From contig CAXMOP010000045.1 of the NCBI GenBank assembly GCA_964195155.1, positions 23,636 through 87,635 of the forward strand: a stretch of 64,000 nucleotides of DNA. The letters are read 5' to 3'. Below the pieces are notes generated by a model. That model was not told where the DNA came from and did not search any database. It was given only the letters and a program-made list of their open reading frames with translations. The position numbers and the translations under genes are program-made. Positions 1 to 64,000 of the stretch are shown here, piece by piece. Numbering within the stretch: position 1 is the stretch's first letter; each line of letters opens with the position of its first letter. The stretch comes from an uncultured Kiloniellales bacterium (GTDB lineage Bacteria; Actinomycetota; Acidimicrobiia; Spongiisociales; UBA5794).

Positions 1-1
1 G

Positions 2-1369
2 ATGCTCACCGGCGAGTCTCAGCCGGTGGATAAGACGGTCGGCGACGCGGTGTTCGGTGCCACGATCAACCAGCAGGGCAGGATCGAGGTCGAGATCACC
101 GGGCTCGGCGCCAACACCGCCCTGGCACAGATCCTGCGGATCGTTGAGGAGGCACAGACCTCGAAGGCGCCCGTCCAGCGGCTGGCCGACCGGGTCAGCG
201 GAGTTTTCGTGCCCACGGTCATCGGCGTCGCGGCGCTGACATTCGTCGGCTGGCTCCTCGTCACCGGGGACATCGCCGAGGCAGTACGCCCTGCGGTCGC
301 GGTGCTCATCATCGCCTGCCCGTGCGCCCTCGGTCTGGCAACGCCCACGGCCATCATGGTGGGTTCGGGCCGCGGTGCCGAGCTCGGGGTGCTGTTCAAG
401 AACGCCGAGGTGTTTGAGCGCGCCCACGACATCGACATGGCCGTCTTCGACAAGACCGGGACCCTCACCCGGGGAGCCATGACTCTTGCTGATCTTGATA
501 CCGGGGAAGATGAGGATCGATTCTTGCTGCTCATCGGCTCGGTCGAGGCCGCTTCGGAGCATCCGATCGGCAAGGCGGTTGCCCTCGGAGCCGAGGAGCG
601 TGACCTCACCCTGGTCACCCCGGAGGATTTCCGCGCGCTACGCGGGCTCGGAGTCTCCGGCCGGGTGGACGGCATCGAGGTAACGGTCGGCAAGCCGAAA
701 CTCCTTGCCGACAGAGGGCTCCAGGTTCCTGATCGATATGCGGCGTCGATGGAGCGGATGGAGGACGCCGGATACACCGCCTTCCTGGCCGGCTGGGATG
801 GTGAAGTGCGGGGTGCCCTGGCCGTTGCCGACACGGTCAGGGAAACCTCGAGCGAGGCTGTTCGCTCCCTCCGTGAACTGGACATCGGCGTCTCCATGCT
901 CACCGGAGACAACCAGCGGACCGCCAAGACGATCGCAAACAGCATCGGGATCGATTCGGTAGTCGCCGAAGTCCTTCCGGCCGACAAGGCCGAGGAGATC
1001 ATCCGCCTCCAGGCCACGGGACATTCGGTCGCTTTCGTCGGTGACGGCGTCAACGACGCACCCGCACTGGTTGCTGCGGATCTCGGGATGGCGGTCGGCT
1101 CCGGCACCGACGTTGCGATCGAGGCCGGCGACGTAGTGCTGATGTCGGGGGATCCAACGCTCGCCGTGACCGCGCTCGACCTGGCAAGAGGCACCTTCCG
1201 CACCATTCGGCAGAACTTGTTCTGGGCCTTTGCCTACAACATCGCAGCCATTCCGCTGGCGGTTCTCGGCGTACTCAACCCCATGGTCGCCGCCGCAGCG
1301 ATGGCCTTCTCATCGGTCTCGGTGGTCACCAATTCGCTGCGGCTCAGGCGATTTCAAAGTGGCCCATAG
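2..1369 (+). CDS. Heavy-metal (copper-type) translocating P-type ATPase, C-terminal fragment (5' end lies outside the window)
   Basis: CPC metal-binding TM motif (IIACPCALGLATP), phosphorylation motif DKTGTLT, hinge GDGVNDAPAL. The ORF is open at the window start. Confidence 0.85.
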   Translation: MLTGESQPVDKTVGDAVFGATINQQGRIEVEITGLGANTALAQILRIVEEAQTSKAPVQRLADRVSGVFVPTVIGVAALTFVGWLLVTGDIAEAVRPAVAVLIIACPCALGLATPTAIMVGSGRGAELGVLFKNAEVFERAHDIDMAVFDKTGTLTRGAMTLADLDTGEDEDRFLLLIGSVEAASEHPIGKAVALGAEERDLTLVTPEDFRALRGLGVSGRVDGIEVTVGKPKLLADRGLQVPDRYAASMERMEDAGYTAFLAGWDGEVRGALAVADTVRETSSEAVRSLRELDIGVSMLTGDNQRTAKTIANSIGIDSVVAEVLPADKAEEIIRLQATGHSVAFVGDGVNDAPALVAADLGMAVGSGTDVAIEAGDVVLMSGDPTLAVTALDLARGTFRTIRQNLFWAFAYNIAAIPLAVLGVLNPMVAAAAMAFSSVSVVTNSLRLRRFQSGP

Positions 1370-1476
1370 ATCGACGCCGCCTTCTCAGCAACCTGCAGGA
1401 GTCAATCTGTGGACCGCTTTACGGCTGACACGACCCGGGGCCCTCGGTACAACGCGACCTCGTTAGCCTTCGCGCC

Positions 1477-2340
1477 GTGGATGCCATACGCCGGTACACG
1501 AGACCTGCGCTTCGCAAGCCGGTGGCCATCATCGCGTTCGAGGGTTGGAGCGACGCCAGCGAAGCCGCATCGGGAGCGGTGGACCACTTGCTCGACCGAT
1601 TCAAGGTGGACGAGCCGTTTGCTGAACTCGAGCCGGAAGAGTTCTACGACTTTCAGGAACATCGGCCAACGGTTTCGATCAGCGACGGCCATGTTGACGC
1701 GATGACCTGGCCACAGGTGCAGTTCTACGCCGTGGAACGATCAGAGGCCGACCGGGACTTCATCCTGGTCACCGGGGACGAGCCAACGTTTCGGTGGAAG
1801 ACCTTCGCACGAAGCCTGACCAATGTGCTTTCCGACAGCGGTGTCGAATCGGTCATCGCGCTCGGTGCGTACATCGGACCGGTCACCCATGACACCCCGG
1901 TTCCGCTCGGTGCCGTCGCGACCGATCCCGGAATGCTCGGCAGTTCGAGCCTGGTCGGATCCGATTACCACGGCCCGACCGGGATCGTGAGCGTCCTGGC
2001 CGAGGCTTGTCGCGAGGCAGGGATACCGGCGATCAGCATTTGGGCGGCCACGCCGCACTACCTGGCAGCAAATCCCAATCCGATGGCAATGCGCGCCTTG
2101 CTCAAGGGTGCGGGCGAGATCGCAGGTTTCAACGGAGATGACGAGGAGTTGCGATTGCTCGAGGCCGATTTCGTTCAGCGGGTCGACGAGGCAGTTGAGG
2201 CCTCCTCAGAGCTCGCTGCCTACATCGAGGAATTGGCCGCCGAGACCGAAGACGCCCCCGATCAAGGACGGGGCTGGCTCGACCCCGGCCGTGGCCCCGA
2301 GCTGGTCGACGAGATCGAAGAGTTCCTCAAGGACGTGTGA
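1477..2340 (+). CDS. PAC2 (proteasome assembly chaperone-like) family protein
   Basis: N-terminal IIAFEGWSDASEAASGAV motif typical of actinobacterial PAC2-family proteins. About 287 aa. Confidence 0.5.
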   Translation: MDAIRRYTRPALRKPVAIIAFEGWSDASEAASGAVDHLLDRFKVDEPFAELEPEEFYDFQEHRPTVSISDGHVDAMTWPQVQFYAVERSEADRDFILVTGDEPTFRWKTFARSLTNVLSDSGVESVIALGAYIGPVTHDTPVPLGAVATDPGMLGSSSLVGSDYHGPTGIVSVLAEACREAGIPAISIWAATPHYLAANPNPMAMRALLKGAGEIAGFNGDDEELRLLEADFVQRVDEAVEASSELAAYIEELAAETEDAPDQGRGWLDPGRGPELVDEIEEFLKDV

Positions 2341-2443
2341 GTCCGGGTGGGACCGAGCCGCTGCTAGAACCTGACTCAACGCCAGGGACTGATACGAATC
2401 CCTAGTCTGTCATCCGCTCACGCCTAAGAGGGAAGACGGCAGC

Positions 2444-3292
2444 ATGAATCGCCCCCCGGCGCCAATGGACAAGCCGCTGACGTACCCCGGGCACACTCGA
2501 CCTGGCTCCTACCTCTTTGATGGACATGGCTCGCCAGATCTCGACATATCGGCGGGCCGACGCCTGGGCCAGGCACGCATCCGGTGGGCGCAAGAGACCG
2601 TCGGTGGTGAGCCAACGTATGTCAATCTGAACAGATACCTGCTCGAGGTAAACGCCATCACTGTGGACCACCGATTCCCGGTCATGGCCTTTGGCTCCAA
2701 CGCCAGCGAGGCCCAGCTCGAAAAGAAGTTCGTGGGCGAGCCGACCGTGATCCCGGTCATTGGCGCATCGGTGAGAGGCTTGGCGGTGGCCTACTCTGCG
2801 CACGTCGCCGACTATGGCTCAGTTCCGGCCACGCTCTATTCAATGCCCGACATGACATCACCGGTACATGTCATGTTCGTAGACGAGGGTCAAATGGCCA
2901 CTCTGGTCAAATCCGAGAAGAATTACGACCTCCGCTGGCTCGACGGCGACACGTACCCGCTCACGCTCGATGCTTCCGGGGAAGTCCTGGACGGATGCTA
3001 TGCGTTTGTCTCGAAGCATGGGGTTTTGAACCTGGGCGGTCAGCCCACGCTCATGTCCGGAATCGATGTTGGTTCCACCAATCTTCCCGACGAGAACCAA
3101 GCGGCAATTCTCGAAGAGGTGTTGAAGCGATGGAACAAGTCTCACGACCCGCAGATCGACGACGTCAGGTCTTTCAGCAACGCAATCCGTGAGGGTCGTC
3201 TTGACGCATCCCAAGTCACTAGTTGGCTCGTCGACAACTTTTCGCTCAACGCCAAGCTTGGATCATCTTCAAGGGCCTCAGAGATCGCTTAG
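2444..3292 (+). CDS. Hypothetical protein, possibly GGACT / gamma-glutamyl cyclotransferase-like fold
   Basis: RBS-like aagagggaag precedes the ATG. MAFGSNASEAQLEKKF resembles the YxxYGSN motif of AIG2/GGCT-like proteins. No other recognisable motifs. Confidence 0.35.
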   Translation: MNRPPAPMDKPLTYPGHTRPGSYLFDGHGSPDLDISAGRRLGQARIRWAQETVGGEPTYVNLNRYLLEVNAITVDHRFPVMAFGSNASEAQLEKKFVGEPTVIPVIGASVRGLAVAYSAHVADYGSVPATLYSMPDMTSPVHVMFVDEGQMATLVKSEKNYDLRWLDGDTYPLTLDASGEVLDGCYAFVSKHGVLNLGGQPTLMSGIDVGSTNLPDENQAAILEEVLKRWNKSHDPQIDDVRSFSNAIREGRLDASQVTSWLVDNFSLNAKLGSSSRASEIA

Positions 3293-3316
3293 GGGATTGG
3301 ATCGCCGCCAGCGCAC

Positions 3317-3754
3317 ATGGATCGGTTTCGTACCATCAAGGGGGGCATGCTCATCGCCTTTGTTATTGGGATGATCGATGCCCTGGTCATCTGGACCATC
3401 GCCAACCTGTTCGACGTGACCATCCTCCTCCCCGAGAGCCCCGGCTCGGAAACGCTCACCGAGCTCACGATCCCACCCGTGCTGTTCATCATCGGGCTGT
3501 CATCGGTGCTCGCCGGGATCCTCCTGTGGGTGTTGCAACGTTTCGTCCCGGACCGCGCCCTGATCATCTTCCAGATCGTCGCGGTGATCGCGCTGGCCCT
3601 GTCCCTGGTCCTCCCGTTTACCCTCGACCAACCGATCGAGGGCCAGCTTGCCCTCCTGACGATGCATCTGCTGGTGGGGTCGGCGATCATCGCCACCTTC
3701 ACCTGGGTCGCGATGAAACCGCGGCTACGCCCCCAGGACCCTGTCGAGAACTGA
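3317..3754 (+). CDS. Hypothetical integral membrane protein (4 predicted TM helices)
   Basis: Hydrophobic stretches IAFVIGMIDALVIW, VLFIIGLSSVLAGILLW, IVAVIALALSLVLPF and LLVGSAIIATFTWVA. Confidence 0.5.
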   Translation: MDRFRTIKGGMLIAFVIGMIDALVIWTIANLFDVTILLPESPGSETLTELTIPPVLFIIGLSSVLAGILLWVLQRFVPDRALIIFQIVAVIALALSLVLPFTLDQPIEGQLALLTMHLLVGSAIIATFTWVAMKPRLRPQDPVEN

Positions 3755-4870
3755 GAACAGGCGATCGACATCCGATTCGTCGCTGTAGACGTGGGGTGAG
3801 ACCCGGATCGAGTCGCCGCGAACGCTGACGAACACCCGCGCCTCTGCGAGCGCGGCGGACAGGCCGAGAGGCCACCCGCTTGCCGCGCGCATACCGATCA
3901 TGTGGGGTGCTCGATCGGTGCGCGCGATGGCTCGCAAACCTCGGGCGGTCGCCCGCTCTTCGATCGCCCCGGTCAAGCCTTGCAGCGCGGCAGCCACATC
4001 GGGGATCCCCCAGTCGAGGACTTGCTCGAGGGCAGCTATTGCCATCGGCACGAGCTGGAAACTGCTCCGCTCGCCGACGTCGAAACGACGTGCCCCCGGC
4101 GCGTAGTCGTCCTGGTAGTCGACGAGCCGGGTGAAGTCATCCGCGCCCTTTCTGACGATCCACCCCTGCTCGAGCGGCGTTCCCTCGCGATGCTGCGGCG
4201 CCATCCAGAGATAGCCGAGGCCGAACGGTCCGAGCAGCCATTTGTATCCGACTGCGTAGACAAAGTCGGGTTTGATGACGCCGGTGTCGAACGGCATGGC
4301 GCCGAGTGATTGCGATGCATCGACCACCAGCGCCGCTCCCACCGCTCGCGCGGCCCGGCCGACCGCCTCGAGGTCGACCAGGCTCCCATCGGTCCAGTGA
4401 CAGTTCGGGACGGTGACTACCGCAGTCCTGTCGTCGATAGTCTCGAGCAGCGCCTCGGTCCACGACCCCTCCGCCGGGCGCGGCACCGTCACGAGCCTTC
4501 CCCCGCCAAGATCCAGTGCCGACCGCCATGGGTACACATTCGAGGGAAACTGGTCCTCGATGACGATCACGGTCCTCCCTGGGCCAACCTCTAGGTTGGC
4601 GGTGGCGATGCCCGCGCCATACGACACCGAAGGAATGATCGCCACGCCGTCGACGTCCGCCCCGATGATCGCCGCAAAGCGCTCGCGCAGACGTTCGACC
4701 GGGGAAAAGAAGTCGTCGGTCACGATAGTCCAGGGAGCATCCGCCTGATCGAGCGCCCGCTGCGCGGCCCGGCGCCGCGAGCGGAGCTGGGGCGTCAGGT
4801 ACGACGCGTTGAGATACGTGACATCATCCGGAATGTCGAATAGGTAGCGCTGTGGTCCGGTGATCGCCAT
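3725..4870 (-). CDS. Aminotransferase class V family protein (cysteine desulfurase/epimerase-like)
   Basis: Length 381 aa. Fold-type I PLP features include a DASQSLG-like segment and an aminotransferase-V-like N-terminus. Confidence 0.7.
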   Translation of the reverse strand: MAITGPQRYLFDIPDDVTYLNASYLTPQLRSRRRAAQRALDQADAPWTIVTDDFFSPVERLRERFAAIIGADVDGVAIIPSVSYGAGIATANLEVGPGRTVIVIEDQFPSNVYPWRSALDLGGGRLVTVPRPAEGSWTEALLETIDDRTAVVTVPNCHWTDGSLVDLEAVGRAARAVGAALVVDASQSLGAMPFDTGVIKPDFVYAVGYKWLLGPFGLGYLWMAPQHREGTPLEQGWIVRKGADDFTRLVDYQDDYAPGARRFDVGERSSFQLVPMAIAALEQVLDWGIPDVAAALQGLTGAIEERATARGLRAIARTDRAPHMIGMRAASGWPLGLSAALAEARVFVSVRGDSIRVSPHVYSDESDVDRLFSVLDRVLGA

Positions 4871-4912
4871 CGGAATGCCACCACACGCCGTGAAGCGAGT
4901 GGTGCTGAGCAG

Positions 4913-5005
4913 CTACTTCTTCCGCTTGTGCCGGTTGGCTTTCACACGCTTGCGGTACTTGTGCTTGCTCATCTTTTTCCGTCGCTTCTTGATCACCGAG
5001 CCCAT
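4913..5005 (-). CDS. Ribosomal protein bS22-like (30-aa highly basic peptide, mycobacterial-type)
   Basis: The minus-strand ORF encodes MGSVIKKRRKKMSKHKYRKRVKANRHKRKK, with GAGG about 9 nt upstream of the ATG. It closely resembles the ~33-aa bS22 of mycobacterial ribosomes (MGSVIKKRRK...). The ORF track missed it because it is under 60 aa. Confidence 0.55.
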   Translation of the reverse strand: MGSVIKKRRKKMSKHKYRKRVKANRHKRKK

Positions 5006-5106
5006 GCAGGCATACCTCACTTGATTGCAGAATCGCAGTTGAGGTTAGGCATGAACGCAAACACACGACAGTCTGCTGAGGACGGCCTACCCCTATCATT
5101 CTCGCC

Positions 5107-5844
5107 ATGAAACCCGTGATCGGCATCACCGCGCAGCCAGAGTCGGTCGAAAATGCCAGCGGGCCCCTCGACTCGCACCTCATCGGCCACACCTACACCG
5201 ATTCGGTGCTGCGCGCCGGCGGAATTCCTGTGACGCTGATTCCCGTTCCAACCCAGGACATCGCCCAGGTGCTCGATACCATCGACGGCCTCGTCCTGTC
5301 GGGCGGGGGCGACGTGGACCCCTATCGCTACGGTCACGAGCGGCACGACACGACATCGAGGACCAACTTCGATCGAGATGAATTCGAGCTCGAGCTCATC
5401 AAAGCGGCCCGCGCCCGGAGCATGCCGGTTCTGGCGATCTGTCGGGGGGTCCAGGTCGTGAACGTCGCCTTCGGTGGCAGCCTCATCCAGGACATCCCAA
5501 CGGCGATCGGGTCCAAGGACCACGACGTCATGGGACAAGCCGTTTACGAAGGGCATCAGCCGGTGACGATCGCCGCCGACTCCAAGATCGCCAAGGCAAC
5601 CGGTGAAACTTCAATGCTGGTCAACTCGATCCACCATCAAGCGATCGACCAGCTGGCCGACGGTTTTCGCCCGGTGGCATGGGCCGAAGACGGCATCGTC
5701 GAAGGGATCGAACACGAGGACGAAGGCTGGGAGCTGCTCGGCGTCCAATGGCACCCGGAGTTTCTCGGCGACAACTCCGACGAACCCTCCCAACTGCTGT
5801 TCGACACCCTGGTCAAGAACGCGCACGGCCACGCTGGGTCCTGA
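5107..5844 (+). CDS. Gamma-glutamyl-GABA hydrolase-like class I glutamine amidotransferase (peptidase C26 family)
   Basis: The catalytic Cys sits in the AICRGVQVVN context, and the HHQAI His motif is present. The N-terminus MKPVIGIT matches the family start. Confidence 0.8.
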   Translation: MKPVIGITAQPESVENASGPLDSHLIGHTYTDSVLRAGGIPVTLIPVPTQDIAQVLDTIDGLVLSGGGDVDPYRYGHERHDTTSRTNFDRDEFELELIKAARARSMPVLAICRGVQVVNVAFGGSLIQDIPTAIGSKDHDVMGQAVYEGHQPVTIAADSKIAKATGETSMLVNSIHHQAIDQLADGFRPVAWAEDGIVEGIEHEDEGWELLGVQWHPEFLGDNSDEPSQLLFDTLVKNAHGHAGS

Positions 5845-5847
5845 TCC

Positions 5848-6279
5848 TTGGCGACCGTCCTCTTCGTCTGCACCGGCAACATCTGTCGGTCGCCGATGGC
5901 CGAGTACCTGGCCCGGGCGCTGGCCCGGGACGATGAGATCAGCTTCGCATCTGCCGGCACGAACACCCATTCGCGCATCGAGCCCTCCGACGGAACCCGG
6001 CAGGTGATGAAGGAGATCGGCATCGATCTCGGCGATCACCGCTCGCAGCCGGTGTGGGAGGTCGGGGCCGACGCCGATGTGATCTACGCGCTCTCTCAGG
6101 AGCATCTGGACGCGATGGCGTCGCAGTGGCCCGACCGGGCCGATGACATTCACCTGCTCCGGCTCGACGGGGCTTCGATCGCCGATCCATACGGTCTGGA
6201 CCTGGAGTCGTATCGGAAAGCCAGAGACCAGATCGAGGTCGCGATCAATGAGCGGGCCGCGACAGGCTGGGATCGATAG
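5848..6279 (+). CDS. Low-molecular-weight protein-tyrosine phosphatase / arsenate reductase family
   Basis: P-loop VLFVCTGNICRSPMAEY (CX5R) and the conserved DPY motif near the C-terminus. Confidence 0.8.
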   Translation: MATVLFVCTGNICRSPMAEYLARALARDDEISFASAGTNTHSRIEPSDGTRQVMKEIGIDLGDHRSQPVWEVGADADVIYALSQEHLDAMASQWPDRADDIHLLRLDGASIADPYGLDLESYRKARDQIEVAINERAATGWDR

Positions 6280-6323
6280 CAGAGCCAGCATCGGCCGAAC
6301 CTGCCCGGTATCGTCAACAGTGC

Positions 6324-7106
6324 ATGAAGCCGGTGCTCTTCGAGGTTCTCGGGTGGGGGGTGCCGACCCATGAGTTTTTCATCGGTATTGGCGTCGCGGT
6401 CGCGGCCCTCATCTATTTCCTGGAGGCCCGCCGCAAGGGTCAACTCGGTGAGCAGACCGCCTGGATCGCCGTCGGTGCACTGATCGGCGGAGCCATCCTG
6501 GCCAAGGTGGGCTCGGCCTGGCGTTTCGTCGGTTCCGGTGCCACCGTCGAGGAGCTCTTCCTCTTTGGCGGGCGTTCCATCCTCGGCGGGCTCGCCGGCG
6601 CATACATCGGGGCCGTTATCGCCAAACGGCTCGTCGGCTACCGGCGGAGTACCGGGGATCTGTTCGCACCCGCGGTAGCGATTGGCCTCGCCATTGGAAG
6701 AATCGGTTGCTTTCTCACAGAACAAGTCGGAACACCGACGACCATGCCGTGGGGCGTCACCGTGTCCGCCGAAGCAGCAGCTTCGATCCAGAACTGCCCA
6801 CAGTGCCTCACCGGCGAGGCGATGCACCCCTCCTTTCTGTACGAGATCGCCTTTATGGCCATCGCCTTTGCCGTGTTGTGGTGGGGGAGGGACCGGCTCG
6901 CCGCCGGGCTGAGCTTCAAGCTGTTCCTGCTCGGCTACGGCCTGCTCCGATTCGGATTGGAGTTCGTCCGCGGCAATCCAGACATGGCGTTTGGCCTGTC
7001 GGGATCACAGATCTTCCTGCTCCTCACCATCCCGCTGCTGATCGTCCATGTCGCACGTCTGAGCTACCAAGAACGGAGAATCGCGATGTCTGGAGCCCAC
7101 GCATGA
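6324..7106 (+). CDS. lgt: Prolipoprotein diacylglyceryl transferase (Lgt)-like membrane protein
   Basis: Seven-TM profile. The LIGGAILAKVGS and GRIGCFLTEQ segments resemble the Lgt signature G-R-x-G-N-F-x-N-x-E. Its stop overlaps the next ORF's start (ATGA). Confidence 0.5.
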   Translation: MKPVLFEVLGWGVPTHEFFIGIGVAVAALIYFLEARRKGQLGEQTAWIAVGALIGGAILAKVGSAWRFVGSGATVEELFLFGGRSILGGLAGAYIGAVIAKRLVGYRRSTGDLFAPAVAIGLAIGRIGCFLTEQVGTPTTMPWGVTVSAEAAASIQNCPQCLTGEAMHPSFLYEIAFMAIAFAVLWWGRDRLAAGLSFKLFLLGYGLLRFGLEFVRGNPDMAFGLSGSQIFLLLTIPLLIVHVARLSYQERRIAMSGAHA

Positions 7107-7447
7107 CCGAGGAAGGCACACCGATCGAAGACGGCGACGAATTCTTCGGGTCACAGGAACCGGATGAGCCGAAACCCAGCAAGGGCCTTGGCTGCTTCTA
7201 CGGCGGCCTCGCCGTGGTTGGCACGTTCATCGGCGGCAACATTCTCGTCGGGTTGCTCTTCGCGGCGATCGGCGACATCGGGGGCGCAGGTGCGATCTTC
7301 GGATTCATACCGCTCGGCCTCCTCATCGCAGCCGGTGTGTATTGGCGAAAGATCCCGGGCTTCCTGCTCGGAATTGGGCTCACCATCGGGATCAGCCTCG
7401 CTCTGGTGACGGCATGCACGGCGGTCCTCTTCACGAACCTGGGATAA
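7103..7447 (+). CDS. Small Gly-rich integral membrane protein (114 aa), hypothetical
   Basis: ATGA overlap with the lgt stop. Gly-zipper TM segments GGLAVVGTFIGGNILVGLLFAAIGDIGGAGAIFGF. Its stop lies 2 nt before the radical SAM ATG. Confidence 0.5.
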   Translation: MTEEGTPIEDGDEFFGSQEPDEPKPSKGLGCFYGGLAVVGTFIGGNILVGLLFAAIGDIGGAGAIFGFIPLGLLIAAGVYWRKIPGFLLGIGLTIGISLALVTACTAVLFTNLG

Positions 7448-7449
7448 CG

Positions 7450-9027
7450 ATGACCACCGGGATGCCGACCAGAGAAGACCGGATCATGCGATACGTCAAT
7501 GCGTTCTGCCCCCACTGTCACGACGAATATCCGGATCGGCCGCTCGATGAGGTGAGCCGCCTCTCCGGATACCTCAGCGTGGCAGAAGACCAGGTCTGGC
7601 TGGTGCGGGGATGCCCGGAGCACGGCAAGGTCGTCACCCTGTACGACGAGGACCCGGAGATCCTCGAGTACCTCGAGCAGTGGACCGCGCCCACCAAATA
7701 CCACATCCCGGACACACCGGGGAACTACGACCCGGTGCCGTCGGCATATCTGCGTGGTCTCGGCGAAATCCAGACCCAGCACACCTGCATCCTCCTCGAA
7801 GACGTCACCCAGGAGTGCAATCTGCGTTGCCCGACCTGTTTTGCCGACTCGTCGCCACAGCTATCGGGGGTGGTAGCGGTGGAAGACATTCTCGCCAACA
7901 TCGACCAACGGATCGGCCGCGAAGCGGGCAGGATTGATGTGCTGATGATCTCAGGCGGGGAGCCGACCATCCACCCCGATTTCATCGCCTTGCTCGATCG
8001 CGTCACCGAGCGGAACATCACCCGCATCGTCGTCAACACCAACGGCATCACGATCAGCCGCGACGATGAGCTCCTCGATGCATTCCACCGCCACAGGGAG
8101 CAAGTCGAGGTCTATCTCCAGTTCGACGGATTTCGCAGGGAGACCTACCTGCACCATCGCAACGCCGATCTGCGGACCATGAAGGAACGTGCGGTTGAAC
8201 GGATGCGCGACGCCGGCGTGTTCATGACGCTCACTATGACCGCTGCGCTCGGAGTCAATGACGACGAGATCGGCGACGTCGTCAGCTACGCCATGGAGAC
8301 GCCATACATCGGCGGGGTGTCGATCCAGCCACAGTTTGGCTCCGGTCGCTCCGGTGCCATCAATCCCCTGGAGCGACTCACCCATACCGGCGTGCTGAAG
8401 CGCCTCGGGCCCCAAACCGGCGGGATCGTCAAGTGGGATGACCTCACCGCGCTTCCGTGCTCACATCCGCACTGTTGCAGCGTCGGCTACATGATCCAGA
8501 AGGACGATGGCGAATGGCAGTCGCTGATCGGGATGATCGGCCACGAGCGGGCGAAACAACACCTCGATCTCGTGGCGAATCGGATCGCCGACGACGACCT
8601 GCCCAAGGAGGTCCGGAATGCGGTCAAGGCCTCGCTGCTCGGCCTGCTGTCGGAACAATCGTCACTCAGCCACCCCACCGTGGGGGATCTCATCCGCACC
8701 GTGTGCGAGAGCTGCGACCTCGGGGTGAGCTCGCTTTTGAGCATCGCGGCCGATGCCGGGCGAAACGGCAGCAAGCTCCGCGAGACCCTGGCGACCAGGG
8801 TCAAACGGATCACGGTCAAGCCGTTCATGGACATGAACACGATGATCGAAGAGCGCTTGATCCAATGCTGCGTGCACGTCGGCACCAAGAGCGAGGCTGA
8901 CCTCGATCAGTGCGCACCATTCTGTGCGGTGCAGGCGTGGGCTCCGCTCGGGCGCCAGAAACTGTCGGAAGTCGCGGGTAGCCGGCTCGGGTCGGTGCCC
9001 CTCACCCTGGAAAGGGCAACGATATGA
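7450..9027 (+). CDS. Radical SAM domain protein with N-terminal zinc-ribbon and Cys-rich C-terminal domain
   Basis: CxxxCxxC radical SAM motif (ECNLRCPTCFAD) with a downstream GGEPT SAM-binding motif. The N-terminus carries CPHCHDEY...GCPEHG (zinc-ribbon/rubredoxin-like). The C-terminal Cys clusters are CSHPHCC, CESCDLG and QCCVHVG...QCAPFC. The start is set at the ATG at 7450, directly after the upstream stop, rather than the track's in-frame 7342. Confidence 0.8.
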   Translation: MTTGMPTREDRIMRYVNAFCPHCHDEYPDRPLDEVSRLSGYLSVAEDQVWLVRGCPEHGKVVTLYDEDPEILEYLEQWTAPTKYHIPDTPGNYDPVPSAYLRGLGEIQTQHTCILLEDVTQECNLRCPTCFADSSPQLSGVVAVEDILANIDQRIGREAGRIDVLMISGGEPTIHPDFIALLDRVTERNITRIVVNTNGITISRDDELLDAFHRHREQVEVYLQFDGFRRETYLHHRNADLRTMKERAVERMRDAGVFMTLTMTAALGVNDDEIGDVVSYAMETPYIGGVSIQPQFGSGRSGAINPLERLTHTGVLKRLGPQTGGIVKWDDLTALPCSHPHCCSVGYMIQKDDGEWQSLIGMIGHERAKQHLDLVANRIADDDLPKEVRNAVKASLLGLLSEQSSLSHPTVGDLIRTVCESCDLGVSSLLSIAADAGRNGSKLRETLATRVKRITVKPFMDMNTMIEERLIQCCVHVGTKSEADLDQCAPFCAVQAWAPLGRQKLSEVAGSRLGSVPLTLERATI

Positions 9028-9338
9028 GACAAGAGCCGCCGGCCACATTCAGCCACCGTCCGGGCGTTGTGGACATCAGGGAAGCGCAGCAGTTCGATCC
9101 GCTCCAGCTGTGCATCTACACCACGATCGGGATCATCTCGTGGCTGATCACACCGGCGCTGACCGTTGCCATTTTCGGCGGCCTTGGCGTGGTTGGATAC
9201 GTACGCGCCCGAAGGCGCGGCCTGGCGAAGAGCCGCTGCAAGCTTGGCGACACCCGGCTGGTCATCGCCTACCTTGGCGTTGCGGCGACGATCGGCGCTG
9301 CGATCACGATCTACCGCATCGCCGAACTGATCACCTGA
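9024..9338 (+). CDS. Small integral membrane protein (104 aa), hypothetical
   Basis: ATGA overlap with the radical SAM stop. Two TM segments: IYTTIGIISWLITPALTVAIFGGLGVVGYV and LVIAYLGVAATIGAAITIY. Confidence 0.45.
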   Translation: MRQEPPATFSHRPGVVDIREAQQFDPLQLCIYTTIGIISWLITPALTVAIFGGLGVVGYVRARRRGLAKSRCKLGDTRLVIAYLGVAATIGAAITIYRIAELIT

Positions 9339-10173
9339 GCCCCTCGAAATCGACGGCGAGGACCATGACGTCCCCCTCGTCGCCAAGCACCCCCTCGAGC
9401 GCCTCGACGACGGCACCGCTCGTCCCCGGGGTGGTGAATGCAATCGCGGTCGGCCCGGCGCCAGACCAGGAAGCGTGGAGCGCTCCCGCATCCGTCGCCG
9501 CTTCGATCATCAAACCGGTGACCGGGGAAAGTCCAGCTCTGGCAGCTTCGTGCAGCTCATCGCCTCGGGCCGCGGCGAGCGCCGAGACGTCCCCCGTCCG
9601 GAGCCCCTCGACCAGTGCCACCGCCCGCGCTACCGAACGCGCCGCGGCTGCCAGCGGCACTTGGTCGGCCAGCGCCTCACGGGCCTCGTTTGTGGCCAGC
9701 CGCGCCTCCGGCACCCCGACGACGGGGATGAGCCCATCGCTGATCTCGAGCGACCGCGGCCCGTCGATCCCTACGGCCATGAGTCCCCCGAACACCGCGG
9801 CGGCGACGTTATCGCCGTGGCCTTCGATCGTTGCGATGATCTCGTAGGCCCGATCACGCCCGAGATCGGTGCCGGTCGCCCGCGCAGCAGCGGCTGCGGC
9901 GGCAACGGTAACGGCCGCCGACGAGCCGAGCCCACGGGTGCGGGGCACCTCGTTGTCCACGACAAGCGCCATCGGTTCACCGCCACCGGCGATGACCGCC
10001 CGATGGAGCATGTGCTCTTCGGCGAGTGCCTGTGGACCGTCGCCATCGTCCACCGTCATCACCGACGACGGCACAGCACGCACCCCACAACGCAGGTCAA
10101 CGGCAAGCCCGAGCACATCGAACCCTGGCCCAAGGTTGCCCGATGACCCCGGGGCGCTGGCCATGCCGATCAT
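9331..10173 (-). CDS. thrB: Homoserine kinase
   Basis: N-terminal APGSSGNLGPGFD, GHMP-kinase motif PRTRGLGSSAAV. Confidence 0.8.
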   Translation of the reverse strand: MIGMASAPGSSGNLGPGFDVLGLAVDLRCGVRAVPSSVMTVDDGDGPQALAEEHMLHRAVIAGGGEPMALVVDNEVPRTRGLGSSAAVTVAAAAAAARATGTDLGRDRAYEIIATIEGHGDNVAAAVFGGLMAVGIDGPRSLEISDGLIPVVGVPEARLATNEAREALADQVPLAAAARSVARAVALVEGLRTGDVSALAAARGDELHEAARAGLSPVTGLMIEAATDAGALHASWSGAGPTAIAFTTPGTSGAVVEALEGVLGDEGDVMVLAVDFEGLR

Positions 10174-11081
10174 CCGTCGACCGGCTCGATGAAAACCTTC
10201 CTGGCAGCAGGGACCGCGGCCCGGATCCCGGCTTCGATCTCGGCGATCGCTGCCTCCATCTGGTCGGTGTCGAGCCCGTCGTCGAACACGATGTCCATGT
10301 TCACCAGGATCTCCTCGGGGGCGAGCTGCATGGTGAGCAGCCGGTCAATACGCTGCACTTGTTCGACGCTCAGCGTCGCGGCCCGGAGCCGCGACCGTTC
10401 TTCCCGCGTGGCCGACTCTCCAATCAGCAGAGCCTTCATCTCCACGGCAATGAACCAGGCGACGCCGGCCAGCAGCAGCCCGATGAGGATGGACGCCAGC
10501 CCATCCCAAAAGGCGTCACCGGTGACGCGAGCAAGGATCAGCCCGATCGCGGCGATGGTCACACCGACGAGGGCCGCCGAGTCCTCGAACAGCACAACGA
10601 CGAGCGACGGGTCTTTGGACTCGCGAATCGATCTCGGGATCGAGCGGCCCGCGCGCAACTCGTTGAATTGCTTGAGCGCTGGGCGGAAGGCGATCCCATA
10701 TTCGAACAACGCAGCCAGGCCGAGCACCCCCATGGCAAGCCAGAAGCCCTCCTCCCCGTGGTCACCGGCGTTGAGAATCTTGGTGACGCCGGTGATGATC
10801 GAGATCACCGAGCCGCCGACAAACAAGAAGACCGCAACCATGAAGCCCCAGAAGTAGAGCTCTTTACCGCGCCCGTACGGGTGCTGGACGTCGGGTTCCT
10901 TTTCCGCCGCGCTGTGTCCGCGCAACAGGAACAGCTGGTTCCCGGTATCGGCTAGGGAATGGACGCCCTCGGCGAGCATTGCCGCGCTGCTCGACACCGC
11001 GGCCGCACCGAATTTGGTGAGCGCGATTAAGAAGTTGGCGACCAGGGCCAGGATGACGAGGCGTCTCGATTCGGCTGCCAT
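10170..11081 (-). CDS. Cation diffusion facilitator (CDF) family transporter
   Basis: Motifs ALVANFLIALTKFGAA and HSLADTGNQ, plus a C-terminal cytoplasmic domain. The start is set at the internal MAAESRRL rather than the track's 11189, which overlaps the divergent ABC gene. Confidence 0.75.
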   Translation of the reverse strand: MAAESRRLVILALVANFLIALTKFGAAAVSSSAAMLAEGVHSLADTGNQLFLLRGHSAAEKEPDVQHPYGRGKELYFWGFMVAVFLFVGGSVISIITGVTKILNAGDHGEEGFWLAMGVLGLAALFEYGIAFRPALKQFNELRAGRSIPRSIRESKDPSLVVVLFEDSAALVGVTIAAIGLILARVTGDAFWDGLASILIGLLLAGVAWFIAVEMKALLIGESATREERSRLRAATLSVEQVQRIDRLLTMQLAPEEILVNMDIVFDDGLDTDQMEAAIAEIEAGIRAAVPAARKVFIEPVDG

Positions 11082-11175
11082 GCAGAGGGAGGCTACCGGC
11101 GCCGCGTCCGGGACCCGGGCAGCTCCCGAGAACCGTAGGCTCATGGCCGAACTCAGGAACGGGAGGTAGCCGGCA

Positions 11176-12078
11176 ATGACGATGGCCATCGAGGCGGTCG
11201 GCCTGACGAAATACTACGGAGACACCCCCGGGATCATCGACCTCAACCTCGAGGTCGAGACGGGGGAGATCTTCGGGTTCCTGGGCCCGAACGGGGCCGG
11301 CAAGAGCACCACCATCCGGACCCTGCTCGACCTGCTCCACCCATCATCCGGGACCGCGACCATCCTCGGATTCGACAGTCACACGGATTCGGTTGAGATC
11401 AGACGGCGCACCGGCTATTTGCCTGGGGACCTTTCGATGTACGACCACATGACCGCACGCGAGATGCTTCGCTACTTCTCGTCGCTGCGCGGCATCGAAA
11501 CATCGGCTCGTGTCGAAGAGTTGGCCCGGCGCCTCGAACTCGACCTCGACCGGAAGATCGGGTCCTACTCGAGCGGAAACCGTCAGAAGGTCGGGGTCGT
11601 GCAAGCGTTCATGCATGACCCGGAGCTGCTGATCCTCGACGAACCAAGCACCGGGCTGGATCCGCTCATGCAGCAGGAGTTCTATGCCATGATCGACGAG
11701 GTCAAGAACGCGGGCCGCACTGTATTCCTCTCCTCACACATCCTTCCCGAGGTGGAGCGCACCGCGGACCGGATCGGGATCGTCCGCAACAGCGAGCTCG
11801 TCACGGTGCAGACCATCGCCGACCTGAAGGAAAAGGCGCGTCGACACTTCCAGATTGTCTTCGGTGAGCCCGTGGCGCCCGACGAGTTTTCCGGGCTGCC
11901 CGGCGTTCAGTCGGTGGTCTCGTCCCACGACGGCTACGGCGTCGACATCGTCATCGAGGGCCCGGTCGACGGGATCCTCGGCGCCGCCGCCAAACACCAC
12001 ATGGAGAACGTGATCTCACACGAGGGGGATCTCGAGGACGCCTTCCTCGCGTTCTATGAGGACGACGATGCTGCCTAG
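11176..12078 (+). CDS. ABC transporter ATP-binding protein
   Basis: Walker A GPNGAGKST, signature YSSGNRQKV, Walker B LLILDEPSTGLD. Confidence 0.85.
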   Translation: MTMAIEAVGLTKYYGDTPGIIDLNLEVETGEIFGFLGPNGAGKSTTIRTLLDLLHPSSGTATILGFDSHTDSVEIRRRTGYLPGDLSMYDHMTAREMLRYFSSLRGIETSARVEELARRLELDLDRKIGSYSSGNRQKVGVVQAFMHDPELLILDEPSTGLDPLMQQEFYAMIDEVKNAGRTVFLSSHILPEVERTADRIGIVRNSELVTVQTIADLKEKARRHFQIVFGEPVAPDEFSGLPGVQSVVSSHDGYGVDIVIEGPVDGILGAAAKHHMENVISHEGDLEDAFLAFYEDDDAA

Positions 12079-12192
12079 GAGGGTGCTGAGCAATCCTCCA
12101 GCGGGCCCGTCGCGGTCGCGAGAAACCGAGCCACCGCAACCCTCGAGCAAGCGGCGGCCCATGGCACCGGTCATTGTTCAGCACCCTCCTGA
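12075..12192 (+). repeat. MITE/REP-like ~117-bp element, copy A (terminal inverted repeats, CTAG terminus supplying the ABC ATPase stop codon)
   Basis: ctaggagggtgctgagcaatcc...gtcattgttcagcaccctcctga. The 5' end is nearly the reverse complement of the 3' end. Four related copies lie at ~15386, ~28733, ~30382 and ~41655. Confidence 0.7.
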
Positions 12193-12256
12193 GGCGAAGC
12201 GGATTCGATCAGCTCGCGGTACACAGGTTCGCCACCTACGAGATGAAGGCTCGTAA

Positions 12257-13927
12257 GTGATGTTTGGCTCCGTCTTCACCAAGACCATATGGGAGCGCCG
12301 GTGGGGGATGATCGGCTGGGTGCTCGGCGGGCTCGCCACCGTCATGTTCATGATTGCGGTCTACCCGATCGTTCGTGATTCCGCAGGGTTCGTCGAGGCG
12401 ATCGAGAGCCTGCCAGAGGAGTTCCTCGCCTTCGCCGGGATCGACCCGGAGCTGTTCACGACCGGGGCCGGGTTCCTGCAAGCGCAGATGTATTCGCTGC
12501 TGGGCCCGCTCTTGGTTCTCATCCTTGCCATCGGGATCGGCGCCTCGGCGACCGCAGCCGAGGAGGCAACCGGGACGGCGGACCTGCTCCTGGCTACGCC
12601 GGTCACCAGGTCACGGGTCGTGATCGACAAGGCACTGGCGATGATGTTCCTCGTCGGGATGCTGGTCCTGGCGTTCGTTGTCGGCTTGCTCATTGGCCAG
12701 GTGGTGGTCGACCTGCAGCTGGAAGCACTTGGGATCATCGGTGTCAACGTCGGCTTGCTGCTGCTCGGACTCTTCTTTGGGGCCCTCGCCCTCATGATCG
12801 GGGCCTGGAGCGGAAAGCGAGCCCTGGCGACCGCGGTGGCCGGGGGCGTTGCGGGGCTGTCGTTTGTGATCGACAGCTTTGCCCCACTGGTGTCGAGCTT
12901 CGAGACCATCCAGCCGTACACACCCTTCTCCTGGTATTCGGCCGACATCCCGATCCTCGTGGGCCCAACCAGCGGTCATCTGCTGCTCCTCGCCGGGAAT
13001 GTCCTGTTCACCGCGGGCGCCGTACTGCTTTTCCAGCGCCGCGACCTCGCGGTCTTCGCCGGGCTCCGGCTGCCCTTCCGCGTCGGGCGGGAACGGCAGG
13101 CGAGGAGCTCCACGAGCCCGCTGCTCACCACCATTGGTGGCAAGGGGATCTGGGACCGACGCCGGTCTTTCTGGTGGTGGCTCGCCGGGATCGGCGCTCT
13201 CGCGGCTGTCACCATCTCGCTGTTCCCGAGCCTGGACGAAAGCGGAGACGCATTTCAAGGCCTCCTCGAGGCCTATCCGCCCGAGCTTCTTGCCATGTTC
13301 GGAATCACCGACATCGGCTCGCTGCTGACCGGTGCCGGCCTGGTGTCGTCACGCGTCTACCAAGGCATCGGCCTGGTGGTGTTCCTCACGTTCGCCATCG
13401 GGATCGGCAAAGCAGCCCTCGCCGGCGAAGAGCAGGATGGAACCGCCGATCTCCTCCTCACCACGCCGTCGACCCGGGATCGGGTGGTCCTTGGCAAGGC
13501 GACGTCAATGATGCTGCTGCTGCTTGCCCTCGCGTTCGGCGTGTTCGTCTTCGTCTGGGTCGGTGACCTCATCGTCGACCTCGGCCTCAGCCTCGATGGC
13601 CTGATCGCCGCCAACGTGGGGATGGCGTTCCTCGCATTCCTGTTTGGTGCGATCGCGCTGGCGACCGGGGCGGCTACCGGCAAGCCCGGCGTGGCAATCG
13701 TCGTCGCTTCGGGGATCGGTGTGGTGACATTCCTCCTCAACGGGTTCGGGACCGTCGTCGATTGGCTGGAGCGTGTGCGCCCGCTCTCGCCGTTCTACTG
13801 GTATCAGGGCGACAGCAACCCCCTCAGCCAGAACCTCGGCTGGCAGCAGCCGCTGCTTCTCGCGATTGGGCTCATATTCGTCGCCGCTGCCGTCTTCCTC
13901 TTCAGGCAGCGCGACATCGGGACGTGA
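12257..13927 (+). CDS. ABC-2 type transporter permease (duplicated 6+6 TM)
   Basis: 556 aa with two homologous halves, each containing multiple TM helices. It lies downstream of the ABC ATPase. Confidence 0.7.
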   Translation: MMFGSVFTKTIWERRWGMIGWVLGGLATVMFMIAVYPIVRDSAGFVEAIESLPEEFLAFAGIDPELFTTGAGFLQAQMYSLLGPLLVLILAIGIGASATAAEEATGTADLLLATPVTRSRVVIDKALAMMFLVGMLVLAFVVGLLIGQVVVDLQLEALGIIGVNVGLLLLGLFFGALALMIGAWSGKRALATAVAGGVAGLSFVIDSFAPLVSSFETIQPYTPFSWYSADIPILVGPTSGHLLLLAGNVLFTAGAVLLFQRRDLAVFAGLRLPFRVGRERQARSSTSPLLTTIGGKGIWDRRRSFWWWLAGIGALAAVTISLFPSLDESGDAFQGLLEAYPPELLAMFGITDIGSLLTGAGLVSSRVYQGIGLVVFLTFAIGIGKAALAGEEQDGTADLLLTTPSTRDRVVLGKATSMMLLLLALAFGVFVFVWVGDLIVDLGLSLDGLIAANVGMAFLAFLFGAIALATGAATGKPGVAIVVASGIGVVTFLLNGFGTVVDWLERVRPLSPFYWYQGDSNPLSQNLGWQQPLLLAIGLIFVAAAVFLFRQRDIGT

Positions 13928-13935
13928 CCTTCCCG

Positions 13936-14583
13936 ATGGTCGAGGCCGGGGTGCTGCCATGGCTCTCGATCGAGCAGATGACGGAGGCCGATCGGCTTGC
14001 GGTCGAAGAGTTCGGCATCGAGCTGCTCCAGATGATGGAGCATGCCGGCTCCGCCCTGGCCTCAGTGGTGATGGCGATCGCACCTGAAGGACCCATCGCC
14101 GTGCTCGCCGGTGGGGGCAACAACGGCGGGGGTGGTCTGTGCGCAGCCCGCCACCTCGTGAACCGGGGCCGGTCTGTTTCGATCGTCCTCGCCACAGATC
14201 GTCCAGGGACGGCTGCCGGACACCATCTGCACACCCTCGCTGCGATGGGGATTCAGCCACTCGATGAGCCCGATGACCTGCCGATCGTGGTCGATGCCTT
14301 GGTCGGTTACGGCCTCGAAGGACCGCTACGAGGGAAGGCGGCTGAGCTCGCGGCGTGGTCCAAGGGCCGAACGGCAATTTCGCTCGACTTTCCCTCGGGT
14401 CACGGGCACGCCGGCGCGATCGAACCCGTCGCCACGCTCACACTCGCGCTTCCCAAGGAGGACCTTGGCGATGTGCGCCCGCTCTACCTCGCCGACATTG
14501 GCCTCCCCCGGAGCCTGTGGGCGGCCATGGGCCTCGACGTCGGGCCGGTGTTCAAGGCCGGAGGAGTGGTTGAGGTCGTCTGA
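13936..14583 (+). CDS. NAD(P)H-hydrate epimerase (YjeF N-terminal domain)
   Basis: LAGGGNNGGGGL motif typical of YjeF_N. The start is set at the ATG at 13936 to avoid overlap with the permease. Confidence 0.65.
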   Translation: MVEAGVLPWLSIEQMTEADRLAVEEFGIELLQMMEHAGSALASVVMAIAPEGPIAVLAGGGNNGGGGLCAARHLVNRGRSVSIVLATDRPGTAAGHHLHTLAAMGIQPLDEPDDLPIVVDALVGYGLEGPLRGKAAELAAWSKGRTAISLDFPSGHGHAGAIEPVATLTLALPKEDLGDVRPLYLADIGLPRSLWAAMGLDVGPVFKAGGVVEVV

Positions 14584-14593
14584 GGCAAAGCGA

Positions 14594-14622
14594 GAGGCCC
14601 CCGCCGGGCGGGGGCCTCCTCG
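14594..14622. terminator. GC-rich hairpin between convergent genes (putative bidirectional terminator)
   Basis: gagaggcccccgccgggcgggggcctcctc forms a perfect 12-bp stem. It lies between the YjeF_N stop (14583) and the minus-strand stop (14640). Confidence 0.5.
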
Positions 14623-14639
14623 TCGTAGGTTTGATCTAG

Positions 14640-15305
14640 CTACTCGCCCATTCGGCCCTTGGCACCGGGTGTGCCGTACTTGGCCCACCATTGCTTTGCA
14701 GCATCGATGCCTCCAACGCCGAAGGCAATCGCCAGGGCAATGCCGAAGGCGGCCACCACCAGACTGACGAGTTGGGCGGCGAACTCGATTTCAAGCAGAT
14801 CGAGCGCGAACAAGACGCCAAACACGATGATCGCGACCTGGGCGACCCAGGCGAGCCACGCAACGCCGCGGTCCGCGGCGAACGGCCGAATCAGATCCGC
14901 AGTCCAGCTGGCGACGGCCGCGGCGATGATCACAACGATCGCACCGAGGATCAGCACCGGTATCCACGCCAGTAGGCGCTCGAGCAGAGCTTCGATGCCG
15001 GAGAGGTTCAGGATCCGCACCGCCACCAAGACCAGACCCACCATCAGGTAGGCATATACCACGGTTCCGGTTATGGATGCGGCGGTCTGATCCGAGTCTG
15101 CGAGCGCGCGGTTGACGCCCGAACGCTCCCAAACCCCGTCGAGCCAGGAAACGCTAAGAACCCGCTCAATGATCCGACGGACCCATTTCAGGACCCAACG
15201 CCCAATGATCAATATCAAGAGCGCGATAGCGATCAGAATCGTCCACTCGACGAGTGTCTCGCCGAGCATGCGCAGCTCCTCCAACAGTCGATCCCAAAAT
15301 GACAA
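14640..15305 (-). CDS. Hypothetical membrane protein with repeated conserved TM helices (MscS N-terminal-like)
   Basis: Multiple long hydrophobic helices (TILIAIALLILIIGRWV, VVYAYLMVGLVLVAVRIL, AIVVIIAAAVASW, VAQVAIIVFGVLFALDLL). Confidence 0.45.
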   Translation of the reverse strand: MSFWDRLLEELRMLGETLVEWTILIAIALLILIIGRWVLKWVRRIIERVLSVSWLDGVWERSGVNRALADSDQTAASITGTVVYAYLMVGLVLVAVRILNLSGIEALLERLLAWIPVLILGAIVVIIAAAVASWTADLIRPFAADRGVAWLAWVAQVAIIVFGVLFALDLLEIEFAAQLVSLVVAAFGIALAIAFGVGGIDAAKQWWAKYGTPGAKGRMGE

Positions 15306-15385
15306 GATGTGCCTCCTTCTATCCCTGGCAGGGGACTATGGCATGCGGCACAGCCATGGGCCAATCGGATTGTGGAGACAGCTCG

Positions 15386-15502
15386 CTAGGAGGGTGTTGA
15401 GCAATCCTCTAGCGTGCCGGCGCTGACTGGAGAATCCGAGTCACCGCAACACTCAAGCGAGCGGCGGCTCAGGGCACTCGTCATTGTTCAACACCGTCCT
15501 AG
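15386..15502 (+). repeat. MITE/REP-like element, copy B
   Basis: ctaggagggtgttgagcaatcctctagcgtgcc...tcattgttcaacaccgtcctag. Its 3' CTAG supplies the stop of the minus-strand oxidoreductase gene. Confidence 0.7.
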
Positions 15503-16047
15503 TCGTCGGCCGGCGAGTCCCAGTCGGTAACGTTCTTTCCCGCTTCGCGGGCGAGAATGTCGAGGGCTGCGGTGGCTCCGGCGCCGGCGGAGATGATCGC
15601 CTGACTTCGCTCGGGCCGTGCCGATCTGCCCACCGCATAGACGCGATCCATCGAGGACGCATATTCACGGTTCACCACGATGGCCCCTGAATCGTCGAGG
15701 GCGAGGCCGAGCGACCGTGCCAGCGCCGGGTTCTTGCCCTCGGAAAAGATGAGATAGTCGTAGGTGGCGCTGTCGGACTCGGTTGCCACGGTGAATCCGC
15801 CATCGGCAGAGACTGCCGTTACCTCGTCATCGACGATGCTGCCGCCGACGGCGGTGACCTGCCCGCGGGCGATCTCTTGGAAATCCGATCCGTCGATCTC
15901 GCGGATCCCGAGGTAGTTGTGGAGATATGCGAACTGCATCGCCGTCTTGTCGGTCCCGTACACGATCGCTTCGTGCCCGTTCTTTGCCAGGAAGAGTGCC
16001 GCCGACAGACCTCCTGGCCCGTCCCCGATGATCGCAATCGATGTCAT
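15499..16047 (-). CDS. FAD/NAD(P)-binding oxidoreductase (short thioredoxin-reductase-like)
   Basis: N-terminal dinucleotide-binding motif IAIIGDGPGGLSAA and a C-terminal GAGATAA-like segment. Confidence 0.55.
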   Translation of the reverse strand: MTSIAIIGDGPGGLSAALFLAKNGHEAIVYGTDKTAMQFAYLHNYLGIREIDGSDFQEIARGQVTAVGGSIVDDEVTAVSADGGFTVATESDSATYDYLIFSEGKNPALARSLGLALDDSGAIVVNREYASSMDRVYAVGRSARPERSQAIISAGAGATAALDILAREAGKNVTDWDSPADD

Positions 16048-16097
16048 CTCGCTCCCTCTATCGCTTAGGGTCGCTCAACGCACAGATCTGCTCAGAT

Positions 16098-16388
16098 ATG
16101 CCCATGCAAGCACCGATCGCGGCAACAAAGTTCACGGTCTACGGGCGGGTGCAGGGCGTCGGTTTCCGATGGTCAACCCGACGAGTTGCCGGCGAACTAG
16201 ACCTCGCAGGCTGGGCAAGAAATCGCCCGGACGGTTCGGTTGAGACATGGGCGCAGGGTTCTGCTGAGGCAATCACGCAGATGGCATCATTCCTCGAACA
16301 GGGGCCCGCCGGCGCTCGAGTCGCGGCTGTTAAGGCTGAACAGGTTGAACCCGACCATCTGCTCGAAGGTTTCCAGATCCTCTTTTGA
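16098..16388 (+). CDS. Acylphosphatase
   Basis: VYGRVQGVGFRWSTRRVAGELDLAGWARNRPDGSVE matches acylphosphatase signatures 1 and 2. Confidence 0.8.
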   Translation: MPMQAPIAATKFTVYGRVQGVGFRWSTRRVAGELDLAGWARNRPDGSVETWAQGSAEAITQMASFLEQGPAGARVAAVKAEQVEPDHLLEGFQILF

Positions 16389-16403
16389 CTCGCGACTCGC
16401 GAC

Positions 16404-16739
16404 TCAGAGGTGCTCGTTGATCTGCACGGGGGTTCCGTCGGGATCCTCCAGCACGATCGAGCGGCCGAAGGTCTCGTCGGCAATCCCTCTCGCCGGCTGG
16501 ATGCCGTGGTCGGCGAGGCGCAGTACGACCGCCTCGAGGGGCTCGGCGGTCACCAGGGACAGCTCCACACGACCCCGCTGTGGCGAATTCTCGACGCTAT
16601 GCACCCCGAGCGTTGCCCCACCGACATCGAACGCGGTCCACATGTCGGACTCAATGGTTGGCTTCGATCCGATCACATGGCCGTACCACTCGACGGCGGC
16701 TTCGGTGTTGCCGGTGTAGATGATTGGCTGCAGTTTCAC
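16404..16739 (-). CDS. VOC (glyoxalase/bleomycin-resistance) family protein
   Basis: 111 aa. GTG start, overlapping the upstream small ORF's stop (GTGA). Confidence 0.65.
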   Translation of the reverse strand: MKLQPIIYTGNTEAAVEWYGHVIGSKPTIESDMWTAFDVGGATLGVHSVENSPQRGRVELSLVTAEPLEAVVLRLADHGIQPARGIADETFGRSIVLEDPDGTPVQINEHL

Positions 16740-16885
16740 TTCCGCTCCTTCTCGCTCAGATAGGCCTCGAGGGCGTCGGCTACGAAATCGGACAGTCGCT
16801 GTTCCGCTTCGATGGCGGCGTGCTTGACTCGCTTGATGAGCGGCTCGACCAAGTAAACATTGAATTGTTTCTTCTCTTCGGGCAT
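16736..16885 (-). CDS. Putative ribbon-helix-helix (CopG/Arc-like) small protein, 49 aa
   Basis: Encodes MPEEKKQFNVYLVEPLIKRVKHAAIEAEQRLSDFVADALEAYLSEKERK, a beta-strand (FNVYL) followed by two helices. Its stop is coupled to the VOC start. Palindromic ctagtgtgttagtgttctag lies upstream. Confidence 0.4.
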   Translation of the reverse strand: MPEEKKQFNVYLVEPLIKRVKHAAIEAEQRLSDFVADALEAYLSEKERK

Positions 16886-17041
16886 TTTGCTAGTGTGTTA
16901 GTGTTCTAGCATCTTGTCAAGGGACACCATGTCACTGGATTCCGCACCGGTGGTGTCGTTCATTGCGACCACGGACGCCGAGCTGGTTCCTGGACCCTGC
17001 TGACAACATCCTGTCGATCACTCAGCGCGGCTGATAAACAC

Positions 17042-18295
17042 TCAATCCGTGTGCACGTCCCTCGTCATGATGTCCGACAGCCCTTCGACAAAGTCTGACG
17101 TCGTGCCGAGCAGATCTGATCCCGGCCCAATCGCCCTGTTGCCGAACTTCTCCCGGAGCGCATCCACCGCCTCGTCGAGGGCTTGAAGCTCGAGCTCCTT
17201 GGGGTTGCCCGGCGATGCTTCCTCGTCGTCCACATCCAGCTCGAGCTGGAGCGCGGCACCTCGCTCCAGATTTGAGACGGAGATGCCGAGCAGGTTGAGG
17301 CCGCGATCGGGGTGATCGTCCAGGACCTTGTCGACCAGCCCCGACCCGGTTCGGTAGAGCACGGCGCTCGACGCAGTTGCGGCGCGGAGCGTCTTCGACC
17401 TGGTCACCGAGGCCATGTCGGTGAACCGTGCCCGGACGGTCATGGTTCGGCCACGCCGCCCCTTGTTCCGGAGCCGCGCCCCGACCCGCGATGAGAGCCG
17501 AGCAATCACGGCCTTGAGCTCGTCGGGGTCGCGGTGGTCTCCACCGAATGCACTCTGAGAGCCGACCGAGGAGGCGCGGCGGCTGGTCTCGACCATGCGG
17601 GCGTCGTTGTTCATCGACAGGGCCCGGAGCTGTGCGGCCTTCGCCCGGCCAACACGATCGGTGAGCATCCGCTCCGAGGTCGCCGAAATATCTCCGATCG
17701 TGGTGATCCCGAGGCTGGCCAACGCCTCCTGGGTAACCGGTCCAACCCCCCAGAGCCGTCCGACCGGCAGTGGATGGAGAAACGCGACCTCAGAGCCGGG
17801 CTCCACCACAATGAGCCCGTCGGGTTTCGCCACCTGGCTGGCGATCTTCGCCAGAAACTTCGTCGGTGCCGCACCCACCGAAACCGGAAGCTTGGTCTGC
17901 TCGCGTACCCGTCTGCGAATACTCTTCCCGATCTCTTCCGGCGTGCCGAACAGGTGCGTCGACCCCGAGACGTCGAGGAACGCCTCGTCGATCGACAACG
18001 GCTCGACGACCGGAGTGAACTCGCGGAATACCTCGAAGACGCGGTCCGAGTATTCGACGAACTCGCCGAATTCGCTGTCGAGGACGATGAGCGTTGGACA
18101 CAACTTGCGCGCCTGCCCGAGCGGCATCGCACTGCGAACACCCATCGCCCGTGCCTCGTAGGTACACGAGAGCACCACGCCACCACCGACGGCTACCGGC
18201 TTCCCGATCAGGTGCGGCGCCTTGAGCAAGGCAACGGACGCGTAGAACGCGTCGAGATCAGCATGCAGGATCGTCGGCCCGTCGGCGCGCCTCAT
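17042..18295 (-). CDS. dinB: DNA polymerase IV (Y-family)
   Basis: ILHADLDAFYASVA, catalytic SIDEAFLDV, HhH-like region. Confidence 0.85.
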   Translation of the reverse strand: MRRADGPTILHADLDAFYASVALLKAPHLIGKPVAVGGGVVLSCTYEARAMGVRSAMPLGQARKLCPTLIVLDSEFGEFVEYSDRVFEVFREFTPVVEPLSIDEAFLDVSGSTHLFGTPEEIGKSIRRRVREQTKLPVSVGAAPTKFLAKIASQVAKPDGLIVVEPGSEVAFLHPLPVGRLWGVGPVTQEALASLGITTIGDISATSERMLTDRVGRAKAAQLRALSMNNDARMVETSRRASSVGSQSAFGGDHRDPDELKAVIARLSSRVGARLRNKGRRGRTMTVRARFTDMASVTRSKTLRAATASSAVLYRTGSGLVDKVLDDHPDRGLNLLGISVSNLERGAALQLELDVDDEEASPGNPKELELQALDEAVDALREKFGNRAIGPGSDLLGTTSDFVEGLSDIMTRDVHTD

Positions 18296-18419
18296 GCGGA
18301 GATCATGTCACGCCCGTGTGACAGAACTTCCCTCTTTCGTCGATCGAATCATGGTCAAGTGCGAGCACAGCGTCGGTCGATGGACCAGAATCGACGCCGT
18401 GCCAGCCAGAATCGACACC

Positions 18420-18809
18420 ATGCCAGCCAGATTCGACGCCCTGGGAATTGTCGTCTCGGACATGGCTGCGTCGCTCACCTTCTATCGCCAACTCGGTCTC
18501 GAGTTCAGCGACGACGCGTCCGGCGAAGGCCACCTCGAAGCCACCCTTCCCGGCGGAACACGACTGATGCTCGACACCGAGGAAGTCATGGCCTCCTTCG
18601 ACCCCACGTTCCAGGCTCCCACCGGGGCAGGGCGGATCAGCCTGGCGTTTCACTGCGACTCGCCATCCGATGTCAACGGGCTGTATGCGGCCATGGTCGA
18701 TGCCGGCTACACCGGGGAGCGGGAGCCGTTCGACGCCTTCTGGGGCCAGCGGTACGCGACGGTGCTGGATCCCGATGGCAATGTCGTGGACCTGTTCGCC
18801 GTTCTGTGA
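18420..18809 (+). CDS. VOC/glyoxalase family protein
   Basis: FDALGIVVSDMAASLTFYRQLGLEF and C-terminal GNVVDLF. The start is moved to an internal ATG so it does not overlap dinB. Confidence 0.55.
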   Translation: MPARFDALGIVVSDMAASLTFYRQLGLEFSDDASGEGHLEATLPGGTRLMLDTEEVMASFDPTFQAPTGAGRISLAFHCDSPSDVNGLYAAMVDAGYTGEREPFDAFWGQRYATVLDPDGNVVDLFAVL

Positions 18810-18816
18810 GGCCGAC

Positions 18817-20655
18817 CTACTGCTGATAGATGTCGATTACCAGAGCGTCGTTTTCTGCAAGCACGACCTCACGCTTCACCTTGAGCGTCGGTGTCAATTG
18901 GCCGCCCTCGACGGTGAGATCCTCGGCAAGGATGCGGAACTCCCTGATCGACTCTGCCCGTGACACGGCCTCGTTAGCGCCATCGACTGCATCCTGGACT
19001 GCGGCCTCAAGGTCGGGATCGTCGATCAGCGCATCGAGCGTTGAGCTCGGTTTCTCGTTGGCGTGCGCCCAGGCGGGAAGCGCGTCCTCGTCGATCGTCA
19101 CCAGCGCCGCGATGAACGGCTGGGCGTCGCCGATGACCAGACATTGGCTGACCAGCGCCGAAGCCCGCAGCCGGTCCTCGAGCACCGCCGGTGCGACGTT
19201 CTTGCCGCCGGCGGTGATGAGGATTTCCTTCAGCCGTCCGGTGATGCGTAGATAGCCATCGGCGTCGAGTTCGCCGATGTCGCCCGAGTGGAACCAGCCA
19301 TCCGGCTCGATGGCGGCCCTCGTCGCCTCTTCGTTCCTCCAATAGTCGGCCATGACCCCGGCGCCCTTGATCATGACCTCACCGTCGTCGGCAATGCCGA
19401 TCGTGGTACCGGGGAGCGGGCGCCCGACGGTGCCGATTCTCTGCTCGTCGGTCGTGTTGATATTCGAGGCGCCCGTGGTCTCGGTGAGCCCGTACGCCTC
19501 GACGGGGGTGAGCCCGATGCCGCGGAAGAAGTGCCCGAGGCGGTTCCCGAGCGGGGCCGCGGACGAGATCGCATACACCAACTCGCCGCCGAAGACTTGG
19601 CGGAGCTTGCCATAGACCAGGCGGTCGAAAACAAAGTGCTGAGCCCTGGTGGTAAAGCCGATCCTTCCCTTGGCGATGCCCTCGGAATAGGCGATGGCCA
19701 CGTCGACGGCTCGGTCGAAGATCCCTCCCTTTCCCTCCGCATGGGCCTTCTGTACCGCTCCGTTGTACACCTTCTCAAAGACGCGGGGAACGGCGAACAG
19801 CCAGGTCGGCTTGACCATGGCCAGTTCCTCGAGCAGAGCGTCGACCGAGGATGCGTAGAAGATCTGTACCCCGGCGGCGATCGAGGTGATCTGGACGCTG
19901 CGCGAGGCAATGTGGGCGAGCGGTAGGAAGAGGAGGGTGCGCTCACCAGTTCGCATCATCGCGGGAACAGTGGCGTCGAGCTGGGCAATCCCGTAAGCCA
20001 GGTTGCCGTGGCTGAGCATCACTCCCTTGGGGCGCCCGGTTGTTCCCGAGGTGTAGACGAGGGTTGCCAGGTCACCGTGGTTGATCTCCTCGATCCGATG
20101 GTCGACTTCTGTGCGTAACAGGTCCGTTGCACCGTTGACGAGATGGTCCATCGCCCCATCGTCGATGACGAGCGCGTGTCGGCAGGCCGGCAGCTGCTCG
20201 GCAACCGTGTCGTACATGGCCTTCATCGCCTCGGTCTCACAGATCAGCACGAGGGACTCCGAGTCGCCGACGATCCATTCGAGTTGTTCGGTCGACGATG
20301 TCGGGAAGATGGTCACCGTTGCCGCTCCGGCGGCCCAGATCGCATAATCGAGAAGCGTGAACTCGTACCGGGTCGAACAGAAAATGGCCACGCGGTCGCC
20401 CTTTTGCAAACCGAGGGCCAGGAGGCCGGCCGCCAGTTCCTTGACCGTCGAGTGCATCTCACCAACGGTGATGTGCGCGAATCCGTCTCCGACGCGATAG
20501 CTCAGGGCGATACTGCCGGGATCCTCGCTTGCTCGCTTTGCCAGCAGCGAGACCGGATTATCGGTCGGGCCGATCGTCTGCTCCCCCGGTGTGGTGAAGG
20601 TGTGCACCGCTTCGCCTCTCTGTGTGCCTGAACCAGAGTGTATGGGGCCGCTCAC
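18817..20655 (-). CDS. Long-chain fatty-acid--CoA ligase (AMP-dependent synthetase)
   Basis: AMP-binding motif LVYTSGTTGRPKGVMLSHGNL, plus GYGLTET and ITGRLKEIL motifs. Confidence 0.8.
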   Translation of the reverse strand: MSGPIHSGSGTQRGEAVHTFTTPGEQTIGPTDNPVSLLAKRASEDPGSIALSYRVGDGFAHITVGEMHSTVKELAAGLLALGLQKGDRVAIFCSTRYEFTLLDYAIWAAGAATVTIFPTSSTEQLEWIVGDSESLVLICETEAMKAMYDTVAEQLPACRHALVIDDGAMDHLVNGATDLLRTEVDHRIEEINHGDLATLVYTSGTTGRPKGVMLSHGNLAYGIAQLDATVPAMMRTGERTLLFLPLAHIASRSVQITSIAAGVQIFYASSVDALLEELAMVKPTWLFAVPRVFEKVYNGAVQKAHAEGKGGIFDRAVDVAIAYSEGIAKGRIGFTTRAQHFVFDRLVYGKLRQVFGGELVYAISSAAPLGNRLGHFFRGIGLTPVEAYGLTETTGASNINTTDEQRIGTVGRPLPGTTIGIADDGEVMIKGAGVMADYWRNEEATRAAIEPDGWFHSGDIGELDADGYLRITGRLKEILITAGGKNVAPAVLEDRLRASALVSQCLVIGDAQPFIAALVTIDEDALPAWAHANEKPSSTLDALIDDPDLEAAVQDAVDGANEAVSRAESIREFRILAEDLTVEGGQLTPTLKVKREVVLAENDALVIDIYQQ

Positions 20656-20883
20656 TACCGTGTCGTCATGGACGGCATCGACATATTCGACCTCAATCGA
20701 CTGCTCGTCCTGATGCTGCTGGCGATCGGCCTTGCCCTCGTCGCCGGGAACGGTTTCGCCATTCTGCAGGCGCGACGGGGCCGCAAGCCAAAGGACGAGG
20801 CAGGCGAGTTCAGGCCGGCCAGGGCGTGGTGGCTGTTCGGAGTCGGCCTGGTGATGACCGTCTGGGGCCTGGCCAGCCTGTGA
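20638..20883 (+). CDS. Hypothetical small membrane protein
   Basis: Two TM segments (LVLMLLAIGLALVAG and WWLFGVGLVMTVWGLA). Start uncertain. Confidence 0.3.
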   Translation: MYGAAHYRVVMDGIDIFDLNRLLVLMLLAIGLALVAGNGFAILQARRGRKPKDEAGEFRPARAWWLFGVGLVMTVWGLASL

Positions 20884-20886
20884 ACC

Positions 20887-20938
20887 GTTCTTGCGTAGCA
20901 GACGGCCATATATCGCTCCTGGCTACGCAAGAACGGGA
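20887..20938. terminator. Perfect 15-bp inverted repeat hairpin (ccgttcttgcgtagc...gctacgcaagaacgg), terminator/regulatory-like
   Basis: Seen directly. A 15-bp perfect stem with a 22-nt loop lies 3' of the small ORF and upstream of tRNA-Gly. Confidence 0.4.
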
Positions 20939-20971
20939 GGGGCGGCCCCTCGCTAGCATTTGTCGACCACC

Positions 20972-21042
20972 GCGGGTGTAGTTCAATGGCAGAACATCAG
21001 CTTCCCAAGCTGAATACGGGGGTTCGATTCCCCTCACCCGCT
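20972..21042 (+). tRNA. tRNA-Gly (anticodon CCC)
   Basis: Cloverleaf: acceptor GCGGGTG/CACCCGC, D-arm GTTC..GAAC, anticodon stem TCAGC/GCTGA with loop TTCCCAA, T-arm GGGGG-TTCGATT-CCCCT. 71 nt. Confidence 0.8.
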
Positions 21043-21044
21043 CA

Positions 21045-21974
21045 ATGAGAGTTGCCGCCGCCCAAACCGCCCCCGTATGGGGAGACCCGCAGGCCACGGC
21101 CGATGTCGTGGTCGACTGGGTTCGCAAAGCCGCGGCCGACGATGTCGATCTGCTCGCTTTCGGCGAGACGTTCCTGAGCGGATACCCCTTCTGGATCGCC
21201 CGTACCGACGGAGCGCGCTTCAACGCCCCCGATCAGAAGGAGGCGTACGCTCACTACATCAACGGGGCCGTAGACGTCGACGGACCAGAGATCGAATCGA
21301 TCGCCGCCGTCGTCGCCGAGACTGGGGTGTTCACCTATCTCGGCATCACCGAGCGCTCAGCGAGCGGAGGCACGGTCTACGCCACCTACCTCGCCATCGA
21401 CCCGACCGCGGGCGTCGTCAGTGCGCATCGCAAGCTCATGCCGACCTACGAAGAGCGCATGGCGTGGGGAATCGGTGACGGCAACGGGTTGCGGACGCAT
21501 CGCGTCGCCGACTTCACGGTGTCGGGACTCAACTGCTGGGAGAACTGGGTGCCATCGGTCCGCCACGCGATGTACGCGCAGGGAACGACGCTGCACGTCG
21601 CCGCCTGGCCGGGATCGGTCCGGCTGACTGAGGACATCACACGGTTCATCGCACTCGAGGGACGTTGCTATGTGCTCTCAGCGGGAGGACTGCTGCGCGC
21701 CGAGTCGATTCCTACCGACTTCCCTCTCCGTGATGAAGCAGTTCAGCCCGGGGAGTTGCTCTTCGACGGCGGTTCCGCAATCGCTTCTCCTGACGGTTCC
21801 TGGCTCGTCGAACCGGTCGCCGGTGACGAACGGCTCGTGATCGCCGAAATCGACGCCGCCGTCGTCCGGGGCGAGCGGCAGAACTTCGACCCCGCCGGAC
21901 ACTATTTCCGCGGCGACGTCATCGAGGTGCACGTCGACCGGACGCGCCGCGACCCGGCGTCATTCACCGACTAG
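21045..21974 (+). CDS. Carbon-nitrogen hydrolase (nitrilase family)
   Basis: [14 protein letters not shown], catalytic Glu in AFGETF, catalytic Cys in LNCWENW. Confidence 0.75.
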
Positions 21975-22026
21975 GAGACTCGAGTCCGGCCGGAGCCGCG
22001 GACATCGATCGCTACCATCGCCGCCG

Positions 22027-22596
22027 ATGATCTTCTCCGACCGGACCATCCGCGAGGCCATCGAATCCGGACGCATTCGCCTCGATCCGTACGACCCCTC
22101 GTTGGTGCAGCCGTCGAGCGTCGACGTGCGCTGCGACAACCGATTCCGAGTGTTCGAGAACCACCGCTACGCGCATATCGACCCGAAATCGCCACAGGCC
22201 GATCTCACCACCGAAGTGAAGACCTCCGAGTCGGACCCGTTCATCCTCCATCCCGGCGAGTTCGTCCTCGGTGCCACCCTGGAGACGGTTGGCCTCGGGA
22301 ACGACGTCGTTGCAAGGCTCGAAGGCAAATCGTCCCTCGGTCGCCTCGGTCTGCTCATCCATTCCACGGCCGGCTTTATCGATCCGGGTTTCACCGGGCA
22401 GGTGACCCTGGAGTTGTCGAACGCGGCGAACCTGCCGATCACCATCTACCCGGGGATGAAGATCGGCCAAATCAGCTTCTACGAGATGACCACCGCCGCC
22501 GACCACCCATACGGATCGCCGGAGCTCGGGTCCAAATACCAGGGACAGAGCGGGCCGACGGCGAGCCGGATGCACAGCGACTTCGAGGAGGACTGA
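22027..22596 (+). CDS. dcd: dCTP deaminase
   Basis: [12 protein letters not shown]...[14 protein letters not shown]...[15 protein letters not shown], typical of Dcd. Confidence 0.85.
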
Positions 22597-22597
22597 G

Positions 22598-22954
22598 ATG
22601 GCGGAGACGCCGAGGGTCAGCGCAATCATGATGGATTGCAACGACATGGAGGCGATGGTGGAGTTCTGGGGGGCGCTACTTGATTTGGAGGTGGCGGGCC
22701 GCTATCCCGAGTTCGTTTTCATGAGCAAGGTCAACGGCGATGGTCCCACCCTCGGATTCCAGATCGTGCCGGAAGCCAAAGCGGTCAAGAACCGGGTGCA
22801 TCTCGACCTCGCCTCGCCTGACCGAGAGGCCGTGGTGGAGCGGGTGATTGAGCTCGGCGGCAAGCGGCTCGCCGATCACGGCGACGATGCGTTCAAGTGG
22901 ATCACCTGCGCCGACAGCCAGGGCAACGAGTTCGACGTGGCAGACGCCGAGTAG
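22598..22954 (+). CDS. VOC/glyoxalase family protein
   Basis: 118 aa, HLDLASPDREA... Its start ATG overlaps the dcd stop. Confidence 0.55.
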   Translation: MAETPRVSAIMMDCNDMEAMVEFWGALLDLEVAGRYPEFVFMSKVNGDGPTLGFQIVPEAKAVKNRVHLDLASPDREAVVERVIELGGKRLADHGDDAFKWITCADSQGNEFDVADAE

Positions 22955-23021
22955 AAAGCGGCCGATCGGGCTGTCGTAGACCATCGATCGAGACTCCGTT
23001 GGCTAGCTGAACCGACTCGAT

Positions 23022-24458
23022 CTATGGACCACGATCGATGGAGTACAACGTGACCGGCTCGGCGACGTTCTTGAGGTCGCGCTCGCCGAGCAGGGTGGCG
23101 GTCAGGCCTTCCTTGTTCTTGATATTCTCGTACACGACCGCCGAAACGCCGATCCCGCCCGGAGGGGCCTCGGCCTCGATGCGGGAAGCGATGTTGACCC
23201 CGTCGCCATGGATGTCGCCGTCGGCATGGATGACCTCGCCGAGATGGATCCCGATACGAAGCTGGAACCGGCCATCGTCTGAGACGGCCCTCTGGATGTC
23301 CTGCGCCGAGGCGACGGCGTCCATCACCGAAGCGAAACTGGCGAGTACCCCGTCGCCGGTCTCCTTGAGCATCCGGCCGCGGTTCCCTGCGAACGCAGTG
23401 CGGTGGATCCTGCCGTTGGCCTCGAGGATCTTCATGGTGGAGGCCTCGTCCTCGCCCATCATGGCGGTAAAGCCGACGATGTCGGAAAACAGGATCGCGG
23501 CGAGCTGCCGATCTTTTGACCCGCTGCCGGTGCGGATGGCTTCGTCGAGGTAGTGGCGCTTTCCGCTGAGTGCGCTCTGATACTCGTCCTTCGACAGAAT
23601 GTTCTCATCGAGCCGGAAGTCGGTGCGGAGCAGGTTGTCGAAGAACGCCTCGAGCCGATCCGCATCGTTCCTCACGCCTTCGCGCATGAAGTGAGTGTCG
23701 ATGTTGATGCAGATGGCTCCGACCAGTCCGTACTCGGGGCGAAAGATCGGAATCGTGGTGCACTTGAACTGCCGGGCGCCGATGTTGAGCTCGTAGTTGA
23801 CCTTGTCCTCGCCGCGCTGACGGCGGGTCTTGAGGTCGAGGACGAGGTTCGTTGCACCACTCCCCACCGATCGGCCCGTCACCTCACCGTTCTCGATGGC
23901 AACCAGGGAGCGTGATGGATTGACCAGGTTATGGAGCAGGATCTCGATGCCGGTGTGAGGGAAAGAACGGCCGAGCTGGTTGACGATCCGCCGGTAGTTC
24001 TCGAGGAATTGTTCATTCTCTGAGATCAACGAATCGCCGCCATACGCAGAGTACAGCGCCTTGTACCGGGTCAGCGCGTCGCTGGTGAACGTGTCGCGGA
24101 CCAGATTCTGCTCACCGATGACGATGAGCTCGCGAGCCGCCGTCTCCTTTCGATCCTCGAGGAAATACATCACTGCCTCGTCGAAGTCGTCCGCGTTGAA
24201 TTCGACATGGCCGTCGGGATTGATCACGAATGGGTAGAAGCCATACTCCTCGAGGCGCTTCTGGCCGGCAGCGTCGGCCGGATCCGCTGTTCTCGACTTG
24301 GTCCTGGCGCCGGTGATGTATGCGCCGACCCCCACTGCGATCACGATCACCGTGAATAATCCGATGAGTAACGGGTCCACCGATCCGACCTCCTCGAGGT
24401 CGATTCTACGCAACTGCCTCCGGCTCGGCGGCCGGGATCTTGGCAGGACCGACCGCAC
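23022..24458 (-). CDS. Membrane-anchored class III adenylate/guanylate cyclase with central sensor domain
   Basis: The C-terminal CHD carries ILFSDIVGFTAMMGE...GDGVLASF...RIGIHLGEV. An N-terminal TM (LLIGLFTVIVIAVGVGAYI) is present, with a ~200-aa central domain. Confidence 0.75.
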   Translation of the reverse strand: MRSVLPRSRPPSRRQLRRIDLEEVGSVDPLLIGLFTVIVIAVGVGAYITGARTKSRTADPADAAGQKRLEEYGFYPFVINPDGHVEFNADDFDEAVMYFLEDRKETAARELIVIGEQNLVRDTFTSDALTRYKALYSAYGGDSLISENEQFLENYRRIVNQLGRSFPHTGIEILLHNLVNPSRSLVAIENGEVTGRSVGSGATNLVLDLKTRRQRGEDKVNYELNIGARQFKCTTIPIFRPEYGLVGAICINIDTHFMREGVRNDADRLEAFFDNLLRTDFRLDENILSKDEYQSALSGKRHYLDEAIRTGSGSKDRQLAAILFSDIVGFTAMMGEDEASTMKILEANGRIHRTAFAGNRGRMLKETGDGVLASFASVMDAVASAQDIQRAVSDDGRFQLRIGIHLGEVIHADGDIHGDGVNIASRIEAEAPPGGIGVSAVVYENIKNKEGLTATLLGERDLKNVAEPVTLYSIDRGP

Positions 24459-25296
24459 CGGCCCCGGCTACGACACCTCCTGCGATGACCAGAGCGATCC
24501 CGATCCAGGTCAGCGGCTGTGGCGACTCGTCGAGGAACAGCGCCGCCCACACCACTGCCGATGCCGGCTCGAGATACATGATCACCGAAACAACGGCAAC
24601 CGGGAGCTTTGCCATCGAACTCCACCAGATCACGCCGGACAGGCCCGTGAAGATCACACCCAGGATCAGGAACTCGCCCATGAATTCATACGATTCTCGT
24701 ATGGCCTGCACGGTGAACGGGAACAGAACGACCGCGGCGGCGAGCGACTCCCACATCGCCACGGTGAGGCCGCCGAGCGCCGCAGCGGTCGGCTTGCCGA
24801 TCACAAACAGTGCCGCCAACAGCACGGCTGACACCAAACCGACCAAGACCCCCTCCAGTGTCGCTCCCGCACCGGGGCGCACCACCAGCAGCATCCCGCC
24901 GGCGGCGAGAACGAGCCCGACCCAAGCGGAGGCCCGGTTCTCTTCGCCGAGCACCGGCACCGACACCAGCGCTGCCAGGATCGGGCCGATATAGACGACC
25001 GCCAGGGCCACAGCAACGGTCGTCAGCTGGATGGCGAGGAAGAACGTCAGCCAGTGGATTGCCAGCAGAACCCCGAGCACCACCACGCGGAGGCGATTGG
25101 TCTTGGGGACGGCGAAGCGCCCCGTCGCCAGTGCCACCCCAACCAGGAACAAGCCGCCGAGGGTGACGCGCATGGCGACCAGGTGCGTCGCAGGGATCCC
25201 GGCGCGCACGATCAGGGGAATGGCGCCAAACGAGATCGCGAGCAAGGCGATCGCCATCGCGGCAATGGCTCGCTGATTCGTGTCGTACTCATGCAT
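24406..25296 (-). CDS. EamA/DMT family transporter
   Basis: 10-TM profile. Two EamA-like halves. Confidence 0.65.
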   Translation of the reverse strand: MHEYDTNQRAIAAMAIALLAISFGAIPLIVRAGIPATHLVAMRVTLGGLFLVGVALATGRFAVPKTNRLRVVVLGVLLAIHWLTFFLAIQLTTVAVALAVVYIGPILAALVSVPVLGEENRASAWVGLVLAAGGMLLVVRPGAGATLEGVLVGLVSAVLLAALFVIGKPTAAALGGLTVAMWESLAAAVVLFPFTVQAIRESYEFMGEFLILGVIFTGLSGVIWWSSMAKLPVAVVSVIMYLEPASAVVWAALFLDESPQPLTWIGIALVIAGGVVAGAGAVGPAKIPAAEPEAVA

Positions 25297-25396
25297 AGAT
25301 GCTCATCAATATGTTACTGGGCCAGCCGGCCCCATTCCGCGGGCCCGCAGCGTCATATGTCCGCCTACGAACCCTGGGTTCGTAGAGGAGGAGCCC

Positions 25397-26755
25397 TCAC
25401 GCCACCGGGACGTCGCGGCCCATGTCGGCGAAGAGGGTGAACTCCGGAAGGAACGTCATCTGCACCTTGCCGACCGCCCCCTGGCGGTGCTTGGCTATGA
25501 CGATCTCGGCGATGCCCTTGGTGTCGTTGTGGTCCGGGCTGTAGTACTCGTCGCGGTAGATGAACATGACGACGTCGGCATCTTGTTCCAACGCGCCGCT
25601 CTCGCGAAGGTCCCCAAGGCGTGGCCGCTTATCCTCGCGTTGCTCCAACGCCCGGTTGAGTTGGGAGAGGGCAATGACCGGCACCTCGAGCTCCCGGGCC
25701 AGGTTCTTGAGTGAGCGCGAGATCAGTGCGATCTCCTGCTGGCGGTTCTCGCCACCGCTGCCGTGCATCAGCTGCAAGTAGTCGACGACCACCAGGCCGA
25801 GGCCGGGGTTGCGGCGCAGCCGTCTCGACTTGGCGCGGATCTCGGTGACGGTGAGGCCGGGGGAGTCGTCGACGTATATCGGCTTCTTGTACAGGACGCT
25901 GGCGGCGTTGGACAGCTTGGTGAAATCGGCCTCATTGAGCCGTCCGGTGTTGAGTTTCTGCAGGTCGATGCGCCCGGCAGAGCACAACATCCTCGAAACC
26001 ACCTCCTCCCGGCTCATCTCCAAGGAGAAGATGGCGACCGGCTTGCCTTGCAGCGCGACGTTCTGGGCGATGTTCAGCGCCAGTGCCGACTTCCCCATGG
26101 ACGGCCGGGCGGCGATGATGATCAGGTTGGTGGAGTGGAGGCCGGCGAGTTTGCGGTCGAGATCGCGATACCCGGTGGGGATGCCGGTCACCTCGGCCCC
26201 GACGCGTTGCAACTCCTCGGCCTTCTCGATGGCCGGGCCGAGTAACGGGTCGATCGGTGCCAGACCGCCGCCGATGCGCCGCTCGGACACCAGGAAGACT
26301 TCCTGCTCCGAGCGGTCGAGCACGTCGGCGATCGGCTCCTGCATCTCCGTTGCGAGGGACCCGATCGTGCCCCCGACCCGCATCAGGCGCCGGCGGAGGG
26401 CATGCTCCTCGACGATGTCGGCGTAGTACTCGATATTCGAGGTCGTCGGCACCGTGTCGAGGAGCCGGGTGAGAAATTCGACGCCGCCCATGCGCTCGAG
26501 TGAACCGTCGCGGCGCAGCACCTCAGACACCGTCACCGCGTCGATGGGCTCGTTGGCATCGAACAGGCCCTGGATGGCCTCAAAGATCTGCTGATGCGCC
26601 GGCTTGTAGAAATCCTCTCCGTGCAGCTTCTCCAGGGCGATGTTGGCTGCGTCTGCAGACAGCAACACGGCGCCAAGCACTGATTCTTCTGCCTCGGAGC
26701 TGTGTGGTGCGGTGGGAAGCGCGCGGCTCATCGGGCGTTCGGCGACGCTGGTCAC
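25397..26755 (-). CDS. dnaB: Replicative DNA helicase DnaB
   Basis: N-terminal SEAEESVLGAVLL, Walker A ARPSMGKSALA, Walker B VVVDYLQLM. 452 aa, no intein. Confidence 0.9.
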   Translation of the reverse strand: MTSVAERPMSRALPTAPHSSEAEESVLGAVLLSADAANIALEKLHGEDFYKPAHQQIFEAIQGLFDANEPIDAVTVSEVLRRDGSLERMGGVEFLTRLLDTVPTTSNIEYYADIVEEHALRRRLMRVGGTIGSLATEMQEPIADVLDRSEQEVFLVSERRIGGGLAPIDPLLGPAIEKAEELQRVGAEVTGIPTGYRDLDRKLAGLHSTNLIIIAARPSMGKSALALNIAQNVALQGKPVAIFSLEMSREEVVSRMLCSAGRIDLQKLNTGRLNEADFTKLSNAASVLYKKPIYVDDSPGLTVTEIRAKSRRLRRNPGLGLVVVDYLQLMHGSGGENRQQEIALISRSLKNLARELEVPVIALSQLNRALEQREDKRPRLGDLRESGALEQDADVVMFIYRDEYYSPDHNDTKGIAEIVIAKHRQGAVGKVQMTFLPEFTLFADMGRDVPVA

Positions 26756-27031
26756 GAATCCTCCCTGTCCTCTCCTGGCCTGTTCCTCACACTGTCGCTA
26801 CCGGGTATGACAGAAACGCGTCAGACCACAGCGGGAAGTAAGGGAAGCGGAGTCAGTGTACGCGGCTCGCTCGAAGCGTTCCTCTCGGACCGCTTGATGT
26901 TTTTCGCGACGGGCCGCCGTCAACAGTCAACAGTCAACAGTCAACAGCGGGAAGGTATCGGAGAGTCGTCGCGCGTTCTGGCTGAAGACTGAAGACTGAA
27001 AGCTGAGGACTCCTTGCTGACTGACGACTTC

Positions 27032-27478
27032 CTACGCTGGGATCACATCCAGGGTGACGATGAACTCGACTTCGGGGTGCGGGCGGAGCGCAACCTCGTG
27101 CAGCCCAATCTCCTTGATCGGCGCATCGAGGGAAACCAGCTTCCGATCCACGTCGATCCCGGTGAACTTGGTGATCGCCGTGGCGATGTCGGCGTCGCTG
27201 ATCGAACCGAACAGCTTGCCCTCATCCCCCGCATGGGCGGCGACAACCACGCGGGTCCCCGTCAGAGACTGCGCGAACGTCTCCGCCTCGTCCCTGGCCA
27301 CACGCAGCGCTTCTTCGCGCGAGGCGCGCATCGCATCGGCCTGACGAAGCGCGCCGTCGGTGGCCTTCACCGCGAACTTACGCGGAACGAGGTAGTTACG
27401 CCCATAGCCGTCGGCGACCTCGACTACATCGCCCTTGTGCCCGAGGTCTTCGACGTCCGAGGTCAGGATGAGTTTCAT
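27032..27478 (-). CDS. rplI: 50S ribosomal protein L9
   Basis: [32 protein letters not shown]. The start is trimmed from the track's 283-aa ORF to the conserved MKLIL. Confidence 0.85.
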
Positions 27479-27765
27479 CGCCGCGATTTCGAAGTGGCCT
27501 GCTTCGTGGACACGTAGGGCAGCAGCGCCATCTCTCTGGCATTCTTGATGGCGATCGCCACCTCGCTCTGTCGCTTCGCGCTCAACCCGGTGACCCGCCG
27601 GCCCCGGATCTTTCCCCTGTCGGACATGAACTTGCGCAGCAACGCGATGTCTTTGTAATCGACGTAGTCGTCCTCGGCGAAACGGTGGACGGTGCGCTTC
27701 CTGCGCCTCGTGTCGTCCTTTTCTTTTCGCCGCGAGGGCTGTCTCCGTGATCGTGCCTTGGCCAT
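27475..27765 (-). CDS. rpsR: 30S ribosomal protein S18
   Basis: [18 protein letters not shown]...[20 protein letters not shown]. 4-nt overlap with rplI. Confidence 0.9.
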
Positions 27766-27792
27766 CGATATCTCCTCGGTCGAGCGCTTTGC

Positions 27793-28251
27793 CTAGAACG
27801 GCGCCTCGTCGGGCCCGTAGTCGGTGCGAGCGACCGGGGCGGCCGCGGGAACCTGTTCCTTGTTGCTGTTGTCGCCGGCCCACGCGCCATCACGCGGGGT
27901 CTTGGTGACGGTGGTGGTCGCCCAACGGACGGAAGGACCGATCTCTTTGATGTCGACCTCGACGATGGAGCGCTTGTCACCCTCCTGGGTTTCCCACTGC
28001 CGCTGCTGCAGCTCACCGACGACGATCACGCGAAGCCCCTTCGTGAGCGACTCGGCGACATTCTCGCCCATGTCGCGCCAACACGTGCCGCCGAAGAAGC
28101 TGGTCTCCTCTTGCCATTCACCATCGCGGTTCTGATATCGCTTGTTCACGGCGAAGCGGATTTTGGTCATCGCCACACCGGATGGCGTGAAGCGAAGCTC
28201 CGGGTCGTCGACGAGGTTGCCGATCAGGGTGACGCTGTTCACGTTGCTCAT
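27793..28251 (-). CDS. ssb: Single-stranded DNA-binding protein
   Basis: MSNVNSVTLIGNLVDDPELRFTPSGVAMTKIRFAVN, OB fold. A Gly/Pro-rich tail ends in DEAPF. Confidence 0.85.
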   Translation of the reverse strand: MSNVNSVTLIGNLVDDPELRFTPSGVAMTKIRFAVNKRYQNRDGEWQEETSFFGGTCWRDMGENVAESLTKGLRVIVVGELQQRQWETQEGDKRSIVEVDIKEIGPSVRWATTTVTKTPRDGAWAGDNSNKEQVPAAAPVARTDYGPDEAPF

Positions 28252-28320
28252 ATCGCTCTGCTCTCTTCTCTCTCTTGTGCCCCGCTGCCCCCGCATCATG
28301 ACGGGAGCCTGTGACACGCT

Positions 28321-28614
28321 TCAGCTCTCGCGGTCCACTCTGCGAAGAACCTTGTGTCGGACGACGGCGTCGGAAAGGCCCAGGGCCCGGTCGAGAGCCT
28401 CGACCAGGTTGATGTCGCCGCTGAAGTCGACCACCGAGTAATACCCCTCGGACATGTGGTCGATTTCGTAGGCGAATCGCTTCTTTCCCAGGTATTCGGT
28501 CCCGGCGACGGAACCGCTGGTGTCAATGGTCGCGGAGACTTCCTCGACCTGTTTTTGAACGTCGGCTTCGGCCATGTCGGGCCGGTGAATGATCGTCAGC
28601 TCATATGAGCGCAT
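28321..28614 (-). CDS. rpsF: 30S ribosomal protein S6
   Basis: MRSYELTIIHRPDM...KKRFAYEIDHMSEGYY. Confidence 0.85.
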   Translation of the reverse strand: MRSYELTIIHRPDMAEADVQKQVEEVSATIDTSGSVAGTEYLGKKRFAYEIDHMSEGYYSVVDFSGDINLVEALDRALGLSDAVVRHKVLRRVDRES

Positions 28615-28732
28615 GTCAGCTCCTCTGGACATCCCGTTGGGGAAGGCCCCGGCAAAAGGGCAGGACTATCGGATGTGACGCGAAGAGTAGCGGAGGGCGT
28701 CGCGTAGCCGAGTAGCCGAATATCCGGTACTC

Positions 28733-28846
28733 AGCTGGGACGGTGTTGAGCAATCCTCCAACGTGCCGGCGCTCACTGGGGAAACCGAGTCACCGCAACA
28801 CTCAAGCAAGCGGCGGCTCAGGGCACTCGGAATATTCAAGAGCTCA
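28733..28846 (+). repeat. MITE/REP-like element, copy C (in the rpsF operon upstream region)
   Basis: ctgggacggtgttgagcaatcctccaacgtgccggcgct... It is nearly identical to copy B over ~95 bp, with a degenerate 3' end. Confidence 0.65.
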
Positions 28847-28894
28847 GCCACGCGCCAGCCCGAGGCGGGGGTTACCCAAACGAGCGCACCTCGG

Positions 28895-29329
28895 CTACTC
28901 ACTCAAGGTCGTCAAGACCGAATCGGCACCCACAAACTGCAACTCATCCGCCGGGGCCTCGACCGCATAACGGTACGGCCCACCGGCGTGGTACGTCGGG
29001 CAGTCGCCGGTGGTGCATGGCTCCATGGTCAGCATGTCGACGAAGGTCCCATCGTCTGCGAAGAAGGCGATGTCGAGCGGGATCAAGGTGTCCTTCATCC
29101 AGAAGCCGCTCTCGGTGTCGGCCTCGAAGAGGAACAACATGCCATCGACTCCCCCGAGGTCGGTGAGCCCCATCAGTCCCCGGCTCCGGGCTTCCGGTGT
29201 ATCGGCGACGGCGACGACCATCTGGCGATCATCGATTGACACCGACGTCGAGAGAAGCCCTGCCAGCGTCGGCACCGGCGATGCGGTACATGCCGCGACG
29301 AATAGTGCAACGAGCGCGAGCCTCTTCAT
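28895..29329 (-). CDS. DUF192-domain secreted/lipoprotein
   Basis: Signal peptide with lipobox-like LVALFVAAC. DUF192 signature region MKDTLIPLDIAFF. Confidence 0.5.
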   Translation of the reverse strand: MKRLALVALFVAACTASPVPTLAGLLSTSVSIDDRQMVVAVADTPEARSRGLMGLTDLGGVDGMLFLFEADTESGFWMKDTLIPLDIAFFADDGTFVDMLTMEPCTTGDCPTYHAGGPYRYAVEAPADELQFVGADSVLTTLSE

Positions 29330-29356
29330 GACGCAGAAAGCTACCGCGCCGTGGCG

Positions 29357-30220
29357 TCACTGATCGGCGTGGGCCTCCAGGTCGGCGAGGCCGGCCAGGA
29401 TCTCAGCCGACTCGGCAGGCATGTGATAGGTCTCGTCCTCCCCAGGGAACACGCCGGACTCGATGTCGGCGAAGAATCGCTCCATGGCCGCGACCGCATC
29501 GTCGGCAAGGTTGGCGTAGCGGCGGACGAACTTCGGTTGGAAGTCGCCGCTGCCGAGCCCAAGCACGTCGTGGTAGACCAGCACCTGCCCGTCACAGTGG
29601 GCGCCTGCTCCGATGCCGATGGTCGGGATCGGAATCTCCCGGGTAACGATCTCTGCAACCTTCTCCGGCACCGCTTCGAGTACCAACGAGAACACCCCGG
29701 CGTTGGCCAGCGAGTGGGCGTCGCTGATCATCTCGTAGGCCGCCTGGGCCTCTTTGCCTTGCACCTTGTAGCCGCCCATGGCGTGCACGGACTGTGGGGT
29801 GAGCCCGAGGTGGCCCATCACCGGGATCTCGGCGTCGATCACCTTCTCGATCGCCTCCAGGCGCTTTCTGCCGCCCTCGAGTTTGACCGCCTCGGCGCCT
29901 CCCTCGCGCACGAAACGACCGGCGTTTCGCACGGTGTCCTCGGGCGATACGTGGTAGCTCATCCAGGGCATGTCGCCGACCACGAGCGCATCGGGCCCGG
30001 CGCGTGACACCGCTGCGGTGTGGTGGACCATCACGTCGACGTCGACCGCCAGGGTGTCCTGGTGGCCGAGAACGACGTTGGCGACCGAGTCTCCAACCAG
30101 GATGATGTCTGCTCCCGCCCGGTCGGCGATGATTGCCGACGGGTGGTCGTAGGCGGTGATCATCTTGAGCTTGAGGCCGCCCTTGCGCGAGCGAATCCCC
30201 GGGACGGTGACCTTTGCCAT
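29357..30220 (-). CDS. panB: 3-methyl-2-oxobutanoate hydroxymethyltransferase
   Basis: KMITAYDHPSAIIADRAGADIILVGDSVANVVLG, typical of PanB. Confidence 0.9.
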   Translation of the reverse strand: MAKVTVPGIRSRKGGLKLKMITAYDHPSAIIADRAGADIILVGDSVANVVLGHQDTLAVDVDVMVHHTAAVSRAGPDALVVGDMPWMSYHVSPEDTVRNAGRFVREGGAEAVKLEGGRKRLEAIEKVIDAEIPVMGHLGLTPQSVHAMGGYKVQGKEAQAAYEMISDAHSLANAGVFSLVLEAVPEKVAEIVTREIPIPTIGIGAGAHCDGQVLVYHDVLGLGSGDFQPKFVRRYANLADDAVAAMERFFADIESGVFPGEDETYHMPAESAEILAGLADLEAHADQ

Positions 30221-30381
30221 TGCTGCTCCTCTCTCCCCACCGCTTCGGGTTGGGGGAACGCTTGTGCAGTCTTCTTCCTCGTGGAACCGGAAATCGGCAT
30301 CGGCCGCCGCATGCGGTCGCCCGTGCCTGTGGGTCCTACGAGGGGAACGCTAGCAAACCGCCGGAGATTCCGGGACGGCTC

Positions 30382-30485
30382 ACGAGGGCTCTGAGCGATC
30401 CACTCGCGGTGGGTCGCCGCTCGATCCATGGCCACAGTGCCATGGCGGCGGGCCGCAGCATTTGTCATTGTTCAGAACTGTCCTA
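30382..30485 (+). repeat. MITE/REP-like element, copy D (diverged)
   Basis: gagggctctgagcgatcc...tttgtcattgttcagaactgtcctag. Both termini are shared with the other copies. Confidence 0.5.
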
Positions 30486-30495
30486 GCGTTGCAGC

Positions 30496-30978
30496 ATGGC
30501 ACGCAAAGACATCTCCATGACCGACGAGGAGCTACTGGTCTTCCTCGGAGACGGGCAGAAGACCCTCCAGGTCTCATCGAACGACCACGACGGCTTTCCC
30601 CATATCGTCCCGATGTGGTTCTTGGTCGAGGAGCCAAAGGTGGTGTTCCGGTCGTTCTCCAAGTCGCAAAAGATCGTCAACCTGCGGCGGGATCCGAAGA
30701 TCGCGGTGCTCGTCGAGGAGGGCAAGTCCTACGAAGAGCTCCAGGGGGCAATGATCAAGGGCGAAGCGACATTGATCGACGACGCCGACTACTGCCTCGA
30801 CCTCTATGTCGGCCTAGCGGACCGGTACTCGTTCTTCTCGGGCGTCGAACCCGGGGCAACCCCCGAGCAAGAGGTGCGTGAGTACTTTGCCGGCTTCGCA
30901 CCGAAACAGACTGCAGTGATCGTGGAGCCAATGGAGATCGTCTCCTGGGACTACCGGAAGCTGAGCGGTGGGTACTGA
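30496..30978 (+). CDS. Pyridoxamine 5'-phosphate oxidase family protein (likely F420/FMN-binding split-barrel)
   Basis: PNPOx-like fold hallmarks: HIVPMWF...KVVFRS...KIVNLRRDPKIAVLVEE. Confidence 0.55.
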   Translation: MARKDISMTDEELLVFLGDGQKTLQVSSNDHDGFPHIVPMWFLVEEPKVVFRSFSKSQKIVNLRRDPKIAVLVEEGKSYEELQGAMIKGEATLIDDADYCLDLYVGLADRYSFFSGVEPGATPEQEVREYFAGFAPKQTAVIVEPMEIVSWDYRKLSGGY

Positions 30979-31032
30979 GCTTCAGAAGCACCGCATCGCT
31001 CAGATTCAGCCGATCAACGACGCCCGACTCCG

Positions 31033-32394
31033 ATGATCGAACCCGGCATCGATGGCGACGCCTTTCTCGAGCATCTGGCCGAAGCGGTGCGGATCCGAAC
31101 CGTCTCGTACGAGGAAGCGCAGCGAAACCATCCCGGTCCGTTCTACGATCTCCATTCGTTCTTGCGGCACACCTATCCGCTCACAACGCAGAAGCACTGC
31201 ACGGTCGAGGCGGTCAACGATCTCTCGCTGCTGATCACCTGGGAAGGGACCGATCCGGACCTCGACCCGATCGTGCTGATGGCCCACATGGACACCGTCC
31301 CGGTTGAGGAGGGGACGGAAAAGGCCTGGGACGTCGACCCGTTCTCGGGAGACATTGTTGAGGGCGAGCTGTGGGGCCGTGGCACCCTGGACGACAAGGG
31401 CCCGCTGATTGCGGTGATGGAGGCGGTGGAGCACCTGCTCGGCATCGGGTTCGAGCCGAACCGTACGGTGATGATCGCTTTCGGCCACGACGAGGAGATC
31501 GGCGGCATCGAAGGAGCGGCCCACACGGCGGCGCTGCTGCGCGACCGCGGCGTTCGCCCCTGGTTCGTCCTCGACGAGGGGGGCTGGGTCGTCGACCATG
31601 CGCCACCGCTCACGAGCGAGCCGGTCGCTCTGGTCGGCACTGCCGAGAAGGGCTACCTCGACCTCGAGCTCACCGCCGTGGGTGAGAGCGGCCACTCCTC
31701 ATCGCCACCGCGGTCGACGGCCATCGGCAAACTCTCCGCTGCCGTCCGACGGCTCGAGGAGAACCCGTTGCCGGCCCGCGTCGAGGTGATGGAACCGCAA
31801 TTCAAGGCGCTCGGCGATCGCATCGACCGCCGGCTCCGCCCGTTCCTGACCAACCTGCGCGTCTTCGGGCCCCTCGTGTCGAGGGTGCTGGGCAGGCAAC
31901 CACAGCTGGATCCATCCATCCGGACGACGACAGCGGTGACCATGATCGAAGGGGGCGTAAAGCCGAACGTCCTCCCGCAGAGAGCCTGGGCCGTCGCCAA
32001 CTTCCGGATCCTGCCCGGCGACACGATCGCGTCGGTCACCGCGCATGTCGAGCGGATCGTCGGACCCGACATCGCCGTCGAACCCCATGGCAGAAATCGC
32101 CAGGAGCCCAGTGGGTTCTCGTCGACCGAATCCGAGGCGTGGCTGGTCTTGGAGCGCAGCATCCTCGAAACCTTCCCCGAAGCGGCCGTGGCGCCGTGGA
32201 TCGTGTATGGCGCCACCGACTCGCGATACTTCAGGGACTTCGCCGGGGATGTCTATGGCTTCAACGGCTTCACCGGAGACGGCGAGCTGCTGGGGCGGTT
32301 TCACGGGACCGGCGAGCGTATTCGCACTTCGGATGCCGAGCAGGCAGTGTCGTTCTTCTGCCGTCTGATCCGCAACGCTCAGCAGACCCATTGA
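31033..32394 (+). CDS. M20/M25/M40 family metallopeptidase
   Basis: HMDTVPV, GRGTLDDKG, HDEEIGG metal-binding motifs. Confidence 0.75.
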   Translation: MIEPGIDGDAFLEHLAEAVRIRTVSYEEAQRNHPGPFYDLHSFLRHTYPLTTQKHCTVEAVNDLSLLITWEGTDPDLDPIVLMAHMDTVPVEEGTEKAWDVDPFSGDIVEGELWGRGTLDDKGPLIAVMEAVEHLLGIGFEPNRTVMIAFGHDEEIGGIEGAAHTAALLRDRGVRPWFVLDEGGWVVDHAPPLTSEPVALVGTAEKGYLDLELTAVGESGHSSSPPRSTAIGKLSAAVRRLEENPLPARVEVMEPQFKALGDRIDRRLRPFLTNLRVFGPLVSRVLGRQPQLDPSIRTTTAVTMIEGGVKPNVLPQRAWAVANFRILPGDTIASVTAHVERIVGPDIAVEPHGRNRQEPSGFSSTESEAWLVLERSILETFPEAAVAPWIVYGATDSRYFRDFAGDVYGFNGFTGDGELLGRFHGTGERIRTSDAEQAVSFFCRLIRNAQQTH

Positions 32395-32526
32395 CGGTTG
32401 GTATATCGAACCGATATAGCTATATCGATTCGGTCAGATGGCTTTCGACGCCGACTGGCGTCGACGCCATCTTCCAAGGTGTCACCCTCCGGGTGACCCG
32501 ATCTGGCTGGTTCGCAGACCCCTGGC

Positions 32527-33309
32527 CTAGAGGCGCTCTCGCAACCAGGCGATGTCCGCGGCCTGCTGAGCGGCGTCGCCGCGGGTCTCGACGACGGCCG
32601 GAGCGTTGGCGGCCTGAACTACTCCGACCAGAAGCTCCTCAGGGATCTCTCCGTCTCCGAGGTTCTCGTGGCGGTCTCGACTTGAGCCGGCCGGGTCTTT
32701 GGAGTCGTTGGCGTGCACGAGGGCGACCCCGCCGGTGAGGGCCGTGATCAGGTCGACTGCCCCCTCCATTTCGGCGCCCGCAGCCCAGGCGTGGCAGGTG
32801 TCGAGGCACACTCCGACGTTGTAGTCGCCGATTTCCTCCCAAAGCGGGCCATAGTTGGCAAGATCCTGCATCACCGTGTTGCCGCTGCCCGCCGTGTTCT
32901 CGACCAGGATCGGGACGGTCTGTTCGAAGGAGTCCAGCGCCTTGCGCCAGCGTTCGAACCCGATTGCCACGTCCTCGTCATCCTCCACGCTGCCCCCGTG
33001 GACGATCACCCCCTTGGCGCCGATCTCGGCGGCCGCGTCGACGATATGGGCCAGGGTCTTCCGGGACGGAATTCGGACCCGGTTGTTCCCCGACGCCAGG
33101 TTCATCGGATACGGCGAGTGGACATAGATCGGCAGATCGGAGGCACGCAACGCCTCGGCATCGTCCCGTGGCTCGGGCTTCTTCCACGATTGAGGGTCGC
33201 CGAGAAAAACCTGCACGGCATCGGCGTTGCGCTCGGCCGCTGCCCGGAGCGGGTCGAGCGAGCCGACGTGGGCCCCGATGATGCCCGCACCGCGGGCCCG
33301 CTCAGCCAT
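32527..33309 (-). CDS. nfo: Deoxyribonuclease (endonuclease) IV
   Basis: VQVFLGDPQSW, IYVHSPYPMNLAS, VLVENTAGSG, CLDTCHAWAAG, VHANDSK. The start is set at the internal MAERARG. Confidence 0.7.
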   Translation of the reverse strand: MAERARGAGIIGAHVGSLDPLRAAAERNADAVQVFLGDPQSWKKPEPRDDAEALRASDLPIYVHSPYPMNLASGNNRVRIPSRKTLAHIVDAAAEIGAKGVIVHGGSVEDDEDVAIGFERWRKALDSFEQTVPILVENTAGSGNTVMQDLANYGPLWEEIGDYNVGVCLDTCHAWAAGAEMEGAVDLITALTGGVALVHANDSKDPAGSSRDRHENLGDGEIPEELLVGVVQAANAPAVVETRGDAAQQAADIAWLRERL

Positions 33310-33886
33310 CGCCGTCACCCAGCAGCCGCCGGTCCCGACGAGAGGCCTCCAACGCGACGCGGGCGTGCATGACGGCGTCTTCGGGACGACGCTCCCAGCT
33401 GCCGGCATTCACTTTCAGTCTCGTCCCGTCCCACTCGGCGTCCCATGGCTCATCGGGCAGCAGCTCGGGCCGAGCGACGTCAAACACCACAACGGCGTGC
33501 GGCGACCCCTCGTCGGGGTCCGGATCCGTTGCGGTGTAGACGTCGTCGATGGCATCCCACGGGACGAATGTCGGTTTCTCCCCCGGTTTGCCGAGCTGGA
33601 TCTCGACCCCGTCGTCGCGGACGACCAGCACCGGGTCGCGCCGCAGCAGCGAGAACATGGCGTATCCGAACAGGGCGGTTCCCCCAAAGAGCATCGGAAT
33701 CCCCCACAGGTAGTCGGCGCGCTGTTGGTTCGAGCCCGTTGTGGTGAGCGCCTCGTTGTGGGTCTCGGGCGGAGTAGAAACGCGGTGCAACCACATCACG
33801 TCGATCGCGGTGAGCAGCAACACCAACCCGACCATTCCGATGAGGAATAGCCGGATCGGCGATCGGTGAACGGTGAGCAGTTTCAC
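33302..33886 (-). CDS. Hypothetical membrane protein
   Basis: Two N-terminal TM helices, then a soluble domain. No recognised motif. Confidence 0.4.
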   Translation of the reverse strand: MKLLTVHRSPIRLFLIGMVGLVLLLTAIDVMWLHRVSTPPETHNEALTTTGSNQQRADYLWGIPMLFGGTALFGYAMFSLLRRDPVLVVRDDGVEIQLGKPGEKPTFVPWDAIDDVYTATDPDPDEGSPHAVVVFDVARPELLPDEPWDAEWDGTRLKVNAGSWERRPEDAVMHARVALEASRRDRRLLGDGDG

Positions 33887-34443
33887 GGTGCGATCCCGAG
33901 GTCTGCCGGCGTGAATAGCGAAACGTACGCCATACCGAGCCCGGCCAACCGCGCTGCGGCAGCCCCATCGCTTCGGTCAACCAGGGCGACCGCCTGGACG
34001 ACCTCGATGCCAAGATCGGTGAGCACCGCCACGGCGTCGGCGAGGGTCTCACCGGTGGTCGTCGTGTCCTCCACGACGGCAACCACATCGTTGGTCGTCA
34101 CCGGCCCAACCAACCTTCCGCCGGTGCCGTGATCCTTCGGCTCCTTGCGGATCGAGAAGGCCTGGAGCGGCCGTCGTGCCCGCGCCGCCGACATTGCCGT
34201 GGCGACAGCGATCGGATCGGCTCCCATGGTCATCCCACCCACGGCGGTGACCTCTGGTTCAACAACGGCAAGGATCGCCTCGCCGACGAGGATCGCCCCC
34301 CACCCGTCGAAAGTGGTCTGGCGGGCGTCGATGTACCAATCGGCGACGACTCCGGAGGCCAACGTGAACGGACCGTCGGTCCGAAGCGCGTGGGTGCGAA
34401 GATGCTCGATCAGGTGCCCTTTTGGGTCGATTTCCGCTGCCAA
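33883..34443 (-). CDS. pyrE: Orotate phosphoribosyltransferase
   Basis: PRPP-binding motif VVAVVEDTTTTGETL. Type I PRTase. Confidence 0.85.
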   Translation of the reverse strand: MAAEIDPKGHLIEHLRTHALRTDGPFTLASGVVADWYIDARQTTFDGWGAILVGEAILAVVEPEVTAVGGMTMGADPIAVATAMSAARARRPLQAFSIRKEPKDHGTGGRLVGPVTTNDVVAVVEDTTTTGETLADAVAVLTDLGIEVVQAVALVDRSDGAAAARLAGLGMAYVSLFTPADLGIAP

Positions 34444-34617
34444 GAAAAACCTCGAAAGTTGCTCAAGGAGATGGGGGGTGGGGTCGATACGTTACCTAGA
34501 CAGGATGCCTTCCTACCTCCCGTCTAGCCCGAGCCGAGGCCGCCGCAAGGCGGCCTTCGGTTCGTCCGGAGGAAGTCCGGAGTCGACTCCACAGTCGAGC
34601 GCCCTATCTTCACGCCC

Positions 34618-35304
34618 ATGGAACTCCTTTTCGTTCGCCACGGCCAGCCGGCCTGGTCAAACGTCGAAGGGTTCTCCCAAAGAGATCCCGAGCTCACCGA
34701 TCTCGGGCATCGACAGGCCGATATGGCTGCGGCCCGGATCGCCAACAGGGAGCGGCCCCTCACCGAGCTCGTCGTGTCCCCGGCACTGCGCTCCCAGGAG
34801 ACGGCGAAGCCGATCGCAGCCAAGACCGGTCTCCCCATCGAAACCGTCGACGATCTCGTCGAGATTCAGATGCCAGATTGGTCCGGGGAGCTCGAAGAGT
34901 CGGTGCAGCGGATCTTCATCGATGCCAAGCACCGTCCTCCAGAGGAATGGTGGGAGGGAATGGCGGGCGGCGAGTCGTTCCGCGACTTTCACGACCGGGT
35001 CACCCGGTCGATCACCCAGGTGCTTGGCGCACGCGGGGTGCACCCGGACCCGGACCGGGAGCACCTGTGGACCGCAGAGAACCCGGAACAACGCATCGCC
35101 ATCGTTGCGCACGGAGGGACCAACGCCGTCGTCATCGGACACCTGCTCGGAGTCGACCCGACGCCGTGGGAGTGGGAGCGGTTCATCCTCTACCACGCCT
35201 CGTTCGCCCGGATGCGGACGATTCCGCTCGCCGGGGAATACGTCTGGTCGTTGCGCACCTTCAACGACCGCGAACACCTGCCCGAGGACGCAAGGACGCG
35301 ATAA
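34618..35304 (+). CDS. Histidine phosphatase (phosphoglycerate mutase-like) family protein
   Basis: RHG motif LLFVRHGQP. Catalytic His in VAHGGT. Confidence 0.7.
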   Translation: MELLFVRHGQPAWSNVEGFSQRDPELTDLGHRQADMAAARIANRERPLTELVVSPALRSQETAKPIAAKTGLPIETVDDLVEIQMPDWSGELEESVQRIFIDAKHRPPEEWWEGMAGGESFRDFHDRVTRSITQVLGARGVHPDPDREHLWTAENPEQRIAIVAHGGTNAVVIGHLLGVDPTPWEWERFILYHASFARMRTIPLAGEYVWSLRTFNDREHLPEDARTR

Positions 35305-35507
35305 GCCCCTCTCGAGCCGTCCTCGATGCAGAGTGGGAAAATCCCTCCCGACCGCCGTGCGCAACTGCGGATGCCGGACGATCCGCTCAGATCAACACAA
35401 GCAAGAGACCACCAGCCCGCATCCGCTGCGCTCCCGGAACCGGCACGGAGATGATGTGCACCTCACCTTGGAATGTTTCCCCCCGAGGAGGGAGCGGCGA
35501 AAGATTC

Positions 35508-36299
35508 CTATTTGCCGTAGCGGCGCTTGCGTCGGGTGAAATCCCGCAGGGCGCGCAGGAAGTCGACGTGCCGGAACGCCGGCCAGTAGACGTCGACAAA
35601 CGCATACTCGGCGTACGCCGCCTGCCAGAGCAGGAATCCGGAGAGTCGCGCCTCCCCAGAAGTTCGGATCACAAGATCGGGATCCGGCAACCCCGCGGTG
35701 TACAGGTTGGCGCCGATACCGTCGGCGTCGATGCGGCCGACGATCTGGTCTGAGGAAACCCCTTCGTCGGCAAGGGTACCGATGAGGTCGCGCACGGCGT
35801 CGACGATCTCCTGGCGGCCCCCATAGGCCAGAGCGATGGTCACTCGGCGCTGCCCATCCGGCATCTGCTCCTCGAGGCGCTTTGCTGCGGCGACGAGGTC
35901 GGGCGGCAGCAGGTCGAGGCTGCCGATGAAGCGCACTCCGACGTCGTGACGACTGAGGGCAATTGGGATCTGCTCGAACAGCTCACCGAGCACCTCGTAA
36001 TAGGGGACCAGCTCCTCCTGGGGTCGTTGCAAGTTCTCCTTGGAAAGCAGCCAGCAGGTCACGGCCGGAATCTCGAGGTCCTCGGTCCAATCGAGAAACT
36101 CGATGAACTTGGTCATCCCTACCCGGTACGACGCCGCATAGTCGGGAAGGCCCTCGCTTCTGGCATAGCGACGATGACCGTCGTGGATGACGCCGATGTG
36201 GTCGGGAAGCTTGGTCCGGTCCAGTTCAGAGAGGAGGCGGTCTTCGTAGATGCGGTACAGCGGGCGAGTGGCCAGGTCGCGAAATCCCATGTGCGGCAT
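35508..36299 (-). CDS. uppS: Isoprenyl transferase (cis-prenyltransferase / UPP synthase family)
   Basis: HIGVIHDGHRRYA, WLLSKENLQRP, ALAYGGRQEIV. Start chosen at the internal Met. Confidence 0.75.
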   Translation of the reverse strand: MPHMGFRDLATRPLYRIYEDRLLSELDRTKLPDHIGVIHDGHRRYARSEGLPDYAASYRVGMTKFIEFLDWTEDLEIPAVTCWLLSKENLQRPQEELVPYYEVLGELFEQIPIALSRHDVGVRFIGSLDLLPPDLVAAAKRLEEQMPDGQRRVTIALAYGGRQEIVDAVRDLIGTLADEGVSSDQIVGRIDADGIGANLYTAGLPDPDLVIRTSGEARLSGFLLWQAAYAEYAFVDVYWPAFRHVDFLRALRDFTRRKRRYGK

Positions 36300-36412
36300 G
36301 GTAGGAGCGTCGACGCCAAGAGCGAATGAGTCGACCGTCCTATTCGTCCCGGGGTTCTCAGTGCAACCGGCAAGTGGCAACATGGGGACGAGACATTGAA
36401 GAGGGAGCCGAT

Positions 36413-36811
36413 ATGGCGATGTCCGACGAACACAAGGCGGCGCTGGCCCAGGGTCGCGCCGAATCGAGAGCGATCAAGGCCTATTTGGCGGTGGCGACCG
36501 CCCCAAAGAAGCGGGGCCGGCCGGTGACGCGCGCATCGCTCGAGGAGCGGATCATCGCCCTCGACGCCAAGGTAAGCACCGAGGACGACCCGCTTGCCCG
36601 AGTGGACCTCATCCAGGCACGAATCGATGCCCGGCGAGCCCTCGACGATCTCGACTCGGCAGCGGATCTGGAGGCGCTCGAAGCGGGATTCACCAAATAC
36701 GCCGCCTCCTACTCCGAGCGCAAGGGCATCACCTGGACGGCGTGGCGGGAGGCCGGCGTCACGGCCGCAACGCTGCGACGCGCCGGTATCAAACAAACCC
36801 GACAACGCTGA
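36413..36811 (+). CDS. Hypothetical protein (basic, KKRGRP AT-hook-like motif)
   Basis: ORF with a plausible ATG. No recognised family. Confidence 0.35.
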   Translation: MAMSDEHKAALAQGRAESRAIKAYLAVATAPKKRGRPVTRASLEERIIALDAKVSTEDDPLARVDLIQARIDARRALDDLDSAADLEALEAGFTKYAASYSERKGITWTAWREAGVTAATLRRAGIKQTRQR

Positions 36812-36974
36812 GGCTGCACCAAAAAGCGCGTGCCCAGGGTTCCAGACCCCCCCGTATACGCTGACCTGAACCCTGGGTATGGGGAACTAACCCGTTTGGG
36901 CGCCGAAATATGACTCTTGTTTTGGGCCGGGCGCACCATCAACCCAACCCTCGATTCCGGCCGATATCAGTGAT

Positions 36975-37700
36975 ATGGCAGCACCAGTCCTGGAATCCGT
37001 TATCGAGGCGCATCAGTACGCTGCGGATGTGAACTTTCGGCTGCGGCGCTGGTCGATCGGCAAGATGCAGAACCCGGTTCGTGGATTCCTTCACGGCACG
37101 ACGGCCGTGCTGGGAATCCTCGGCACCGCACTCCTCTTGATGAACGCCGACACCTTGACGCACCGACTCGGGGTGCTGGTGTTCGGGCTAGCGATCGTTG
37201 GCCTGTACACCACCAGCTCGCTCTACCACTCCATCCCGTGGCGGGAGCGGTGGAAGAAGCGAATGCAACGAGCCGACCGGTCGATGATCCTGGTCCTGAT
37301 CGCCGGCACCTATACCCCGTTTGCGGTCATCGTGCTCGACGCCCCGCTGCAATGGGTAGTGCTTGGCCTCGCCTGGGGCCTCGCCATTGCCGGGACCATC
37401 CAGCAGGCCTTCTTCCCCAAGATTTCCGGATCGGTGCCGGTGGCGCTCGCCACCGTGCTCGGCTGGCTGTCGCTGCTCTTCATCGTGCCGCTGATCGACC
37501 GGCTCGGTTGGCTACCAATCGTTCTCGTCGGAATCGGCGGGGTCATCTACACGATTGGCATGGTGTTCCTCGTCACCAACCGCCCCCGCCTGTGGCCGAG
37601 GGTGTTTTCGTACCACGAGGTCTTCCACGTCATGACCGTTGCCGCCACGGCGCTGCACTTCATCGTGATCTGGCAATGGGTCGTGCCGTTCGCGTCCTAG
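36975..37700 (+). CDS. Hemolysin III / PAQR family membrane protein
   Basis: 7-TM profile. SSLYHS and LVLIAGTYTPF motifs. Confidence 0.75.
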   Translation: MAAPVLESVIEAHQYAADVNFRLRRWSIGKMQNPVRGFLHGTTAVLGILGTALLLMNADTLTHRLGVLVFGLAIVGLYTTSSLYHSIPWRERWKKRMQRADRSMILVLIAGTYTPFAVIVLDAPLQWVVLGLAWGLAIAGTIQQAFFPKISGSVPVALATVLGWLSLLFIVPLIDRLGWLPIVLVGIGGVIYTIGMVFLVTNRPRLWPRVFSYHEVFHVMTVAATALHFIVIWQWVVPFAS

Positions 37701-37718
37701 TTCTCCCGAGCCTCTGGC

Positions 37719-38117
37719 TCAGGAGGGTTCTTCCGCCTTCTCGAAGCCAAGCGACGCCGAGTTGATGCAGTAGCGAAGCCCGGTGGGGTTGGGCCCATCG
37801 TCGAAGATGTGGCCGAGATGGGCGCCGCAGTTGTGGCACACCGCCTCGGTGCGCTTCATCAGCAGGCTCCGGTCGTCCTTGGTGTCGACTGCGGCGTCAT
37901 TGCTCGGCTGATAGAAGCTCGGCCAACCGCTGCCGGACTCAAACTTGGTGTCGCTGGAGAACAGCGCCTCGCCGCACACCACACAGGTATACGTGCCGTC
38001 GTCGTGGTTGTCCCAGTAGATGCCGGTGAACGGGCGTTCGGTGCCGGCCTCCTGGGTGACGTGAAACTGGAGGTCGCTCAGCCGGTCGCGCAGGGTGGAT
38101 TTCGTGTTGTCGCTCAT
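37719..38117 (-). CDS. msrB: Peptide-methionine (R)-S-oxide reductase
   Basis: [28 protein letters not shown]...[16 protein letters not shown]. Confidence 0.9.
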
Positions 38118-38187
38118 ACGGGAAGGCTACCCCCGGTCGGTTCGATCGGAGACGCTGCGCTGCGAACACTGCACCTAGAGTTGGTCG

Positions 38188-41100
38188 GTGACCGTGATTT
38201 GCCCTTCGTGTAGTGCAACAGCCGATGCCGGGGCCAGATTTTGCGCGACCTGTGGCACGTCGCTTGTGGCGACCTGCCCCATGTGTGGGGCCGAGACGGC
38301 ACCAGGAGCAGCGTTCTGTGCTTCCTGTGGGACCTCGCTGACCCCGCAGGAGGCCGTAACGGAGACCAGGGCGGTGGAGGAGCGCAAGGTGGTGTCGGTC
38401 CTGTTCGCCGACCTCGCCGGGTTCACCGAGCGCACCGAACGCTCCGACCCCGAGGACGTTCGAGCCCGCCTCACCATCTATCACAAGACGGCCCGCGAAC
38501 AGGTCGAGGCTCATGGCGGCCGAGTCGAGAAGCTGATGGGCGACGGAGTCTTCGCCATCTTCGGGGTCCCCGCCGCCCACGAGGACGACCCGGAACGGGC
38601 GGTGCGCGCTGCGCTGCGGCTTCAGGAGGCAATCGCAGTCCTCAACGAAGACGACCCGGATCTCGCATTGTCGGTACGGGTGGCGGTCACGACCGGCGAG
38701 GCGATCGTCCAACTCGATGCCGATGACCAGGACCGCGAGACGATCATCGGTGACGTGGTCAACACCGCATCGCGCCTCGAGGCGATCGCTCCCCCGGGCG
38801 GGATCGTCGTCGACGAGCGCACCTACCTGGCGTCACGCGCCGACATCTCCTTCGAAGACCTCGACACGGTCGACCTGAAGGGCAAGGCCGACGCCACCGC
38901 TATCTGGCTCGCCACCGGAGCCCGGGCACGCCACGGCGTTGCTGTGGAAGAGCGGCACAAGGGCCCGTTCGTCGGTCGGAGCACCGAACTCGCCGTGCTG
39001 GTCGACTCGCTCGACCGGACCATCGCCGCCCAAACCGTTCAGCTGGTGACGATTATGGGTGAGCCGGGAGCGGGAAAGAGCCGGCTGCTCCACGAGTTCA
39101 AGGCCGTCCTCGACACGAGGACCGACACGATGTGGTGGAAGCAGGGCCGCTGTCTCCCCTATGGGGAAGGCATCACCTTCTGGGCGCTCGGCGAGATCGT
39201 CAAGGCGCAGGCCGGGATCCTCGAGACCAACAGCGAGACCGACGCCGATCGCAAGCTTCGCCACGCCGTGGTCACGCTGATCGACGACCCGGCCCAGGCG
39301 GAGTGGGTTGTGTCGCGCCTCGCCCTGCTCGCCGGTGGGACCGGTGAAGACCAGCAGATCGAACAGGGGGAGTTGTTCTCGGCATGGTCGCGGTTCTTCG
39401 AAGCGATGGCGCACCGCCACCCGCTGGTGATGGTCGTGGAAGACATCCACTGGGCAGACCAAGCCCTGCTCGACTTCATCGAGTACGTCGCCGAGTGGGC
39501 CGTCGACGTGCCGATCCTGCTGGTCGCCGCGGCCCGACCGGAACTGCTCTCGAGCCGTCCGAGCTGGGGCGGTGGCATCCGCAATTCGGCCACCATCAGC
39601 TTGGCACCACTCGCCAACGACGATGCGGCCGTTCTGCTGGCAGCACTGCTCGATCGCGCCGTGCTCCCGGCCGAGACCCAACAGCTCATCCTGGAGCGGG
39701 CCGGCGGAAACCCGCTCTACGTGACCGAGCTGGTTCGCCTCGCCGCAGACGCCGATCTGTTGGATGAGGCCGGCAAGATTGAGGAGCTCGCCCTACCCGA
39801 CTCGGTCCAGGCCATCATCGCCGCCCGGCTCGACCTTCTCGACACCGAGGAGAAGGAGTTGCTCCAGGCGGCCGCGGTGATGGGCAAGGTGTTCTGGTCC
39901 GGGGCCCTCGCGGCGCTCAGGCCGTCCGCGCACTCGGCGCCGACGGTTCGCGAGCTGGTTCGCCGGGAGATGATCCGGCCGATCCGCGACGCTTCGATGC
40001 AAGGGCAAGAGGAGTATTCCTTCGTCCACGCCCTCGTTCGCGATGTGGCGTACGGCCAGATCGCCCGCGACGACCGGGCCGAGATGCATCAGGCAGCAGC
40101 GACATGGATCGAGGCGGTGAGCGGCGAGCGGGGTGTCGACGTGGCCGAGTTGCTCGCTTACCACCTCGGCGAAGCGCTATCGCTGACCACCGACCCCGAT
40201 GCCGAACTTCGGGCGCGGGCCTACCGGGTGCTGATGCAGGCCGGTGAGCGAGCCCGCGGGCTCAACCCGACCCAGGGGGCCTCCTACTACCTCAAGGCCG
40301 TCGACGCGGCCGACGTCAACACCGATCGGGCCGAGGCGCTGTTGTGGGCAGGACAGCTCAGCCAGGACGATCTGGAGAAGTCCAAACGGTGGCTCGAGGA
40401 GTCCCTCGCCCTCTACCAGGAGGCCGGCGATCCCGAGGGGCAGGCCGATGCCCTCACACAGATGTCAGGCTGGAGCTGGTGGCGAGGCGAGACCGAACGC
40501 GCCGACGAGCAGATCCACAAGGCAATCACACTGCTCGAAGACCGGCCCGACTCCGAGGCCAAGGCGGAGGCCCTGGTGGCCAACGTCGGCAAGCTGTTTC
40601 TCCGCGGACGTGATGCGGAGGCCGTCGCGGCCGCGGACCTGGCTGCTCCCGTCGTCGATGCCGCTGGGACCGCGGAAGACCAGATCAAACTGCTGTCGCT
40701 CAGGGGTGCCGCCCTGGCCAACTCCGGGCTCAACGAGGAGGGACTTGAAGACATGGCAACGGCGATGGGGATCGCAGACGACCGCAACTTCTCGTTCCAA
40801 TCGGTGACGATTCGCAACAACCTCGCAACGCTGACCCACCAGCTTCGATCGCCACAGGATGCCGTGGCGATCATCAATGAAGGCATCGAGCTTTCAAACG
40901 AGCGAGGCCTCCCGGCGTCTACCGACTGGTTGCGCTTCACCAAGTCCGAGATACTCATCTGGACCGGAGACTGGGACGAGTCGGTCGCTCTCGCCCGGGA
41001 GGTCATCGAGGCCGACGACGAGCGCGGCGGGAGCCAGGCCGGGATGGGCGCCCGATCGCACATCGGGATCATCGAGCACTACCAGGGGGTCGAACACCCC

Positions 41101-41658
41101 TCGGTGCGGTGGGTGGAACTCATCGAGCACGCCCGGGAGGTCCAGGATCAACAAGTGCTCTCACCGGTGCTGGCGATCGCGGTGATGATGGCGTACGACG
41201 CCGGTAACCAGACCGACGCGGTGCGCCTTGCCGACGAATACCACGCGGCTGCGATCGACCTGTATCGGACCTGGTTCCTCCCGTGGGTGACCGGACCGCT
41301 CGCCCGTATTGGCGACGTCGATCGAATCGAGGCCCTCCTCGAAGGGTCACCTGTCAACGGAAGCCACGCAAAGGTGGGTCGGGACCGTGCCGAAGGCCAT
41401 CTAGCCGAGGCCCGAGGCGATCATGGAGCGGCAGCAGATCGGTTCTTCGACGCGGTCGCCACCGCCGGGCAATTCGGCCGACCGCTCGACGCCGCCCTCG
41501 CCCGGATCGACGCGGCGAGGGTGCTCACGAACGACGATCGGTTTGACGACACCGTGGCCGCGGCTCGTGAGGAGGCGGAGCGGATGGGTGCAGACCGGCT
41601 CCTGGCGCAGCTCGACGAGATCGAAGGCCACGGGCGGTCTCAGGCTGCGGGGGCCTAG
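38188..41658 (+). CDS. Multidomain regulatory protein: double zinc-ribbon + class III adenylate/guanylate cyclase + STAND/AAA ATPase + TPR
   Basis: Two C4 ribbons (CPSCSATADAGARFCATCG, CPMCGAETAPGAAFCASCG). CHD region VVSVLFADLAGFTERTE...KLMGDGVFAIFGVP. P-loop GEPGAGKSRLL. A long helical TPR-like C-terminus. No LuxR HTH is evident. Confidence 0.8.
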   Translation: MTVICPSCSATADAGARFCATCGTSLVATCPMCGAETAPGAAFCASCGTSLTPQEAVTETRAVEERKVVSVLFADLAGFTERTERSDPEDVRARLTIYHKTAREQVEAHGGRVEKLMGDGVFAIFGVPAAHEDDPERAVRAALRLQEAIAVLNEDDPDLALSVRVAVTTGEAIVQLDADDQDRETIIGDVVNTASRLEAIAPPGGIVVDERTYLASRADISFEDLDTVDLKGKADATAIWLATGARARHGVAVEERHKGPFVGRSTELAVLVDSLDRTIAAQTVQLVTIMGEPGAGKSRLLHEFKAVLDTRTDTMWWKQGRCLPYGEGITFWALGEIVKAQAGILETNSETDADRKLRHAVVTLIDDPAQAEWVVSRLALLAGGTGEDQQIEQGELFSAWSRFFEAMAHRHPLVMVVEDIHWADQALLDFIEYVAEWAVDVPILLVAAARPELLSSRPSWGGGIRNSATISLAPLANDDAAVLLAALLDRAVLPAETQQLILERAGGNPLYVTELVRLAADADLLDEAGKIEELALPDSVQAIIAARLDLLDTEEKELLQAAAVMGKVFWSGALAALRPSAHSAPTVRELVRREMIRPIRDASMQGQEEYSFVHALVRDVAYGQIARDDRAEMHQAAATWIEAVSGERGVDVAELLAYHLGEALSLTTDPDAELRARAYRVLMQAGERARGLNPTQGASYYLKAVDAADVNTDRAEALLWAGQLSQDDLEKSKRWLEESLALYQEAGDPEGQADALTQMSGWSWWRGETERADEQIHKAITLLEDRPDSEAKAEALVANVGKLFLRGRDAEAVAAADLAAPVVDAAGTAEDQIKLLSLRGAALANSGLNEEGLEDMATAMGIADDRNFSFQSVTIRNNLATLTHQLRSPQDAVAIINEGIELSNERGLPASTDWLRFTKSEILIWTGDWDESVALAREVIEADDERGGSQAGMGARSHIGIIEHYQGVEHPSVRWVELIEHAREVQDQQVLSPVLAIAVMMAYDAGNQTDAVRLADEYHAAAIDLYRTWFLPWVTGPLARIGDVDRIEALLEGSPVNGSHAKVGRDRAEGHLAEARGDHGAAADRFFDAVATAGQFGRPLDAALARIDAARVLTNDDRFDDTVAAAREEAERMGADRLLAQLDEIEGHGRSQAAGA

Positions 41659-41770
41659 GAGGGTGCTGAGCAACCTCAAGCGGGGCCTCGCGGTCGGGAG
41701 AAACCGAGTCACTGCAACAGTCGAGCTAGCGATGGCCCGTGGCACTCGTCATTGTTCAGCACCGTCCTAA
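41655..41770 (+). repeat. MITE/REP-like element, copy E
   Basis: ctaggagggtgctgagcaacc...gtcattgttcagcaccgtcctaa. Its 5' CTAG supplies the stop of the 1156-aa gene, and its 3' end supplies the stop of the minus-strand RidA gene. Confidence 0.7.
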
Positions 41771-42153
41771 TCCTCGATAGCGGCCTGTACCTCGATCTCG
41801 ACCTTCCACCCCGGGTCAAGCAGCGCGGCGACGACCACCATCGTGGCTGCCGGGGCGGCGTCGCCGAAGAGCTCGCGATGGGCCCTCCCGATGTCGTCGG
41901 CATCTGCGGGGTCGGTGATATACATCCGGGTCCGCACGACCTCGGCGGCCGTGGCGCCGAGCTCCTCAAGCGCGGCGATGGCGATCGCGCCGCAGCGGAG
42001 CATCTGCTCGTAGGCCCCATCCGCGACCGGCTCACCATCGGGCGGGATCGGAGCCGTGCCTGCTATCTCGATGCGGTTACCGGCAGCGACTCCCCTCGAA
42101 AACCCATAGGCCGCTTCGTAGGGAGATCCAGACGTGGCATGGCGTTTTGGCAT
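41767..42153 (-). CDS. RidA/YjgF family protein
   Basis: RIEIAGTAPIP...RTRMYITD...VEIEVQAAI. Start set at the internal Met. Confidence 0.7.
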   Translation of the reverse strand: MPKRHATSGSPYEAAYGFSRGVAAGNRIEIAGTAPIPPDGEPVADGAYEQMLRCGAIAIAALEELGATAAEVVRTRMYITDPADADDIGRAHRELFGDAAPAATMVVVAALLDPGWKVEIEVQAAIED

Positions 42154-42540
42154 GATCAGGATGCTACGGCGCGTTTCTGTCACACCCGCTCGATACGGTA
42201 TCCGCATGACGAAGCAGAACACACCAAATACGCGTTCAGACCAGGCGATCGAGGCGTTCTTCGCTCACATGGGCCTTGCCGTTGAAGTTGTCGACCGGTG
42301 CCCGATTGCCTCGTGCGAGCACTGCCGGATAGAGCTCCACGAAGCTGCATGAGTTTGCGCCGGACCCGAGGGATTGCACAGCTAAACCGGGTTTGCGGGC
42401 ACTACCTTGGCCGCCATGGCGCTAATGCTCCACGAGACCGACAGCGGCTTCGTCTGGTGGGACGAAGCATTGATCTTTGCGGTCCCCATCGTGATCGCGG
42501 TCGCCACGGTGTTGTGGCTCGCCAGGCGATCGCGCGTCGA

Positions 42541-43941
42541 TCAGTCTGAAGAGGACTGACCCCGGCCCCACTCGTCGAGCATCGCCAAGGCCTCTTCCTC
42601 CGAGTACGGGCCGTCTTCGATGCGCTTCTCCAACAACATGTCCATGATCTTGCCGATTTCGGGGCCGGGCTCGAGACCCAGGTATTCCATCACCTGGTTG
42701 CCGTCGATCGGCGCCCGCATGGCATCGAGCTCCTCCTGCTGGCGAAGCTCGTCGATCCGCCCCTCCAGCTCGTCGATGCGACCGGCGATCGCCCGCGCTC
42801 GTTTTTCGTTTCTCGTGGTCACGTCGCTGCGCACCAACTCGTTGAGGTCATCGAGCATCGGCCCGGCGTCCCGCACGTAGCGGCGCACCGCAGAGTCGGT
42901 CCAGCCCATCTTGTAGGTGTGCGGGCGCATGTGGAGAAACACCAGCCGCGACACGTCCTCGGTCATCGCCTTGGGATATCGGAGCTCGCTCATTCGCCGC
43001 TTGGTCAGGCGGGCCCCGACCACCTCGTGGTGGTGGAACGAGACACCGCCCGGGCCGAACTCCCTGGTGTCCGGCTTGCCGATGTCGTGGAACAATGCGG
43101 CCAGGCGGAGACGGAGTCGGGGTGACGCCTTCTCCACCACCGCAATGGTGTGGGCCAGCACGTCCTTGTGATGATGCACCGGATCGGCTTCGAGCGCCAG
43201 CGCCGGGAGCTCCGGGATGAACTCGCCGGCCAGGCCCGTGTCGACCAGCCCGGCAAGCGCAGGTCCGACGTGGTCGCCGATCAGCAACCGATCGAGCTCA
43301 CCGTTGATCCGTTCCCTCGACACGATCTCGAGCCGATCGTGCATGCCTCGCACCGCACTCATCGCGTCCTCGCTTGGTGCGAAGCCGAGCGTTGACACGA
43401 AGCGAAACAAGCGCAGCATCCGCAGCGGATCGTCGCCGAACGAGATCTCCGGGTCGAGTGGTGTGCGCAGTGTTCTGACCTGCAGGTCAGCGAGCCCACC
43501 GGTGGGATCGATCATTTCGGGCGTTGACGAACCGTCGGTCGGTATCCGCAGCGCCATGGCGTTAACCGTGAAGTCGCGGCGGGAGAGGTCTTCATCGATG
43601 TTGTCCGAGAACACCACCTCGGGCTTTCGCGAGTCGTCGTGATAGACCTCGGAGCGGAAGGTGGTGATCTCGTGCACCTGCCCGTCCTTGATGACACCGA
43701 CGGTGCCGAACTGCTTTCCGGCCAGGTAGACGTCCGAAGCCCAGGGCGCGACCAGCCGCTCGATCTCGTCCGGCCTTGCATCGGTAGCGAAGTCGAGATC
43801 GGCGATCGGACGATCGAGCAGCGCATTCCGAACGCTTCCGCCGACGAGAAAGAGGCGGTGACCGGCCTGGTCGAAGAGTGTGGCCAGCTTCCGTGCCGGC
43901 GTCCCGTCGGTGAGAACGGCCTCGAGGCGAGCCGGGATCAT
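42541..43941 (-). CDS. cca: CCA tRNA nucleotidyltransferase (HD-domain type)
   Basis: Pol-beta NT motif LFLVGGSVRNALLDRPIADLDFAT and HD motif LAALFHDIGKP. Confidence 0.8.
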   Translation of the reverse strand: MIPARLEAVLTDGTPARKLATLFDQAGHRLFLVGGSVRNALLDRPIADLDFATDARPDEIERLVAPWASDVYLAGKQFGTVGVIKDGQVHEITTFRSEVYHDDSRKPEVVFSDNIDEDLSRRDFTVNAMALRIPTDGSSTPEMIDPTGGLADLQVRTLRTPLDPEISFGDDPLRMLRLFRFVSTLGFAPSEDAMSAVRGMHDRLEIVSRERINGELDRLLIGDHVGPALAGLVDTGLAGEFIPELPALALEADPVHHHKDVLAHTIAVVEKASPRLRLRLAALFHDIGKPDTREFGPGGVSFHHHEVVGARLTKRRMSELRYPKAMTEDVSRLVFLHMRPHTYKMGWTDSAVRRYVRDAGPMLDDLNELVRSDVTTRNEKRARAIAGRIDELEGRIDELRQQEELDAMRAPIDGNQVMEYLGLEPGPEIGKIMDMLLEKRIEDGPYSEEEALAMLDEWGRGQSSSD

Positions 43942-43943
43942 GC

Positions 43944-44010
43944 CCAGTTCCCAGTTGCCAGTTGCCAGTTGCCAGTCAGAGCCGACTCGCGACTCGCGAC
44001 TCGCGACTCG
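43944..44010. repeat. Compound heptamer tandem repeat (CCAGTTG)x~5 + (CGACTCG)x4 filling the rnhA-cca intergenic
   Basis: cccagttcccagttgccagttgccagttgccagtcagagccgactcgcgactcgcgactcgcgactcg. Confidence 0.8.
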
Positions 44011-44014
44011 TCGC

Positions 44015-44608
44015 TCACTCTCGCCATCGGTTCGCCAACCCGTCGGCGTATTCGTTCCACGTGAAGTCGGCGTGGCCCTTGATCCACTGCAGCGTGATCT
44101 CGGGACGGGCCCGGTAGCCCCGGTAGGCCTCCTTCACCAGGTCGAGGTTCTTCGGGACCTTGGACCCGTCAGGCCCCGCCCTTTTTCGCATCCAGCCGCG
44201 CTGCTCCCATCCGGCCGCCCATTCGTTGATGGTGCGCACCGCCAGATTCGAGTCCGAGTAGACCGTTACGGGGCTGCCTTCGGGAACGAGCTTCAGGCCT
44301 TCGATCAAGGCCAGCAGCTCCATCTTGTTGTTGGTCGTATCGGGATCGAAGCCGTGAGCCTCCTCGATGACCTCACCGTCGATCACATAGACTGCCCCCC
44401 AGCCGCCTGGACCGGGATTGCCGGAGCAGGCGCCGTCGGTGAAGACCCCGCTCTGCGGGTCATCGACACCGCCGGAGCCACCCTTCGATCGGCTTCCCTC
44501 ACCGCGGCACGACCGGCAATGCCGCGGCACCCATCCCGGGTATTGATCAAGGACGGACTGCGGCAGCAAGAAGGTGTCCCCACAGCTCTGACAAGTGAAA
44601 TCCGCCAT
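44015..44608 (-). CDS. rnhA: Ribonuclease HI with N-terminal zinc-ribbon
   Basis: FTDGACSGNPGPGGWGAV...NNKMELLALIEGL...YADGLAN. N-terminal CQSCG...CRSC. Start set at MADFTCQSCG. Confidence 0.75.
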   Translation of the reverse strand: MADFTCQSCGDTFLLPQSVLDQYPGWVPRHCRSCRGEGSRSKGGSGGVDDPQSGVFTDGACSGNPGPGGWGAVYVIDGEVIEEAHGFDPDTTNNKMELLALIEGLKLVPEGSPVTVYSDSNLAVRTINEWAAGWEQRGWMRKRAGPDGSKVPKNLDLVKEAYRGYRARPEITLQWIKGHADFTWNEYADGLANRWRE

Positions 44609-44705
44609 CCCGTGGAGGGTACCGGCCGGGGCCTTGTGTAGCCGCATAGCTGCGGCGATCCACCGCTTCCAAAGCACACGCGGCTACTCAGCTACTCGGC
44701 TACTC

Positions 44706-45809
44706 CTAGGTAGCGACGCGCTCGAGACGTCTGCCCTGCACTGCCGCCTTGAAGTCCTGGATCGAGGCAGCGTGCGCCGATGCGGAGTCGTAGCTGATCT
44801 CACCGCTCTCGTACAGCTTGAGGATCGCCTGGTCGTAAGAGCGCATCCCGAAGAAGTCGCCTTCGGCGATGTCTTCGACGATCTTGTCCATTCCGTCGAC
44901 ATCGGCGATCCGCTGTGCCACGCGCTCGGTGTTCACGAGCACTTCGACCGCCGCCACGCGACCCTTGCCGTCGGCGCGTGGGATGAGCTGCTGGCTCACG
45001 ATGCCCTTGAGGTTGGCGGCGAGGGCCTTGCGGGTCTTTTGTTGTTTGTGCGGCGGGAAGTATTCCACCAAGCGATTGATGGTCTCGATTCCGTCGAAGG
45101 TGGCGACCACCGCGATTACCAGATGACCCGTCTCTGCGGCATCAAGCGCAGCAGTCACCGTTTCCTCATCGGGCAGCCCACCGACAAAGATCACATCGGT
45201 GTCCTGGTTCACCGCCGAAGCCAGGCCCGAGGCAAACGACGACGTATCGCTGCCGAGCTCGCGCTGGGAGACGATCGATTGCTGGTCGGGAAAGAGGATC
45301 TCGATCGGATCTTCCAGCGTGACGATGCTGGTGCGGCGTGTGGCGTTGATCCGATTGACCACGGCACCGGCCGTCGTCGTCTTGCCAGACCCGGCGGGAC
45401 CGGTAACGAAGACCAGGCCCGGGCGCTCATCGGCGAGTTTCTCGAGAACGTCGGCCGGGAGGCCAAGTTCCCGAAACGTGCCCTTGACGGGTGACACTCT
45501 GCGCAACACCAGGCTGACGGAACCGCGCTGTCGGTAGGAGGAGACCCGGAAACGCCCCCGCCCCGGCCGGCTGATGGCGAAGTCCGCATCGCCGCCATTA
45601 TCAAAATCCTCTTGTGCCCGATCGGTGATGATGCCCTTGAAGTAGTGCTCGGTGTCCTGAGGGGCAAGCACGGGCAGCTCGGCGCGATGAACTACCCCGT
45701 TGATCCGGAACACGGGAGGCGAACCAACCTTCAGATGAAGGTCCGAGCCCCCAACAGCACTCAGTTTGTCCAGCAGTTCATCGAGAGAAGGTAACGATGA
45801 GCTCACAGG
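44706..45809 (-). CDS. pilT: PilT-family type IV pilus retraction/secretion ATPase
   Basis: GSDLHL, Walker A GPAGSGKTTT, Asp box IVTLEDPIE, His box. GTG start chosen (VPVSSSLPSLDELL). Confidence 0.65.
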   Translation of the reverse strand, partial: PVSSSLPSLDELLDKLSAVGGSDLHLKVGSPPVFRINGVVHRAELPVLAPQDTEHYFKGIITDRAQEDFDNGGDADFAISRPGRGRFRVSSYRQRGSVSLVLRRVSPVKGTFRELGLPADVLEKLADERPGLVFVTGPAGSGKTTTAGAVVNRINATRRTSIVTLEDPIEILFPDQQSIVSQRELGSDTSSFASGLASAVNQDTDVIFVGGLPDEETVTAALDAAETGHLVIAVVATFDGIETINRLVEYFPPHKQQKTRKALAANLKGIVSQQLIPRADGKGRVAAVEVLVNTERVAQRIADVDGMDKIVEDIAEGDFFGMRSYDQAILKLYESGEISYDSASAHAASIQDFKAAVQGRRLERVAT

Positions 45810-45865
45810 CACCCCTAACAAGCATTCCCATACAGGTTCGACTATCGGCAGTCGCACTGCGCGGC

Positions 45866-46876
45866 TTAACCCAGATCCCAATACGGGGCAAGGGTTTCCA
45901 CTATTTGGCTCAGGACACGGTTCGTGGGTTCTGACCCATTCGCCGGTGGTTCGGTCCCCCCCAATCCGGCGTGACCGTTCAGCGTGGCGGAAATCGATCC
46001 ACGCAAGGCGTCGAGATCGTATCCCCCCTCCAGGAAGAACACCGTTCGCTGCTTCGGAATCAGAGTGTTCAGTGCCCCCGCCATCCAGGCATAGTCGCCC
46101 TCAACCAACTCAATCTCCGCCAGGGGATCGCTGCGATGAGCGTCGTATCCTGCGCTCACCAGCATCCAATCCGGCTCGAACTGACGGATGATGGGAATGA
46201 CCACCCTGGCGAAGGCTTCGGCATACATGAGCCCATCGGCGCCTGCTCGCATCGGCAGATTCACGGTCGTACCCCGGGCAGCGCCCTGGCCGATCTCGGT
46301 GGGCAGCCCGGTGCCAGGGTAAAACGGATGCTGGTGGAGCGAGACGTAGAGAACGTCGGATTCGGCGGCAAAGATGCGCTGTGTCCCGTTGCCGTGGTGG
46401 ACATCCCAGTCGACAATGGCGACTCGCTCACCGGCCCTCGCCAGCTCGGCCGCAGTCACTGCCACGTTGTTCAACAGACAGAAGCCCATCGCCTGCCCGC
46501 GTTCGGCGTGATGACCCGGGGGTCGCATCGCCAGGAAGGCGACATCTGCCGAGTCGGACCGGAGCGAACGCACCGCGGCGGCGCCGGCCCCTGCCGCGTT
46601 CAGCGCGGCAGGCCACGAGGCGCCCACGGCGAAGGTATCGGCATCGATGGCCCCACCTCCGCCGGCGCAGAACCGCTCCAGCGCGTCGACAAATGATGCC
46701 TCGTGGACCTCGAGAAGGCTCCGGCGTTCAACAGGCTCGGCGGTGACCCGCACCACCGTCAGCGAGGACTCCTCGACGCCCTCCACCGCGGCCGATACCC
46801 GCTCGGGGCGCTCCGGGTGCTGAGGCGGACCCCGATGATCGAAACTGGAGGGGTGAGTCACCAACGCCACACGCAT
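45866..46876 (-). CDS. Histone deacetylase / acetoin utilization (AcuC) family protein
   Basis: VDWDVHHGNGTQ, the GHH-like charge relay and YEGGY-like LEGGY. Confidence 0.75.
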   Translation of the reverse strand: MRVALVTHPSSFDHRGPPQHPERPERVSAAVEGVEESSLTVVRVTAEPVERRSLLEVHEASFVDALERFCAGGGGAIDADTFAVGASWPAALNAAGAGAAAVRSLRSDSADVAFLAMRPPGHHAERGQAMGFCLLNNVAVTAAELARAGERVAIVDWDVHHGNGTQRIFAAESDVLYVSLHQHPFYPGTGLPTEIGQGAARGTTVNLPMRAGADGLMYAEAFARVVIPIIRQFEPDWMLVSAGYDAHRSDPLAEIELVEGDYAWMAGALNTLIPKQRTVFFLEGGYDLDALRGSISATLNGHAGLGGTEPPANGSEPTNRVLSQIVETLAPYWDLG

Positions 46877-46977
46877 AAGGGCAAGAGTCGAGAATCAAGA
46901 GTCGAGAGTCAAACCCGAACCGTGAACCTCGTTTCCCGCAGTACCCTCGTCGTGTCGCCGGCCAGCGTGGAGGTGCA

Positions 46978-47709
46978 ATGTCGGTCGCGGAGAGCGCCCC
47001 GCCGGTACAGGCGCGCGGTTCCTGGCCGCAGCCCATCAGGCTTCGACGCGGCTGGGCAAAGGGTGAGGCGCGGCGATGGAACGATGCAACACCCGACGCC
47101 ACCTTCCGTCTCGTCCGGGGCAGCAGAACCTTCTTGGACGCCTGCACCGAATACCTGCTTGGAATCGGCGCCCCATCCGTGCTGTCGCCGCCGCTGCCTC
47201 GTTCGTCGTCCGAGGCCTGGAAGTCGGTCGGGTATCGCGAGTTCGTCTCCCTCGCCCTCATGCGGGCCGAGCTCATTCGCCGGCCGGCAGCGCCAGACCA
47301 TGGTATCGCCAGCGGCGATGTCGACCTCGACCTGCTGTTGAGCATCGATCGGGCGGCGTTCGACGATTTCTGGCAATTCGACGAGTTCGGGCTTCGAGAA
47401 GCGATCGACGCAACATCAACGAAGGTGACACTGACAATCACTGGACCGGACGGGGTCCCGATTGCCTACGCCGTGGTCGGTCTCGGACAAGCCATCTCGT
47501 ATCTCCAGCGCCTCGCGGTGCACCCCGACTTCCAGGGAGCCGGGATGGGGCGGTCGTTGGTACGGGCTGCGCTCCGGGCGGCGCTTGGCGCGGGAGCGAG
47601 GGCGATGGTGCTCAACACCCAGCAAGACAATCAAGCAGCGATCGCCCTGTACCGCTCTGAGGGCTTCGTCGTCCAGCCCGACGGACTCGCCGTGCTGCGC
47701 AGGGAGTGA
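46978..47709 (+). CDS. GNAT family N-acetyltransferase
   Basis: LAVHPDFQGAGMGRSLVRAAL, acetyl-CoA binding motif A. Confidence 0.55.
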   Translation: MSVAESAPPVQARGSWPQPIRLRRGWAKGEARRWNDATPDATFRLVRGSRTFLDACTEYLLGIGAPSVLSPPLPRSSSEAWKSVGYREFVSLALMRAELIRRPAAPDHGIASGDVDLDLLLSIDRAAFDDFWQFDEFGLREAIDATSTKVTLTITGPDGVPIAYAVVGLGQAISYLQRLAVHPDFQGAGMGRSLVRAALRAALGAGARAMVLNTQQDNQAAIALYRSEGFVVQPDGLAVLRRE

Positions 47710-47715
47710 GCCGCC

Positions 47716-49002
47716 GTGCCCCCACGCCTCCCTGAGCGGTATCGGCTGAACGTACGTCTTGGCGCCGACGGTGACGTAGAAGAGTGGCTGGCCACCGACG
47801 AGCACCTGGAGCGGCCTGTGCTCATTCGCTTTCCGGGCCCGGCCGGATCCCGCAAGCGGATGGAGCAATTCTTGGCGTCGGTACGAGCAGCAGCGGCCAC
47901 CAATCATGCCCACGTCCAGACCGTGTTCGCCGCTGGTGAGCTCCACGGCTCGGCTTTCGCGGTATCCGAGTGGGATGGCGCGGTGACCGTCGCCGACCGT
48001 CTCCGGGCCGGTGAGACCATTCCGGTGAGCGAATACCTGCCCAATGCAGCCGGACTCGCCGAGGGCCTGGGCGCGTTCCACGCAAAGGGCGGGATACATG
48101 GGTCGATCGACACCTCGGCGATCCACTTCTCGGCAGCGCATCCGGCGCGCCTTGCCGGCTTCGGGCGAATTCCGACCACGACCAGCCAGGAAGATGACAC
48201 GGTGGCACTGGCCAACGTGTTGCGCACCGCCATCACCGGCAGCGAAAACCCCTGGGTTCAGCCCTCCCAGGTCGCTGAAGGGCTACCGCGGGCAGTGGAT
48301 GAGGCGTTGACCGCCGCAGCGGCAGGAGGCGCCGGCGCCGCCGGGCTCGCCGACTCGCTGCGAACGATCCCGTACTCGCCCAAGCCGGAGCCGACAACCT
48401 CATGGTCGCCACGCGGGCTGATCGTCTTTGCCGGAATCGTCGCCGCCATCCTCGCCGTCGCCGCGCTCGGTCTTGCCGTCGATATCGACCCCGACTCGGC
48501 GTTCCTGTATCCGGCCGCGCCGGCGGAAACCCCGACCCCCGCACCGGACACCACCATCCCGGTCGTCGAGGATCCGGTCAACGAGTCGATCAGCGCCTCG
48601 GCTACCGCATTTGATCCGCTCGGCGACGGCGCCGAAAACGACGGAGACGCTGCTGCTTCCATCGACGGAGACCAATCGACCAACTGGGAGACCGAGCGAT
48701 ACCCGGATCCCATTTCCACCACCAAGACCGGTGTCGGTCTGATCCTCACTGCTGAAGGGCCCATCTCGGTGATCGAGATCACCGGCTCGCCCGGTACCCG
48801 ATACTCGATCGGCTGGGCGAGCGAACATCTCCCAACCCCGGACGAATGGCAGATGGTCGGCACCGGGACGCTGCTCACCGGCACCACGCGTCATCAGGTA
48901 CCAAAGAGCCAAGGCGTGTGGCTTTTGTGGCTGACCAGCTTGCCCGAGCAACCGGACGGGACCTTTGCAGCGCGAATCTCCAACGTCTCAATGATTCCGT
49001 AG
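47716..49002 (+). CDS. Protein kinase-like (probable pseudokinase) membrane protein with extracellular C-terminal domain
   Basis: Degenerate kinase fold (HAKGGIHGSIDTSAIHF replaces HRDLKPxN; no GxGxxG). One TM (LIVFAGIVAAILAVAALGLAV). ~190-aa extracytoplasmic domain. GTG start. Confidence 0.5.
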   Translation: MPPRLPERYRLNVRLGADGDVEEWLATDEHLERPVLIRFPGPAGSRKRMEQFLASVRAAAATNHAHVQTVFAAGELHGSAFAVSEWDGAVTVADRLRAGETIPVSEYLPNAAGLAEGLGAFHAKGGIHGSIDTSAIHFSAAHPARLAGFGRIPTTTSQEDDTVALANVLRTAITGSENPWVQPSQVAEGLPRAVDEALTAAAAGGAGAAGLADSLRTIPYSPKPEPTTSWSPRGLIVFAGIVAAILAVAALGLAVDIDPDSAFLYPAAPAETPTPAPDTTIPVVEDPVNESISASATAFDPLGDGAENDGDAAASIDGDQSTNWETERYPDPISTTKTGVGLILTAEGPISVIEITGSPGTRYSIGWASEHLPTPDEWQMVGTGTLLTGTTRHQVPKSQGVWLLWLTSLPEQPDGTFAARISNVSMIP

Positions 49003-49012
49003 CATCCCCACA

Positions 49013-49588
49013 ATGACCGGCCGAGCCGAAGAAGACCGAGCGCTCATCCGTCGCTATCTGGGTGGCGACGTAGATGCCTTTGAGACGCTCATGGCGGCGC
49101 ATGAGCAGCGCGTTTTCTCGATCTGTCTGCGCATGTTGCGGGATCGCAACGCCGCGCTCGATGCCACTCAGGACACCTTCCTGACCGTGTTTCGCAAGGC
49201 GGATCGCTACAAGGAGCAAGCCGCCTTCAGCACCTGGCTGTATCGGGTGACCGTCAACACGTGTTACGACCACCTCAGACGCGAGAAGCGGAAACGCACC
49301 GAGCCGATGCCTGAGCACTTCGACCCGGATGATCCGCGCAGTGGCGACCCGCTCCACGCGGTCGAGTTGCGGCCCGACATCGAGGAGGCCCTCGAGCGCA
49401 TTCCACCCGAGTTCCGTGCCGCCACGATCCTGGTCGATCTCGCAGGGATGTCGCTAGAAGGGGCCGCCGATACCCTTGAGATCCCGATCGGCACGGTGAA
49501 GAGCCGGGTGTTCCGCGCCAGACGGCTGCTTGCAGAAGAGCTCGGGAACCTTGGCCCGCCTAAGAAGCATCTAAGAGAAGAGCCATGA
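49013..49588 (+). CDS. ECF RNA polymerase sigma factor (SigM-like by synteny)
   Basis: Region 2 FLTVFRKADRYKEQAAFSTWLYRVTVNTCYDHLRR. Region 4 near the C-terminus. Confidence 0.85.
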   Translation: MTGRAEEDRALIRRYLGGDVDAFETLMAAHEQRVFSICLRMLRDRNAALDATQDTFLTVFRKADRYKEQAAFSTWLYRVTVNTCYDHLRREKRKRTEPMPEHFDPDDPRSGDPLHAVELRPDIEEALERIPPEFRAATILVDLAGMSLEGAADTLEIPIGTVKSRVFRARRLLAEELGNLGPPKKHLREEP

Positions 49589-50430
49589 ACGACAACGACA
49601 TCGACCTCATCACATCGCTGATCGGCGGGGAACTCCCGGAGTCAGAGGCGGCAGCTGCGATCGCTCGCATCGGGTCCGACCCTGAACTCCGGGCGGCCCA
49701 CGACGAGCAGGTCGGAGTCGCCTCGATGCTCGGTTCCGCTCCCGTGGTCGCGATGACCGCGGAGGAGACTGCCTCGCTGCACGGATCGCTACGCACCGAG
49801 CTCCAGCTCGACGATCAGCCGGCGGCCGTGGCTGCGGCAGCGTCCGGCTGGAGCCGATGGTGGGCGCCAATGACCGGCCTCGCGGTAGCGGCAGTCGTGA
49901 TCTTCGCCATTGCCGTCCTGCCCGATGCACTCGACGGAACCGATTCTGCTGAGGTGGTGAGCGCACCTCCTCCAGAGACCACGGCGCCCGCATCCGAGCT
50001 GGATACACAGAGCACCGGCGGTGCGCTGGTCCAGCCCGAGGACGACAACACAAGCGACGCCTTTACGACCACTACCGCGGCCAGCGAGTCCGCGGCCGTC
50101 GAGGAGTTGGAGGATGCGACGATGTCGCAATACTTCATGGTGCCTCAAGCCGCACGAGCAAGCGAGCTCGAGCTGCCGATCCTCGAAGAGACTGCGGTTG
50201 CCGCCTCCGGCTTCGACAGCGCGCTAGGCCTGGCAACCGAATCGGCGAGGGTCAACGTCGCTGCGCTCACGGCGTGCTTTCCCGGCGGCGCTGCGGGCAG
50301 CGCACTCGACCCCATTGGGGTTACCCCGGATCTTTCTGTGGTGTACGCAATCGCAACCGACATCGAAACCGGATTCGAAACATCGGTAACGATCGACTTG
50401 TCTAGCTGTGAAATAGCAGAAGCCGGCTGA
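49585..50430 (+). CDS. Putative anti-sigma factor (membrane, Ala-rich)
   Basis: ATGA overlap with the sigma gene. Single TM (GLAVAAVVIFAIAVL). Confidence 0.5.
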   Translation: MNDNDIDLITSLIGGELPESEAAAAIARIGSDPELRAAHDEQVGVASMLGSAPVVAMTAEETASLHGSLRTELQLDDQPAAVAAAASGWSRWWAPMTGLAVAAVVIFAIAVLPDALDGTDSAEVVSAPPPETTAPASELDTQSTGGALVQPEDDNTSDAFTTTTAASESAAVEELEDATMSQYFMVPQAARASELELPILEETAVAASGFDSALGLATESARVNVAALTACFPGGAAGSALDPIGVTPDLSVVYAIATDIETGFETSVTIDLSSCEIAEAG

Positions 50431-50458
50431 ATCGCACGGCTGACTAACCTCGCCCTCC

Positions 50459-50764
50459 ATGACCGATCGCGATCCAGACTATCCGACCCAGATCGCCGAG
50501 TTCCTGGAAGAGCTGGCGGTCAAGATCCGCTCGATGACGGTTGATCGGGCCGAGAGCGCGGTCACGTGGACCGCCCTGGGAATCATGTTGGCGATCATCT
50601 TGCTCCTGGGCATCATCTGGCTGCTCGTCGGCTTCTTCCGGGCGTTCGGAGCGCTCGTCGGCCAGGAAGTCGCCTACGCGATCACCGGGGGCATATTGAT
50701 CGTCGTGGGTGCGTTGCTATGGATGCGTAGATTCCCTGCCGACGACGCCGGGAGCGAGGAATGA
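50459..50764 (+). CDS. Hypothetical small membrane protein
   Basis: Two TM helices. Overlaps the trxB start (ATGA). Confidence 0.4.
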   Translation: MTDRDPDYPTQIAEFLEELAVKIRSMTVDRAESAVTWTALGIMLAIILLLGIIWLLVGFFRAFGALVGQEVAYAITGGILIVVGALLWMRRFPADDAGSEE

Positions 50765-51684
50765 CCGAGAAGATTCTGATCATCGGATCCGGGCCCGCAG
50801 GGCTTACCGCAGCGATCTATGCGGCGCGTGCCGACCTCGCCCCACTGATGATCGAGGGCTATGAACGCGGCGGACAGCTCATGCTGACGACCGACGTCGA
50901 GAACTACCCCGGATTCCCCGACGGCATCATGGGTCCCGACCTGATCGAGTCGTTCCGCAAGCAGGCTGAGCGATTCGGAACCAGGATCATCTCGTCAGAC
51001 GTCACGAGGGTCGACCTCTCGGAACGCCCGTTCAAAGTGTGGGTCGGCGAGGACCCCTACGAGGCGGAGACACTGATCGTTTCCACCGGGGCAGCGGCCC
51101 GCTGGCTCGATGTTCCCGGTGAGACACGGCTCCGCGGTTACGGCGTTTCCGCATGCGCAACGTGCGACGGGTTCTTCTTCCGCGACAAGACGCTTGCGGT
51201 CATCGGCGGCGGCGACAGCGCGATGGAAGAGGCGATCTTCCTGACCAAGTTCGCCAGCAAGGTGACAATCATCCACCGGCGAGATCAATTCCGGGCGTCG
51301 AAGATCATGTCGCAGCGGGCGATCGACCACGAGAAAATCGAGGTGATGTGGAACTCCGCGGTCGAGGAGGTACTCGGTGACGACCTGGTGACCGGGGTCC
51401 GAGTCAGGAACGTGGAGACGGATGAGGAGTCCACGCTCGACGTCGATGGTGTCTTCCTCGCTATCGGCCACGATCCGAATACGGGTGTCTTTCGAGACCA
51501 GCTCGAGTTGGACAAAGCCGGCTATATCGTCACCGATCCCGACACGACCATGACCTCGGTGGAAGGCGTGTTCGCCGCCGGCGATGTGGTCGATCACGTA
51601 TATCAACAGGCGGTAACTGCAGCCGGACAAGGGTGCGAGGCCGCGCTCGACGCCGAGCGTTGGTTGGAATCCAGGGAAATTTGA
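50761..51684 (+). CDS. trxB: Thioredoxin-disulfide reductase
   Basis: IIGSGPAGLTAAIYAAR, redox CATCDGFFF, NADPH site GGGDSAMEEA. Confidence 0.9.
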   Translation: MTEKILIIGSGPAGLTAAIYAARADLAPLMIEGYERGGQLMLTTDVENYPGFPDGIMGPDLIESFRKQAERFGTRIISSDVTRVDLSERPFKVWVGEDPYEAETLIVSTGAAARWLDVPGETRLRGYGVSACATCDGFFFRDKTLAVIGGGDSAMEEAIFLTKFASKVTIIHRRDQFRASKIMSQRAIDHEKIEVMWNSAVEEVLGDDLVTGVRVRNVETDEESTLDVDGVFLAIGHDPNTGVFRDQLELDKAGYIVTDPDTTMTSVEGVFAAGDVVDHVYQQAVTAAGQGCEAALDAERWLESREI

Positions 51685-51735
51685 TAGGCCGATTGCGGTT
51701 GCAGTAGGACCGGCCGCCAACAAGGAGGAACCCGA

Positions 51736-52062
51736 ATGGGCCAGAACACGACCGAAGCCACCGATGCCACCCTCGCGGGGCTCGTCGCCGAATCCACCCC
51801 CACCCTGGTGGACTTCTGGGCGGAGTGGTGCGGACCGTGCAAGATGATGGAAGGACCGCTCGACGAACTCGCCGGAGAACAGGCGGGAAAGCTGAACGTC
51901 TTGAAGCTCAACGTCGACGAAAACCAGTCGACCGCGATGGAATATGGTGTGATGAGCATCCCGACCATGATCGTGTTCCAGGACGGCCAGGAAAAAAAGC
52001 GCCTCGTAGGAGCCCGCAGCCGCAGCCAACTCGAATCCGAGCTGTCTGAGTTCGTTGGCTAG
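51736..52062 (+). CDS. trxA: Thioredoxin
   Basis: WAEWCGPCKMM active site. Confidence 0.9.
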   Translation: MGQNTTEATDATLAGLVAESTPTLVDFWAEWCGPCKMMEGPLDELAGEQAGKLNVLKLNVDENQSTAMEYGVMSIPTMIVFQDGQEKKRLVGARSRSQLESELSEFVG

Positions 52063-52117
52063 CTTTCTCGCAGCCAGCTTTCTCGTGCCGACGTCCCCCG
52101 GTGGCTAACTTCACGGT

Positions 52118-53092
52118 GTGAGGCAGTACCACGTTGGAGACCGCGGCGAGCCGATTCGCGACATCCAGCACCGTCTCAACCTCCTCGGCCACGACACCGA
52201 CCCGGATCCGCTGGGGACCTTCGGCGACGGGACCGGGCACGCCGTCACCGACTTCCAGCGGTCTCGTGGCATCCATGCCGACGGGATCGTCGGCGACCAT
52301 ACCTGGCAATCCCTGGTAGACGCCGGCTACGGCCTCGGTGACCGGATGCTCTACCGGCGTGTGCCGCTGATGCGCGGTGACGATATCTCCGCATTGCAGC
52401 AGGCGTTGAACTCGCTCGGTTTCGACGCCGGCAAGGTCGATGGGTTGTTCGGGCCGGAATCCCTTGCCGCAGTTCTGGACTTTCAACACAACCGTGGCAT
52501 GGCAGAGGACGGGATCGTGGGCACCGCCGTCGCCGCGGAGCTGACGCTGATGCAGCGAGAGACCTCGAAGCGGGGTCGGGAGGCGGTGCGGGAACAGGCC
52601 TGGATTGCGTCGCTCCCCCAACCGATCGCCGGTGCTCGCGTCTATCTCGACCCGGCGTGGGACGACCAGGGAGCCGCAGGGATCTGGGAGACCGCCATGG
52701 CCGCAGCCGGCGCCCTTCGCCGCGCCGGCGCCATGCCGCTGTTGTCGCGCAGCATCGACACCTACCCCGACGAACATGTCCGCGCCAGGCGGGCGAACCG
52801 ACTTGATGCCGATCTCGTGGCTTCGTTCGAAATAGCCAAGTCTTCCGATGCGGGCGTTTTCTACTTCGGAACCGACCGATCCTCGAGCCCGGCGGGACGG
52901 CTCCTCGCCGAATCACTCGGTCGCCGACTCGACATGAGCGTGGAAGCGAGAGCGACGCCGATCCTCCGCGAAACCCGTTCGCCCGCAGTGGTCGTCGCCG
53001 TTGCGCGGGCAACCGAGGAGGCCGGGATCGTGCTGGCCGAGGTGATCGAACAGCTCTACCTGCACGGGGTCCCTGAGCGGCTCCGTAAATAG
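52118..53092 (+). CDS. cwlM: N-acetylmuramoyl-L-alanine amidase (CwlM-like; two PG-binding domains + amidase_3)
   Basis: Two PG_binding_1 repeats (VTDFQRSRGIHADGIVGDHTW and VLDFQHNRGMAEDGIVG). The C-terminus is amidase_3-like. Synteny with trxBA. Confidence 0.7.
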   Translation: MRQYHVGDRGEPIRDIQHRLNLLGHDTDPDPLGTFGDGTGHAVTDFQRSRGIHADGIVGDHTWQSLVDAGYGLGDRMLYRRVPLMRGDDISALQQALNSLGFDAGKVDGLFGPESLAAVLDFQHNRGMAEDGIVGTAVAAELTLMQRETSKRGREAVREQAWIASLPQPIAGARVYLDPAWDDQGAAGIWETAMAAAGALRRAGAMPLLSRSIDTYPDEHVRARRANRLDADLVASFEIAKSSDAGVFYFGTDRSSSPAGRLLAESLGRRLDMSVEARATPILRETRSPAVVVAVARATEEAGIVLAEVIEQLYLHGVPERLRK

Positions 53093-53233
53093 GGGGCGAT
53101 GCGCTCGCCGCAGGTGGTGCATTTGCTGAGCCGGGGCCCGAGCGGCCTGCGCCATGTTTGTTGGGCGGCTCGCCGGGGCTCGCCGCCTGACTGCGTGATC
53201 GCGACAGAGCTAGTCGAAAGCAATTCAGTCGGG

Positions 53234-53260
53234 CTCGCGACTCGCGACTCGCGACTCTCG
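53234..53260. repeat. Heptamer tandem repeat (CTCGCGA)x3 in the cwlM-parB convergent intergenic, flanked by ~27-bp direct repeats at 53124-53150 and 53264-53290
   Basis: gggctcgcgactcgcgactcgcgactctcg. The direct repeats are tgctgagccggggcccgagcggcctgc and tgcctgagcccgggcccgagcggcctgc. Confidence 0.7.
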
Positions 53261-53356
53261 TGTTGCCTGAGCCCGGGCCCGAGCGGCCTGCCACGAAGTG
53301 GCAAGAGCGGGAAACGAAACCGCTGGTTCACCACCTTCGAGACGACGGGCACCCTC

Positions 53357-54205
53357 TCAGGAGAACAACGCCCGATAGATCTGCTCGAGGTCATCGAGTG
53401 ACGAGTAGCGGATCATCAACCGCCCGCCTGCCCCCTTCGGCTTGATCACAACCGTCGTCCCCAACCGCTCCGACAGCCGCTCTTCCAGCTCGATGATTGC
53501 CGCCGGCCGCATGTCGGGCGTCTTGCGAGTCGACCGCGTTGTGACACCCTCCTTGGCGGCCTCTTCCACCAAGCGCACCGACCAGCCCTCATCGACGGCC
53601 TGCCTGGCAATCGCAAGCGCCTGGGCCGGATCCTCCACCGAGAGGAGGGCCCTGGCGTGTCCTGCCGAGAGCTCACCGCGGTCGAGCATGCCCTGAATCG
53701 CCGGCGGCAACTGGAGTAACCGCAGGGTATTGGTGACCGAGCTCCGGCTCTTCGCCACCCGTTCGGCGACTCCCTCGTGAGTCATGCCAAAATCTTCCAG
53801 GAGGTTTCGATATGCGGCGGCCTCCTCGAGCGGTGACAAGTCGGTGCGCTGCAGATTCTCGATCAGTGCCTCGGTGAGGTTTCCCGCGTCGTCGGCCGAC
53901 GTTCGGATCACTGCCGGCACTCGACGCAGACCGGCGAGCCCCGCGGCGCGCAGCCGCCGCTCGCCGGCTACCAACACGTAGGTGCCCTCGCCATCTCCGG
54001 CGCGCACGACAATGGGCTGCAGGACCCCGACCTCCCGGATTGAAGCGGCGAGCTCCTCCAACCCGTCCTGATCGAACCGGCGACGAGGCTGCTGTGGATT
54101 TGGCGAAACCGATTCCAGGTCGACCTCGGCGAAGCCGCCCACGGGATGGTCAACCGGGATCAGCGCATCGAGGCCGCGGCCCAGCCCGCTCTTACGTGCG
54201 GCCAT
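53357..54205 (-). CDS. parB: Chromosome partitioning protein ParB
   Basis: GERRLRAA ParB box, HTH region, N-terminal GLGRGLDALI. Confidence 0.9.
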   Translation of the reverse strand: MAARKSGLGRGLDALIPVDHPVGGFAEVDLESVSPNPQQPRRRFDQDGLEELAASIREVGVLQPIVVRAGDGEGTYVLVAGERRLRAAGLAGLRRVPAVIRTSADDAGNLTEALIENLQRTDLSPLEEAAAYRNLLEDFGMTHEGVAERVAKSRSSVTNTLRLLQLPPAIQGMLDRGELSAGHARALLSVEDPAQALAIARQAVDEGWSVRLVEEAAKEGVTTRSTRKTPDMRPAAIIELEERLSERLGTTVVIKPKGAGGRLMIRYSSLDDLEQIYRALFS

Positions 54206-54980
54206 GGCGCCTCCGGAATTCGCTCGCCAACTCCCGGTAGGCGATTGCCCCGCGATTCATGCGGTCATAAGCCTCGATCGGCTCACCGTGGGAGGGCGCC
54301 TCCGACAGACGAACCGTTCGCGGGATCACGGTTCTGTAGGCCGTCTTGCCGAAGTGATCGCGGACCTCGCTCGTCACCTGTTTCGAGAGCGTGGTGCGGC
54401 CATCGAACATCGTCAGCACCACACCTTCGACGTCTAGTTGAGGGTTAAGGCTGCTCTGCACCAGATGGATGTTCCGTATCAGCTGGCCCACCCCTTCAAG
54501 TGCGTAGTACTCGCATTGGATCGGGATGAACACCTCGTCGGCAGCCGTCAGGGCGTTGATGGTGAGCAAACCCAACGAAGGCGGGCAGTCAATGAGGATG
54601 TAGTCGTACTCCGCAACAACGGACTTCAGTGCATTCGCCAGCCGATGCTCGCGAGAAAACATCGACACCAGCTCGATTTCAGCACCAGCCAGCTCGATCG
54701 TTGCCGGGATGACAAAGAGCCCCCCAACCGATGACGGCTCCACGACGTCTTCGGTTGCGATCTCGTCAACCATGAGATCGTAGGTCGAGAGCTCAATTGC
54801 CGAGCGGTCGACACCGAGCCCGCTCGTGGTATTGCCCTGCGGGTCGAGGTCCACGAGAAGGACGCGTTCGCCTTGAAGGGCCAAGCCGGCACCCAGGTTG
54901 ATTGCGGTGGTCGATTTCCCGACGCCACCCTTCTGATTGGCTATGGCGACGATGGTTGCGGCGGACTTGGCGATGCTCAA
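54192..54980 (-). CDS. parA: Chromosome partitioning ATPase ParA
   Basis: Deviant Walker A IANQKGGVGKSTTAINL. Confidence 0.9.
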   Translation of the reverse strand: MSIAKSAATIVAIANQKGGVGKSTTAINLGAGLALQGERVLLVDLDPQGNTTSGLGVDRSAIELSTYDLMVDEIATEDVVEPSSVGGLFVIPATIELAGAEIELVSMFSREHRLANALKSVVAEYDYILIDCPPSLGLLTINALTAADEVFIPIQCEYYALEGVGQLIRNIHLVQSSLNPQLDVEGVVLTMFDGRTTLSKQVTSEVRDHFGKTAYRTVIPRTVRLSEAPSHGEPIEAYDRMNRGAIAYRELASEFRRRHGRT

Positions 54981-54986
54981 ACCCTT

Positions 54987-55619
54987 TCAGCGTACGGTCA
55001 TCCTAAGGTGCCAGGCCGCTGAGTCAAGTACTCCCTCGTTCGTCCTGAGGATCTCGATGACGGTGTCTGGTATGGGATCGGGGATGGTAGGTCGACTCGG
55101 TCCGCGGCGGAGACCGATCACCGCCACACCCCCTGGCTCCAGCAGCCGCGCCGCGACCGCCATGGCCCGATCGGCCGGGTAGCTGGCGCGAAACACTGCC
55201 GCCGCATAGCGCTCTTCATGGTGGTCGGCATCCTCGATGACCACCGACACCTCTTTGAGGGCAAGGATTCTGATGGCGCGGTGCGCAAGATCGGCCCGAC
55301 GCTGTGAGCGGTCCAGCAAGGTCACCACGGTCCCCGGTTCAGCGATTGCCAGCGGGATACCCGGCAATCCGACGCCGGATCCAACATCGATCAAGCTTGC
55401 CGGAGCATCGAGCCATCCGGAGGCAAATACCAGCGAGTCGGCGAGGTGGCGGTCGAAGATCCGCTCGGCTTCATTGGGACCCATAGCACCGGCGGGAATC
55501 GCTTCCTCGATCAGCCAATCTGCGTAGGCGACCAGGGTCGCCAGCTGCTGGGTATCGAGGCTGTTGCCGGCCCATTCCGCAGCCCGGTGCAGGGTGTCGG
55601 CGTGTACTGAATCGTCCAT
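54987..55619 (-). CDS. rsmG: 16S rRNA (guanine527-N7)-methyltransferase RsmG (GidB)
   Basis: SAM-binding LIDVGSGVGLPGIPLAIA. The start is trimmed to the internal MDDSV so the parS-like site at 55678-55693 stays intergenic. Confidence 0.75.
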   Translation of the reverse strand: MDDSVHADTLHRAAEWAGNSLDTQQLATLVAYADWLIEEAIPAGAMGPNEAERIFDRHLADSLVFASGWLDAPASLIDVGSGVGLPGIPLAIAEPGTVVTLLDRSQRRADLAHRAIRILALKEVSVVIEDADHHEERYAAAVFRASYPADRAMAVAARLLEPGGVAVIGLRRGPSRPTIPDPIPDTVIEILRTNEGVLDSAAWHLRMTVR

Positions 55620-55677
55620 TTCGCTTCCGATCACTTTCGAGTGACCGACTCCTCGCCGGCCCCTCGATCTCGGAAAA

Positions 55678-55693
55678 TGTTTCACGGGAAACA
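55678..55693. promoter_or_regulatory. parS-like centromere site (TGTTTCACGGGAAACA; 15/16 match to actinobacterial parS TGTTTCACGTGAAACA)
   Basis: Seen directly. It is palindromic apart from the central position and lies upstream of rsmG-parAB. Confidence 0.6.
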
Positions 55694-55862
55694 TGTCCCG
55701 TGCCCAAACGGTCGGTGTTCCGGCCCCCAGCCGTTGTTTCGCAGGTGATCGGCGGCGGGGTCCCGTGAGCTTCGACGATCGCAGAGTAGTTGCGGATCGT
55801 CTGCCGAGACGGGCCTTGGTGCCCCCGACCGCGGGAAGGGGGCCATCAGCGCATAGCGCTGG

Positions 55863-56750
55863 CTAGCCCGCATCGCCTCCGAGCGGCGAAATCACGACGG
55901 CGCGACGGGGGTCATCGCCCTCCGAATGGGTGCGAACACCCTCAATATCTGTGGCGGCGTCGTGAACGACCTTGCGATCAGCGGCGTTCATCGGCTCGAG
56001 CATGATCTCCCCACCGTCGGCAAGCACCTGGTCGGCGAGCTTCTTGGTGTAGATGGTCAGGGCTTCGCGTCGACGCGCCCCATAACCGGCAATGTCGATG
56101 CGCATCCTCGGGGCACCGAAGGTCTTACGCTGTACCGTGGTTCGCGTCAATTCGAGCACCGAGTACATGGCAGCACCCTTCTGCCCAACCAACGCCTCGG
56201 TCTGCTCACCGACGACATCGAGGTAGAGCACCTCATCCTCGATCCGGGATTCGACCTTCCCCTCCAGGCCGAATGCATCGAGCAGCCCATCGAGAAATGC
56301 GGTCGCCACTTCTGCCTGCTCCTCGATCGGCGCCGGCTCCGGGCGCTCACGCTTATCGTCCTGAGATGTATCCATTCGACTCTCCCCGTCCTGCTTGGCC
56401 GGCCGATCCTTCGCCTGGTTCGATGCGGTTTTTCCTTGGTACTGCTTGCTTTTCTGACCCTTTTGAGTCCCTTGACGCTTCTGGTTTCGTTGGCCGCCCT
56501 GGCTCTTCTTCGCCTGCTGCTGCGAGCTCCCCGTGCTCGCCCCGCCGCGCCGTCCGCGACGGCGGCCGCCCTTTCTTGGACTCTTGACCACCTTCACGAT
56601 GGCGGGCTTGCTGCCAACGCCGAGAAACCCTCCGGTCGCCTGTTGCAGAACCTCGACCTGGGCATCCTCGACGGATTCGATGCCCAACTCCTCGAGGGCT
56701 GCCTCCACGGCAATATCCACACTCCCGCCGGTCACTTCAACCCACTCCAT
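55863..56750 (-). CDS. Jag/SpoIIIJ-associated RNA-binding protein (KH + R3H domains)
   Basis: A C-terminal R3H region and a basic Gly/Arg-rich linker. Synteny downstream of yidC. Confidence 0.7.
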   Translation of the reverse strand: MEWVEVTGGSVDIAVEAALEELGIESVEDAQVEVLQQATGGFLGVGSKPAIVKVVKSPRKGGRRRGRRGGASTGSSQQQAKKSQGGQRNQKRQGTQKGQKSKQYQGKTASNQAKDRPAKQDGESRMDTSQDDKRERPEPAPIEEQAEVATAFLDGLLDAFGLEGKVESRIEDEVLYLDVVGEQTEALVGQKGAAMYSVLELTRTTVQRKTFGAPRMRIDIAGYGARRREALTIYTKKLADQVLADGGEIMLEPMNAADRKVVHDAATDIEGVRTHSEGDDPRRAVVISPLGGDAG

Positions 56751-56754
56751 CGGT

Positions 56755-57615
56755 CTACTTCCTCCTCCGACCCTTTTTCTTCTTGCTGGTATTCGGCGGG
56801 GGGCCCTTCGCATCGCCATCTTCGGGCAGCGCTTCAGGTTGGCCCTCTCCTGCCTGTCGCAGACCTTCCTTCAAACGGGACACCGGGTTCCGATCATCCA
56901 TCCAGAAGATCAATGACTGCTGTCCGATACGAAAGACGCTCGACGTGGCGAAATAGATACCGAGCCCCGAGGTCAACGACCACGTGATGAACCCGAAGAA
57001 CAACGGCATGATTTTCATGGCCGTTTGCATGCTCTGCTGTTGCGCCGTCTTTTCCACTACCTCGCCGTTGCTACTCCGCATCTGGGTCGTTTGGTATTGC
57101 TGGTAGAACCCGGCCGCCACGATGAAGATCAACAGGACGATATAGGGTATGGCCGCCAGGATGTCCCCGCTACTGAAAGCGTCTGGGATGGCGCTACTCG
57201 GAGACACGGTGAGATCCATGCCGAGGAACTGGGTGTTGATCGACTCACCGGGGGGTACCTCGATGTACTGCTCGGTGTCCCCCAACACCCGGAACAAGGC
57301 AAACCAGATCGGCATCTGGACGATCAGCGGCAAACACCCGGCGGCGGGGTTAACGCCCTTCTCCGAGTACAGGGCCATCAACTGCTTATTCAACACCTCG
57401 CGATCACCCTTCAGCTCCTTCTGGAGTCGCTTCACCTCCGGCTGAATCTCTTGCATGGCACGCATCGAACGGGTCTGCTTCAGGGTGAGCGGGAACATCA
57501 GCAGCGACAGCATGATGGTGAGCAGGATGATCGCGATGCCCAGATTTGGAATAATTTGGTAAAAGAAGTTGAGCGCATCGCCAAGGAGTTGCTGGAGCAG
57601 CGTCCACGGATTCAT
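56755..57615 (-). CDS. yidC: Membrane protein insertase YidC
   Basis: Conserved TM2/TM3 region [24 protein letters not shown]...[16 protein letters not shown]. Confidence 0.85.
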
Positions 57616-57890
57616 GGCGAGGCCATCCCGGGCTCGTCGCCCATCCCCGGTGGCACCGGATCGAGCCCGCCCTCATGGAACGGCTGACAGCGGCCGATGC
57701 GCTTGACGGCCAACCAGCTGCCCTTGACCGCGCCGTGCACCTGGATGGCTTCGTAGCCATAGTGGGAGCACGAGGGATAGAACCGGCAATTGCCCCCCAT
57801 GAATGGTGACAACACGATCTGATATCCCCGAACGAGCCACAACAGCAGACGAGCCGCAGGCCCCACCCGCGGTTGCTCTTGCTCGGTCAT
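57612..57890 (-). CDS. yidD: Membrane protein insertion efficiency factor YidD
   Basis: [27 protein letters not shown] signature. Confidence 0.8.
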
Positions 57891-58225
57891 CGATCGTTCT
57901 CCTCGGTTTCAACTATCGCCCGGCCCAAACCCGAGATCAAGGCCTCAAAAGGTCGCTCGACGGTGTCCGTCGAAGCAACCACGACGTATGCCGTGTCCGG
58001 CTGCAACTCCACCTGGCGGATCGCTTGCCTGAGCCGCCGCTTGGCGCGGTTTCTGGCGACCGCGTTCCCAACGCCACGCCCGGCAACGATACCCACCTGA
58101 GGTGGGCCCGATTCCCCAACACCTTGAATCACCAGCAACCCGCCGATCTCTGATCGCCGCCCCCGCCGGTAGAGCCCACCAAATCGGGAAGAGGCCAACG
58201 AGACGTATTTCGTTGTGCGGGCCAT
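57887..58225 (-). CDS. rnpA: Ribonuclease P protein component
   Basis: [23 protein letters not shown]... The RNR-motif region [14 protein letters not shown] is present. Confidence 0.8.
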
Positions 58226-58369
58226 ATGCCGCCGGCTCCTCCACGCTGTCCATCGGTTCGCTCGCGTCGGCGGCCCGTTGGAGAACTCCCAAGCGCCCTC
58301 GGGCGAGGGTACTTGCAAATGACTCGTGCTGCGGGCTTGAGCCCGATTGAGGATTCCCAAGTACCCTCG

Positions 58370-58504
58370 TCAGGCAGTGAGCCGGCGCCGGCCTTTGAGT
58401 CGGCGATTCTTGACGACGGCGCGTCCACCACGAGTTCGCATGCGGACGCGATACCCGTGCTTTCGCTTACGACGTCGAACGTTTGGCTGGTACGTACGCT
58501 TCAT
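58370..58504 (-). CDS. rpmH: 50S ribosomal protein L34
   Basis: The minus strand encodes [44 protein letters not shown] (44 aa), a canonical L34. It is not in the ORF track. Confidence 0.85.
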
Positions 58505-58926
58505 GATGAGGTGCGCTCCCCAAACGCAGGGGAGCCATGGGGTCGAACACCGATAGTGTACCGCGGCGGTCTACCTACCCGTCTCCGCCAGGCACCTCGG
58601 GGTGTAGCCGGGACGCAACGCGACCGTGGACGCGAAAACTCCCACTTGGTCGCGAAACAACAGACAGGGGGCCTTTGCACCGTTCCGTGTCGAACTCGCG
58701 AAATCAATCCTTGGTGAGACCGGTCTGTTTCCCTTGCCCTCTATGAGTTTTTCGACTCACCGACCGGCGGCTCGACCCCCAGTAGCCGCGGATTTGCCGT
58801 TCTTGCTGCGGCGTTCGCCATCGCCATATACTCGCCGCCGCCTCAGCAACCGTCGCTGCTTCTCCGTCGAAGGAGGTTCAGCTCCCGGGCACCGGCTCTG
58901 ATGGCGGCCAGGAAGAGAAACCGAAG

Positions 58927-58958
58927 TTCTCCACAGCCTGTGGACAGGTATGTGGACA
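58927..58958. promoter_or_regulatory. Cluster of three DnaA boxes (TTCTCCACA fwd; CTGTGGACA and ATGTGGACA = TGTCCACAG/TGTCCACAT rev) at the dnaA 5' end
   Basis: Seen directly. They match the actinobacterial TTGTCCACA consensus in 7-8 of 9 positions. The third box overlaps the first in-frame ATG of dnaA. Confidence 0.55.
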
Positions 58959-60356
58959 GGAGCTGTGGTGGAAGAGGAGTTGGGAACGTTGGGGGAGGCG
59001 CAATCTACGACGGCCGAGTGGGACGCATTCCATAACGAGCTGCGCCAGCGTATTCCCGCCGCGGCCTGGCAGACCTGGATCGAGCCACTTGAGTCGTCCG
59101 CCGAATCAGGGTTAGTGCGGGTGACCGCGCCAACCGAATTCCATTACCGCTGGGTAGGGGACCGATACCTTCCCGTGCTCCAGGAAACCGCCCATGAGGT
59201 CCTCGGTGTCGATCTCGTGCTTGACTTCCGAGAAGATCCCGTGGCACCGGAGTCCACCGGACCGCCGGCCCCACCGGCCTCAAACCAATCGGAACTGCCC
59301 CTGGCCACGCCGCCGGCGCATCGGTTTGGCGATCCGCGCTTGGTTCCCAAGTACACGTTCGACAACTTCGTAGTCGGCCAGTCGAACCGGTTCTCCCACG
59401 CGGCGGCTCTCGCCGTGGCCGAACAGCCGGGGAGTAACTACAACCCGCTCTTCATCTACGCAAACGCCGGCCTTGGCAAGACCCACCTGCTTCACGCTGT
59501 GGGCCATCACCGCCTCGAGATCGATGAATCAGCGCAGATTCGCTACGTCTCCTCCGAGCAGTTCTTCAACGAATTCATCAACGGCATTCGCCGCAAACGC
59601 ATGGATGAGTTCAAAGATCGCTACCGCAAGATCGACGTTCTCTTGCTCGACGACGTGCAGTTCTTCGAGGGTAAGGAACAGATCCTCGAGGAGTTCTTCC
59701 ATACCTTCAACAGCCTGTACGAGGCCGGCAAGCAGCTCGTGATCAGCTCTGATCGTCATCCGAAGCACCTGTCGACGCTCGAGGACCGCCTCCGCAGCAG
59801 ATTCGAGTGGGGCCTGCTCACCGACATTCAGACCCCCGATGTCGAGACCCGGCTCGCAATCTTGCGCAAGAACGCCGAGTTTGCCCCGACTCCGGTTCCA
59901 CGAGAGGTACTGACCTACATCGCTGAGAACGTTCACCAGAACATCAGAGAGCTCGAAGGAGCGCTGACCAGGGTCACTGCCTATGCCGCCCTCACCAACG
60001 AGCGGATCACGCTCGCGATGGCCCAGGAGGTGCTGTCCGACATGATCCGGCACCACGATGACGCACCGCCGACGGCGGACCGGATCATTGCCGTGACCGC
60101 AGAACACTTCAATACGACCCCGTCCGACCTCATCGGCCCAAGCCGGAAACAACCCCTGGCTAGATCTCGTCAGATTGCCATGTACCTGTGCCGGGAGAAC
60201 ACCGAACTCTCCCTGCCCAAGATCGGAAAGGCCTTCGGGGGGCGGGACCACACCACCGTCATCCACGCGGTCAACAAGATCCAGACGCTCATGGGAAGCG
60301 ACAAGCAGGTATTCAACGAGGTTTCACAACTCGGACAGAAGCTGAGGACAACATGA
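58950..60356 (+). CDS. dnaA: Chromosomal replication initiator DnaA
   Basis: AAA+ motifs GNAGLGKTHLLHA, VDVLLLDDVQF, and C-terminal HTH (DHTTVIHAVNKI). The true start may be a downstream GTG (VVEEELG). Confidence 0.9.
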   Translation: MWTGAVVEEELGTLGEAQSTTAEWDAFHNELRQRIPAAAWQTWIEPLESSAESGLVRVTAPTEFHYRWVGDRYLPVLQETAHEVLGVDLVLDFREDPVAPESTGPPAPPASNQSELPLATPPAHRFGDPRLVPKYTFDNFVVGQSNRFSHAAALAVAEQPGSNYNPLFIYANAGLGKTHLLHAVGHHRLEIDESAQIRYVSSEQFFNEFINGIRRKRMDEFKDRYRKIDVLLLDDVQFFEGKEQILEEFFHTFNSLYEAGKQLVISSDRHPKHLSTLEDRLRSRFEWGLLTDIQTPDVETRLAILRKNAEFAPTPVPREVLTYIAENVHQNIRELEGALTRVTAYAALTNERITLAMAQEVLSDMIRHHDDAPPTADRIIAVTAEHFNTTPSDLIGPSRKQPLARSRQIAMYLCRENTELSLPKIGKAFGGRDHTTVIHAVNKIQTLMGSDKQVFNEVSQLGQKLRTT

Positions 60357-60533
60357 TTGTTTTCCCCAGGCCGACCGCGCCCGCCCGGTGTCCTGGGGAG
60401 AACATCGTTTTTGCCAACACCTGCTGTGGAGGAGAGTGGCCTTACGTGTCAAGGGTTCTCTTGACTTTTCCTCAATCCACACCCCCTACTACTACCACTA
60501 TCGTTTTCATTCATTAGGAAAGTAGAGACAACC
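60357..60533. promoter_or_regulatory. Candidate oriC (dnaA-dnaN spacer) with DnaA-box-like sites and an AT-rich unwinding stretch
   Basis: ctgtggagg (60423-60431) and tcaatccaca (~60472-60481). AT-rich actaccactatcgttttcattcattaggaaagtagagacaa lies at 60489-60529 in an otherwise 66% GC genome. Confidence 0.5.
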
Positions 60534-61613
60534 GTGCGCATCCGAGCTGAAAGAGACGACCTGGCAGACGTGCTGACCAGGGCCGGGCGGGCGGTGGGGA
60601 CACGGTCGCCGTTGCCGATCTTGCAGGGAATCTTGCTCGAGGTCGAGGGCGGCCGTCTCCAGGTCACCGGCACCGACAACGAGGTGACGGTGCGGTCCTT
60701 TCTCGATGTCGAGGGTCTCGAGGACGGGGCAACGGTAGTCCAGGCCAGGTTGGCGGCCGATGCGGTTCGCAAACTCCCCCTGGGGGCGGTCTCGATGACC
60801 GCCGCCGATGGAGAGGTGGAGATCACCGGCAACGGGCCGCGCTTCCGGTTGCGCGAAATGAACGTCGATGACTTTCCCACCGTTGCTGACAAGTCCGAGG
60901 GTGACAGCGTCGAGGTGGCGGGCAAGGACTTGATCGAGGCTTTGAGCCAGGTTGGCGTTGCCGCCTCGGGTGACGAGGCGAGGCCCACCCTGACCGGCGT
61001 GTTGTTCGAGGAGAACGACGGGGCACTACGGCTGGTCGCTACCGATTCGTACCGACTCGCCGTTCGAGACGTGCCGTCAATCGGTGCGGAAGGCTCGCGC
61101 CTGGTGCCGTACCGGGCGTTGCGTGAACTACAGCGGACCGTGGGAGACGGGAAGATGACGGTCACGCTGGGCGAACGTGAGGCAACGTTCGAGACGGAAC
61201 GGGGCCGGCTCACCGCACGCATCATCGACGCCACGTTCCCGAACTATCGCCAGCTCCTCCCGGACGAGTACCCGAACTCGCTTGAGGTGTCCAAAGAGGC
61301 GTTGCTCGAAGCGGTGGGCAGGGCCGCCCTCGTCGCCGAGGATCACATTCCGGTGCGCCTCAACCTGCATGACGGGGGCGTGGAGCTGAGCGTCATTCGC
61401 CAGGAAGTCGGCGAGGAAACTGAGCACATCGAGGGAACGTACAAGGGTGAGGAAATGACGATCGCATTCAACACGCGATACCTCACCGACGGAGCGACCG
61501 CGGTGGCCGGTGACACGGTGGTGCTCGAGACTACCGATGGGTTGAAACCCGGGTTGTTGCACGGGGCGGATGGCGACCAGTTCCGCTATCTGCTCATGCC
61601 TGTCCGGCTGTAG
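60534..61613 (+). CDS. dnaN: DNA polymerase III beta sliding clamp
   Basis: GTG start. Three-domain beta-clamp length (359 aa) and N-terminal RIRAERDDLADVL. Confidence 0.9.
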   Translation: MRIRAERDDLADVLTRAGRAVGTRSPLPILQGILLEVEGGRLQVTGTDNEVTVRSFLDVEGLEDGATVVQARLAADAVRKLPLGAVSMTAADGEVEITGNGPRFRLREMNVDDFPTVADKSEGDSVEVAGKDLIEALSQVGVAASGDEARPTLTGVLFEENDGALRLVATDSYRLAVRDVPSIGAEGSRLVPYRALRELQRTVGDGKMTVTLGEREATFETERGRLTARIIDATFPNYRQLLPDEYPNSLEVSKEALLEAVGRAALVAEDHIPVRLNLHDGGVELSVIRQEVGEETEHIEGTYKGEEMTIAFNTRYLTDGATAVAGDTVVLETTDGLKPGLLHGADGDQFRYLLMPVRL

Positions 61614-61622
61614 CTCGGTCCG

Positions 61623-62756
61623 GTGGAGCTCATCTGGATCGAGCTTGCCGGATTCCGCTGTTACGACACCCTCCGATTCGAACCCGAACCCGGGGTCAAC
61701 GTGCTGAGCGGAGACAACGGAGCGGGGAAAACTTCGGTGCTCGAGGCCATCGGCTATCTCGGTTTGCTGAGGTCCTTTCGCGGCACCAGCGACGAGTCCC
61801 TTGTTGCCGTAGATGCTGAATCCGCAGTGGTACGCGGGGAGTTTTCGGTGCCCTCCGGCACCGTCCTCGTCGAGGTCGAAATCCCACGGGAAGGACGGCG
61901 GCGCATCCAGCTGAATGGCAAGCGGCCACAACGAAACCGCGACGTTCTCGGTCAGGTGCCTCTGGTGGTGTTTCAGCCGGACGACCTCGACCTCGTGAAA
62001 CGGGGACCGGGTCTGCGTCGAGGGTATCTCGACGATCTCGCTGCCCAGCTCTGGCCGCAGGCCGTGGCCGATCAGCACGACTTCGATCGGGCGCTGCGGC
62101 AGCGAAACGCTCTACTGAGGCAGGAGGGGCGAGCTGCTGACCGCACGACACTCGATGCGTGGGACACCCAACTCGCTGCAGCGGGGGCGAGGGTCTTTGC
62201 CCACCGTCTTCGTTTGCTCGGGGAGCTCGAATCGCGCCTGGACGACGCCTATCAGGGTGTCGGCGCCGAGGGGCGACCCACATGGAAGTACTTGACGAAC
62301 TGGGGTGCCACCGCTGAATCCAGCGAAGTGGAAGCCGGCCAACACCTTGTCGAAGCGCTTACCAGGCGTCGCGAACGCGACTTCGATCAGCGGACCACCA
62401 CGGGTGGCCCACAGCGCGACGACGCCATGCTGATGGTCAGCGGCCGGCCGGCGCGCAGTATGGCCAGCCAGGGTGAGCAGCGCACGGTGGCATTGGCATT
62501 GAGAATCGCCGCCTATCGAGCCCTTGCCGCGCAACGGCCATCGTTGCCGGTGCTGCTGCTGGACGACGTCTTCTCCGAGTTGGACCCTTCACGATCGGAG
62601 GGTGTCCTCACGCTGTTTGACGAGGGGCAGGTTTTTGTCACTACCGCGAGAGATGATGCGGCAGCTGTGCAAGGCAGACGTTGGTTCGTCCGGGGAGGTG
62701 CCCTCAAGCGGGATGACTCAGGAGATGGGCTCGGGCGTGATGTTGGGGGTGGGTAG
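61623..62756 (+). CDS. recF: DNA replication/repair protein RecF
   Basis: Walker A GDNGAGKTSVLEAI, signature/Walker B LLLDDVFSELD. Confidence 0.9.
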   Translation: MELIWIELAGFRCYDTLRFEPEPGVNVLSGDNGAGKTSVLEAIGYLGLLRSFRGTSDESLVAVDAESAVVRGEFSVPSGTVLVEVEIPREGRRRIQLNGKRPQRNRDVLGQVPLVVFQPDDLDLVKRGPGLRRGYLDDLAAQLWPQAVADQHDFDRALRQRNALLRQEGRAADRTTLDAWDTQLAAAGARVFAHRLRLLGELESRLDDAYQGVGAEGRPTWKYLTNWGATAESSEVEAGQHLVEALTRRRERDFDQRTTTGGPQRDDAMLMVSGRPARSMASQGEQRTVALALRIAAYRALAAQRPSLPVLLLDDVFSELDPSRSEGVLTLFDEGQVFVTTARDDAAAVQGRRWFVRGGALKRDDSGDGLGRDVGGG

Positions 62757-62820
62757 ATGAGAGGGCGTGGTGTTGGGGTGGGTGAATGAACGGGCGTGGT
62801 GTTAGGGGTGGGTAAATGAC
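62733..62820 (+). repeat. G-rich ~30-bp tandem repeat x3, each unit ending in stop+ATG (TAGATGA / TGAATGA / TAAATGA)
   Basis: gggcgtgatgttgggggtgggtagatgaga | gggcgtggtgttggggtgggtgaatgaac | gggcgtggtgttaggggtgggtaaatgac. The recF stop is the TAG of unit 1, and the dciA ATG lies directly after unit 3. Confidence 0.8.
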
Positions 62821-63174
62821 ATGGTGAGAGCGAAATACTACAGCGGGGAGGAACCTCGCCGCGACCCCGAGGAGATCACCGAGGTGCTGGGATCGATCAT
62901 CGAAAGGGTGGGAACCGGCGCCGGCCCGGCCGGCGCAACCCTCGTTGCCGAGTGGGATGCGATTGCACCGGAGCGATGGAAGCTGGACGCCCGGCCCGTC
63001 GGTATCCGCCGTGGTGTGCTGCTCGTCGAGGTGTCATCCGGGGCGTCAGCAACCCTGCTCCGCCACGATACCGCCGCCCTGTTGAGCCGGGTCTCGAAGC
63101 GCCTCGGAGTCGGTGTCGTGGAGACAGTGAGGGTACGGGTTTCCAGCCCGTCGTCTCGGCGGAAAAACCTATGA
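62821..63174 (+). CDS. DUF721-domain protein (DciA-like, helicase-loading factor candidate)
   Basis: Position between recF and gyrB, as for mycobacterial Rv0004. DUF721-like LVAEWDAIAPERW...RRGVLLVEVSS. Confidence 0.65.
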   Translation: MVRAKYYSGEEPRRDPEEITEVLGSIIERVGTGAGPAGATLVAEWDAIAPERWKLDARPVGIRRGVLLVEVSSGASATLLRHDTAALLSRVSKRLGVGVVETVRVRVSSPSSRRKNL

Positions 63175-63255
63175 AAATCAAGGGAATTCGGTCGATTTGC
63201 GCTATCATTGACTGTAGGGAAATCGCCCCCGGAACCGGCCGGTGGGGGCACGCCA

Positions 63256-64000
63256 AAGGAGCTCCGTGACCCAGCCCCAACGCGACGCGAACGCGTCCTA
63301 CGAAGCAAAAGACATCAAGGTCCTCGAGGGCCTCGAGGCGGTCCGGAGACGGCCCGCGATGTACATCGGATCCACCGGTCCAAAGGGTCTCCACCATCTC
63401 GTCTGGGAAGTAGTTGACAACTCCGTTGACGAGGCGATGGCCGGCTACGGCACCCGGATCGAAGTAGCGCTGCTCGCCGACGGCGGCGTTCGTGTGCGCG
63501 ACAACGGGCGGGGGATTCCCGTCGCCAAGCATCCGAAGACCAAACAGTCGGCGCTCGAGACGGTGATGACCACGCTTCATGCGGGCGGCAAGTTTGATTC
63601 CGGCGCGTACACCGTGTCCGGCGGGTTGCACGGGGTCGGCGTCTCGGTGGTGAACGCCTTGGCCAAACGGCTCGACGCCGACGTGGTTCGGGACGGGTAT
63701 CGCTGGTCCCAAAGCTACGAGTATGGCGATCCGGTTGGCGGGGTGAAGAAGGGGCAAGAAGCAAAGCGAACGGGCACCCAGATCGTGTTCTGGGCCGATC
63801 CGGAGATCTTTACCGACGGTGTGGACTACGACACGAAGACCGTCGTCAACCGGCTCCGAGAGATGGCGTTTCTCAACAAGGGTCTCGAGATTCGGTTCCG
63901 CGACGAGCGCGGCGAGGACCCGGTCGAGGAGGTGTTCAAATACAGCGGCGGAATCGTCGACTTCGTCCAGCACCTCAACGCCAGCCGTGAACCGATTCAC
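63256..64000 (+). CDS. gyrB: DNA gyrase subunit B (N-terminal part; runs off the window end)
   Basis: GTG start. [50 protein letters not shown]...[15 protein letters not shown]. Confidence 0.9.

Follow-up and report, generated by a model that had tools for sequence, protein, structure and literature searches.

Four open reading frames, all on the + strand, occupy positions 6324-9338 of the 64-kb window (the whole stretch of DNA that was analysed). The genes and their features are as follows.

6324..7106, + strand: ORF 1, a variant Lgt paralogue named LgtL (260 aa); polytopic membrane enzyme with the Lgt fold
7103..7447, + strand: ORF 2, the Cys-tail membrane protein pep2 (114 aa)
7346..7444, + strand: C-terminal signature of pep2, the proposed acceptor site (basic patch R82, K83; last TM helix; Cys105; tail TAVLFTNLG)
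7450..9027, + strand: ORF 3, a Tes/GDGT-MAS-like radical SAM enzyme, rSAM (525 aa)
7507..7623, + strand: predicted rubredoxin-like Cys3His metal site of rSAM (C20, C23, C55 and H58, CPHC...CPEH; all 4 invariant)
7816..7839, + strand: radical SAM cluster motif CX3CX2C of rSAM (CNLRCPTC; C123, C127, C130)
8458..8925, + strand: C-terminal Cys-rich domain of rSAM, placed by family conservation and alignment with GDGT-MAS
9024..9338, + strand: ORF 4, the small two-cysteine membrane protein pep4 (104 aa)

The junctions, as read from the sequence, are an ATGA overlap between LgtL and pep2 (7103-7106), a 2-nt gap between pep2 and rSAM (TAA-CG-ATG, 7445-7452), and a second ATGA overlap between rSAM and pep4 (9024-9027). 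ORFs 2 and 4 encode hydrophobic proteins, and TM segments are absent from rSAM. The tight coupling of the four ORFs and the description of ORFs 2 and 4 as membrane peptides, both made in the original prediction, therefore stand. Homologues of all 4 ORFs were found in conserved synteny in other genomes, which indicates that these are real genes and not chance ORFs of high-GC sequence. The four-gene cassette is conserved across several bacterial phyla. In the literature searched, we found no description of a linkage between LgtL-like and Tes-like genes and no function described for the cassette.

LgtL was linked at 76 of 80 genome loci selected by rSAM and, in an independent metagenome collection, rSAM was linked at 52 of 55 loci selected by LgtL. 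This linkage spans at least six phyla, occurs on plasmids as well, and persists at 41%, 37%, and 30% rSAM identity, with the genes rearranged and in hosts from other phyla. The original prediction had named the absence of a conserved pairing in other genomes as grounds for rejection; instead, the linkage proved to be bidirectional. No other neighbor gene was conserved around the cassette.

By sequence and by structure, the sole full-length relative of rSAM is GDGT-MAS/Tes. Comparison with PDB 7TOL (archaeal GDGT-MAS/Tes) gave an E-value of 4.7e-33 over residues 46-494, and the AF2 model of rSAM (pLDDT 67, with low confidence at residues 373-437) matched 7TOM and 7TOL in Foldseek with E-values of 8e-25 and 2e-24 and TM scores of 0.65-0.70. 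The remaining Foldseek matches were confined to the RS core. rSAM scored below the cut-offs of the curated NCBIfam models, with 156.8 bits for Tes (cut-off 450) and 204.5 bits over residues 36-494 for TrsS (NF045646; cut-off 490), which was the top-scoring curated HMM. Pfam Radical_SAM matched with 80 bits and Zn_ribbon_HMPTM with 33.8 bits (cut-off 27). There was no SPASM Pfam match, and SPASM-family NCBIfam models matched over the RS core alone (approximately residues 110-285). The suspected likeness to tetraether synthase thus proved to be full-length homology in sequence and fold, the protein still belongs to no characterised family, and no well-characterised radical SAM family unrelated to membranes, which had been named as contrary evidence, was matched.

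The Cys motifs noted in rSAM beforehand (CPHC...CPEH, CNLRCPTC, CSHPHCC, CESC, and CC...C...C) are all present, and most of their residues are invariant in 82 family members. The N-terminal pattern matches the rubredoxin-like motif of GDGT-MAS, C9X2C12...C33X2H36 (PMC9433317). C123, C127, and C130 align with C98, C102, and C105 of GDGT-MAS, and the SAM motif GGEP (G169-P172) is invariant. In the C-terminal domain, CSHPHCC corresponds to C337, C342, and C343, CESC to C419 and C422, and CC...C...C to C473, C474, C488, and C492. C342, C473, C474, and C492 align with C338, C455, C456, and C470 of GDGT-MAS and are conserved across the superfamily, and C113, C337, C419, C422, and C488 are extra invariant cysteines relative to GDGT-MAS. 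Any choice among the C-terminal cysteines as ligands of an auxiliary cluster is putative and made from sequence. In GDGT-MAS, C73, C77, C80, and a His hold the N-terminal auxiliary [4Fe-4S] cluster; the three cysteines are absent from the rSAM family and from its 41-63% relatives, the aligned residues being D/S, R, and G/P. Met439 and Tyr459, reported to be completely conserved among 1000 archaeal homologues (PMC9433317), are replaced by K457 and V477, neither of which varies within the family. Because these equivalents are not conserved, the radical chemistry of rSAM may differ.

LgtL matched Pfam LGT (PF01790) with 104.5 bits (cut-off 24.9), in agreement with the diacylglyceryl-transferase-like protein predicted for the first ORF. 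It scored 68.2 bits against the NCBIfam Lgt equivalog TIGR00544 (cut-off 118.9) and was far under the cut-offs of all other NCBIfam Lgt models. E. coli Lgt (5AZB) was matched by phmmer with an E-value of 1.6e-7 and was the only significant fold match of the LgtL AF2 model (TM 0.62). The Lgt motif has 13 residues (Y26, H103, G104, G142, R143, G145, N146, E151, G154, Y235, R239, E243, and R246), and all except Y26, H103, and N146 are kept in LgtL, that is, 10 of the 13. R126, G128, E133, G136, Y205, R209, E213, and R216 of LgtL are equivalent to E. coli R143, G145, E151, G154, Y235, R239, E243, and R246, respectively. H16, L87, and C129 stand in for Y26, H103, and N146, and these changes are near-invariant (74-76 of 78 LgtL family members). 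Y26 and N146 have been assigned to PG entry and H103 to thiol activation or protein specificity (bioRxiv 10.1101/2025.03.27.645668). The head domain carries a CxxC (C158/C161) that is shared by 66-67 of the 78 members and is absent from Thermoanaerobaculia/Acidobacteriota loci and two others (L009 and L054). There was no canonical lgt within the window.

pep2 has an acidic N-terminus and approximately 3 Gly-rich TM segments, the last of which is preceded by R82-K83 and ends in V-T-A-C105 (Cys105 codon at nt 7415-7417), leaving a tail of 9 residues. The positive-inside rule predicts a basic-in, Cys-out orientation, as in a signal peptide with a lipobox. The pep2 family had no Pfam or NCBIfam match. 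At 63 of the 75 loci in which LgtL is upstream on the same strand, LgtL and rSAM are separated by a hydrophobic ORF of that strand, and the signature "basic - ~20 hydrophobic residues - G/T-x-C - short tail" was present in 56 of 64 such intervening proteins. Two screens placed the motif near 64 of 74 and 40 of 46 complete cassettes. All 72 motif-bearing segments (of 10,880) in one screen and all 41 (of 4,279) in the other were at the cassette and none were outside, and pep2 was the single match among the 939 segments of the window. About 13% of complete cassettes, including several Gemmatimonadaceae loci, have no strict Cys-tail ORF nearby.

The N-terminal parts of the Cys-tail proteins are mutually unrelated (Pro-rich, acidic, zinc-ribbon, or helical domains), and all that these proteins have in common is the tail: a basic patch, a TM helix, G-x-C, and then 5-16 residues. 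Their genes are frequently tandem duplicates and may precede LgtL, separate the two enzyme genes, or follow pep4. This pattern of a shared tail on otherwise unrelated proteins encoded at the cassette fits substrates carrying a recognition signal. Within lineages, the residues after the Cys are conserved, as in C-T-G-[IV]-N-P-x-[LM]-Y of Mycobacteriales and Streptosporangiales. Position -1 is mostly bulky (F/L/V/I) and position -2 is Gly, which differs from the canonical lipobox, [LVI][ASTVI][GAS]C. The "Gly-zipper membrane peptide" of the original prediction was correctly placed in the membrane, but its importance was underrated, as it carries the most diagnostic feature of the system, the conserved TM-GxC tail.

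The "second membrane peptide", pep4, was likewise rightly called a membrane protein but was underrated, as it represents a conserved family of proteins with two cysteines. Both cysteines are invariant and lie in the motifs DPLxxC (C30) and, within a basic loop, GLxxSxCxLxDxRLV (C72). pep4 was downstream of rSAM at 58 of 80 genome loci and was truly missing at approximately 20, or about a quarter, chiefly in the M. fortuitum group. It is found with both cysteines kept beside 41% and 48% rSAM relatives, and look-ups starting from pep4 recovered LGT-rSAM-pep4. No family name was available, with all 106 matches labeled "hypothetical".

Taken together, these data suggest that the probable role of the cassette is to attach a lipid to a dedicated membrane protein and to remodel it there. 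We hold with somewhat less than even confidence that it forms one membrane-associated machine for dedicated lipid modification of a membrane protein. Several findings point to dedicated lipidation: rSAM is a full-length GDGT-MAS homologue with no variation in the rubredoxin site, the RS motif, or the C-terminal cysteines that the two share; LgtL has the Lgt fold and 10 of 13 motif residues, including R143 and R239, with three near-invariant changes at the residues for PG entry and thiol activation; the linkage is bidirectional with no other conserved partner; and the Cys-tail proteins form a client-like set whose motif is confined to the cassette and whose orientation mimics that of a signal peptide with a lipobox.

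In the proposed scheme, LgtL keeps the residues that hold the phosphatidylglycerol phosphate and perform glyceryl transfer, has a remodeled lipid-entry and acceptor site (Y26H, H103L, N146C), and would move diacylglyceryl onto the conserved G-x-C cysteine, located where the last TM helix of the neighboring Cys-tail protein ends on the outer side. The soluble Tes-like rSAM would dock at the cytoplasmic membrane face, possibly via pep4, and, as does GDGT-MAS, would use 5'-deoxyadenosyl radicals and a C-terminal Fe-S cluster to abstract H from saturated alkyl-chain ends, giving C-C bonds. This coupling could precede transfer, acting on the phospholipid donor, or follow it, acting on the lipid already bound to protein, and would yield a macrocyclic or membrane-spanning lipid anchor. 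Acceptor, sequence of steps, and chemical product are all putative. The specific proposal of an unrecognised protein lipidation, in which LgtL S-diacylglycerylates an intramembrane, near-C-terminal GxC cysteine and rSAM then joins the alkyl-chain ends to form a protein-bound macrocyclic or membrane-spanning anchor, is speculative and rather unlikely. If true, it would be the first assigned function for a bacterial Tes homologue and for the "second Lgt" class.

Several observations speak against the lipidation reading. The proposed thiol activator, H103, is replaced by Leu, and the -1/-2 residues of the motif are unlike those of the canonical lipobox. The Lgt active site faces outward while rSAM is cytoplasmic, leaving the access of both enzymes to one lipid unexplained. 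The strict Cys-tail ORF and pep4 are each missing from a share of cassettes, as given above. Lastly, the equivalents of GDGT-MAS Met439/Tyr459 are not conserved, and the C-terminal region of the rSAM AF2 model is of low confidence.

Alternatively, rSAM could couple the acyl tails of phospholipids into membrane-spanning or macrocyclic products like diabolic acid or the precursors of brGDGT, with LgtL shifting a (modified) diacylglyceryl or glycerol between lipids and the small proteins acting as structural or regulatory subunits. We consider this free-lipid pathway possible but not likely. A role in making brGDGT or membrane-spanning lipids has been proposed for the Tes homologues of bacteria (PMC8941075, PMC11868695). 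The bacterial membrane-spanning lipid synthase Mss (Thermotoga, Thermoanaerobacter) carries out radical SAM tail-to-tail joining of fatty-acyl tails, the kind of chemistry proposed for the cassette, but it is only remotely related to Tes, has been found only in anaerobes, and has no reported Lgt or Cys-tail partner (PMC13159169). Because Mss is absent from most aerobic Acidobacteria making iso-diabolic acid (PMC13159169), an alternative enzyme is expected there, and the carriers of the cassette include Blastocatellia and Thermoanaerobaculia. The changed LgtL residues Y26 and N146 are PG-entry residues, as a free-lipid role would allow. Some loci adjoin lipid genes (cdsA, or WS/DGAT with an acyl-AMP ligase); however, these flanking genes are not conserved across loci. 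Many cultured Mycobacterium, Mycolicibacterium, Nocardia, and Nonomuraea also carry the cassette, and these carriers are not known to make membrane-spanning lipids. Moreover, of the conserved partners, the most specific one is a protein bearing an invariant cysteine at a lipobox-like position, for which a pure lipid route would have no need.

In being small, variable, and adjacent, with frequent tandem copies, the Cys-tail genes are like precursor genes, and their post-Cys tails are conserved within lineages. A RiPP-like pathway is therefore conceivable, in which the Cys-tail precursor is S-lipidated, radically cross-linked by rSAM, and cleaved before the Cys to release a lipopeptide (Cys plus 5-16 residues). 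We regard this as improbable: the cassette has no conserved protease, transporter, or RiPP recognition element, rSAM has no SPASM/twitch domain and belongs to the lipid-binding Tes lineage, and bulky -1 residues make poor signal peptidase II sites.

We also give little credence to a scaffold role, in which a catalytically altered LgtL would anchor rSAM to the membrane without lipid transfer and the conserved cysteines of LgtL (C129), pep2, and pep4 would bind a metal or Fe-S cluster or act as a thiol/redox relay for rSAM. Such a role would be in keeping with the loss of 3 Lgt motif residues and the invariable introduction of a cysteine in the LgtL active site, with the two invariant cysteines of pep4, and with an rSAM clade in which the N-terminal auxiliary cluster has disappeared and further invariant cysteines have arisen. 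However, the 10 catalytic and PG-binding residues, including R143, R239, Y235, E243, and R246, are near-invariant across phyla, and a mere scaffold would not be expected to show this. The version found in Bacteroidota retains the N-terminal cluster cysteines yet is still LGT- and GxC-linked, and the pep2 cysteine is predicted from topology to lie on the side opposite rSAM. That a redundant housekeeping Lgt merely adjoins an unrelated rSAM, such as a pterin methylase per the old MJ0619 annotation, is hardly credible; some sources do name homologues "7,8-dihydro-6-hydroxymethylpterin dimethyltransferase" or "prolipoprotein diacylglyceryl transferase", but LgtL is under the Lgt equivalog cut-offs, MJ0619 was shown to be a tetraether synthase whose pterin methylase activity could not be corroborated (PMC9433317), and the bidirectional linkage in at least six phyla, in rearranged order and down to 30% identity, effectively refutes it.

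Compared with known systems, rSAM resembles GDGT-MAS/Tes (M. jannaschii MJ0619; 7TOL, 7TOM) in multi-domain architecture, fold, Cys3His site, CX3CX2C motif, and 4 C-terminal cysteines, and both are soluble enzymes acting on membrane lipids, although for rSAM this substrate is a proposal. It differs in having just 24% identity and 157 bits against the Tes cut-off of 450, in lacking the [4Fe-4S]N ligands, in the Met439 to Lys and Tyr459 to Val changes, and in its extra invariant cysteines. The hosts of rSAM are bacteria with ester lipids, many of them from aerobic taxa, and its gene is paired with LgtL and Cys-tail proteins, a pairing not known for Tes. TrsS, a radical SAM (seleno)protein, is another member of the Tes-like superfamily, but the higher TrsS scorers P0163 and P0168 (329-351 bits, sub-threshold) retain the N-terminal cluster cysteines and are paired with an overlapping class-I methyltransferase, not LGT. 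No function for TrsS was found in the published literature searched.

LgtL shares with Lgt (E. coli; 5AZB/5AZC) the Pfam domain, the fold, and the 10 motif residues. In addition to its three substitutions and sub-equivalog scores, LgtL differs in its shorter head domain, usually with CxxC, and in being tied to rSAM and to proteins whose Cys does not follow an N-terminal signal peptide but lies near the C-terminus, behind a TM helix (G-x-C). MSMEG_5408, the second Lgt homologue of M. smegmatis, is reported to carry the Y26H and N146C substitutions seen in LgtL and is presumed to be a weak Lgt (bioRxiv 10.1101/2025.03.27.645668). It is dispensable, and its preference for a different lipid has been raised as speculation (bioRxiv 10.1101/2025.01.07.631728). 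Of the 120 closest relatives of M. senegalense LgtL, none was a named M. smegmatis protein. In the dedicated C-terminal sorting-signal systems sortase/LPXTG, exosortase/PEP-CTERM, and archaeosortase/PGF-CTERM, an enzyme gene lies beside variable clients that have in common only a short motif and a TM helix close to the C-terminus. The cassette follows the same logic of a processing enzyme beside variable client proteins, but the order of its elements is reversed (basic patch, TM, motif, short tail), its enzyme is homologous to a lipid transferase rather than being a transpeptidase, and the set includes a radical SAM enzyme.

The cassette consists of 4 ORFs on the forward strand, which encode an Lgt paralogue (LgtL), a membrane protein with a cysteine in its C-terminal tail (pep2), a radical SAM enzyme resembling the archaeal tetraether lipid synthase GDGT-MAS/Tes (rSAM), and a small membrane protein with 2 cysteines (pep4).

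Features of the cassette in the window
6324-7106, + strand, LgtL ORF, 260 aa
7103-7447, + strand, pep2 ORF, 114 aa
7450-9027, + strand, rSAM ORF, 525 aa
9024-9338, + strand, pep4 ORF, 104 aa

The original prediction that these ORFs are tightly coupled was borne out by the sequence itself, in which the successive junctions read ATGA, TAA-CG-ATG, and ATGA. A promoter and terminator scan found no sigma-70-like promoters inside the block, and terminator-like sites occurred at chance rate. A convergent gene for a GHMP kinase (homoserine-kinase-like) shares 8 nt at its 3' end with the stop region of pep4 (9331-9338), and no terminator-like site separates the 2 genes. The neighbors of the cassette in the window encode a peptidase C26/GATase, an LMW phosphatase, the GHMP kinase, a cation-efflux protein, and an ABC transporter; these are unrelated housekeeping genes and were not conserved beside homologous cassettes elsewhere. 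Comparison of homologous loci found no further conserved neighbors, and the extra large neighbor clusters were rejected as conserved partners, being rSAM shadow ORFs in other frames. The peptidase-C26/GATase and LMW phosphotyrosine phosphatase genes (5107-6279) lie upstream on the same strand with gaps of 3 nt and 44 nt; they may be co-transcribed with the cassette in the window and had no linkage to it in other genomes. Farther upstream are a 282-aa ORF without a Pfam match (2444-3292) and a DUF6069 membrane protein (3317-3754). A tRNA-Gly gene (anticodon CCC) is present at 20972-21043, distant from the cassette, and no other RNA genes or elements were detected in the window by ARAGORN or Rfam.

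Scanning one genome per species gave 386 rSAM relatives, the best 80 of which were used for comparison. These 80 were 63-85% identical despite the many lineages involved, which included Acidimicrobiia, Mycobacterium/Mycolicibacterium, Nocardia, Nonomuraea, Microbispora, Nanopelagicales, Gemmatimonadaceae, Thermoanaerobaculia, Blastocatellia, Dormibacterota, and Chloroflexota. An Lgt-like gene accompanied rSAM in 76 of 80 loci, lying directly 5' of it in 75 and on the opposite strand in the other, and in 3 of the remaining 4 loci the rSAM start was less than 300 nt from the contig end. For the reverse test, 80 metagenome loci were chosen by alignment of the Lgt-like protein, and 55 of these had at least 1.2 kb of downstream sequence. 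rSAM was present in 52 of the 55. Two of the exceptions (L103 and L105) had LgtL about 120 nt or less from the contig start, and the third (L104) had no rSAM in about 1.4 kb on the 5' side of LgtL or 3.8 kb on its 3' side. The linkage that had been proposed between the Lgt-like and rSAM genes held whichever protein was used to choose the loci. The cassette genes very probably form a single functional unit.

Clustering at 50% left the rSAM family as essentially a single cluster. Full-length relatives were 63, 48, and 41% identical, and after these identity fell to 37% or lower. The order in the 41% relative was rSAM-LGT-(2 Cys proteins)-pep4-like, and that in the 37% relative was LGT-2 Cys proteins-rSAM. 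A 30% relative on a plasmid of Chondrinema litorale (Bacteroidota; L170, NZ_CP111057.1, 3271-5591) had the order LGT-rSAM-64-aa GVC-tail protein, the last of which ends in GAGVCGSFF; the LGT gene overlapped rSAM and carried N146C and H103M (E. coli Lgt numbering), and the rSAM retained the N-terminal cluster triad (CPYDCGLC) though linked to LGT and a GxC tail. Tes/TrsS-like bacterial relatives with 33-34% identity were instead paired with a class-I SAM methyltransferase gene and had no LGT (e.g., L166, 5001-7210, and L168, 5001-7321). The methyltransferase gene overlapped rSAM by 4 nt in L166 and L167 and began 17 nt downstream in L168 and L169. This pair looks like a separate, also uncharacterized, 2-gene system.

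A copy of the cassette with LGT, 2 tandem GxC-tail ORFs, and rSAM was found on plasmid pS2b of M. avium subsp. hominissuis (L171, NZ_CP076860.1, 2234-5554), a mobilizable 344-kb plasmid from a clinical isolate, beside a RES/Xre toxin-antitoxin pair and an IS110 transposase. The M. avium plasmid copy, together with the 63-70% identity across phyla, suggests horizontal spread of the cassette. Single loci placed the cassette beside an acyl-AMP ligase and WS/DGAT (L172, 1-4797) or beside cdsA in a Nocardioides MAG (L173, 310-5183); such lipid-metabolism neighbors were not conserved across loci. Loci from MAGs labeled "Kiloniellales" or "Clostridia" (L001, L010, L021) had cassettes resembling the Acidimicrobiia-like and Blastocatellia versions, and a "Kiloniellales"-labeled locus was the closest genome match to the window, with an rSAM 85% identical. 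These labels look like binning or labeling errors.

The 525-aa rSAM was matched by both Pfam Radical_SAM and Zn_ribbon_HMPTM. Its sole full-length relative in the PDB was GDGT-MAS (7TOL; E 4.7e-33, residues 46-494 vs 44-492), the archaeal tetraether and macrocyclic-archaeol synthase, whose residues are numbered here after PMC9433317. An AlphaFold2 model of rSAM (pLDDT 67, pTM 0.74; unreliable at residues 373-437) matched 7TOM and 7TOL across the whole chain (E about 1e-24, TM 0.65-0.70), and the remaining fold matches covered the radical SAM core only. The rubredoxin-like CX2C...CX2H site of GDGT-MAS (C20, C23, C55, and H58 in rSAM) and the radical SAM motif (C123, C127, and C130) were kept and invariant in the rSAM family. 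Likewise, the C-terminal C338, C455, C456, and C470 of GDGT-MAS corresponded to invariant C342, C473, C474, and C492. In contrast, the [4Fe-4S]N ligands C73, C77, and C80 of GDGT-MAS were missing in the rSAM family and in its 41-63% relatives, C438-Met439 was replaced by V-K457, and Tyr459 was replaced by V477. Met439 and Tyr459 are reported to be completely conserved in 1000 archaeal homologues (PMC9433317). Of the additional invariant cysteines of rSAM, C113 and C337 occurred also in most bacterial members of the superfamily; C419, C422, and C488 were specific to the family.

No curated family model claimed rSAM. Membership in TrsS or Tes was rejected, as the scores were under the curated cut-offs (204.5 bits vs 490 for TrsS; 156.8 bits vs 450 for Tes) and defining residues were missing. 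Pfam and curated-model searches found no SPASM/twitch domain, and an anti-phage defense role was rejected since PADLOC yielded just generic viperin-core matches to the radical SAM core. Because of its residue pattern against GDGT-MAS, rSAM is predicted from sequence to work like a Tes-type lipid-tail radical enzyme, yet the tested defining features place it outside Tes. A lipid chain is fairly likely to be its substrate.

LgtL scored 104.5 bits against Pfam LGT and matched E. coli Lgt (5AZB) with an E of 1.6e-7; E. coli Lgt was also the only significant fold match of the LgtL model (TM 0.62). Scores were far under every NCBIfam Lgt equivalog cut-off (e.g., 68.2 vs 118.9). From the 13-residue Lgt motif, the LgtL family retains G104, G142, R143, G145, E151, G154, Y235, R239, E243, and R246, whereas Y26 is changed to H, H103 to L, and N146 to C in 74-76 of 78 members. 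The LGT genes beside the 41%, 37%, and 30% rSAM relatives likewise had N146C, and their residue 103 was hydrophobic. In Lgt, R143 and R239 are reported to position the PG phosphate, Y26 and N146 to function in PG entry, and H103 to function in thiol activation and protein specificity (bioRxiv 10.1101/2025.03.27.645668). The same study reported Y26H and N146C in MSMEG_5408, the second Lgt homologue of M. smegmatis; no named M. smegmatis protein was among the 120 closest relatives of the M. senegalense LgtL. MSMEG_5406, two genes from MSMEG_5408, is a hypothetical protein that is about 9-fold down in zinc starvation in M. smegmatis (PMC7174638). No second lgt was found within the 64-kb window. 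The predicted head domain of LgtL contains a CxxC (C158 and C161; window 6795-6806) that most members from Actinomycetota, Gemmatimonadota, and Blastocatellia share; in Thermoanaerobaculia and other Acidobacteriota it gives way to F..A. It was considered as a partner of pep4 or pep2 and rejected, as there was no correlation and its absence was lineage-specific.

The pep4 family is a conserved small membrane protein family with 2 invariant cysteines, C30 within DPLxxC ahead of the first hydrophobic stretch and C72 within a strongly basic loop (GLxxSxCxLxDxRLV). pep4 was downstream of rSAM in 58 of 80 loci. The remaining 22 loci, mostly from M. fortuitum-group mycobacteria and including 2 that were truncated, had no match to a core-only HMM. 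Both cysteines were kept in pep4 beside the 48% and 41% rSAM relatives, and 2 reverse look-ups from pep4 homologues led again to LGT-rSAM-pep4.

By tblastn, a homologue of pep2 was found in L001 only. A same-strand hydrophobic ORF nevertheless occupied the LgtL-rSAM gap in each of the 63 loci where that gap was at least 150 nt. These ORFs belonged to several unrelated families (43, 12, 4, and 2 members, plus singletons) with Pro-rich, acidic, zinc-ribbon, or small helical N-terminal parts, and no Pfam or NCBIfam family covered them. They shared a C-terminus, referred to here as TM-GxC, made up of a basic patch, a hydrophobic stretch of about 20 residues, G at -2 (54 of 56), any residue at -1, Cys, and then 5-16 residues; the signature in pep2 is R82-K83 ... 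V-T-A-C105-TAVLFTNLG. Tandem duplicates occurred in 7 loci (L035, L042, L059, L077, L083, L165, and L171). When the LgtL-rSAM gap was empty, a Cys-tail gene could be found directly upstream of LgtL (L003, L008, L031, L042, and L173) or downstream of pep4 (L019). A strict TM-GxC ORF accompanied 64 of the 74 genome cassettes that were complete and 40 of the 46 such cassettes from metagenomes. Every motif-bearing segment was at the cassette and on its strand (72 of 72 among 10,880 stop-to-stop segments from genomes, and 41 of 41 among 4,279 from metagenomes), and pep2 was the only 1 of 939 segments in the 64-kb window to carry the motif.

The Cys-tail proteins vary in sequence, are frequently duplicated, change position within the cassette, and have one short signal in common, which we infer to be the pattern expected of client substrates. 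The substrate geometry of Lgt, a signal peptide followed by a lipobox cysteine, has the same orientation as the Cys-tail, in which basic residues are followed by a TM helix and a cysteine at its far end. LgtL could transfer diacylglyceryl from PG or a modified PG onto the GxC cysteine. Either before or after that transfer, the Tes-like rSAM could form C-C bonds by abstracting hydrogen from the termini of alkyl chains. The product would be a macrocyclic or membrane-spanning anchor, and the role of pep4 may be to hold the soluble rSAM at the membrane. We hold it to be a little short of an even prospect that the GxC cysteine is the LgtL acceptor, and the combined model of lipidation and radical C-C coupling is somewhat more tentative. 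Against the combined model, the TM-GxC motif differs from the canonical lipobox, H103 is lost in LgtL, the active sites of LgtL and rSAM are expected on opposite membrane faces, and some cassettes have no nearby Cys-tail gene or no pep4.

Alternatively, the cassette could be a free-lipid pathway making membrane-spanning or macrocyclic lipids, in agreement with the hypothesis that ties bacterial Tes homologues to brGDGTs (PMC8941075, PMC11868695) and with the missing enzyme of aerobic Acidobacteria (PMC13159169). This pathway accounts neither for the cysteine signal nor for the fact that mycobacteria and Nocardia carry the cassette, and we consider it unlikely. A RiPP-like lipopeptide route is improbable, and it is equally improbable that LgtL and the cysteines serve as a scaffold or redox relay. 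Fortuitous adjacency of the cassette genes is excluded by the synteny data and has almost no chance of being correct.

No paper that treats radical SAM and Tes or tetraether together with Lgt or diacylglyceryl transferase was found in full-text literature searches. In a review from 2026 on radical SAM enzymes that modify lipids, bacterial Tes homologues appear as bioinformatic detections only (PMC13459092). The Lgt survey mentions N146C variants, has no occurrence of the word "radical," and covers the genomic context of just 22 pathogen lgt loci (bioRxiv 10.1101/2025.03.27.645668). The cassette enzymes are members of known superfamilies, but the 4-part module and the TM-GxC signal appear to be undescribed, the latter being a new and highly specific C-terminal signal. 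There is a real chance that the cassette is a new type of protein lipidation, and it could explain the enigmatic second Lgt paralogues of Actinobacteria. Surveys of genomes and metagenomes commonly list bacterial Tes homologues as potential sources of brGDGT palaeoclimate biomarkers, yet none has a demonstrated function, and the cassette is a caution that some of them may not be free-lipid synthases. The defined partner set of the cassette clade makes the function of a bacterial Tes homologue directly testable, and tractable carriers exist among cultured strains, such as Mycolicibacterium senegalense ATCC 35796, M. peregrinum, Nocardia concava NBRC 100430, and Microbispora rosea JCM 3076.

Follow-up and report, generated by a model that had tools for sequence, protein, structure and literature searches.

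The repeat unit of pneumococcus (RUP), attributed to IS630-Spn1, is a 107-bp hairpin-forming intergenic element that has terminal repeats, duplicates TA and is mobilised in trans by a resident insertion sequence (IS). The Correia (NEMIS) elements of Neisseria are 100-155 bp long with 26-bp terminal repeats, also duplicate TA, occur in hundreds of copies that are often next to genes, and carry promoters, IHF sites and RNase III sites; we know of no partner transposase for them. REP/BIME repeats with their RAYT are, like the family described here, intergenic palindromic repeats with no transposase gene nearby, but REPs are 20-40-nt palindromes that lack a target duplication and are moved strand-specifically by a Y1 (HUH) transposase. 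A published precedent for MITEs of IS1182-family origin comes from Methanosarcina (PMC3852290). Specifically, the ISMac2-derived MITEs of M. acetivorans are short, non-coding and multi-copy like the family here, and have 25-26-bp terminal repeats matching an IS1182-family element, but they are archaeal, 160-169 bp long and reportedly flanked by 4-bp or no duplications (PMC3852290). MITEPsy1/ISPsy2 and ISPsy19 of Pseudomonas syringae belong to the IS5 family proper, with termini GGAAGGTCTGAAAAAGCC and GAGGGTGTAGACAAAAT that resemble those of the present family and duplications of 3-4 nt, and the 100-nt MITEPsy1 targets CTAG or YTAA (PMC3189936). The family that we delimit here in Acidimicrobiia consists of elements of 105-118 bp with termini GGAGGGTGCTGAGCAAT that duplicate 2 nt, a TA within CTAG, are linked to IS1182 transposases and reach at least 137 copies in a single MAG. 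It also differs from RUP in that its termini match IS1182-family elements and not IS630, as well as in host phylum and sequence.

We analyzed a 64,000-nucleotide stretch of DNA (the window) in which an initial annotation had reported five repeat copies, A to E, all on one strand. A profile built from these copies recovered every one of them on the plus strand (Table 1), in agreement with the annotated positions, with nhmmer E-values of 5e-22 to 4e-36 that are those of a profile made from the copies themselves, and the rest of the window was without a strong profile match. A pattern made of the two termini matched copies A, B, D and E in the window and had 0 matches in 100 shuffles. The shared termini that had been described form an inverted repeat of ~20 bp (GGAGGGTGCTGAGCAAT / ATTGTTCAGCACCCTCC; consensus GGAGGGTGCTGA[G/A]CAAT) that is conserved across 251 copies, but they are incomplete in copy C, where the right terminus is decayed and the left end is mutated to CTGGGACGG. 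The boundaries, drawn by the annotation at CTAG, have to be moved inward; of these four bases, the outer C and G belong to the context of the target site and the inner TA is the target that was duplicated, so that all four lie outside the element proper, which spans GGAGGGTGCTGAGCAATCC to GTCATTGTTCAGCACC(C/G)TCC. Subfamilies do exist as had been proposed; copies A, B, C and E are A-type (C is 92% identical to B over 96 nt), and D represents a shorter subfamily. Subfamilies with unrelated interiors have only their termini in common. The copies fold as long hairpins (z = -3.5 to -5.3 relative to shuffled controls, with the exception of C), and the element length is too short for a transposase gene.

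Table 1. Repeat copies, relics and origin markers in the window.
Feature	Position	Strand	Description	Neighboring genes
MITE copy A	12075-12192	+	A-type, 118 bp including flanking dinucleotides; nhmmer E = 2.8e-32	between ABC-transporter ATPase gene (11176-12078) and permease gene (12257-13927)
MITE copy B	15386-15502	+	A-type, 117 bp; nhmmer E = 4.3e-36	between two minus-strand genes, MscS-like (14640-15305) and Pyr_redox_2 (15499-16047) (Pfam)
MITE copy C	28733-28850 (profile: 28735-28850)	+	A-type	upstream of rpsF (28321-28632, -), downstream of DUF192 gene (28895-29329, -) (Pfam)
MITE copy D	30380-30486	+	short ~105-bp subfamily, diverged left terminus; nhmmer E = 4.7e-22	divergent spacer of panB (29357-30220, -) and PNPOx gene (30496-30978, +)
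Mini palindrome, 41 bp	36302-36342	none	TA GGAGCGTCGAC...GTCGACCGTCC TA; same termini as the MITE; probably a relic	
MITE copy E	41655-41770	+	A-type, 116 bp; nhmmer E = 2.3e-33	fills gap of convergent cyclase/AAA gene (38188-41658, +) and RidA-like gene (41767-42222, -) (Pfam)
Two adjacent decayed relics (tentative)	58304-58369 and 58214-58300	-	weak nhmmer E = 0.09 and 3.4	rnpA-dnaA spacer
dnaA	58950-60356	+	Pfam; context	
dnaN	60534-61613	+	Pfam; context	

The window also contains shorter sequences with similar ends. The 41-bp palindrome is probably an internally deleted relic, and at the corresponding position the Acidimicrobiia genome BMS9Abin07 has a full 117-bp copy (L045 6783-6900); we rejected this pair as a clean empty-site comparison because the window carries the relic there. 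The two adjacent sequences in the rnpA-dnaA spacer have MITE-like termini (GAGGGTACTTGGGAATCC...CAAGTACCCTC) and may, tentatively, be decayed copies of the same element.

Beyond the window, nhmmer detected at least 159 copies in loci from a scan of a genome collection, the matches listed being mostly in the MAG APA_bin_98, which has at least 137 near-identical 107-bp copies with unrelated flanks. A further 175 copies were found in metagenome loci, and copies are also present in BMS9Abin07 and in the closed Acidimicrobiia chromosome OZ246890.1. Over 400 additional copies that have these termini agree with the annotation's description of a non-autonomous mobile repeat (a MITE with terminal inverted repeats), against which it had set the prospect of there being no additional copies. 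Searching PLSDB plasmids by blastn with two copies as queries gave only chance matches of 20-40 nt, viral contigs scanned for the terminus gave 0 matches, and a Planctomycetales match (L039) is without a profile match and is probably a chance pattern match. Full-text literature returned only unrelated primers for the terminus sequence and nothing on MITEs together with Acidimicrobiia. The family is an ordinary kind of element that has not been named so far.

The target site was defined from 251 copies with two locatable termini, drawn from metagenomes and from genomes of related Acidimicrobiia. Of these copies, 222 have TA at the left end, 192 at the right end and 179 at both. The base before the left TA is mostly C (C 159, T 11, A 6, G 3) and the base after the right TA is mostly G (G 134, C 20, A 20, T 5), so the insertion target is TA, mostly inside CTAG. 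No covariation is seen between these outer bases (C..C 20, C..A 19, T..G 11), which indicates a duplication of 2 bp and not 4. A 4-bp (CTAG) or 3-bp duplication was rejected on these grounds, as the outer bases are independent and the inner G and C are constant. The published IS1182-family examples that we found, in contrast, are reported with duplications of 4 bp (ISPse1, PMC3281130; ISMac2 MITEs, PMC3852290).

Orthologous loci of relatives show the same insertion footprint. Site B is empty in two relatives, each with a single (C/T)TAG (GGAG-C-TA-G-TCGTC in L116 and GAGT-T-TA-G-TCCTC in L117; example junction GACAGCTCGCTAGTCGTCGGCC), whereas in the window it reads C-TA-[element]-TA-G-TCGTC. 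Site A is empty in L118 and L117, where it reads GCC-TGA-GGCGAAGCGG, and L116 is likewise without copy A and has this reading; in the window the element sits inside that stop codon and the duplicated pair reads TA on the left and TG on the right. Sites A and B in these relatives are therefore clean empty sites, with filled and empty forms differing by the element plus one duplication. In BMS9Abin07 an oppositely oriented element occupies the site of copy D (L045 ~635-741). A single ancestral insertion was rejected for this pair, since in neither orientation do the interiors align more closely than shuffled sequence does, and the termini also indicate opposite orientations.

TA forms part of a stop codon at copy A, at copy B and on both sides of copy E. 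Specifically, the ATPase gene ends with TAG at 12076-12078 at the left junction of copy A, and the Pyr_redox_2 gene ends with CTA (minus-strand reading) at 15499-15501 at copy B. Copy E exactly fills the gap of two convergent genes, with TAG at 41656-41658 ending the gene on its left and CTA at 41767-41769 ending the gene on its right. Under a crude gene call, 121 of 137 copies in APA_bin_98 are intergenic, and ~20 of these 121 have the stop codon of a neighboring gene within a terminus. CTAG itself occurs 38 times in the window, whereas base composition predicts 212 occurrences and a first-order Markov model 72; in this 64%-GC genome CTAG sites are very few and cluster at gene ends and in spacers. 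The element starts with G and ends with C, so each junction rebuilds TAG on the strand reading into the element. When the target TA belongs to a stop codon, any gene that abuts the insertion thus still ends in a stop codon, and such insertions may well be neutral. Rebuilt TAG junctions, together with the scarcity of CTAG and its location mostly at gene ends and spacers, account for the strictly intergenic, stop-codon-hugging distribution, in which copies lie variously sense, antisense, convergent and divergent to their neighbors.

The termini and target of the MITE are common to IS1182-family elements. At locus L166 a TA-GGAGGGTGCTGAACAATCC terminus outside any MITE leads directly into a DUF772 ORF (E = 1.5e-17), and L201 has the same layout, with a MITE-type terminus followed by an IS1182-family gene. 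Over 17-19 nt the IRLs of both show no difference from the MITE terminus, and in an alignment of the first 30 nt L166 agrees with the left ends of copies A and B at 25-26 positions; both IS copies are truncated and come from ~72%-GC contigs. Five complete IS1182-family elements (L239, L240, L241, L242 and L141, the last being the same element as L075), which were retrieved by protein similarity and not by their termini, have GGAG-NN-TG(C/G)TG termini and TA on both sides in C-TA-G context, where 2-bp and 4-bp duplications are indistinguishable since every site is CTAG. Those at L241 and L242 are located at stop codons. The linked transposase has its best NCBIfam match in NF033551 (IS1182 family, E = 2e-76), IS5 models scoring far lower, and contains the Pfam domains DUF772, DDE_Tnp_1 and DDE_Tnp_1_6. 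The MITE terminus presumably resembles that of Escherichia coli IS5; IS5 proper was rejected as a partner because the linked transposases score far better against IS1182. The MITE-rich APA_bin_98 carries an IS1182-family element at the start of contig 013 (L075), whose ends agree with those of the MITE for only the initial ~11 nt (GGAGGGTGGTG versus GGAGGGTGCTG). Terminus pairs 600-2600 bp apart in the APA_bin_98 tiles were all separate MITEs or other repeats, with no parent IS among them, and 20 ORFs between close MITE pairs of this MAG are housekeeping genes plus one truncated, unrelated IS1595 transposase (Pfam). In the window, where the annotation had seen no transposase, gene tables covering parts of it list none, and tblastn detected no IS1182-family gene there or in ~20 kb of flanks, ~85 kb of the window's contig.

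Taken together, we consider these repeats a MITE, a deletion-type derivative of a DDE insertion sequence, that is most likely mobilized in trans by an IS1182-family transposase, with a probability of roughly 80%. The element would have arisen through loss of the transposase gene, and the enzyme would be supplied by an IS1182-family element with matching ends, bind the ~20-bp terminal inverted repeats and integrate the element with a 2-bp stagger at TA, preferably in CTAG, thereby duplicating TA. Evidence against an IS1182-family partner includes the 4-bp duplications published for that family, the truncation of L166 and L201, the short match of the L075 ends, the lack of an IS1182-family gene in the ~85 kb searched around the window, and the TG to the right of copy A; TA duplication within CTAG is moreover typical of IS630.

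The common strand of the five copies had been read by the initial annotation as a sign of replication-linked insertion, by analogy with REPs mobilized by RAYT, or of a strand-specific DNA/RNA function. The REP/RAYT analogy is not supported, given the length, TA duplications, clean empty sites and DDE-type partners described above and the absence of a family-wide strand bias. A replication-coupled orientation, whereby insertion or retention of copies would favor one polarity with respect to the fork, as in REP/RAYT or IS200/IS605-type elements, nevertheless fits the genome of the window. dnaA and dnaN mark the chromosomal origin region, with a cumulative GC-skew minimum at 58-60 kb and a skew of -0.033 on the left side of dnaA and +0.033 on its right side, so the five clear copies all lie on one replichore. 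The chance of five copies sharing one orientation is 1/16, as the annotation had stated. All five are left of oriC and on the plus strand, and the only copy seen right of oriC, a sixth one ~9.5 kb past dnaN (L113 20095-20211), is on the minus strand, such that a replichore rule fits 6/6 copies (p ~1/32, n = 6). A-type pairs on one contig are also all co-oriented (four in the window and single pairs in L143, L219 and L097), and GC skew on the element strand is negative at 9 of 13 loci with A-type copies, although 9 versus 4 is not significant.

Larger samples do not exhibit such a bias. In APA_bin_98, the best-sampled genome, orientation is random, with 67 copies on the plus and 70 on the minus strand, 37 adjacent copies in the same and 26 in different orientation (p = 0.21), 14 sense and 10 antisense relative to co-directional genes, and 65 with negative and 58 with positive GC skew on the element strand. 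The metagenome replicate likewise gave 17 same versus 14 different, 17 sense versus 17 antisense, and for the element strand a gene-strand bias of 49 versus 47 and a skew of 49 negative versus 47 positive. In APA_bin_98 a marginal excess of copies agreed with the local gene strand (75 versus 49), but this was rejected because the replicate did not reproduce it (49 versus 47). Individual loci also run against a fixed polarity; both copies in L097 of BMS9Abin07 are co-oriented with the 16S rRNA gene on the G-rich strand, the reverse of the polarity seen in the window, this relative also has an inverted element where copy D sits, and the relics at 58.2-58.4 kb of the window are in minus orientation. 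Near-symmetrical termini and a DDE partner moreover offer no mechanism for sensing strand. The uniform orientation of the five window copies is thus probably due to chance. That A-type copies in the window's lineage keep a fixed polarity relative to the fork, the top strand of the element being on the C-rich, lagging-strand side to either side of oriC, appears unlikely, as does replication-coupled orientation as an explanation for the family. If true, it would make this a DDE-type MITE with strand-dependent insertion or survival, which is unexpected from such termini.

A second reading keeps mobilization in trans but assigns it to an IS630/Tc1-mariner-family transposase, as for RUP, and not to IS1182. 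TA duplication with a strong CTAG preference is the classical IS630 signature (Tenzen and Ohtsubo, 1991, and ISY100 data, both as cited in PMC2170065), but IS1182-family elements themselves have TA flanks within CTAG. Every transposase gene that adjoins a matching terminus, or that has related termini, is of the IS1182 family, whereas Pfam detected no IS630-type gene (DDE_3/HTH_Tnp) among ~30 ORFs near MITEs, and none was found adjoining a matching terminus. We regard an IS630-type partner as very improbable.

Least probable of all is that the repeats are a structured RNA, either non-coding or cis-regulatory, that is conserved for its fold, despite the long hairpins of intact copies well below shuffled controls (z to -5.3), a central block (CGAGTCACCGCAAC) that is more conserved than its surroundings and one paired change in the terminal stem of copy B, given that Rfam 15 had no match at gathering thresholds in the whole window or at E <= 1 in 11900-15700 (copies A and B), nothing but a tRNA being returned, that copies lie in all orientations to their neighbors, that presence/absence polymorphism with TA duplication points to insertion and not vertical conservation, and that subfamilies share only termini. 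The RNA function that the annotation had proposed to trace through compensatory substitutions received no such support; RNAalifold on 20 A-type copies gave a covariation term of 0.02, with a double change in 3/28 pairs, in one sequence each, and only the terminal-repeat stem consistently predicted.

For an IS1182-linked MITE of this kind no general principle is altered, the strand bias being the only surprising part and one without support from larger samples. The analysis defines a repeat family that had not been described before in Acidimicrobiia, which are known mainly through metagenomes, and this has practical consequences; copies break assemblies, with many APA_bin_98 contigs beginning or ending at a copy, and they mislead gene callers into spurious ORFs across copies. 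It also ties a MITE to the little-studied IS1182 family and suggests that one IS1182 lineage integrates at TA within CTAG, rebuilding stop codons at the junctions. Such integration is an example of how a transposon can spread at low cost when the genome is compact and GC-rich and offers few CTAG sites.

Alignment of the five intervals reported as repeat copies in the initial annotation shows that they form a single family, with copies A, B, C and E belonging to one subfamily (A-type) and copy D to a shorter one. This is borne out by a profile built from the five copies, which recovered all of them in the window on the plus strand (E = 5e-22 to 4e-36) and no further strong copy there, and by a two-terminus pattern that matched copies A, B, D and E and had 0 matches in 100 shuffles. 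Intact copies form a long hairpin with the ~20-bp terminal inverted repeat as the outer stem (z = -3.5 to -5.3). The five copies belong to a genuine MITE family of Acidimicrobiia, not named before, that duplicates TA within CTAG; it most likely derives from, and would be moved by, IS1182-family elements.

Coordinates of the MITE copies, related repeats, IS elements and origin genes (L-numbers are fetched loci from other genomes or metagenomes; all other locations are in the window)
Feature	Location	Strand	Details
MITE copy A	12075-12192	+	full-length, 116-118 bp
MITE copy B	15386-15502	+	full-length, 116-118 bp
MITE copy C	28733-28850	+	92% identity to B across 96 nt; right end decayed
MITE copy D	30380-30486	+	~105 bp, diverged
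MITE copy E	41655-41770	+	full-length, 116-118 bp
Mini palindrome	36302-36342		41 bp, TA-flanked, MITE termini; weak relic
Two adjacent decayed MITE-like relics	58214-58369	-	rnpA-dnaA spacer; nhmmer E = 0.09 and 3.4 (weak)
Origin region	57887-61613		rnpA (-), ~720-bp spacer, then dnaA, dnaN, recF, dciA, gyrB (+)
dnaA	58950-60356	+	
dnaN	60534-61613	+	
IS element	L239 2241-4081		termini GGAGCCTGCTGAACAATCC / GGAGTCTGCTGAACAAGG
IS element	L240 4936-6796		termini GGAGACTGCTGAACAA at both ends
IS element	L241 3434-5287		termini GGAGACTGCTGAACAA at both ends
IS element	L242 3391-5235		termini GGAGACTGCTGAACAA at both ends
IS element	L141		fifth complete element, by tblastn with L239 ORFs; termini GGAGGGTGGTGT / GGAGACTGGTGT
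Other MITE families with TAGGAGGGTGCTGA outer ends	L088 5327-5445; L107 1986-2092; L168 2067-2232; L152 1071-1174		
Second repeat, ~347 bp	L014 4625-4975; L081; L084; L138; others		68 blast matches in fetched loci

Proteins identical to those of the window occur in ENA ERZ27250328 k141_1895189 (106 kb), JGI samples and MAG assembly GCA_964194755.1, among others. Of the named relatives, Acidimicrobiia bacterium BMS9Abin07 is closest; its sequence is syntenic with and, at the nucleotide level, 74-80% identical to the window, and it has MITE copies of its own. One of these, a full 117-bp copy (L045 6783-6900), lies at the position matching the mini palindrome; the palindrome has the appearance of a relic left by internal deletion. 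In the rnpA-dnaA spacer, the relics point opposite to the five clear copies. The divergent panB/PNPOx spacer is occupied both in the window (copy D) and in BMS9Abin07 (L045 ~635-741); the two elements have opposite orientation and interiors that do not align, which suggests either a hot spot or a replacement.

Empty sites were found among orthologues of the ABC-ATPase adjoining copy A, which form a graded series and of which three contigs were fetched. At site B there is no element in BMS9Abin07 (L116; ...GGAG C TA G TCGTCTGAGGGCGAGTCCC) or in L117 (...GAGT T TA G TCCTCGGAGGGCGAGTCCC), and the filled site of the window reads ...CTCG C TA [113-bp element] TA G TCGTCGGCCGGCGAGTCCC. Site A likewise lacks the element in L117 and L118 (the latter at 94% protein identity), both having GCC TGA GGCGAAGCGG; the window reads GCC TA[G GAGGG...CCTCC] TG A GGCGAAGCGG. 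At A and B the element plus 2 bp has been inserted cleanly, each time in a stop codon. The left dinucleotide of copy A is TA and the right one TG, for which the simplest reading is that insertion occurred into TG and that a G-to-A change then restored the stop (TGG to TAG). Copy E separates two convergent genes, with the stop codon TAG (41656-41658) on one side and CTA (41767-41769) on the other.

The ends were further defined by a census of the 251 copies with both termini locatable. A TA flank is present at the left end in 222/251, at the right end in 192/251 and at both ends in 179/251. The base 5' of the left TA is mostly C (159; T 11, A 6, G 3) and the base 3' of the right TA mostly G (134; C 20, A 20, T 5). 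Since the outer bases show no dependence on one another (C..C 20, C..A 19, T..G 11) while the first and last bases of the element are constantly G and C, the element is GGAGGG...CCCTCC and the duplication a 2-bp TA, with CTAG as the preferred context. The window is strongly depleted of CTAG: it has 38, where base composition predicts 212 and a first-order Markov model 72. The MITE copies own 7/38, and the 31 others include 6 in stop codons and 15 that are intergenic.

The family extends well beyond the window. In the MAG APA_bin_98 (JAPOQZ01), nhmmer on the fetched tiles alone gave at least 137 near-identical copies belonging to a 107-bp subfamily, and among the matches listed this MAG accounts for nearly all genome-collection matches of the two-terminus pattern. 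A metagenome scan added 175 copies, of which 118 are of the 107-bp type, 18 A-type and 39 others. A 604-bp stretch, including an orthologous copy, is common to APA_bin_98 and the closed Acidimicrobiia chromosome OZ246890.1 at 93% identity. Flanks of young APA_bin_98 copies are mutually unrelated, except that a second family often abuts them. This ~347-bp non-autonomous repeat (APA_bin_98, MKWU01), which often directly adjoins the 107-bp MITE, has termini GTGTCCCGAGTCG...GATACAGGACAC and TA flanks within CTAG. Other MITE families have only the outer ~14 nt (TAGGAGGGTGCTGA) in common with the MITE, their interiors being unrelated, and it appears that one kind of transposase serves several non-autonomous families. 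A MITE or IS terminus frequently forms the start or end of APA_bin_98 contigs, contig 013 beginning exactly at an IS1182 end (L075 1-1840); these repeats evidently break the assembly. Among A-type copies, two co-oriented ones bracket tyrS beside the 16S rRNA gene in BMS9Abin07 (L097 383-3971), and two lie in tandem 40 bp apart in the same orientation at L143 1869-2140.

No transposase with matching ends was found in the APA_bin_98 tiles. A terminus-only scan of the metagenome collection gave ~10 termini outside any recognised MITE, two of which are directly followed by a transposase gene. In L166, C TA GGAGGGTGCTGAACAATCCGCCCGCGTGCC... precedes an ORF with Pfam DUF772 (E = 1.5e-17), and in L201 the same terminus precedes a frameshifted remnant of the same gene. 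Four complete elements (L239-L242) were found through protein similarity of homologues to the L166 fragment, not through their ends. All five complete elements (5/5) have TA flanks in a C-TA-G context, those in L241 and L242 coincide with the stop codons of adjacent genes, and a 99.6%-identical copy of the L141 element opens APA_bin_98 contig 013 (L075). The transposase, with DUF772, DDE_Tnp_1 and DDE_Tnp_1_6 domains, matches the IS1182-family model NCBIfam NF033551 with E = 2e-76 and 257.9 bits against a cut-off of 270, the ORF being C-terminally damaged. Over the first 30 nt, the left inverted repeat of L166 and the left ends of copies A and B have 25-26 positions in common, so descent from an IS1182-family element is the best reading of the MITE. 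Where IS ends match exactly (L166, L201), the IS copies are truncated and on metagenome contigs, the agreement of the APA_bin_98 IS (L075) with the MITE terminus is limited to the first ~11 nt, and no IS1182-family element was seen in the ~85 kb examined of the window's genome. IS1182-derived MITEs have already been reported in Methanosarcina (PMC3852290). The IS1182-family examples found in the literature, those of that paper among them, are reported with 4-bp duplications, and IS630 is the best-known case of TA within CTAG (PMC2170065). A truncated IS1595-family transposase gene (L083 1370-2197, minus strand), whose start codon lies 12 nt downstream of a MITE copy, is unrelated to MITE mobilisation. 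Overall, the initial annotation was right to describe the 105-118-bp elements as MITE-like and non-autonomous, given their terminal inverted repeats, TA duplication and empty sites; its analogy with RAYT-mobilised REPs is wrong in view of the same duplication and empty sites and of ends matching IS1182-family elements.

The shared orientation of the five copies had been taken to suggest replication-strand-linked insertion. The rnpA-dnaA-dnaN-recF-gyrB cluster and the cumulative GC-skew minimum at 58-60 kb place the chromosomal replication origin inside the window, at its right end, so that the five clear copies are on one replichore. As a property of the family, a strand bias does not hold. 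APA_bin_98 contigs carry 67 copies on the plus and 70 on the minus strand; adjacent same-contig copies agree in 37 cases and differ in 26 (p = 0.21), 14 are sense and 10 antisense to co-directional flanking genes, and on the element strand GC skew is below zero in 65 cases and above zero in 58, tile skew being informative (r = 0.31 with gene-strand bias). The metagenome set is similarly even (adjacent copies 17 same, 14 different; 17 sense, 17 antisense; gene-strand bias on the element strand 49 versus 47; GC skew on that strand 49 negative, 47 positive). There is no orientation rule for the family. A coupling to the replication strand confined to A-type copies of the window's lineage is improbable. 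The sole copy found right of oriC (L113 20095-20211) is on the minus strand, so that 6/6 fit a replichore rule, and A-type same-contig pairs all agree, in a small sample; however, the two BMS9Abin07 copies in L097 point the same way as the 16S rRNA gene and lie on the G-rich strand, a polarity opposite to the window, the element at the site of copy D is inverted in that genome, the rnpA-dnaA spacer relics are on the minus strand, and skew polarity across A-type loci (9 versus 4) is not significant. With so few copies, the uniform orientation in the window is most likely due to chance.

A test for an RNA function found no compensatory changes that would indicate one. RNAalifold on 20 A-type copies gave a covariation term of 0.02, with double changes in 3/28 pairs, each in one sequence, and the terminal-repeat stem as the only consistently predicted stem. 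The MITE has no Rfam match, at gathering thresholds across the window or even at E <= 1 over 11900-15700 (copies A and B), a tRNA-Gly (CCC) gene at 20972-21043 being the only Rfam or ARAGORN match in the window. Copies occur in every arrangement relative to genes. The interior is unevenly conserved, as in the block CGAGTCACCGCAAC, which can be explained by constraint on transposition-competent master copies. Individual copies may nevertheless have been co-opted, for example copy A inside the ABC-transporter operon and copy C upstream of rpsF.

Follow-up and report, generated by a model that had tools for sequence, protein, structure and literature searches.

Intergenic heptanucleotide tandem arrays near the replication origin of an uncultured bacterium: probable slippage-driven simple sequence repeats with a favoured CGACTCG-type unit

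The DNA analyzed in this study, a stretch of 64 kb referred to as the window, originates from an uncultured bacterium with 64% GC and covers a replication origin region with an Actinomycetota-type gene order. Seven tandem arrays of 7-nt units, each 19-33 nt long, were detected by TRF in five intergenic gaps (sites 1 to 5), none of them being located in coding sequence, which nevertheless makes up at least 77% of the window. The neighbouring genes are dnaB, rplI, rnhA, cca, parB and those for a deacetylase, a GNAT protein, an acylphosphatase and a glyoxalase-family protein. The arrays, together with the two stop codons flanking site 1 (Pfam and gene calls), are as follows:

16386-16388, + strand: stop codon of the acylphosphatase gene
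16387-16405, no strand assigned: (GACTCGC)x2.7, 100% matches, site 1
16404-16406, - strand: stop codon of the glyoxalase-family gene
26919-26947, - strand: GTCAACA x4.1, (TGTTGAC)x4.1 in the sense direction, 100% matches, site 2
26982-27011, - strand: CTGAAGA x4.3, a degenerate (TCTTCAG)x~4 in the sense direction, 78% matches, site 2
43944-43976, - strand: CCAGTTG x4.7, (CAACTGG)x4.7 in the sense direction, 96% matches, site 3
43983-44010, - strand: CGACTCG x4.0, (CGAGTCG)x4.0 in the sense direction, 100% matches, site 3
46884-46910, no strand assigned: AGAGTCG x3.9, degenerate (AGAGTCG/AGAATCA/AGAGTCG/AGAGTCA), 80% matches, site 4
53234-53257, no strand assigned: (CTCGCGA)x3.4, 100% matches, site 5

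Every array site listed in an earlier, sequence-only reading of this DNA was recovered to within 1-3 bases, and its description of the arrays as non-coding was borne out, as was the gene context it had given (Pfam and public gene calls). The recurrence it had noted of the CGACTCG/CGAGTCG unit at four independent loci was likewise confirmed, with three exact occurrences and one degenerate one; the CTCGCGA array at 53234-53257 belongs to this unit family. In total, at least four unrelated heptamer units were found side by side in this one genome by TRF. The units are contiguous and without spacers, which sets the arrays apart from CRISPR arrays with their repeats of 20-50 nt and unique spacers. 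Two weak period-7 TRF rows within cca (42798-42816 and 43797-43816) do not rise above chance and form no part of the phenomenon.

At site 1, the 15-nt gap separating the convergent stop codons is taken up entirely by the array, which extends into each of them; the unit is self-complementary, consisting of the palindrome TCGCGA plus one base. The two arrays of site 2 lie within the 276-nt rplI-dnaB gap of the rpsF-ssb-rpsR-rplI-dnaB operon (- strand). Here, (TGTTGAC)n is located 160 nt from dnaB, and (TCTTCAG)n lies 35 nt away from it, being partly inverted-complementary to it via a CAGTC/GACTG core. Site 4 occupies the divergent deacetylase/GNAT gap; its array precedes the deacetylase ATG (46876, - strand) by 7 nt and the GNAT ATG (46978, + strand) by 68 nt. 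Degenerate arrays orthologous to it were found in L119 and L126, and in more distant relatives a Shine-Dalgarno-like GGAG sequence stands in its place. Site 5 is situated between the convergent genes for a peptidoglycan-binding protein (ending at 53092) and parB (ending at 53357).

The arrays of site 3 jointly fill the 73-nt gap between rnhA and cca, with (CGAGTCG)x4.0 beginning 5 nt past the rnhA stop codon and (CAACTGG)x4.7 stopping 2 nt short of the cca ATG (43941). Among 80 orthologous loci, this gap was mostly absent, and rnhA-cca arrays were confined to the closest relatives (74-81% amino acid identity), in which the units differed. A degenerate orthologous counterpart of (CAACTGG)n was present in L119 (81% amino acid identity), and the position of (CGAGTCG)n was taken in relatives by CAGAGTC x4, CGCGAGT x4 or other units, or the gap was missing. 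The rarity of the gap and the exchange of units between close relatives thus indicate that these arrays are young and subject to fast turnover.

To evaluate the frequency of such arrays, exact runs of at least 2.7 copies were counted in the 64-kb window and in 100 dinucleotide-preserving shuffles of it. Six period-7 arrays were obtained in the window, compared to a mean of 0.01 (maximum 1) in the shuffles, corresponding to an approximately 600-fold excess, whereas no exact arrays were detected at periods 5, 6 and 8-15, and the three period-4 arrays compare with 5.3 expected. Only period 7 is thus over-represented. The same trend was observed beyond the window, with 226 period-7 arrays versus at most 14 at any of the periods 5, 6 and 8-12 in 112 unrelated loci from many phyla, and with 23 versus at most 3 at other periods in the 80 orthologous loci. 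Accordingly, the suggestion that composition alone might produce the arrays, by which the sequence-only reading had proposed to judge them, does not hold (6 versus 0.01 expected).

Comparison of independent assemblies revealed that two of the five loci vary solely by whole 7-nt units between otherwise identical assemblies, and the array of site 1 and (TGTTGAC)n of site 2 are true VNTRs. Upstream of dnaB, the copy number of (TGTTGAC)n is 3 in L200, 4 in both L199 and the window, and 7 in L201, all variants sharing about 300 nt of identical flanks, and three more contigs break off within this array; the neighbouring (TCTTCAG)n is constant in the same strains. At site 1, other assemblies whose flanks are identical carry (GAGTCGC)n in about 3, 4, 7 or at least 7 copies. 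No change was seen at the remaining three loci in the 4-6 assemblies compared, (CAACTGG)n at site 3 being unchanged in 6 independent assemblies and (CTCGCGA)n at site 5 being the same in 4 others. Contigs broken within arrays were encountered in five assemblies. Outside the window, L131 and L133 (97.2% identical) differ by two array-internal indels, both exactly 21 nt long. After correction for the detection phase, array lengths were found to fall monotonically, and this decay fits a birth-death process of slippage. The slipped-strand, VNTR-like behaviour proposed in the earlier reading is thus supported by whole-unit changes, and copy numbers, which it had suggested comparing between strains, are not invariant.

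Considering these results, the arrays are most probably heptanucleotide simple sequence repeats (SSRs), i.e., 7-nt microsatellites or VNTRs of a known prokaryotic class, driven by slippage, biased towards period 7 and tolerated outside genes only; we assign this reading a probability of roughly 0.64. A short proto-repeat would grow and shrink in whole 7-nt steps, the whole-unit changes being observed and strand slippage being suggested by its products. The process appears to prefer a 7-nt unit strongly over units of 5, 6, 8 or 9 nt, a preference seen directly in the counts, for which the footprint of the polymerase has been put forward in the one published proposal. The arrays are observed outside genes only, presumably because a 7-nt step would shift the reading frame. 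Point mutation erodes the arrays and variant units are re-amplified, giving rise to composite and degenerate arrays and to rapid unit turnover, as the orthologous loci show. CGACTCG, the TCGCGA palindrome plus one base, represents the favoured unit of this lineage, comparable to GGGAATC in Xanthomonas and TAACTGA in Beggiatoaceae. Effects on flanking genes, such as altered spacing, loss of a Shine-Dalgarno sequence before cca and the deacetylase gene, and hairpins at 3' ends, are possible by-products. However, the lack of 6-, 8- and 9-nt arrays in non-coding DNA would not be expected under a generic slippage model, and random seeding alone does not predict one unit at four loci within 64 kb and in relatives. 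Selection or a sequence-specific factor may account for the recurrence of this unit, and the inverted partners described below, together with the paired 21-nt changes in L131/L133, hint that a structural constraint or a templated mechanism acts in addition to simple slippage.

Repeats of this kind are documented, contrary to the impression conveyed by the sequence-only reading that no described family matches them (PMC4679880, PMC4692102, PMC2700814). According to PMC4679880 and PMC4692102, Mrazek, Guo and Shah (2007) described heptanucleotides as the most over-represented long SSR in many prokaryotes, and both the class and the slippage proposal have precedent in PMC4679880 (introduction), PMC4692102 and PMC2700814. 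The window arrays resemble these long SSRs in their 7-nt units, tandem arrangement of at least about three copies, over-representation, intergenic location, whole-unit, slippage-type length variation and phylogenetically scattered occurrence; nothing essential differs. In Xanthomonas (GGGAATC) and Nostoc (GGGGA(C/T)T), a single preferred heptamer per lineage likewise occupies many intergenic sites with typically about four units, with much variation in length and sequence at the same site in close relatives and occasional inverted pairs (PMC4692102). Those units, in contrast, are rich in G and were investigated for their G-quadruplex formation (PMC4692102); the window units are devoid of GGG according to the TRF unit sequences, and without G-tracts they cannot form such structures. 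Arrays of 2-6 TAACTGA heptamers, often a few nucleotides from a start codon, were described for Beggiatoaceae (PMC4679880), and (CAACTGG)n before the cca ATG resembles them in its AACTG core. In the window, however, only two of the five sites adjoin a start codon and the rest lie at 3' ends, several units are used, and both orientations are represented. Geobacter metallireducens harbours multicopy elements of four or five tandem heptanucleotides (GGGACCG x4, MTYCTGA x5), which were annotated as putative global regulatory sites and are partly drawn as paired or palindromic; they differ in their units, and GGGACCG elements also occur inside genes (PMC2700814). In the searchable literature, neither the CGACTCG unit nor this Actinomycetota-like marine or sediment MAG lineage was found. 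The window arrays thus add a new member, with a CGACTCG-type unit, to an already described class of heptanucleotide repeats.

The heptamer repeats of Calothrix are named STRR and comprise the units CCCCAGT, TTGGTCA and CAACAGT. The unit of the window array (CAACAGT)x4 at 26919-26947 is identical to that of STRR3, which is probably coincidental because hundreds of units were seen. Calothrix PCC 7601, whose tandem heptanucleotide repeats are cited in PMC4692102, is similar in having several heptamer units per genome in intergenic arrays, whereas the host of the window is a non-cyanobacterium with 64% GC and another dominant unit.

As a tentative and rather unlikely alternative to slippage-driven SSRs, the arrays might be selected extragenic hairpin elements, self-complementary or in inverted pairs and functionally analogous to REP sequences, whose long periodic stem-loops in RNA or single-stranded DNA would serve as 3'-end barriers, terminators without a U-tract, RNase III-type processing sites between cistrons or cruciforms. 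REP/BIME elements are short sequences with hairpin potential, present in many copies outside genes, behind stop codons and between convergent genes; the REPs are unit palindromes of 20-40 nt that RAYT transposases disperse, and the window arrays, being tandem 7-nt units, differ from such palindromes. CGACTCG is self-complementary at 6/7 positions, and folding against shuffles yielded a small hairpin at site 1 (z = -3.1 on the + strand and -2.9 on the - strand) and pairing of the two arrays of site 3 in + strand RNA (z = -4.1). On the sense strand, however, the site 3 fold is weak (z = -1.4), the fold pairing both arrays of site 2 is not significant (z = -1.0), and sites 2, 4 and 5 fold no better than shuffles, which limits hairpin potential in the window to sites 1 and 3. 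Across phyla, an inverted partner (at least 12/14 positions within at most 150 nt) accompanied 45 of 127 arrays, and after removal of CGACTCG-like units near-perfect partners remained for 25/72 arrays versus 3/72 controls; in the window itself, by contrast, partner scores of 10-11/14 were no higher than in controls, and units in general were not enriched for 6/7 self-complementarity (10/105 versus 11-13% expected). Sense-strand hairpins between an array and its inverted counterpart were also predicted for L122 and L131 (z = -3.4 and -3.6), and between L131 and L133 both arms are altered by exactly three units (21 nt). At site 2, on the other hand, one arm has 3, 4 or 7 copies and the other is fixed; pairing is therefore not maintained. 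Paired palindromic heptamer sites are known from Geobacter (PMC2700814) and Xanthomonas (PMC4692102). T-run terminators were not found at the arrays, and the possible role as transcription terminators, offered in the earlier reading, is not supported: a stem followed by a T-run was not matched at sites 1-3, and the search for intrinsic terminators returned just two weak stems at sites 4 and 5:

46918-46902, - strand: weak terminator-like 5-pair stem touching the site 4 array
53242-53227, - strand: weak terminator-like 5-pair stem overlapping the end of the site 5 array

Binding of a lineage-specific DNA- or RNA-binding protein recognising a GAGTC/GACTC heptad is an improbable explanation. Heptad binding has precedents in plasmid pSM19035 (omega repressor heptads) and in the cholera toxin promoter (TTTTGAT repeats), and for TAACTGA in Beggiatoaceae a post-transcriptional regulator has reportedly been proposed. 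Heptad iterons of the omega/RHH type or of the ToxT or H-NS type (TTTTGAT) were not matched, one conserved heptad at all sites not being found. One unit family does recur, in the window at four of the five loci and in the relatives L121, L128, L129, L142, L119 and L122 at several, and two arrays adjoin start codons where relatives carry a Shine-Dalgarno-like GGAG instead, recalling reports on Beggiatoaceae and Nostoc (PMC4679880; bioRxiv 10.1101/2022.06.06.494920). Against this, the unrelated units TGTTGAC, TCTTCAG and CAACTGG occur in the same genome, close relatives use a different unit at the orthologous site, and no k-mer core was common to 57 distinct units from many genomes; the earlier proposal of a binding array for one regulator is thus not supported. 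Moreover, both orientations relative to transcription are represented, the gaps that contain arrays include convergent, tandem and divergent ones, copy number ranges freely between 3 and at least 7, and no candidate binding protein was identified.

Still less credible is a role as phase-variation switches, in which copy changes would alter promoter spacing or the 5'-UTR and toggle the adjacent gene in a subpopulation. Copy number is hypervariable at two loci, the arrays of sites 3 and 4 lie directly upstream of start codons, and heptamer copy number has been discussed with regard to cholera toxin promoter activity. However, of the two variable arrays, one lies between convergent gene ends and the other in a gap within an operon, neither being in a promoter or open reading frame, the arrays adjacent to start codons were invariant, and an overlap of any array with a sigma-70-like promoter was not found. 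The contingency loci envisaged in the sequence-only reading therefore stand as regards VNTR-like variation, but not in the functional sense: the neighbours are core housekeeping genes (dnaB, cca, rnhA, parB), not surface, restriction-modification, virulence or host-interaction genes, and no array lies in an open reading frame or a recognisable promoter spacer.

Finally, chance low complexity or an assembly artefact, conceivable for short arrays that short-read assemblers can mis-size, is effectively refuted by the roughly 600-fold excess at one period only, by the recovery of the same arrays from as many as six independent assemblies that differ in sample and pipeline, by the length of the compared arrays in complete assemblies (at most 49 nt, shorter than a sequencing read), and by the occurrence of the phenomenon in isolate genomes in the literature.

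The six places at which the sequence-only reading had reported short tandem arrays of 7-nt units were all recovered at their positions by sequence inspection and TRF. On the gene map, which was based on Pfam scans and on the gene calls attached to public contigs, every array proved to be non-coding, as had been claimed, even though coding sequence makes up 77% or more of the window. The arrays lie in five intergenic gaps:

16387-16405 (site 1): takes up all 15 nt that separate the stop codons of two convergent genes, for an acylphosphatase and a glyoxalase-family protein, and overlaps both stops
26919-26947 and 26982-27011 (site 2): two arrays inside the 276-nt rplI-dnaB gap of the minus-strand rpsF-ssb-rpsR-rplI-dnaB operon
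43944-44010 (site 3): occupies the whole 73-nt rnhA-cca gap, with its last base 2 nt before the cca ATG
46884-46910 (site 4): located 7 nt before the ATG of a deacetylase gene, in the gap that this gene shares with a divergent GNAT gene
53234-53257 (site 5): between parB and a convergent peptidoglycan-binding protein gene

The suggestion that one unit, CGACTCG, recurs at four independent loci also held when rotations and the complement were considered, with exact copies at 16387-16405, 43983-44010, and 53234-53257 and a degenerate array at 46884-46910. The remaining units are GTCAACA, CTGAAGA, and CCAGTTG. In an exact-run scan of the 64 kb, period 7 was represented by six arrays with 2.7 or more copies, compared to a mean of 0.01 and a maximum of 1 in 100 dinucleotide-preserving shuffles. 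No exact arrays were detected for periods 5, 6, and 8 to 15 in the window, and the count for period 4 did not exceed expectation (3 arrays versus 5.3 expected). Since the excess is limited to period 7, it represents a signal specific for 7-nt units and not general low complexity.

The window sequence belongs to a metagenome-assembled genome. To compare copy numbers, assemblies were chosen for an identical neighbouring protein; the cca protein, for example, is identical in GCA_964194755.1 and five other assemblies. The arrays at sites 3 and 4 were the same in six assemblies and that at site 5 in four. The (TGTTGAC)n array upstream of dnaB is present in 4 copies in the window and in L199 (L-numbers denote database loci and contigs compared with the window), in 3 copies in L200, and in 7 in L201, all other bases of about 300 nt being identical; three further contigs stop within this array. 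For (GAGTCGC)n at site 1, the window, L212, and L216 have 2.7 copies, L215 and L217 have 3.7, L211 and L213 have 6.7, and L214 has no fewer than 7; the flanks are again the same, and neither stop codon is lost. Mis-sizing by assembly is unlikely, because the arrays sized across complete assemblies are all shorter than a sequencing read. The proposed VNTR nature was thus confirmed at two loci, at which whole-unit alleles share identical flanks: the arrays upstream of dnaB and between the convergent stops are genuine VNTRs. Copy number varies between strains and the arrays exceed the shuffled expectation, which argues against incidental low-complexity sequence. Five independent short-read contigs (L202-L204, L214, and L218) end inside the two polymorphic arrays, suggesting that length heterogeneity within a sample breaks assemblies at these positions.

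Turnover was also evident at orthologous sites in relatives, for which metagenome contigs were scanned with the cca protein, yielding 80 loci (64-81% amino-acid identity). Most of these loci have no gap, the rnhA stop overlapping the cca start or sitting within about 25 nt of it. A gap occurs only in the closest relatives, where it is made of heptamer arrays with other units:

L119: CAGAGTC x4 and a degenerate CAACTGG array
L122: CAGAGTC x4 and an inverted TCTCGAC x4
L121 and L128: CGCGAGT x4-5, adjoining the ATG
L123-L125: GCGAGTA variants
L131: GAACAGC x4 and an inverted GGCTGTC x4
L130: GCAGCTT x3

In the deacetylase leader, a degenerate NGACTCT array is shared by the window, L119, and L126, whereas more distant relatives feature a GGAG Shine-Dalgarno-like motif instead. 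These differences indicate that the arrays are recent insertions or expansions with fast turnover and not conserved elements. Period-7 arrays occur once per 8.6 kb in the 16 closest loci and once per 38 kb in the remaining 64, a difference of about fourfold in density; the former value is inflated because these loci were picked around the rnhA-cca gap.

Where an array adjoins the cca or deacetylase start, no Shine-Dalgarno-like sequence is visible (window positions 43942-43960 and 46877-46883); relatives lacking arrays at these starts carry GGAG 5-10 nt upstream. A similar association of arrays with a missing Shine-Dalgarno sequence has been reported for the TAACTGA repeats of Beggiatoaceae (PMC4679880).

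The sequence-only reading knew of no described family matching the arrays; this statement has to be revised, since they fit the documented heptanucleotide long simple-sequence repeats. PMC4692102 names the heptanucleotides of Calothrix, GGGAATC in Xanthomonas, and GGGGAYT in Nostoc, and PMC4679880 describes TAACTGA in Beggiatoaceae as adjoining start codons. GGGACCG x4 and MTYCTGA x5 are given for Geobacter in PMC2700814, and heptamers close to recF and recO for Nostoc in bioRxiv 10.1101/2022.06.06.494920. Tandem CGACTCG itself was not found in the searchable literature. In an exact scan with one genome per species, (CGACTCG)x3 was detected at a minimum of 112 loci; among the matches listed were Gemmatimonadota (many), Acidobacteriota, Planctomycetota, Actinomycetota, Chloroflexota, Proteobacteria, and others. 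Within the 765 kb of these listed matches, 226 exact period-7 arrays were counted, compared to 5-14 for periods 5, 6, 8, and 9, and 105 of the 226 were built of 75 units other than CGACTCG. The dominance of period 7 thus extends to many phyla, as published work would lead one to expect (Mrazek et al. 2007, as summarized in PMC4679880 and PMC4692102).

A universal preference for CGACTCG was not supported. In viral contigs, the only sequences in which control heptamers were counted, it occurred at 1 locus, versus 39 for the arbitrary composition-matched CCGTCAG, and both palindromic controls were present at 4 loci; CGACTCG is thus not demonstrably special beyond the lineage of the window. The 39 viral (CCGTCAG)n loci (L220-L258), some with at least 12 copies (e.g., L224 7632-7715 and L256 3968-4051), indicate that heptamer arrays are also common in phage-derived sequence.

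Taken together, the window arrays are real, statistically strong members of the heptanucleotide repeat class, which is known to be marked by a unit preference that differs between lineages. The best-supported explanation is that whole 7-nt units would be gained and lost by slippage-type events that strongly and inherently favour a length of 7 nt, that purifying selection would remove such arrays from coding DNA, and that mutation would turn them over rapidly.

A competing reading considers heptamer arrays as cross-phylum palindromic extragenic elements, the arms of which (or a self-complementary array such as (CGACTCG)n) consist of 7-nt units, would co-expand by hairpin-templated synthesis through template switching in the stem, and would be kept for stem-loop action on transcripts or DNA. 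Of the 127 non-CGACTCG arrays in the wider data set, 45 had an inverted match of at least 12/14 positions within 150 nt, whereas the complement-only control gave 3 of 127 (Wilcoxon p = 6e-11); after removal of units within two mismatches of CGACTCG, the values were 25/72 and 3/72 (p = 6e-6). Near-perfect heptamer-armed hairpins were found in Thermoanaerobaculia, Acidobacteriota, Planctomycetota, and other MAGs. Furthermore, two contigs with 97.2% identity, L131 and L133, are distinguished by a pair of indels that are both exactly 21 nt (3 units) long and affect opposite arms of an inverted pair; the arms either changed in concert or did so by a very unlikely coincidence. Only this change and the inverted-pair excess point beyond the known picture.

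The window arrays themselves speak less for such elements. A CGACTCG array is self-complementary at 6/7 positions, because the unit is the palindrome TCGCGA plus one base. At site 1, either strand folds into a small hairpin (z = -3.1 and -2.9 relative to shuffles). At site 3, the two arrays pair in the plus-strand fold (z = -4.1, with G-U pairs), and their pairing on the sense strand is weak (z = -1.4); sites 2, 4, and 5 fold no better than shuffles. The inverted-partner scores of the window arrays (10-11/14) did not exceed the control, and at site 2 one arm has 3, 4, or 7 copies while the partner array is unchanged. Hairpin formation is frequent in the heptamer class and possibly represents a second layer, and it does not explain the window arrays. 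The palindromic-element reading is judged unlikely; what speaks for it is the strong inverted-partner excess in many phyla, the 21-nt change shared by both arms between L131 and L133, and the restriction to period 7.

The present evidence gives no support to regulator binding, phase variation, or termination, the roles that had been proposed from the sequence. The units share no k-mer core, and canonical stem-plus-T-run terminators were absent from the window arrays, save for weak 5-bp matches at 53242-53227 and 46918-46902. An Rfam search of the window returned a single tRNA and no match at the arrays.

Several heptamer structures in other phyla are much larger than the window arrays. L084 4180-4400 (Acidobacteriota) contains a palindrome of about 200 bp between convergent genes, with (ATTGGGG)n and (CAATCCC)n arms and matching unique ends; in L036 1-252, (TGATGGC) is repeated 13 times and an inverted partner lies at a distance of 128 nt, and L078 4950-5150 and L117 2160-2440 contain composite arrays of several related units. 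The inverted arms in L131 (4880-5000) and L133 (40-128) are (GAACAGC)n and (GGCTGTC)n, and folding is seen for the long allele (z = -3.6) but not for the short one (z = -0.4).

Three other suspected properties of units and arrays were discarded. A shared GACT/AGTC or GANTC (CcrM-site-like) core had been suspected by eye; no 3- or 4-mer stood out among 57 distinct unrelated units, and AGTC was unenriched. The most enriched tetramer, CTGA/TCAG (12 observed versus 4.8 expected, z = 3.4), is marginal after about 136 tests; it also lies within the published TAACTGA and MTYCTGA units. Units self-complementary at 6/7 positions were unenriched, so that general quasi-palindromy was dismissed. A preference for about 4 copies, as reported for Xanthomonas and Geobacter, was seemingly reflected in a 25-28-nt mode of CGACTCG arrays, which vanished once the phase-dependent detection by a fixed 21-mer was corrected; array lengths then decayed monotonically. 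As for gap types, a rough tally with a crude GC3-based gene caller placed 73 arrays in tandem gaps, 19 in convergent ones, and 20 in divergent ones, near the overall gap shares; many "in-ORF" arrays of this caller were 5'-extension artefacts just upstream of real starts.

The arrays are of value as markers and as a puzzle case rather than as evidence for a new mechanism or a function. They are ready strain-typing markers (VNTRs) for an uncultured lineage and a source of contig breaks in its metagenome assemblies. They also provide a clean, well-controlled example of an old puzzle, namely the exact 7-nt preference in prokaryotic non-coding DNA with a favourite unit per lineage. The orthologous series represent natural experiments on the cause, in which an absent gap is followed by arrays of differing units, arrays stand in place of a Shine-Dalgarno sequence, and two arms change together.

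Regarding the wider surroundings, the window carries trxB-trxA and the peptidoglycan-binding protein gene, parB-parA-gidB-jag-yidC on the opposite strand, and then dnaA-dnaN-recF. This order and a switch in the sign of the GC skew at about 56-60 kb indicate that the window spans the replication origin region:

55863-62756: origin region
58950-60356: dnaA
about 57.9-58.95 kb: gap upstream of dnaA

The gene order of this region is typical for Actinomycetota. The closest named match of any window protein was to an Actinomycetota MAG (64% identity), and the taxonomic placement is based on this one match and the gene order. The glyoxalase-family and DinB-like proteins of the window had no exact database record, the chosen start codons probably differing from the recorded ones. 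The highest TRF score in the window (125) belongs to a G-rich tandem repeat of 29-30 bp in 2.9 copies at 62733-62819 (consensus GGGCGTGGTGTTAGGGGTGGGTAAATGAAA), which begins in the last 24 or so bases of recF (ORF 61623-62756) and stops a short way ahead of the ORF that follows (ATG at 62821). Finally, a 21-bp tandem repeat (2.7 copies, 88% matches) is located at 18385-18440 among overlapping long ORFs beside the gene for the DinB-like polymerase of the IMS family (17042-18295); its unit length is divisible by 3 as well as by 7, so that it may encode a 7-residue repeat.
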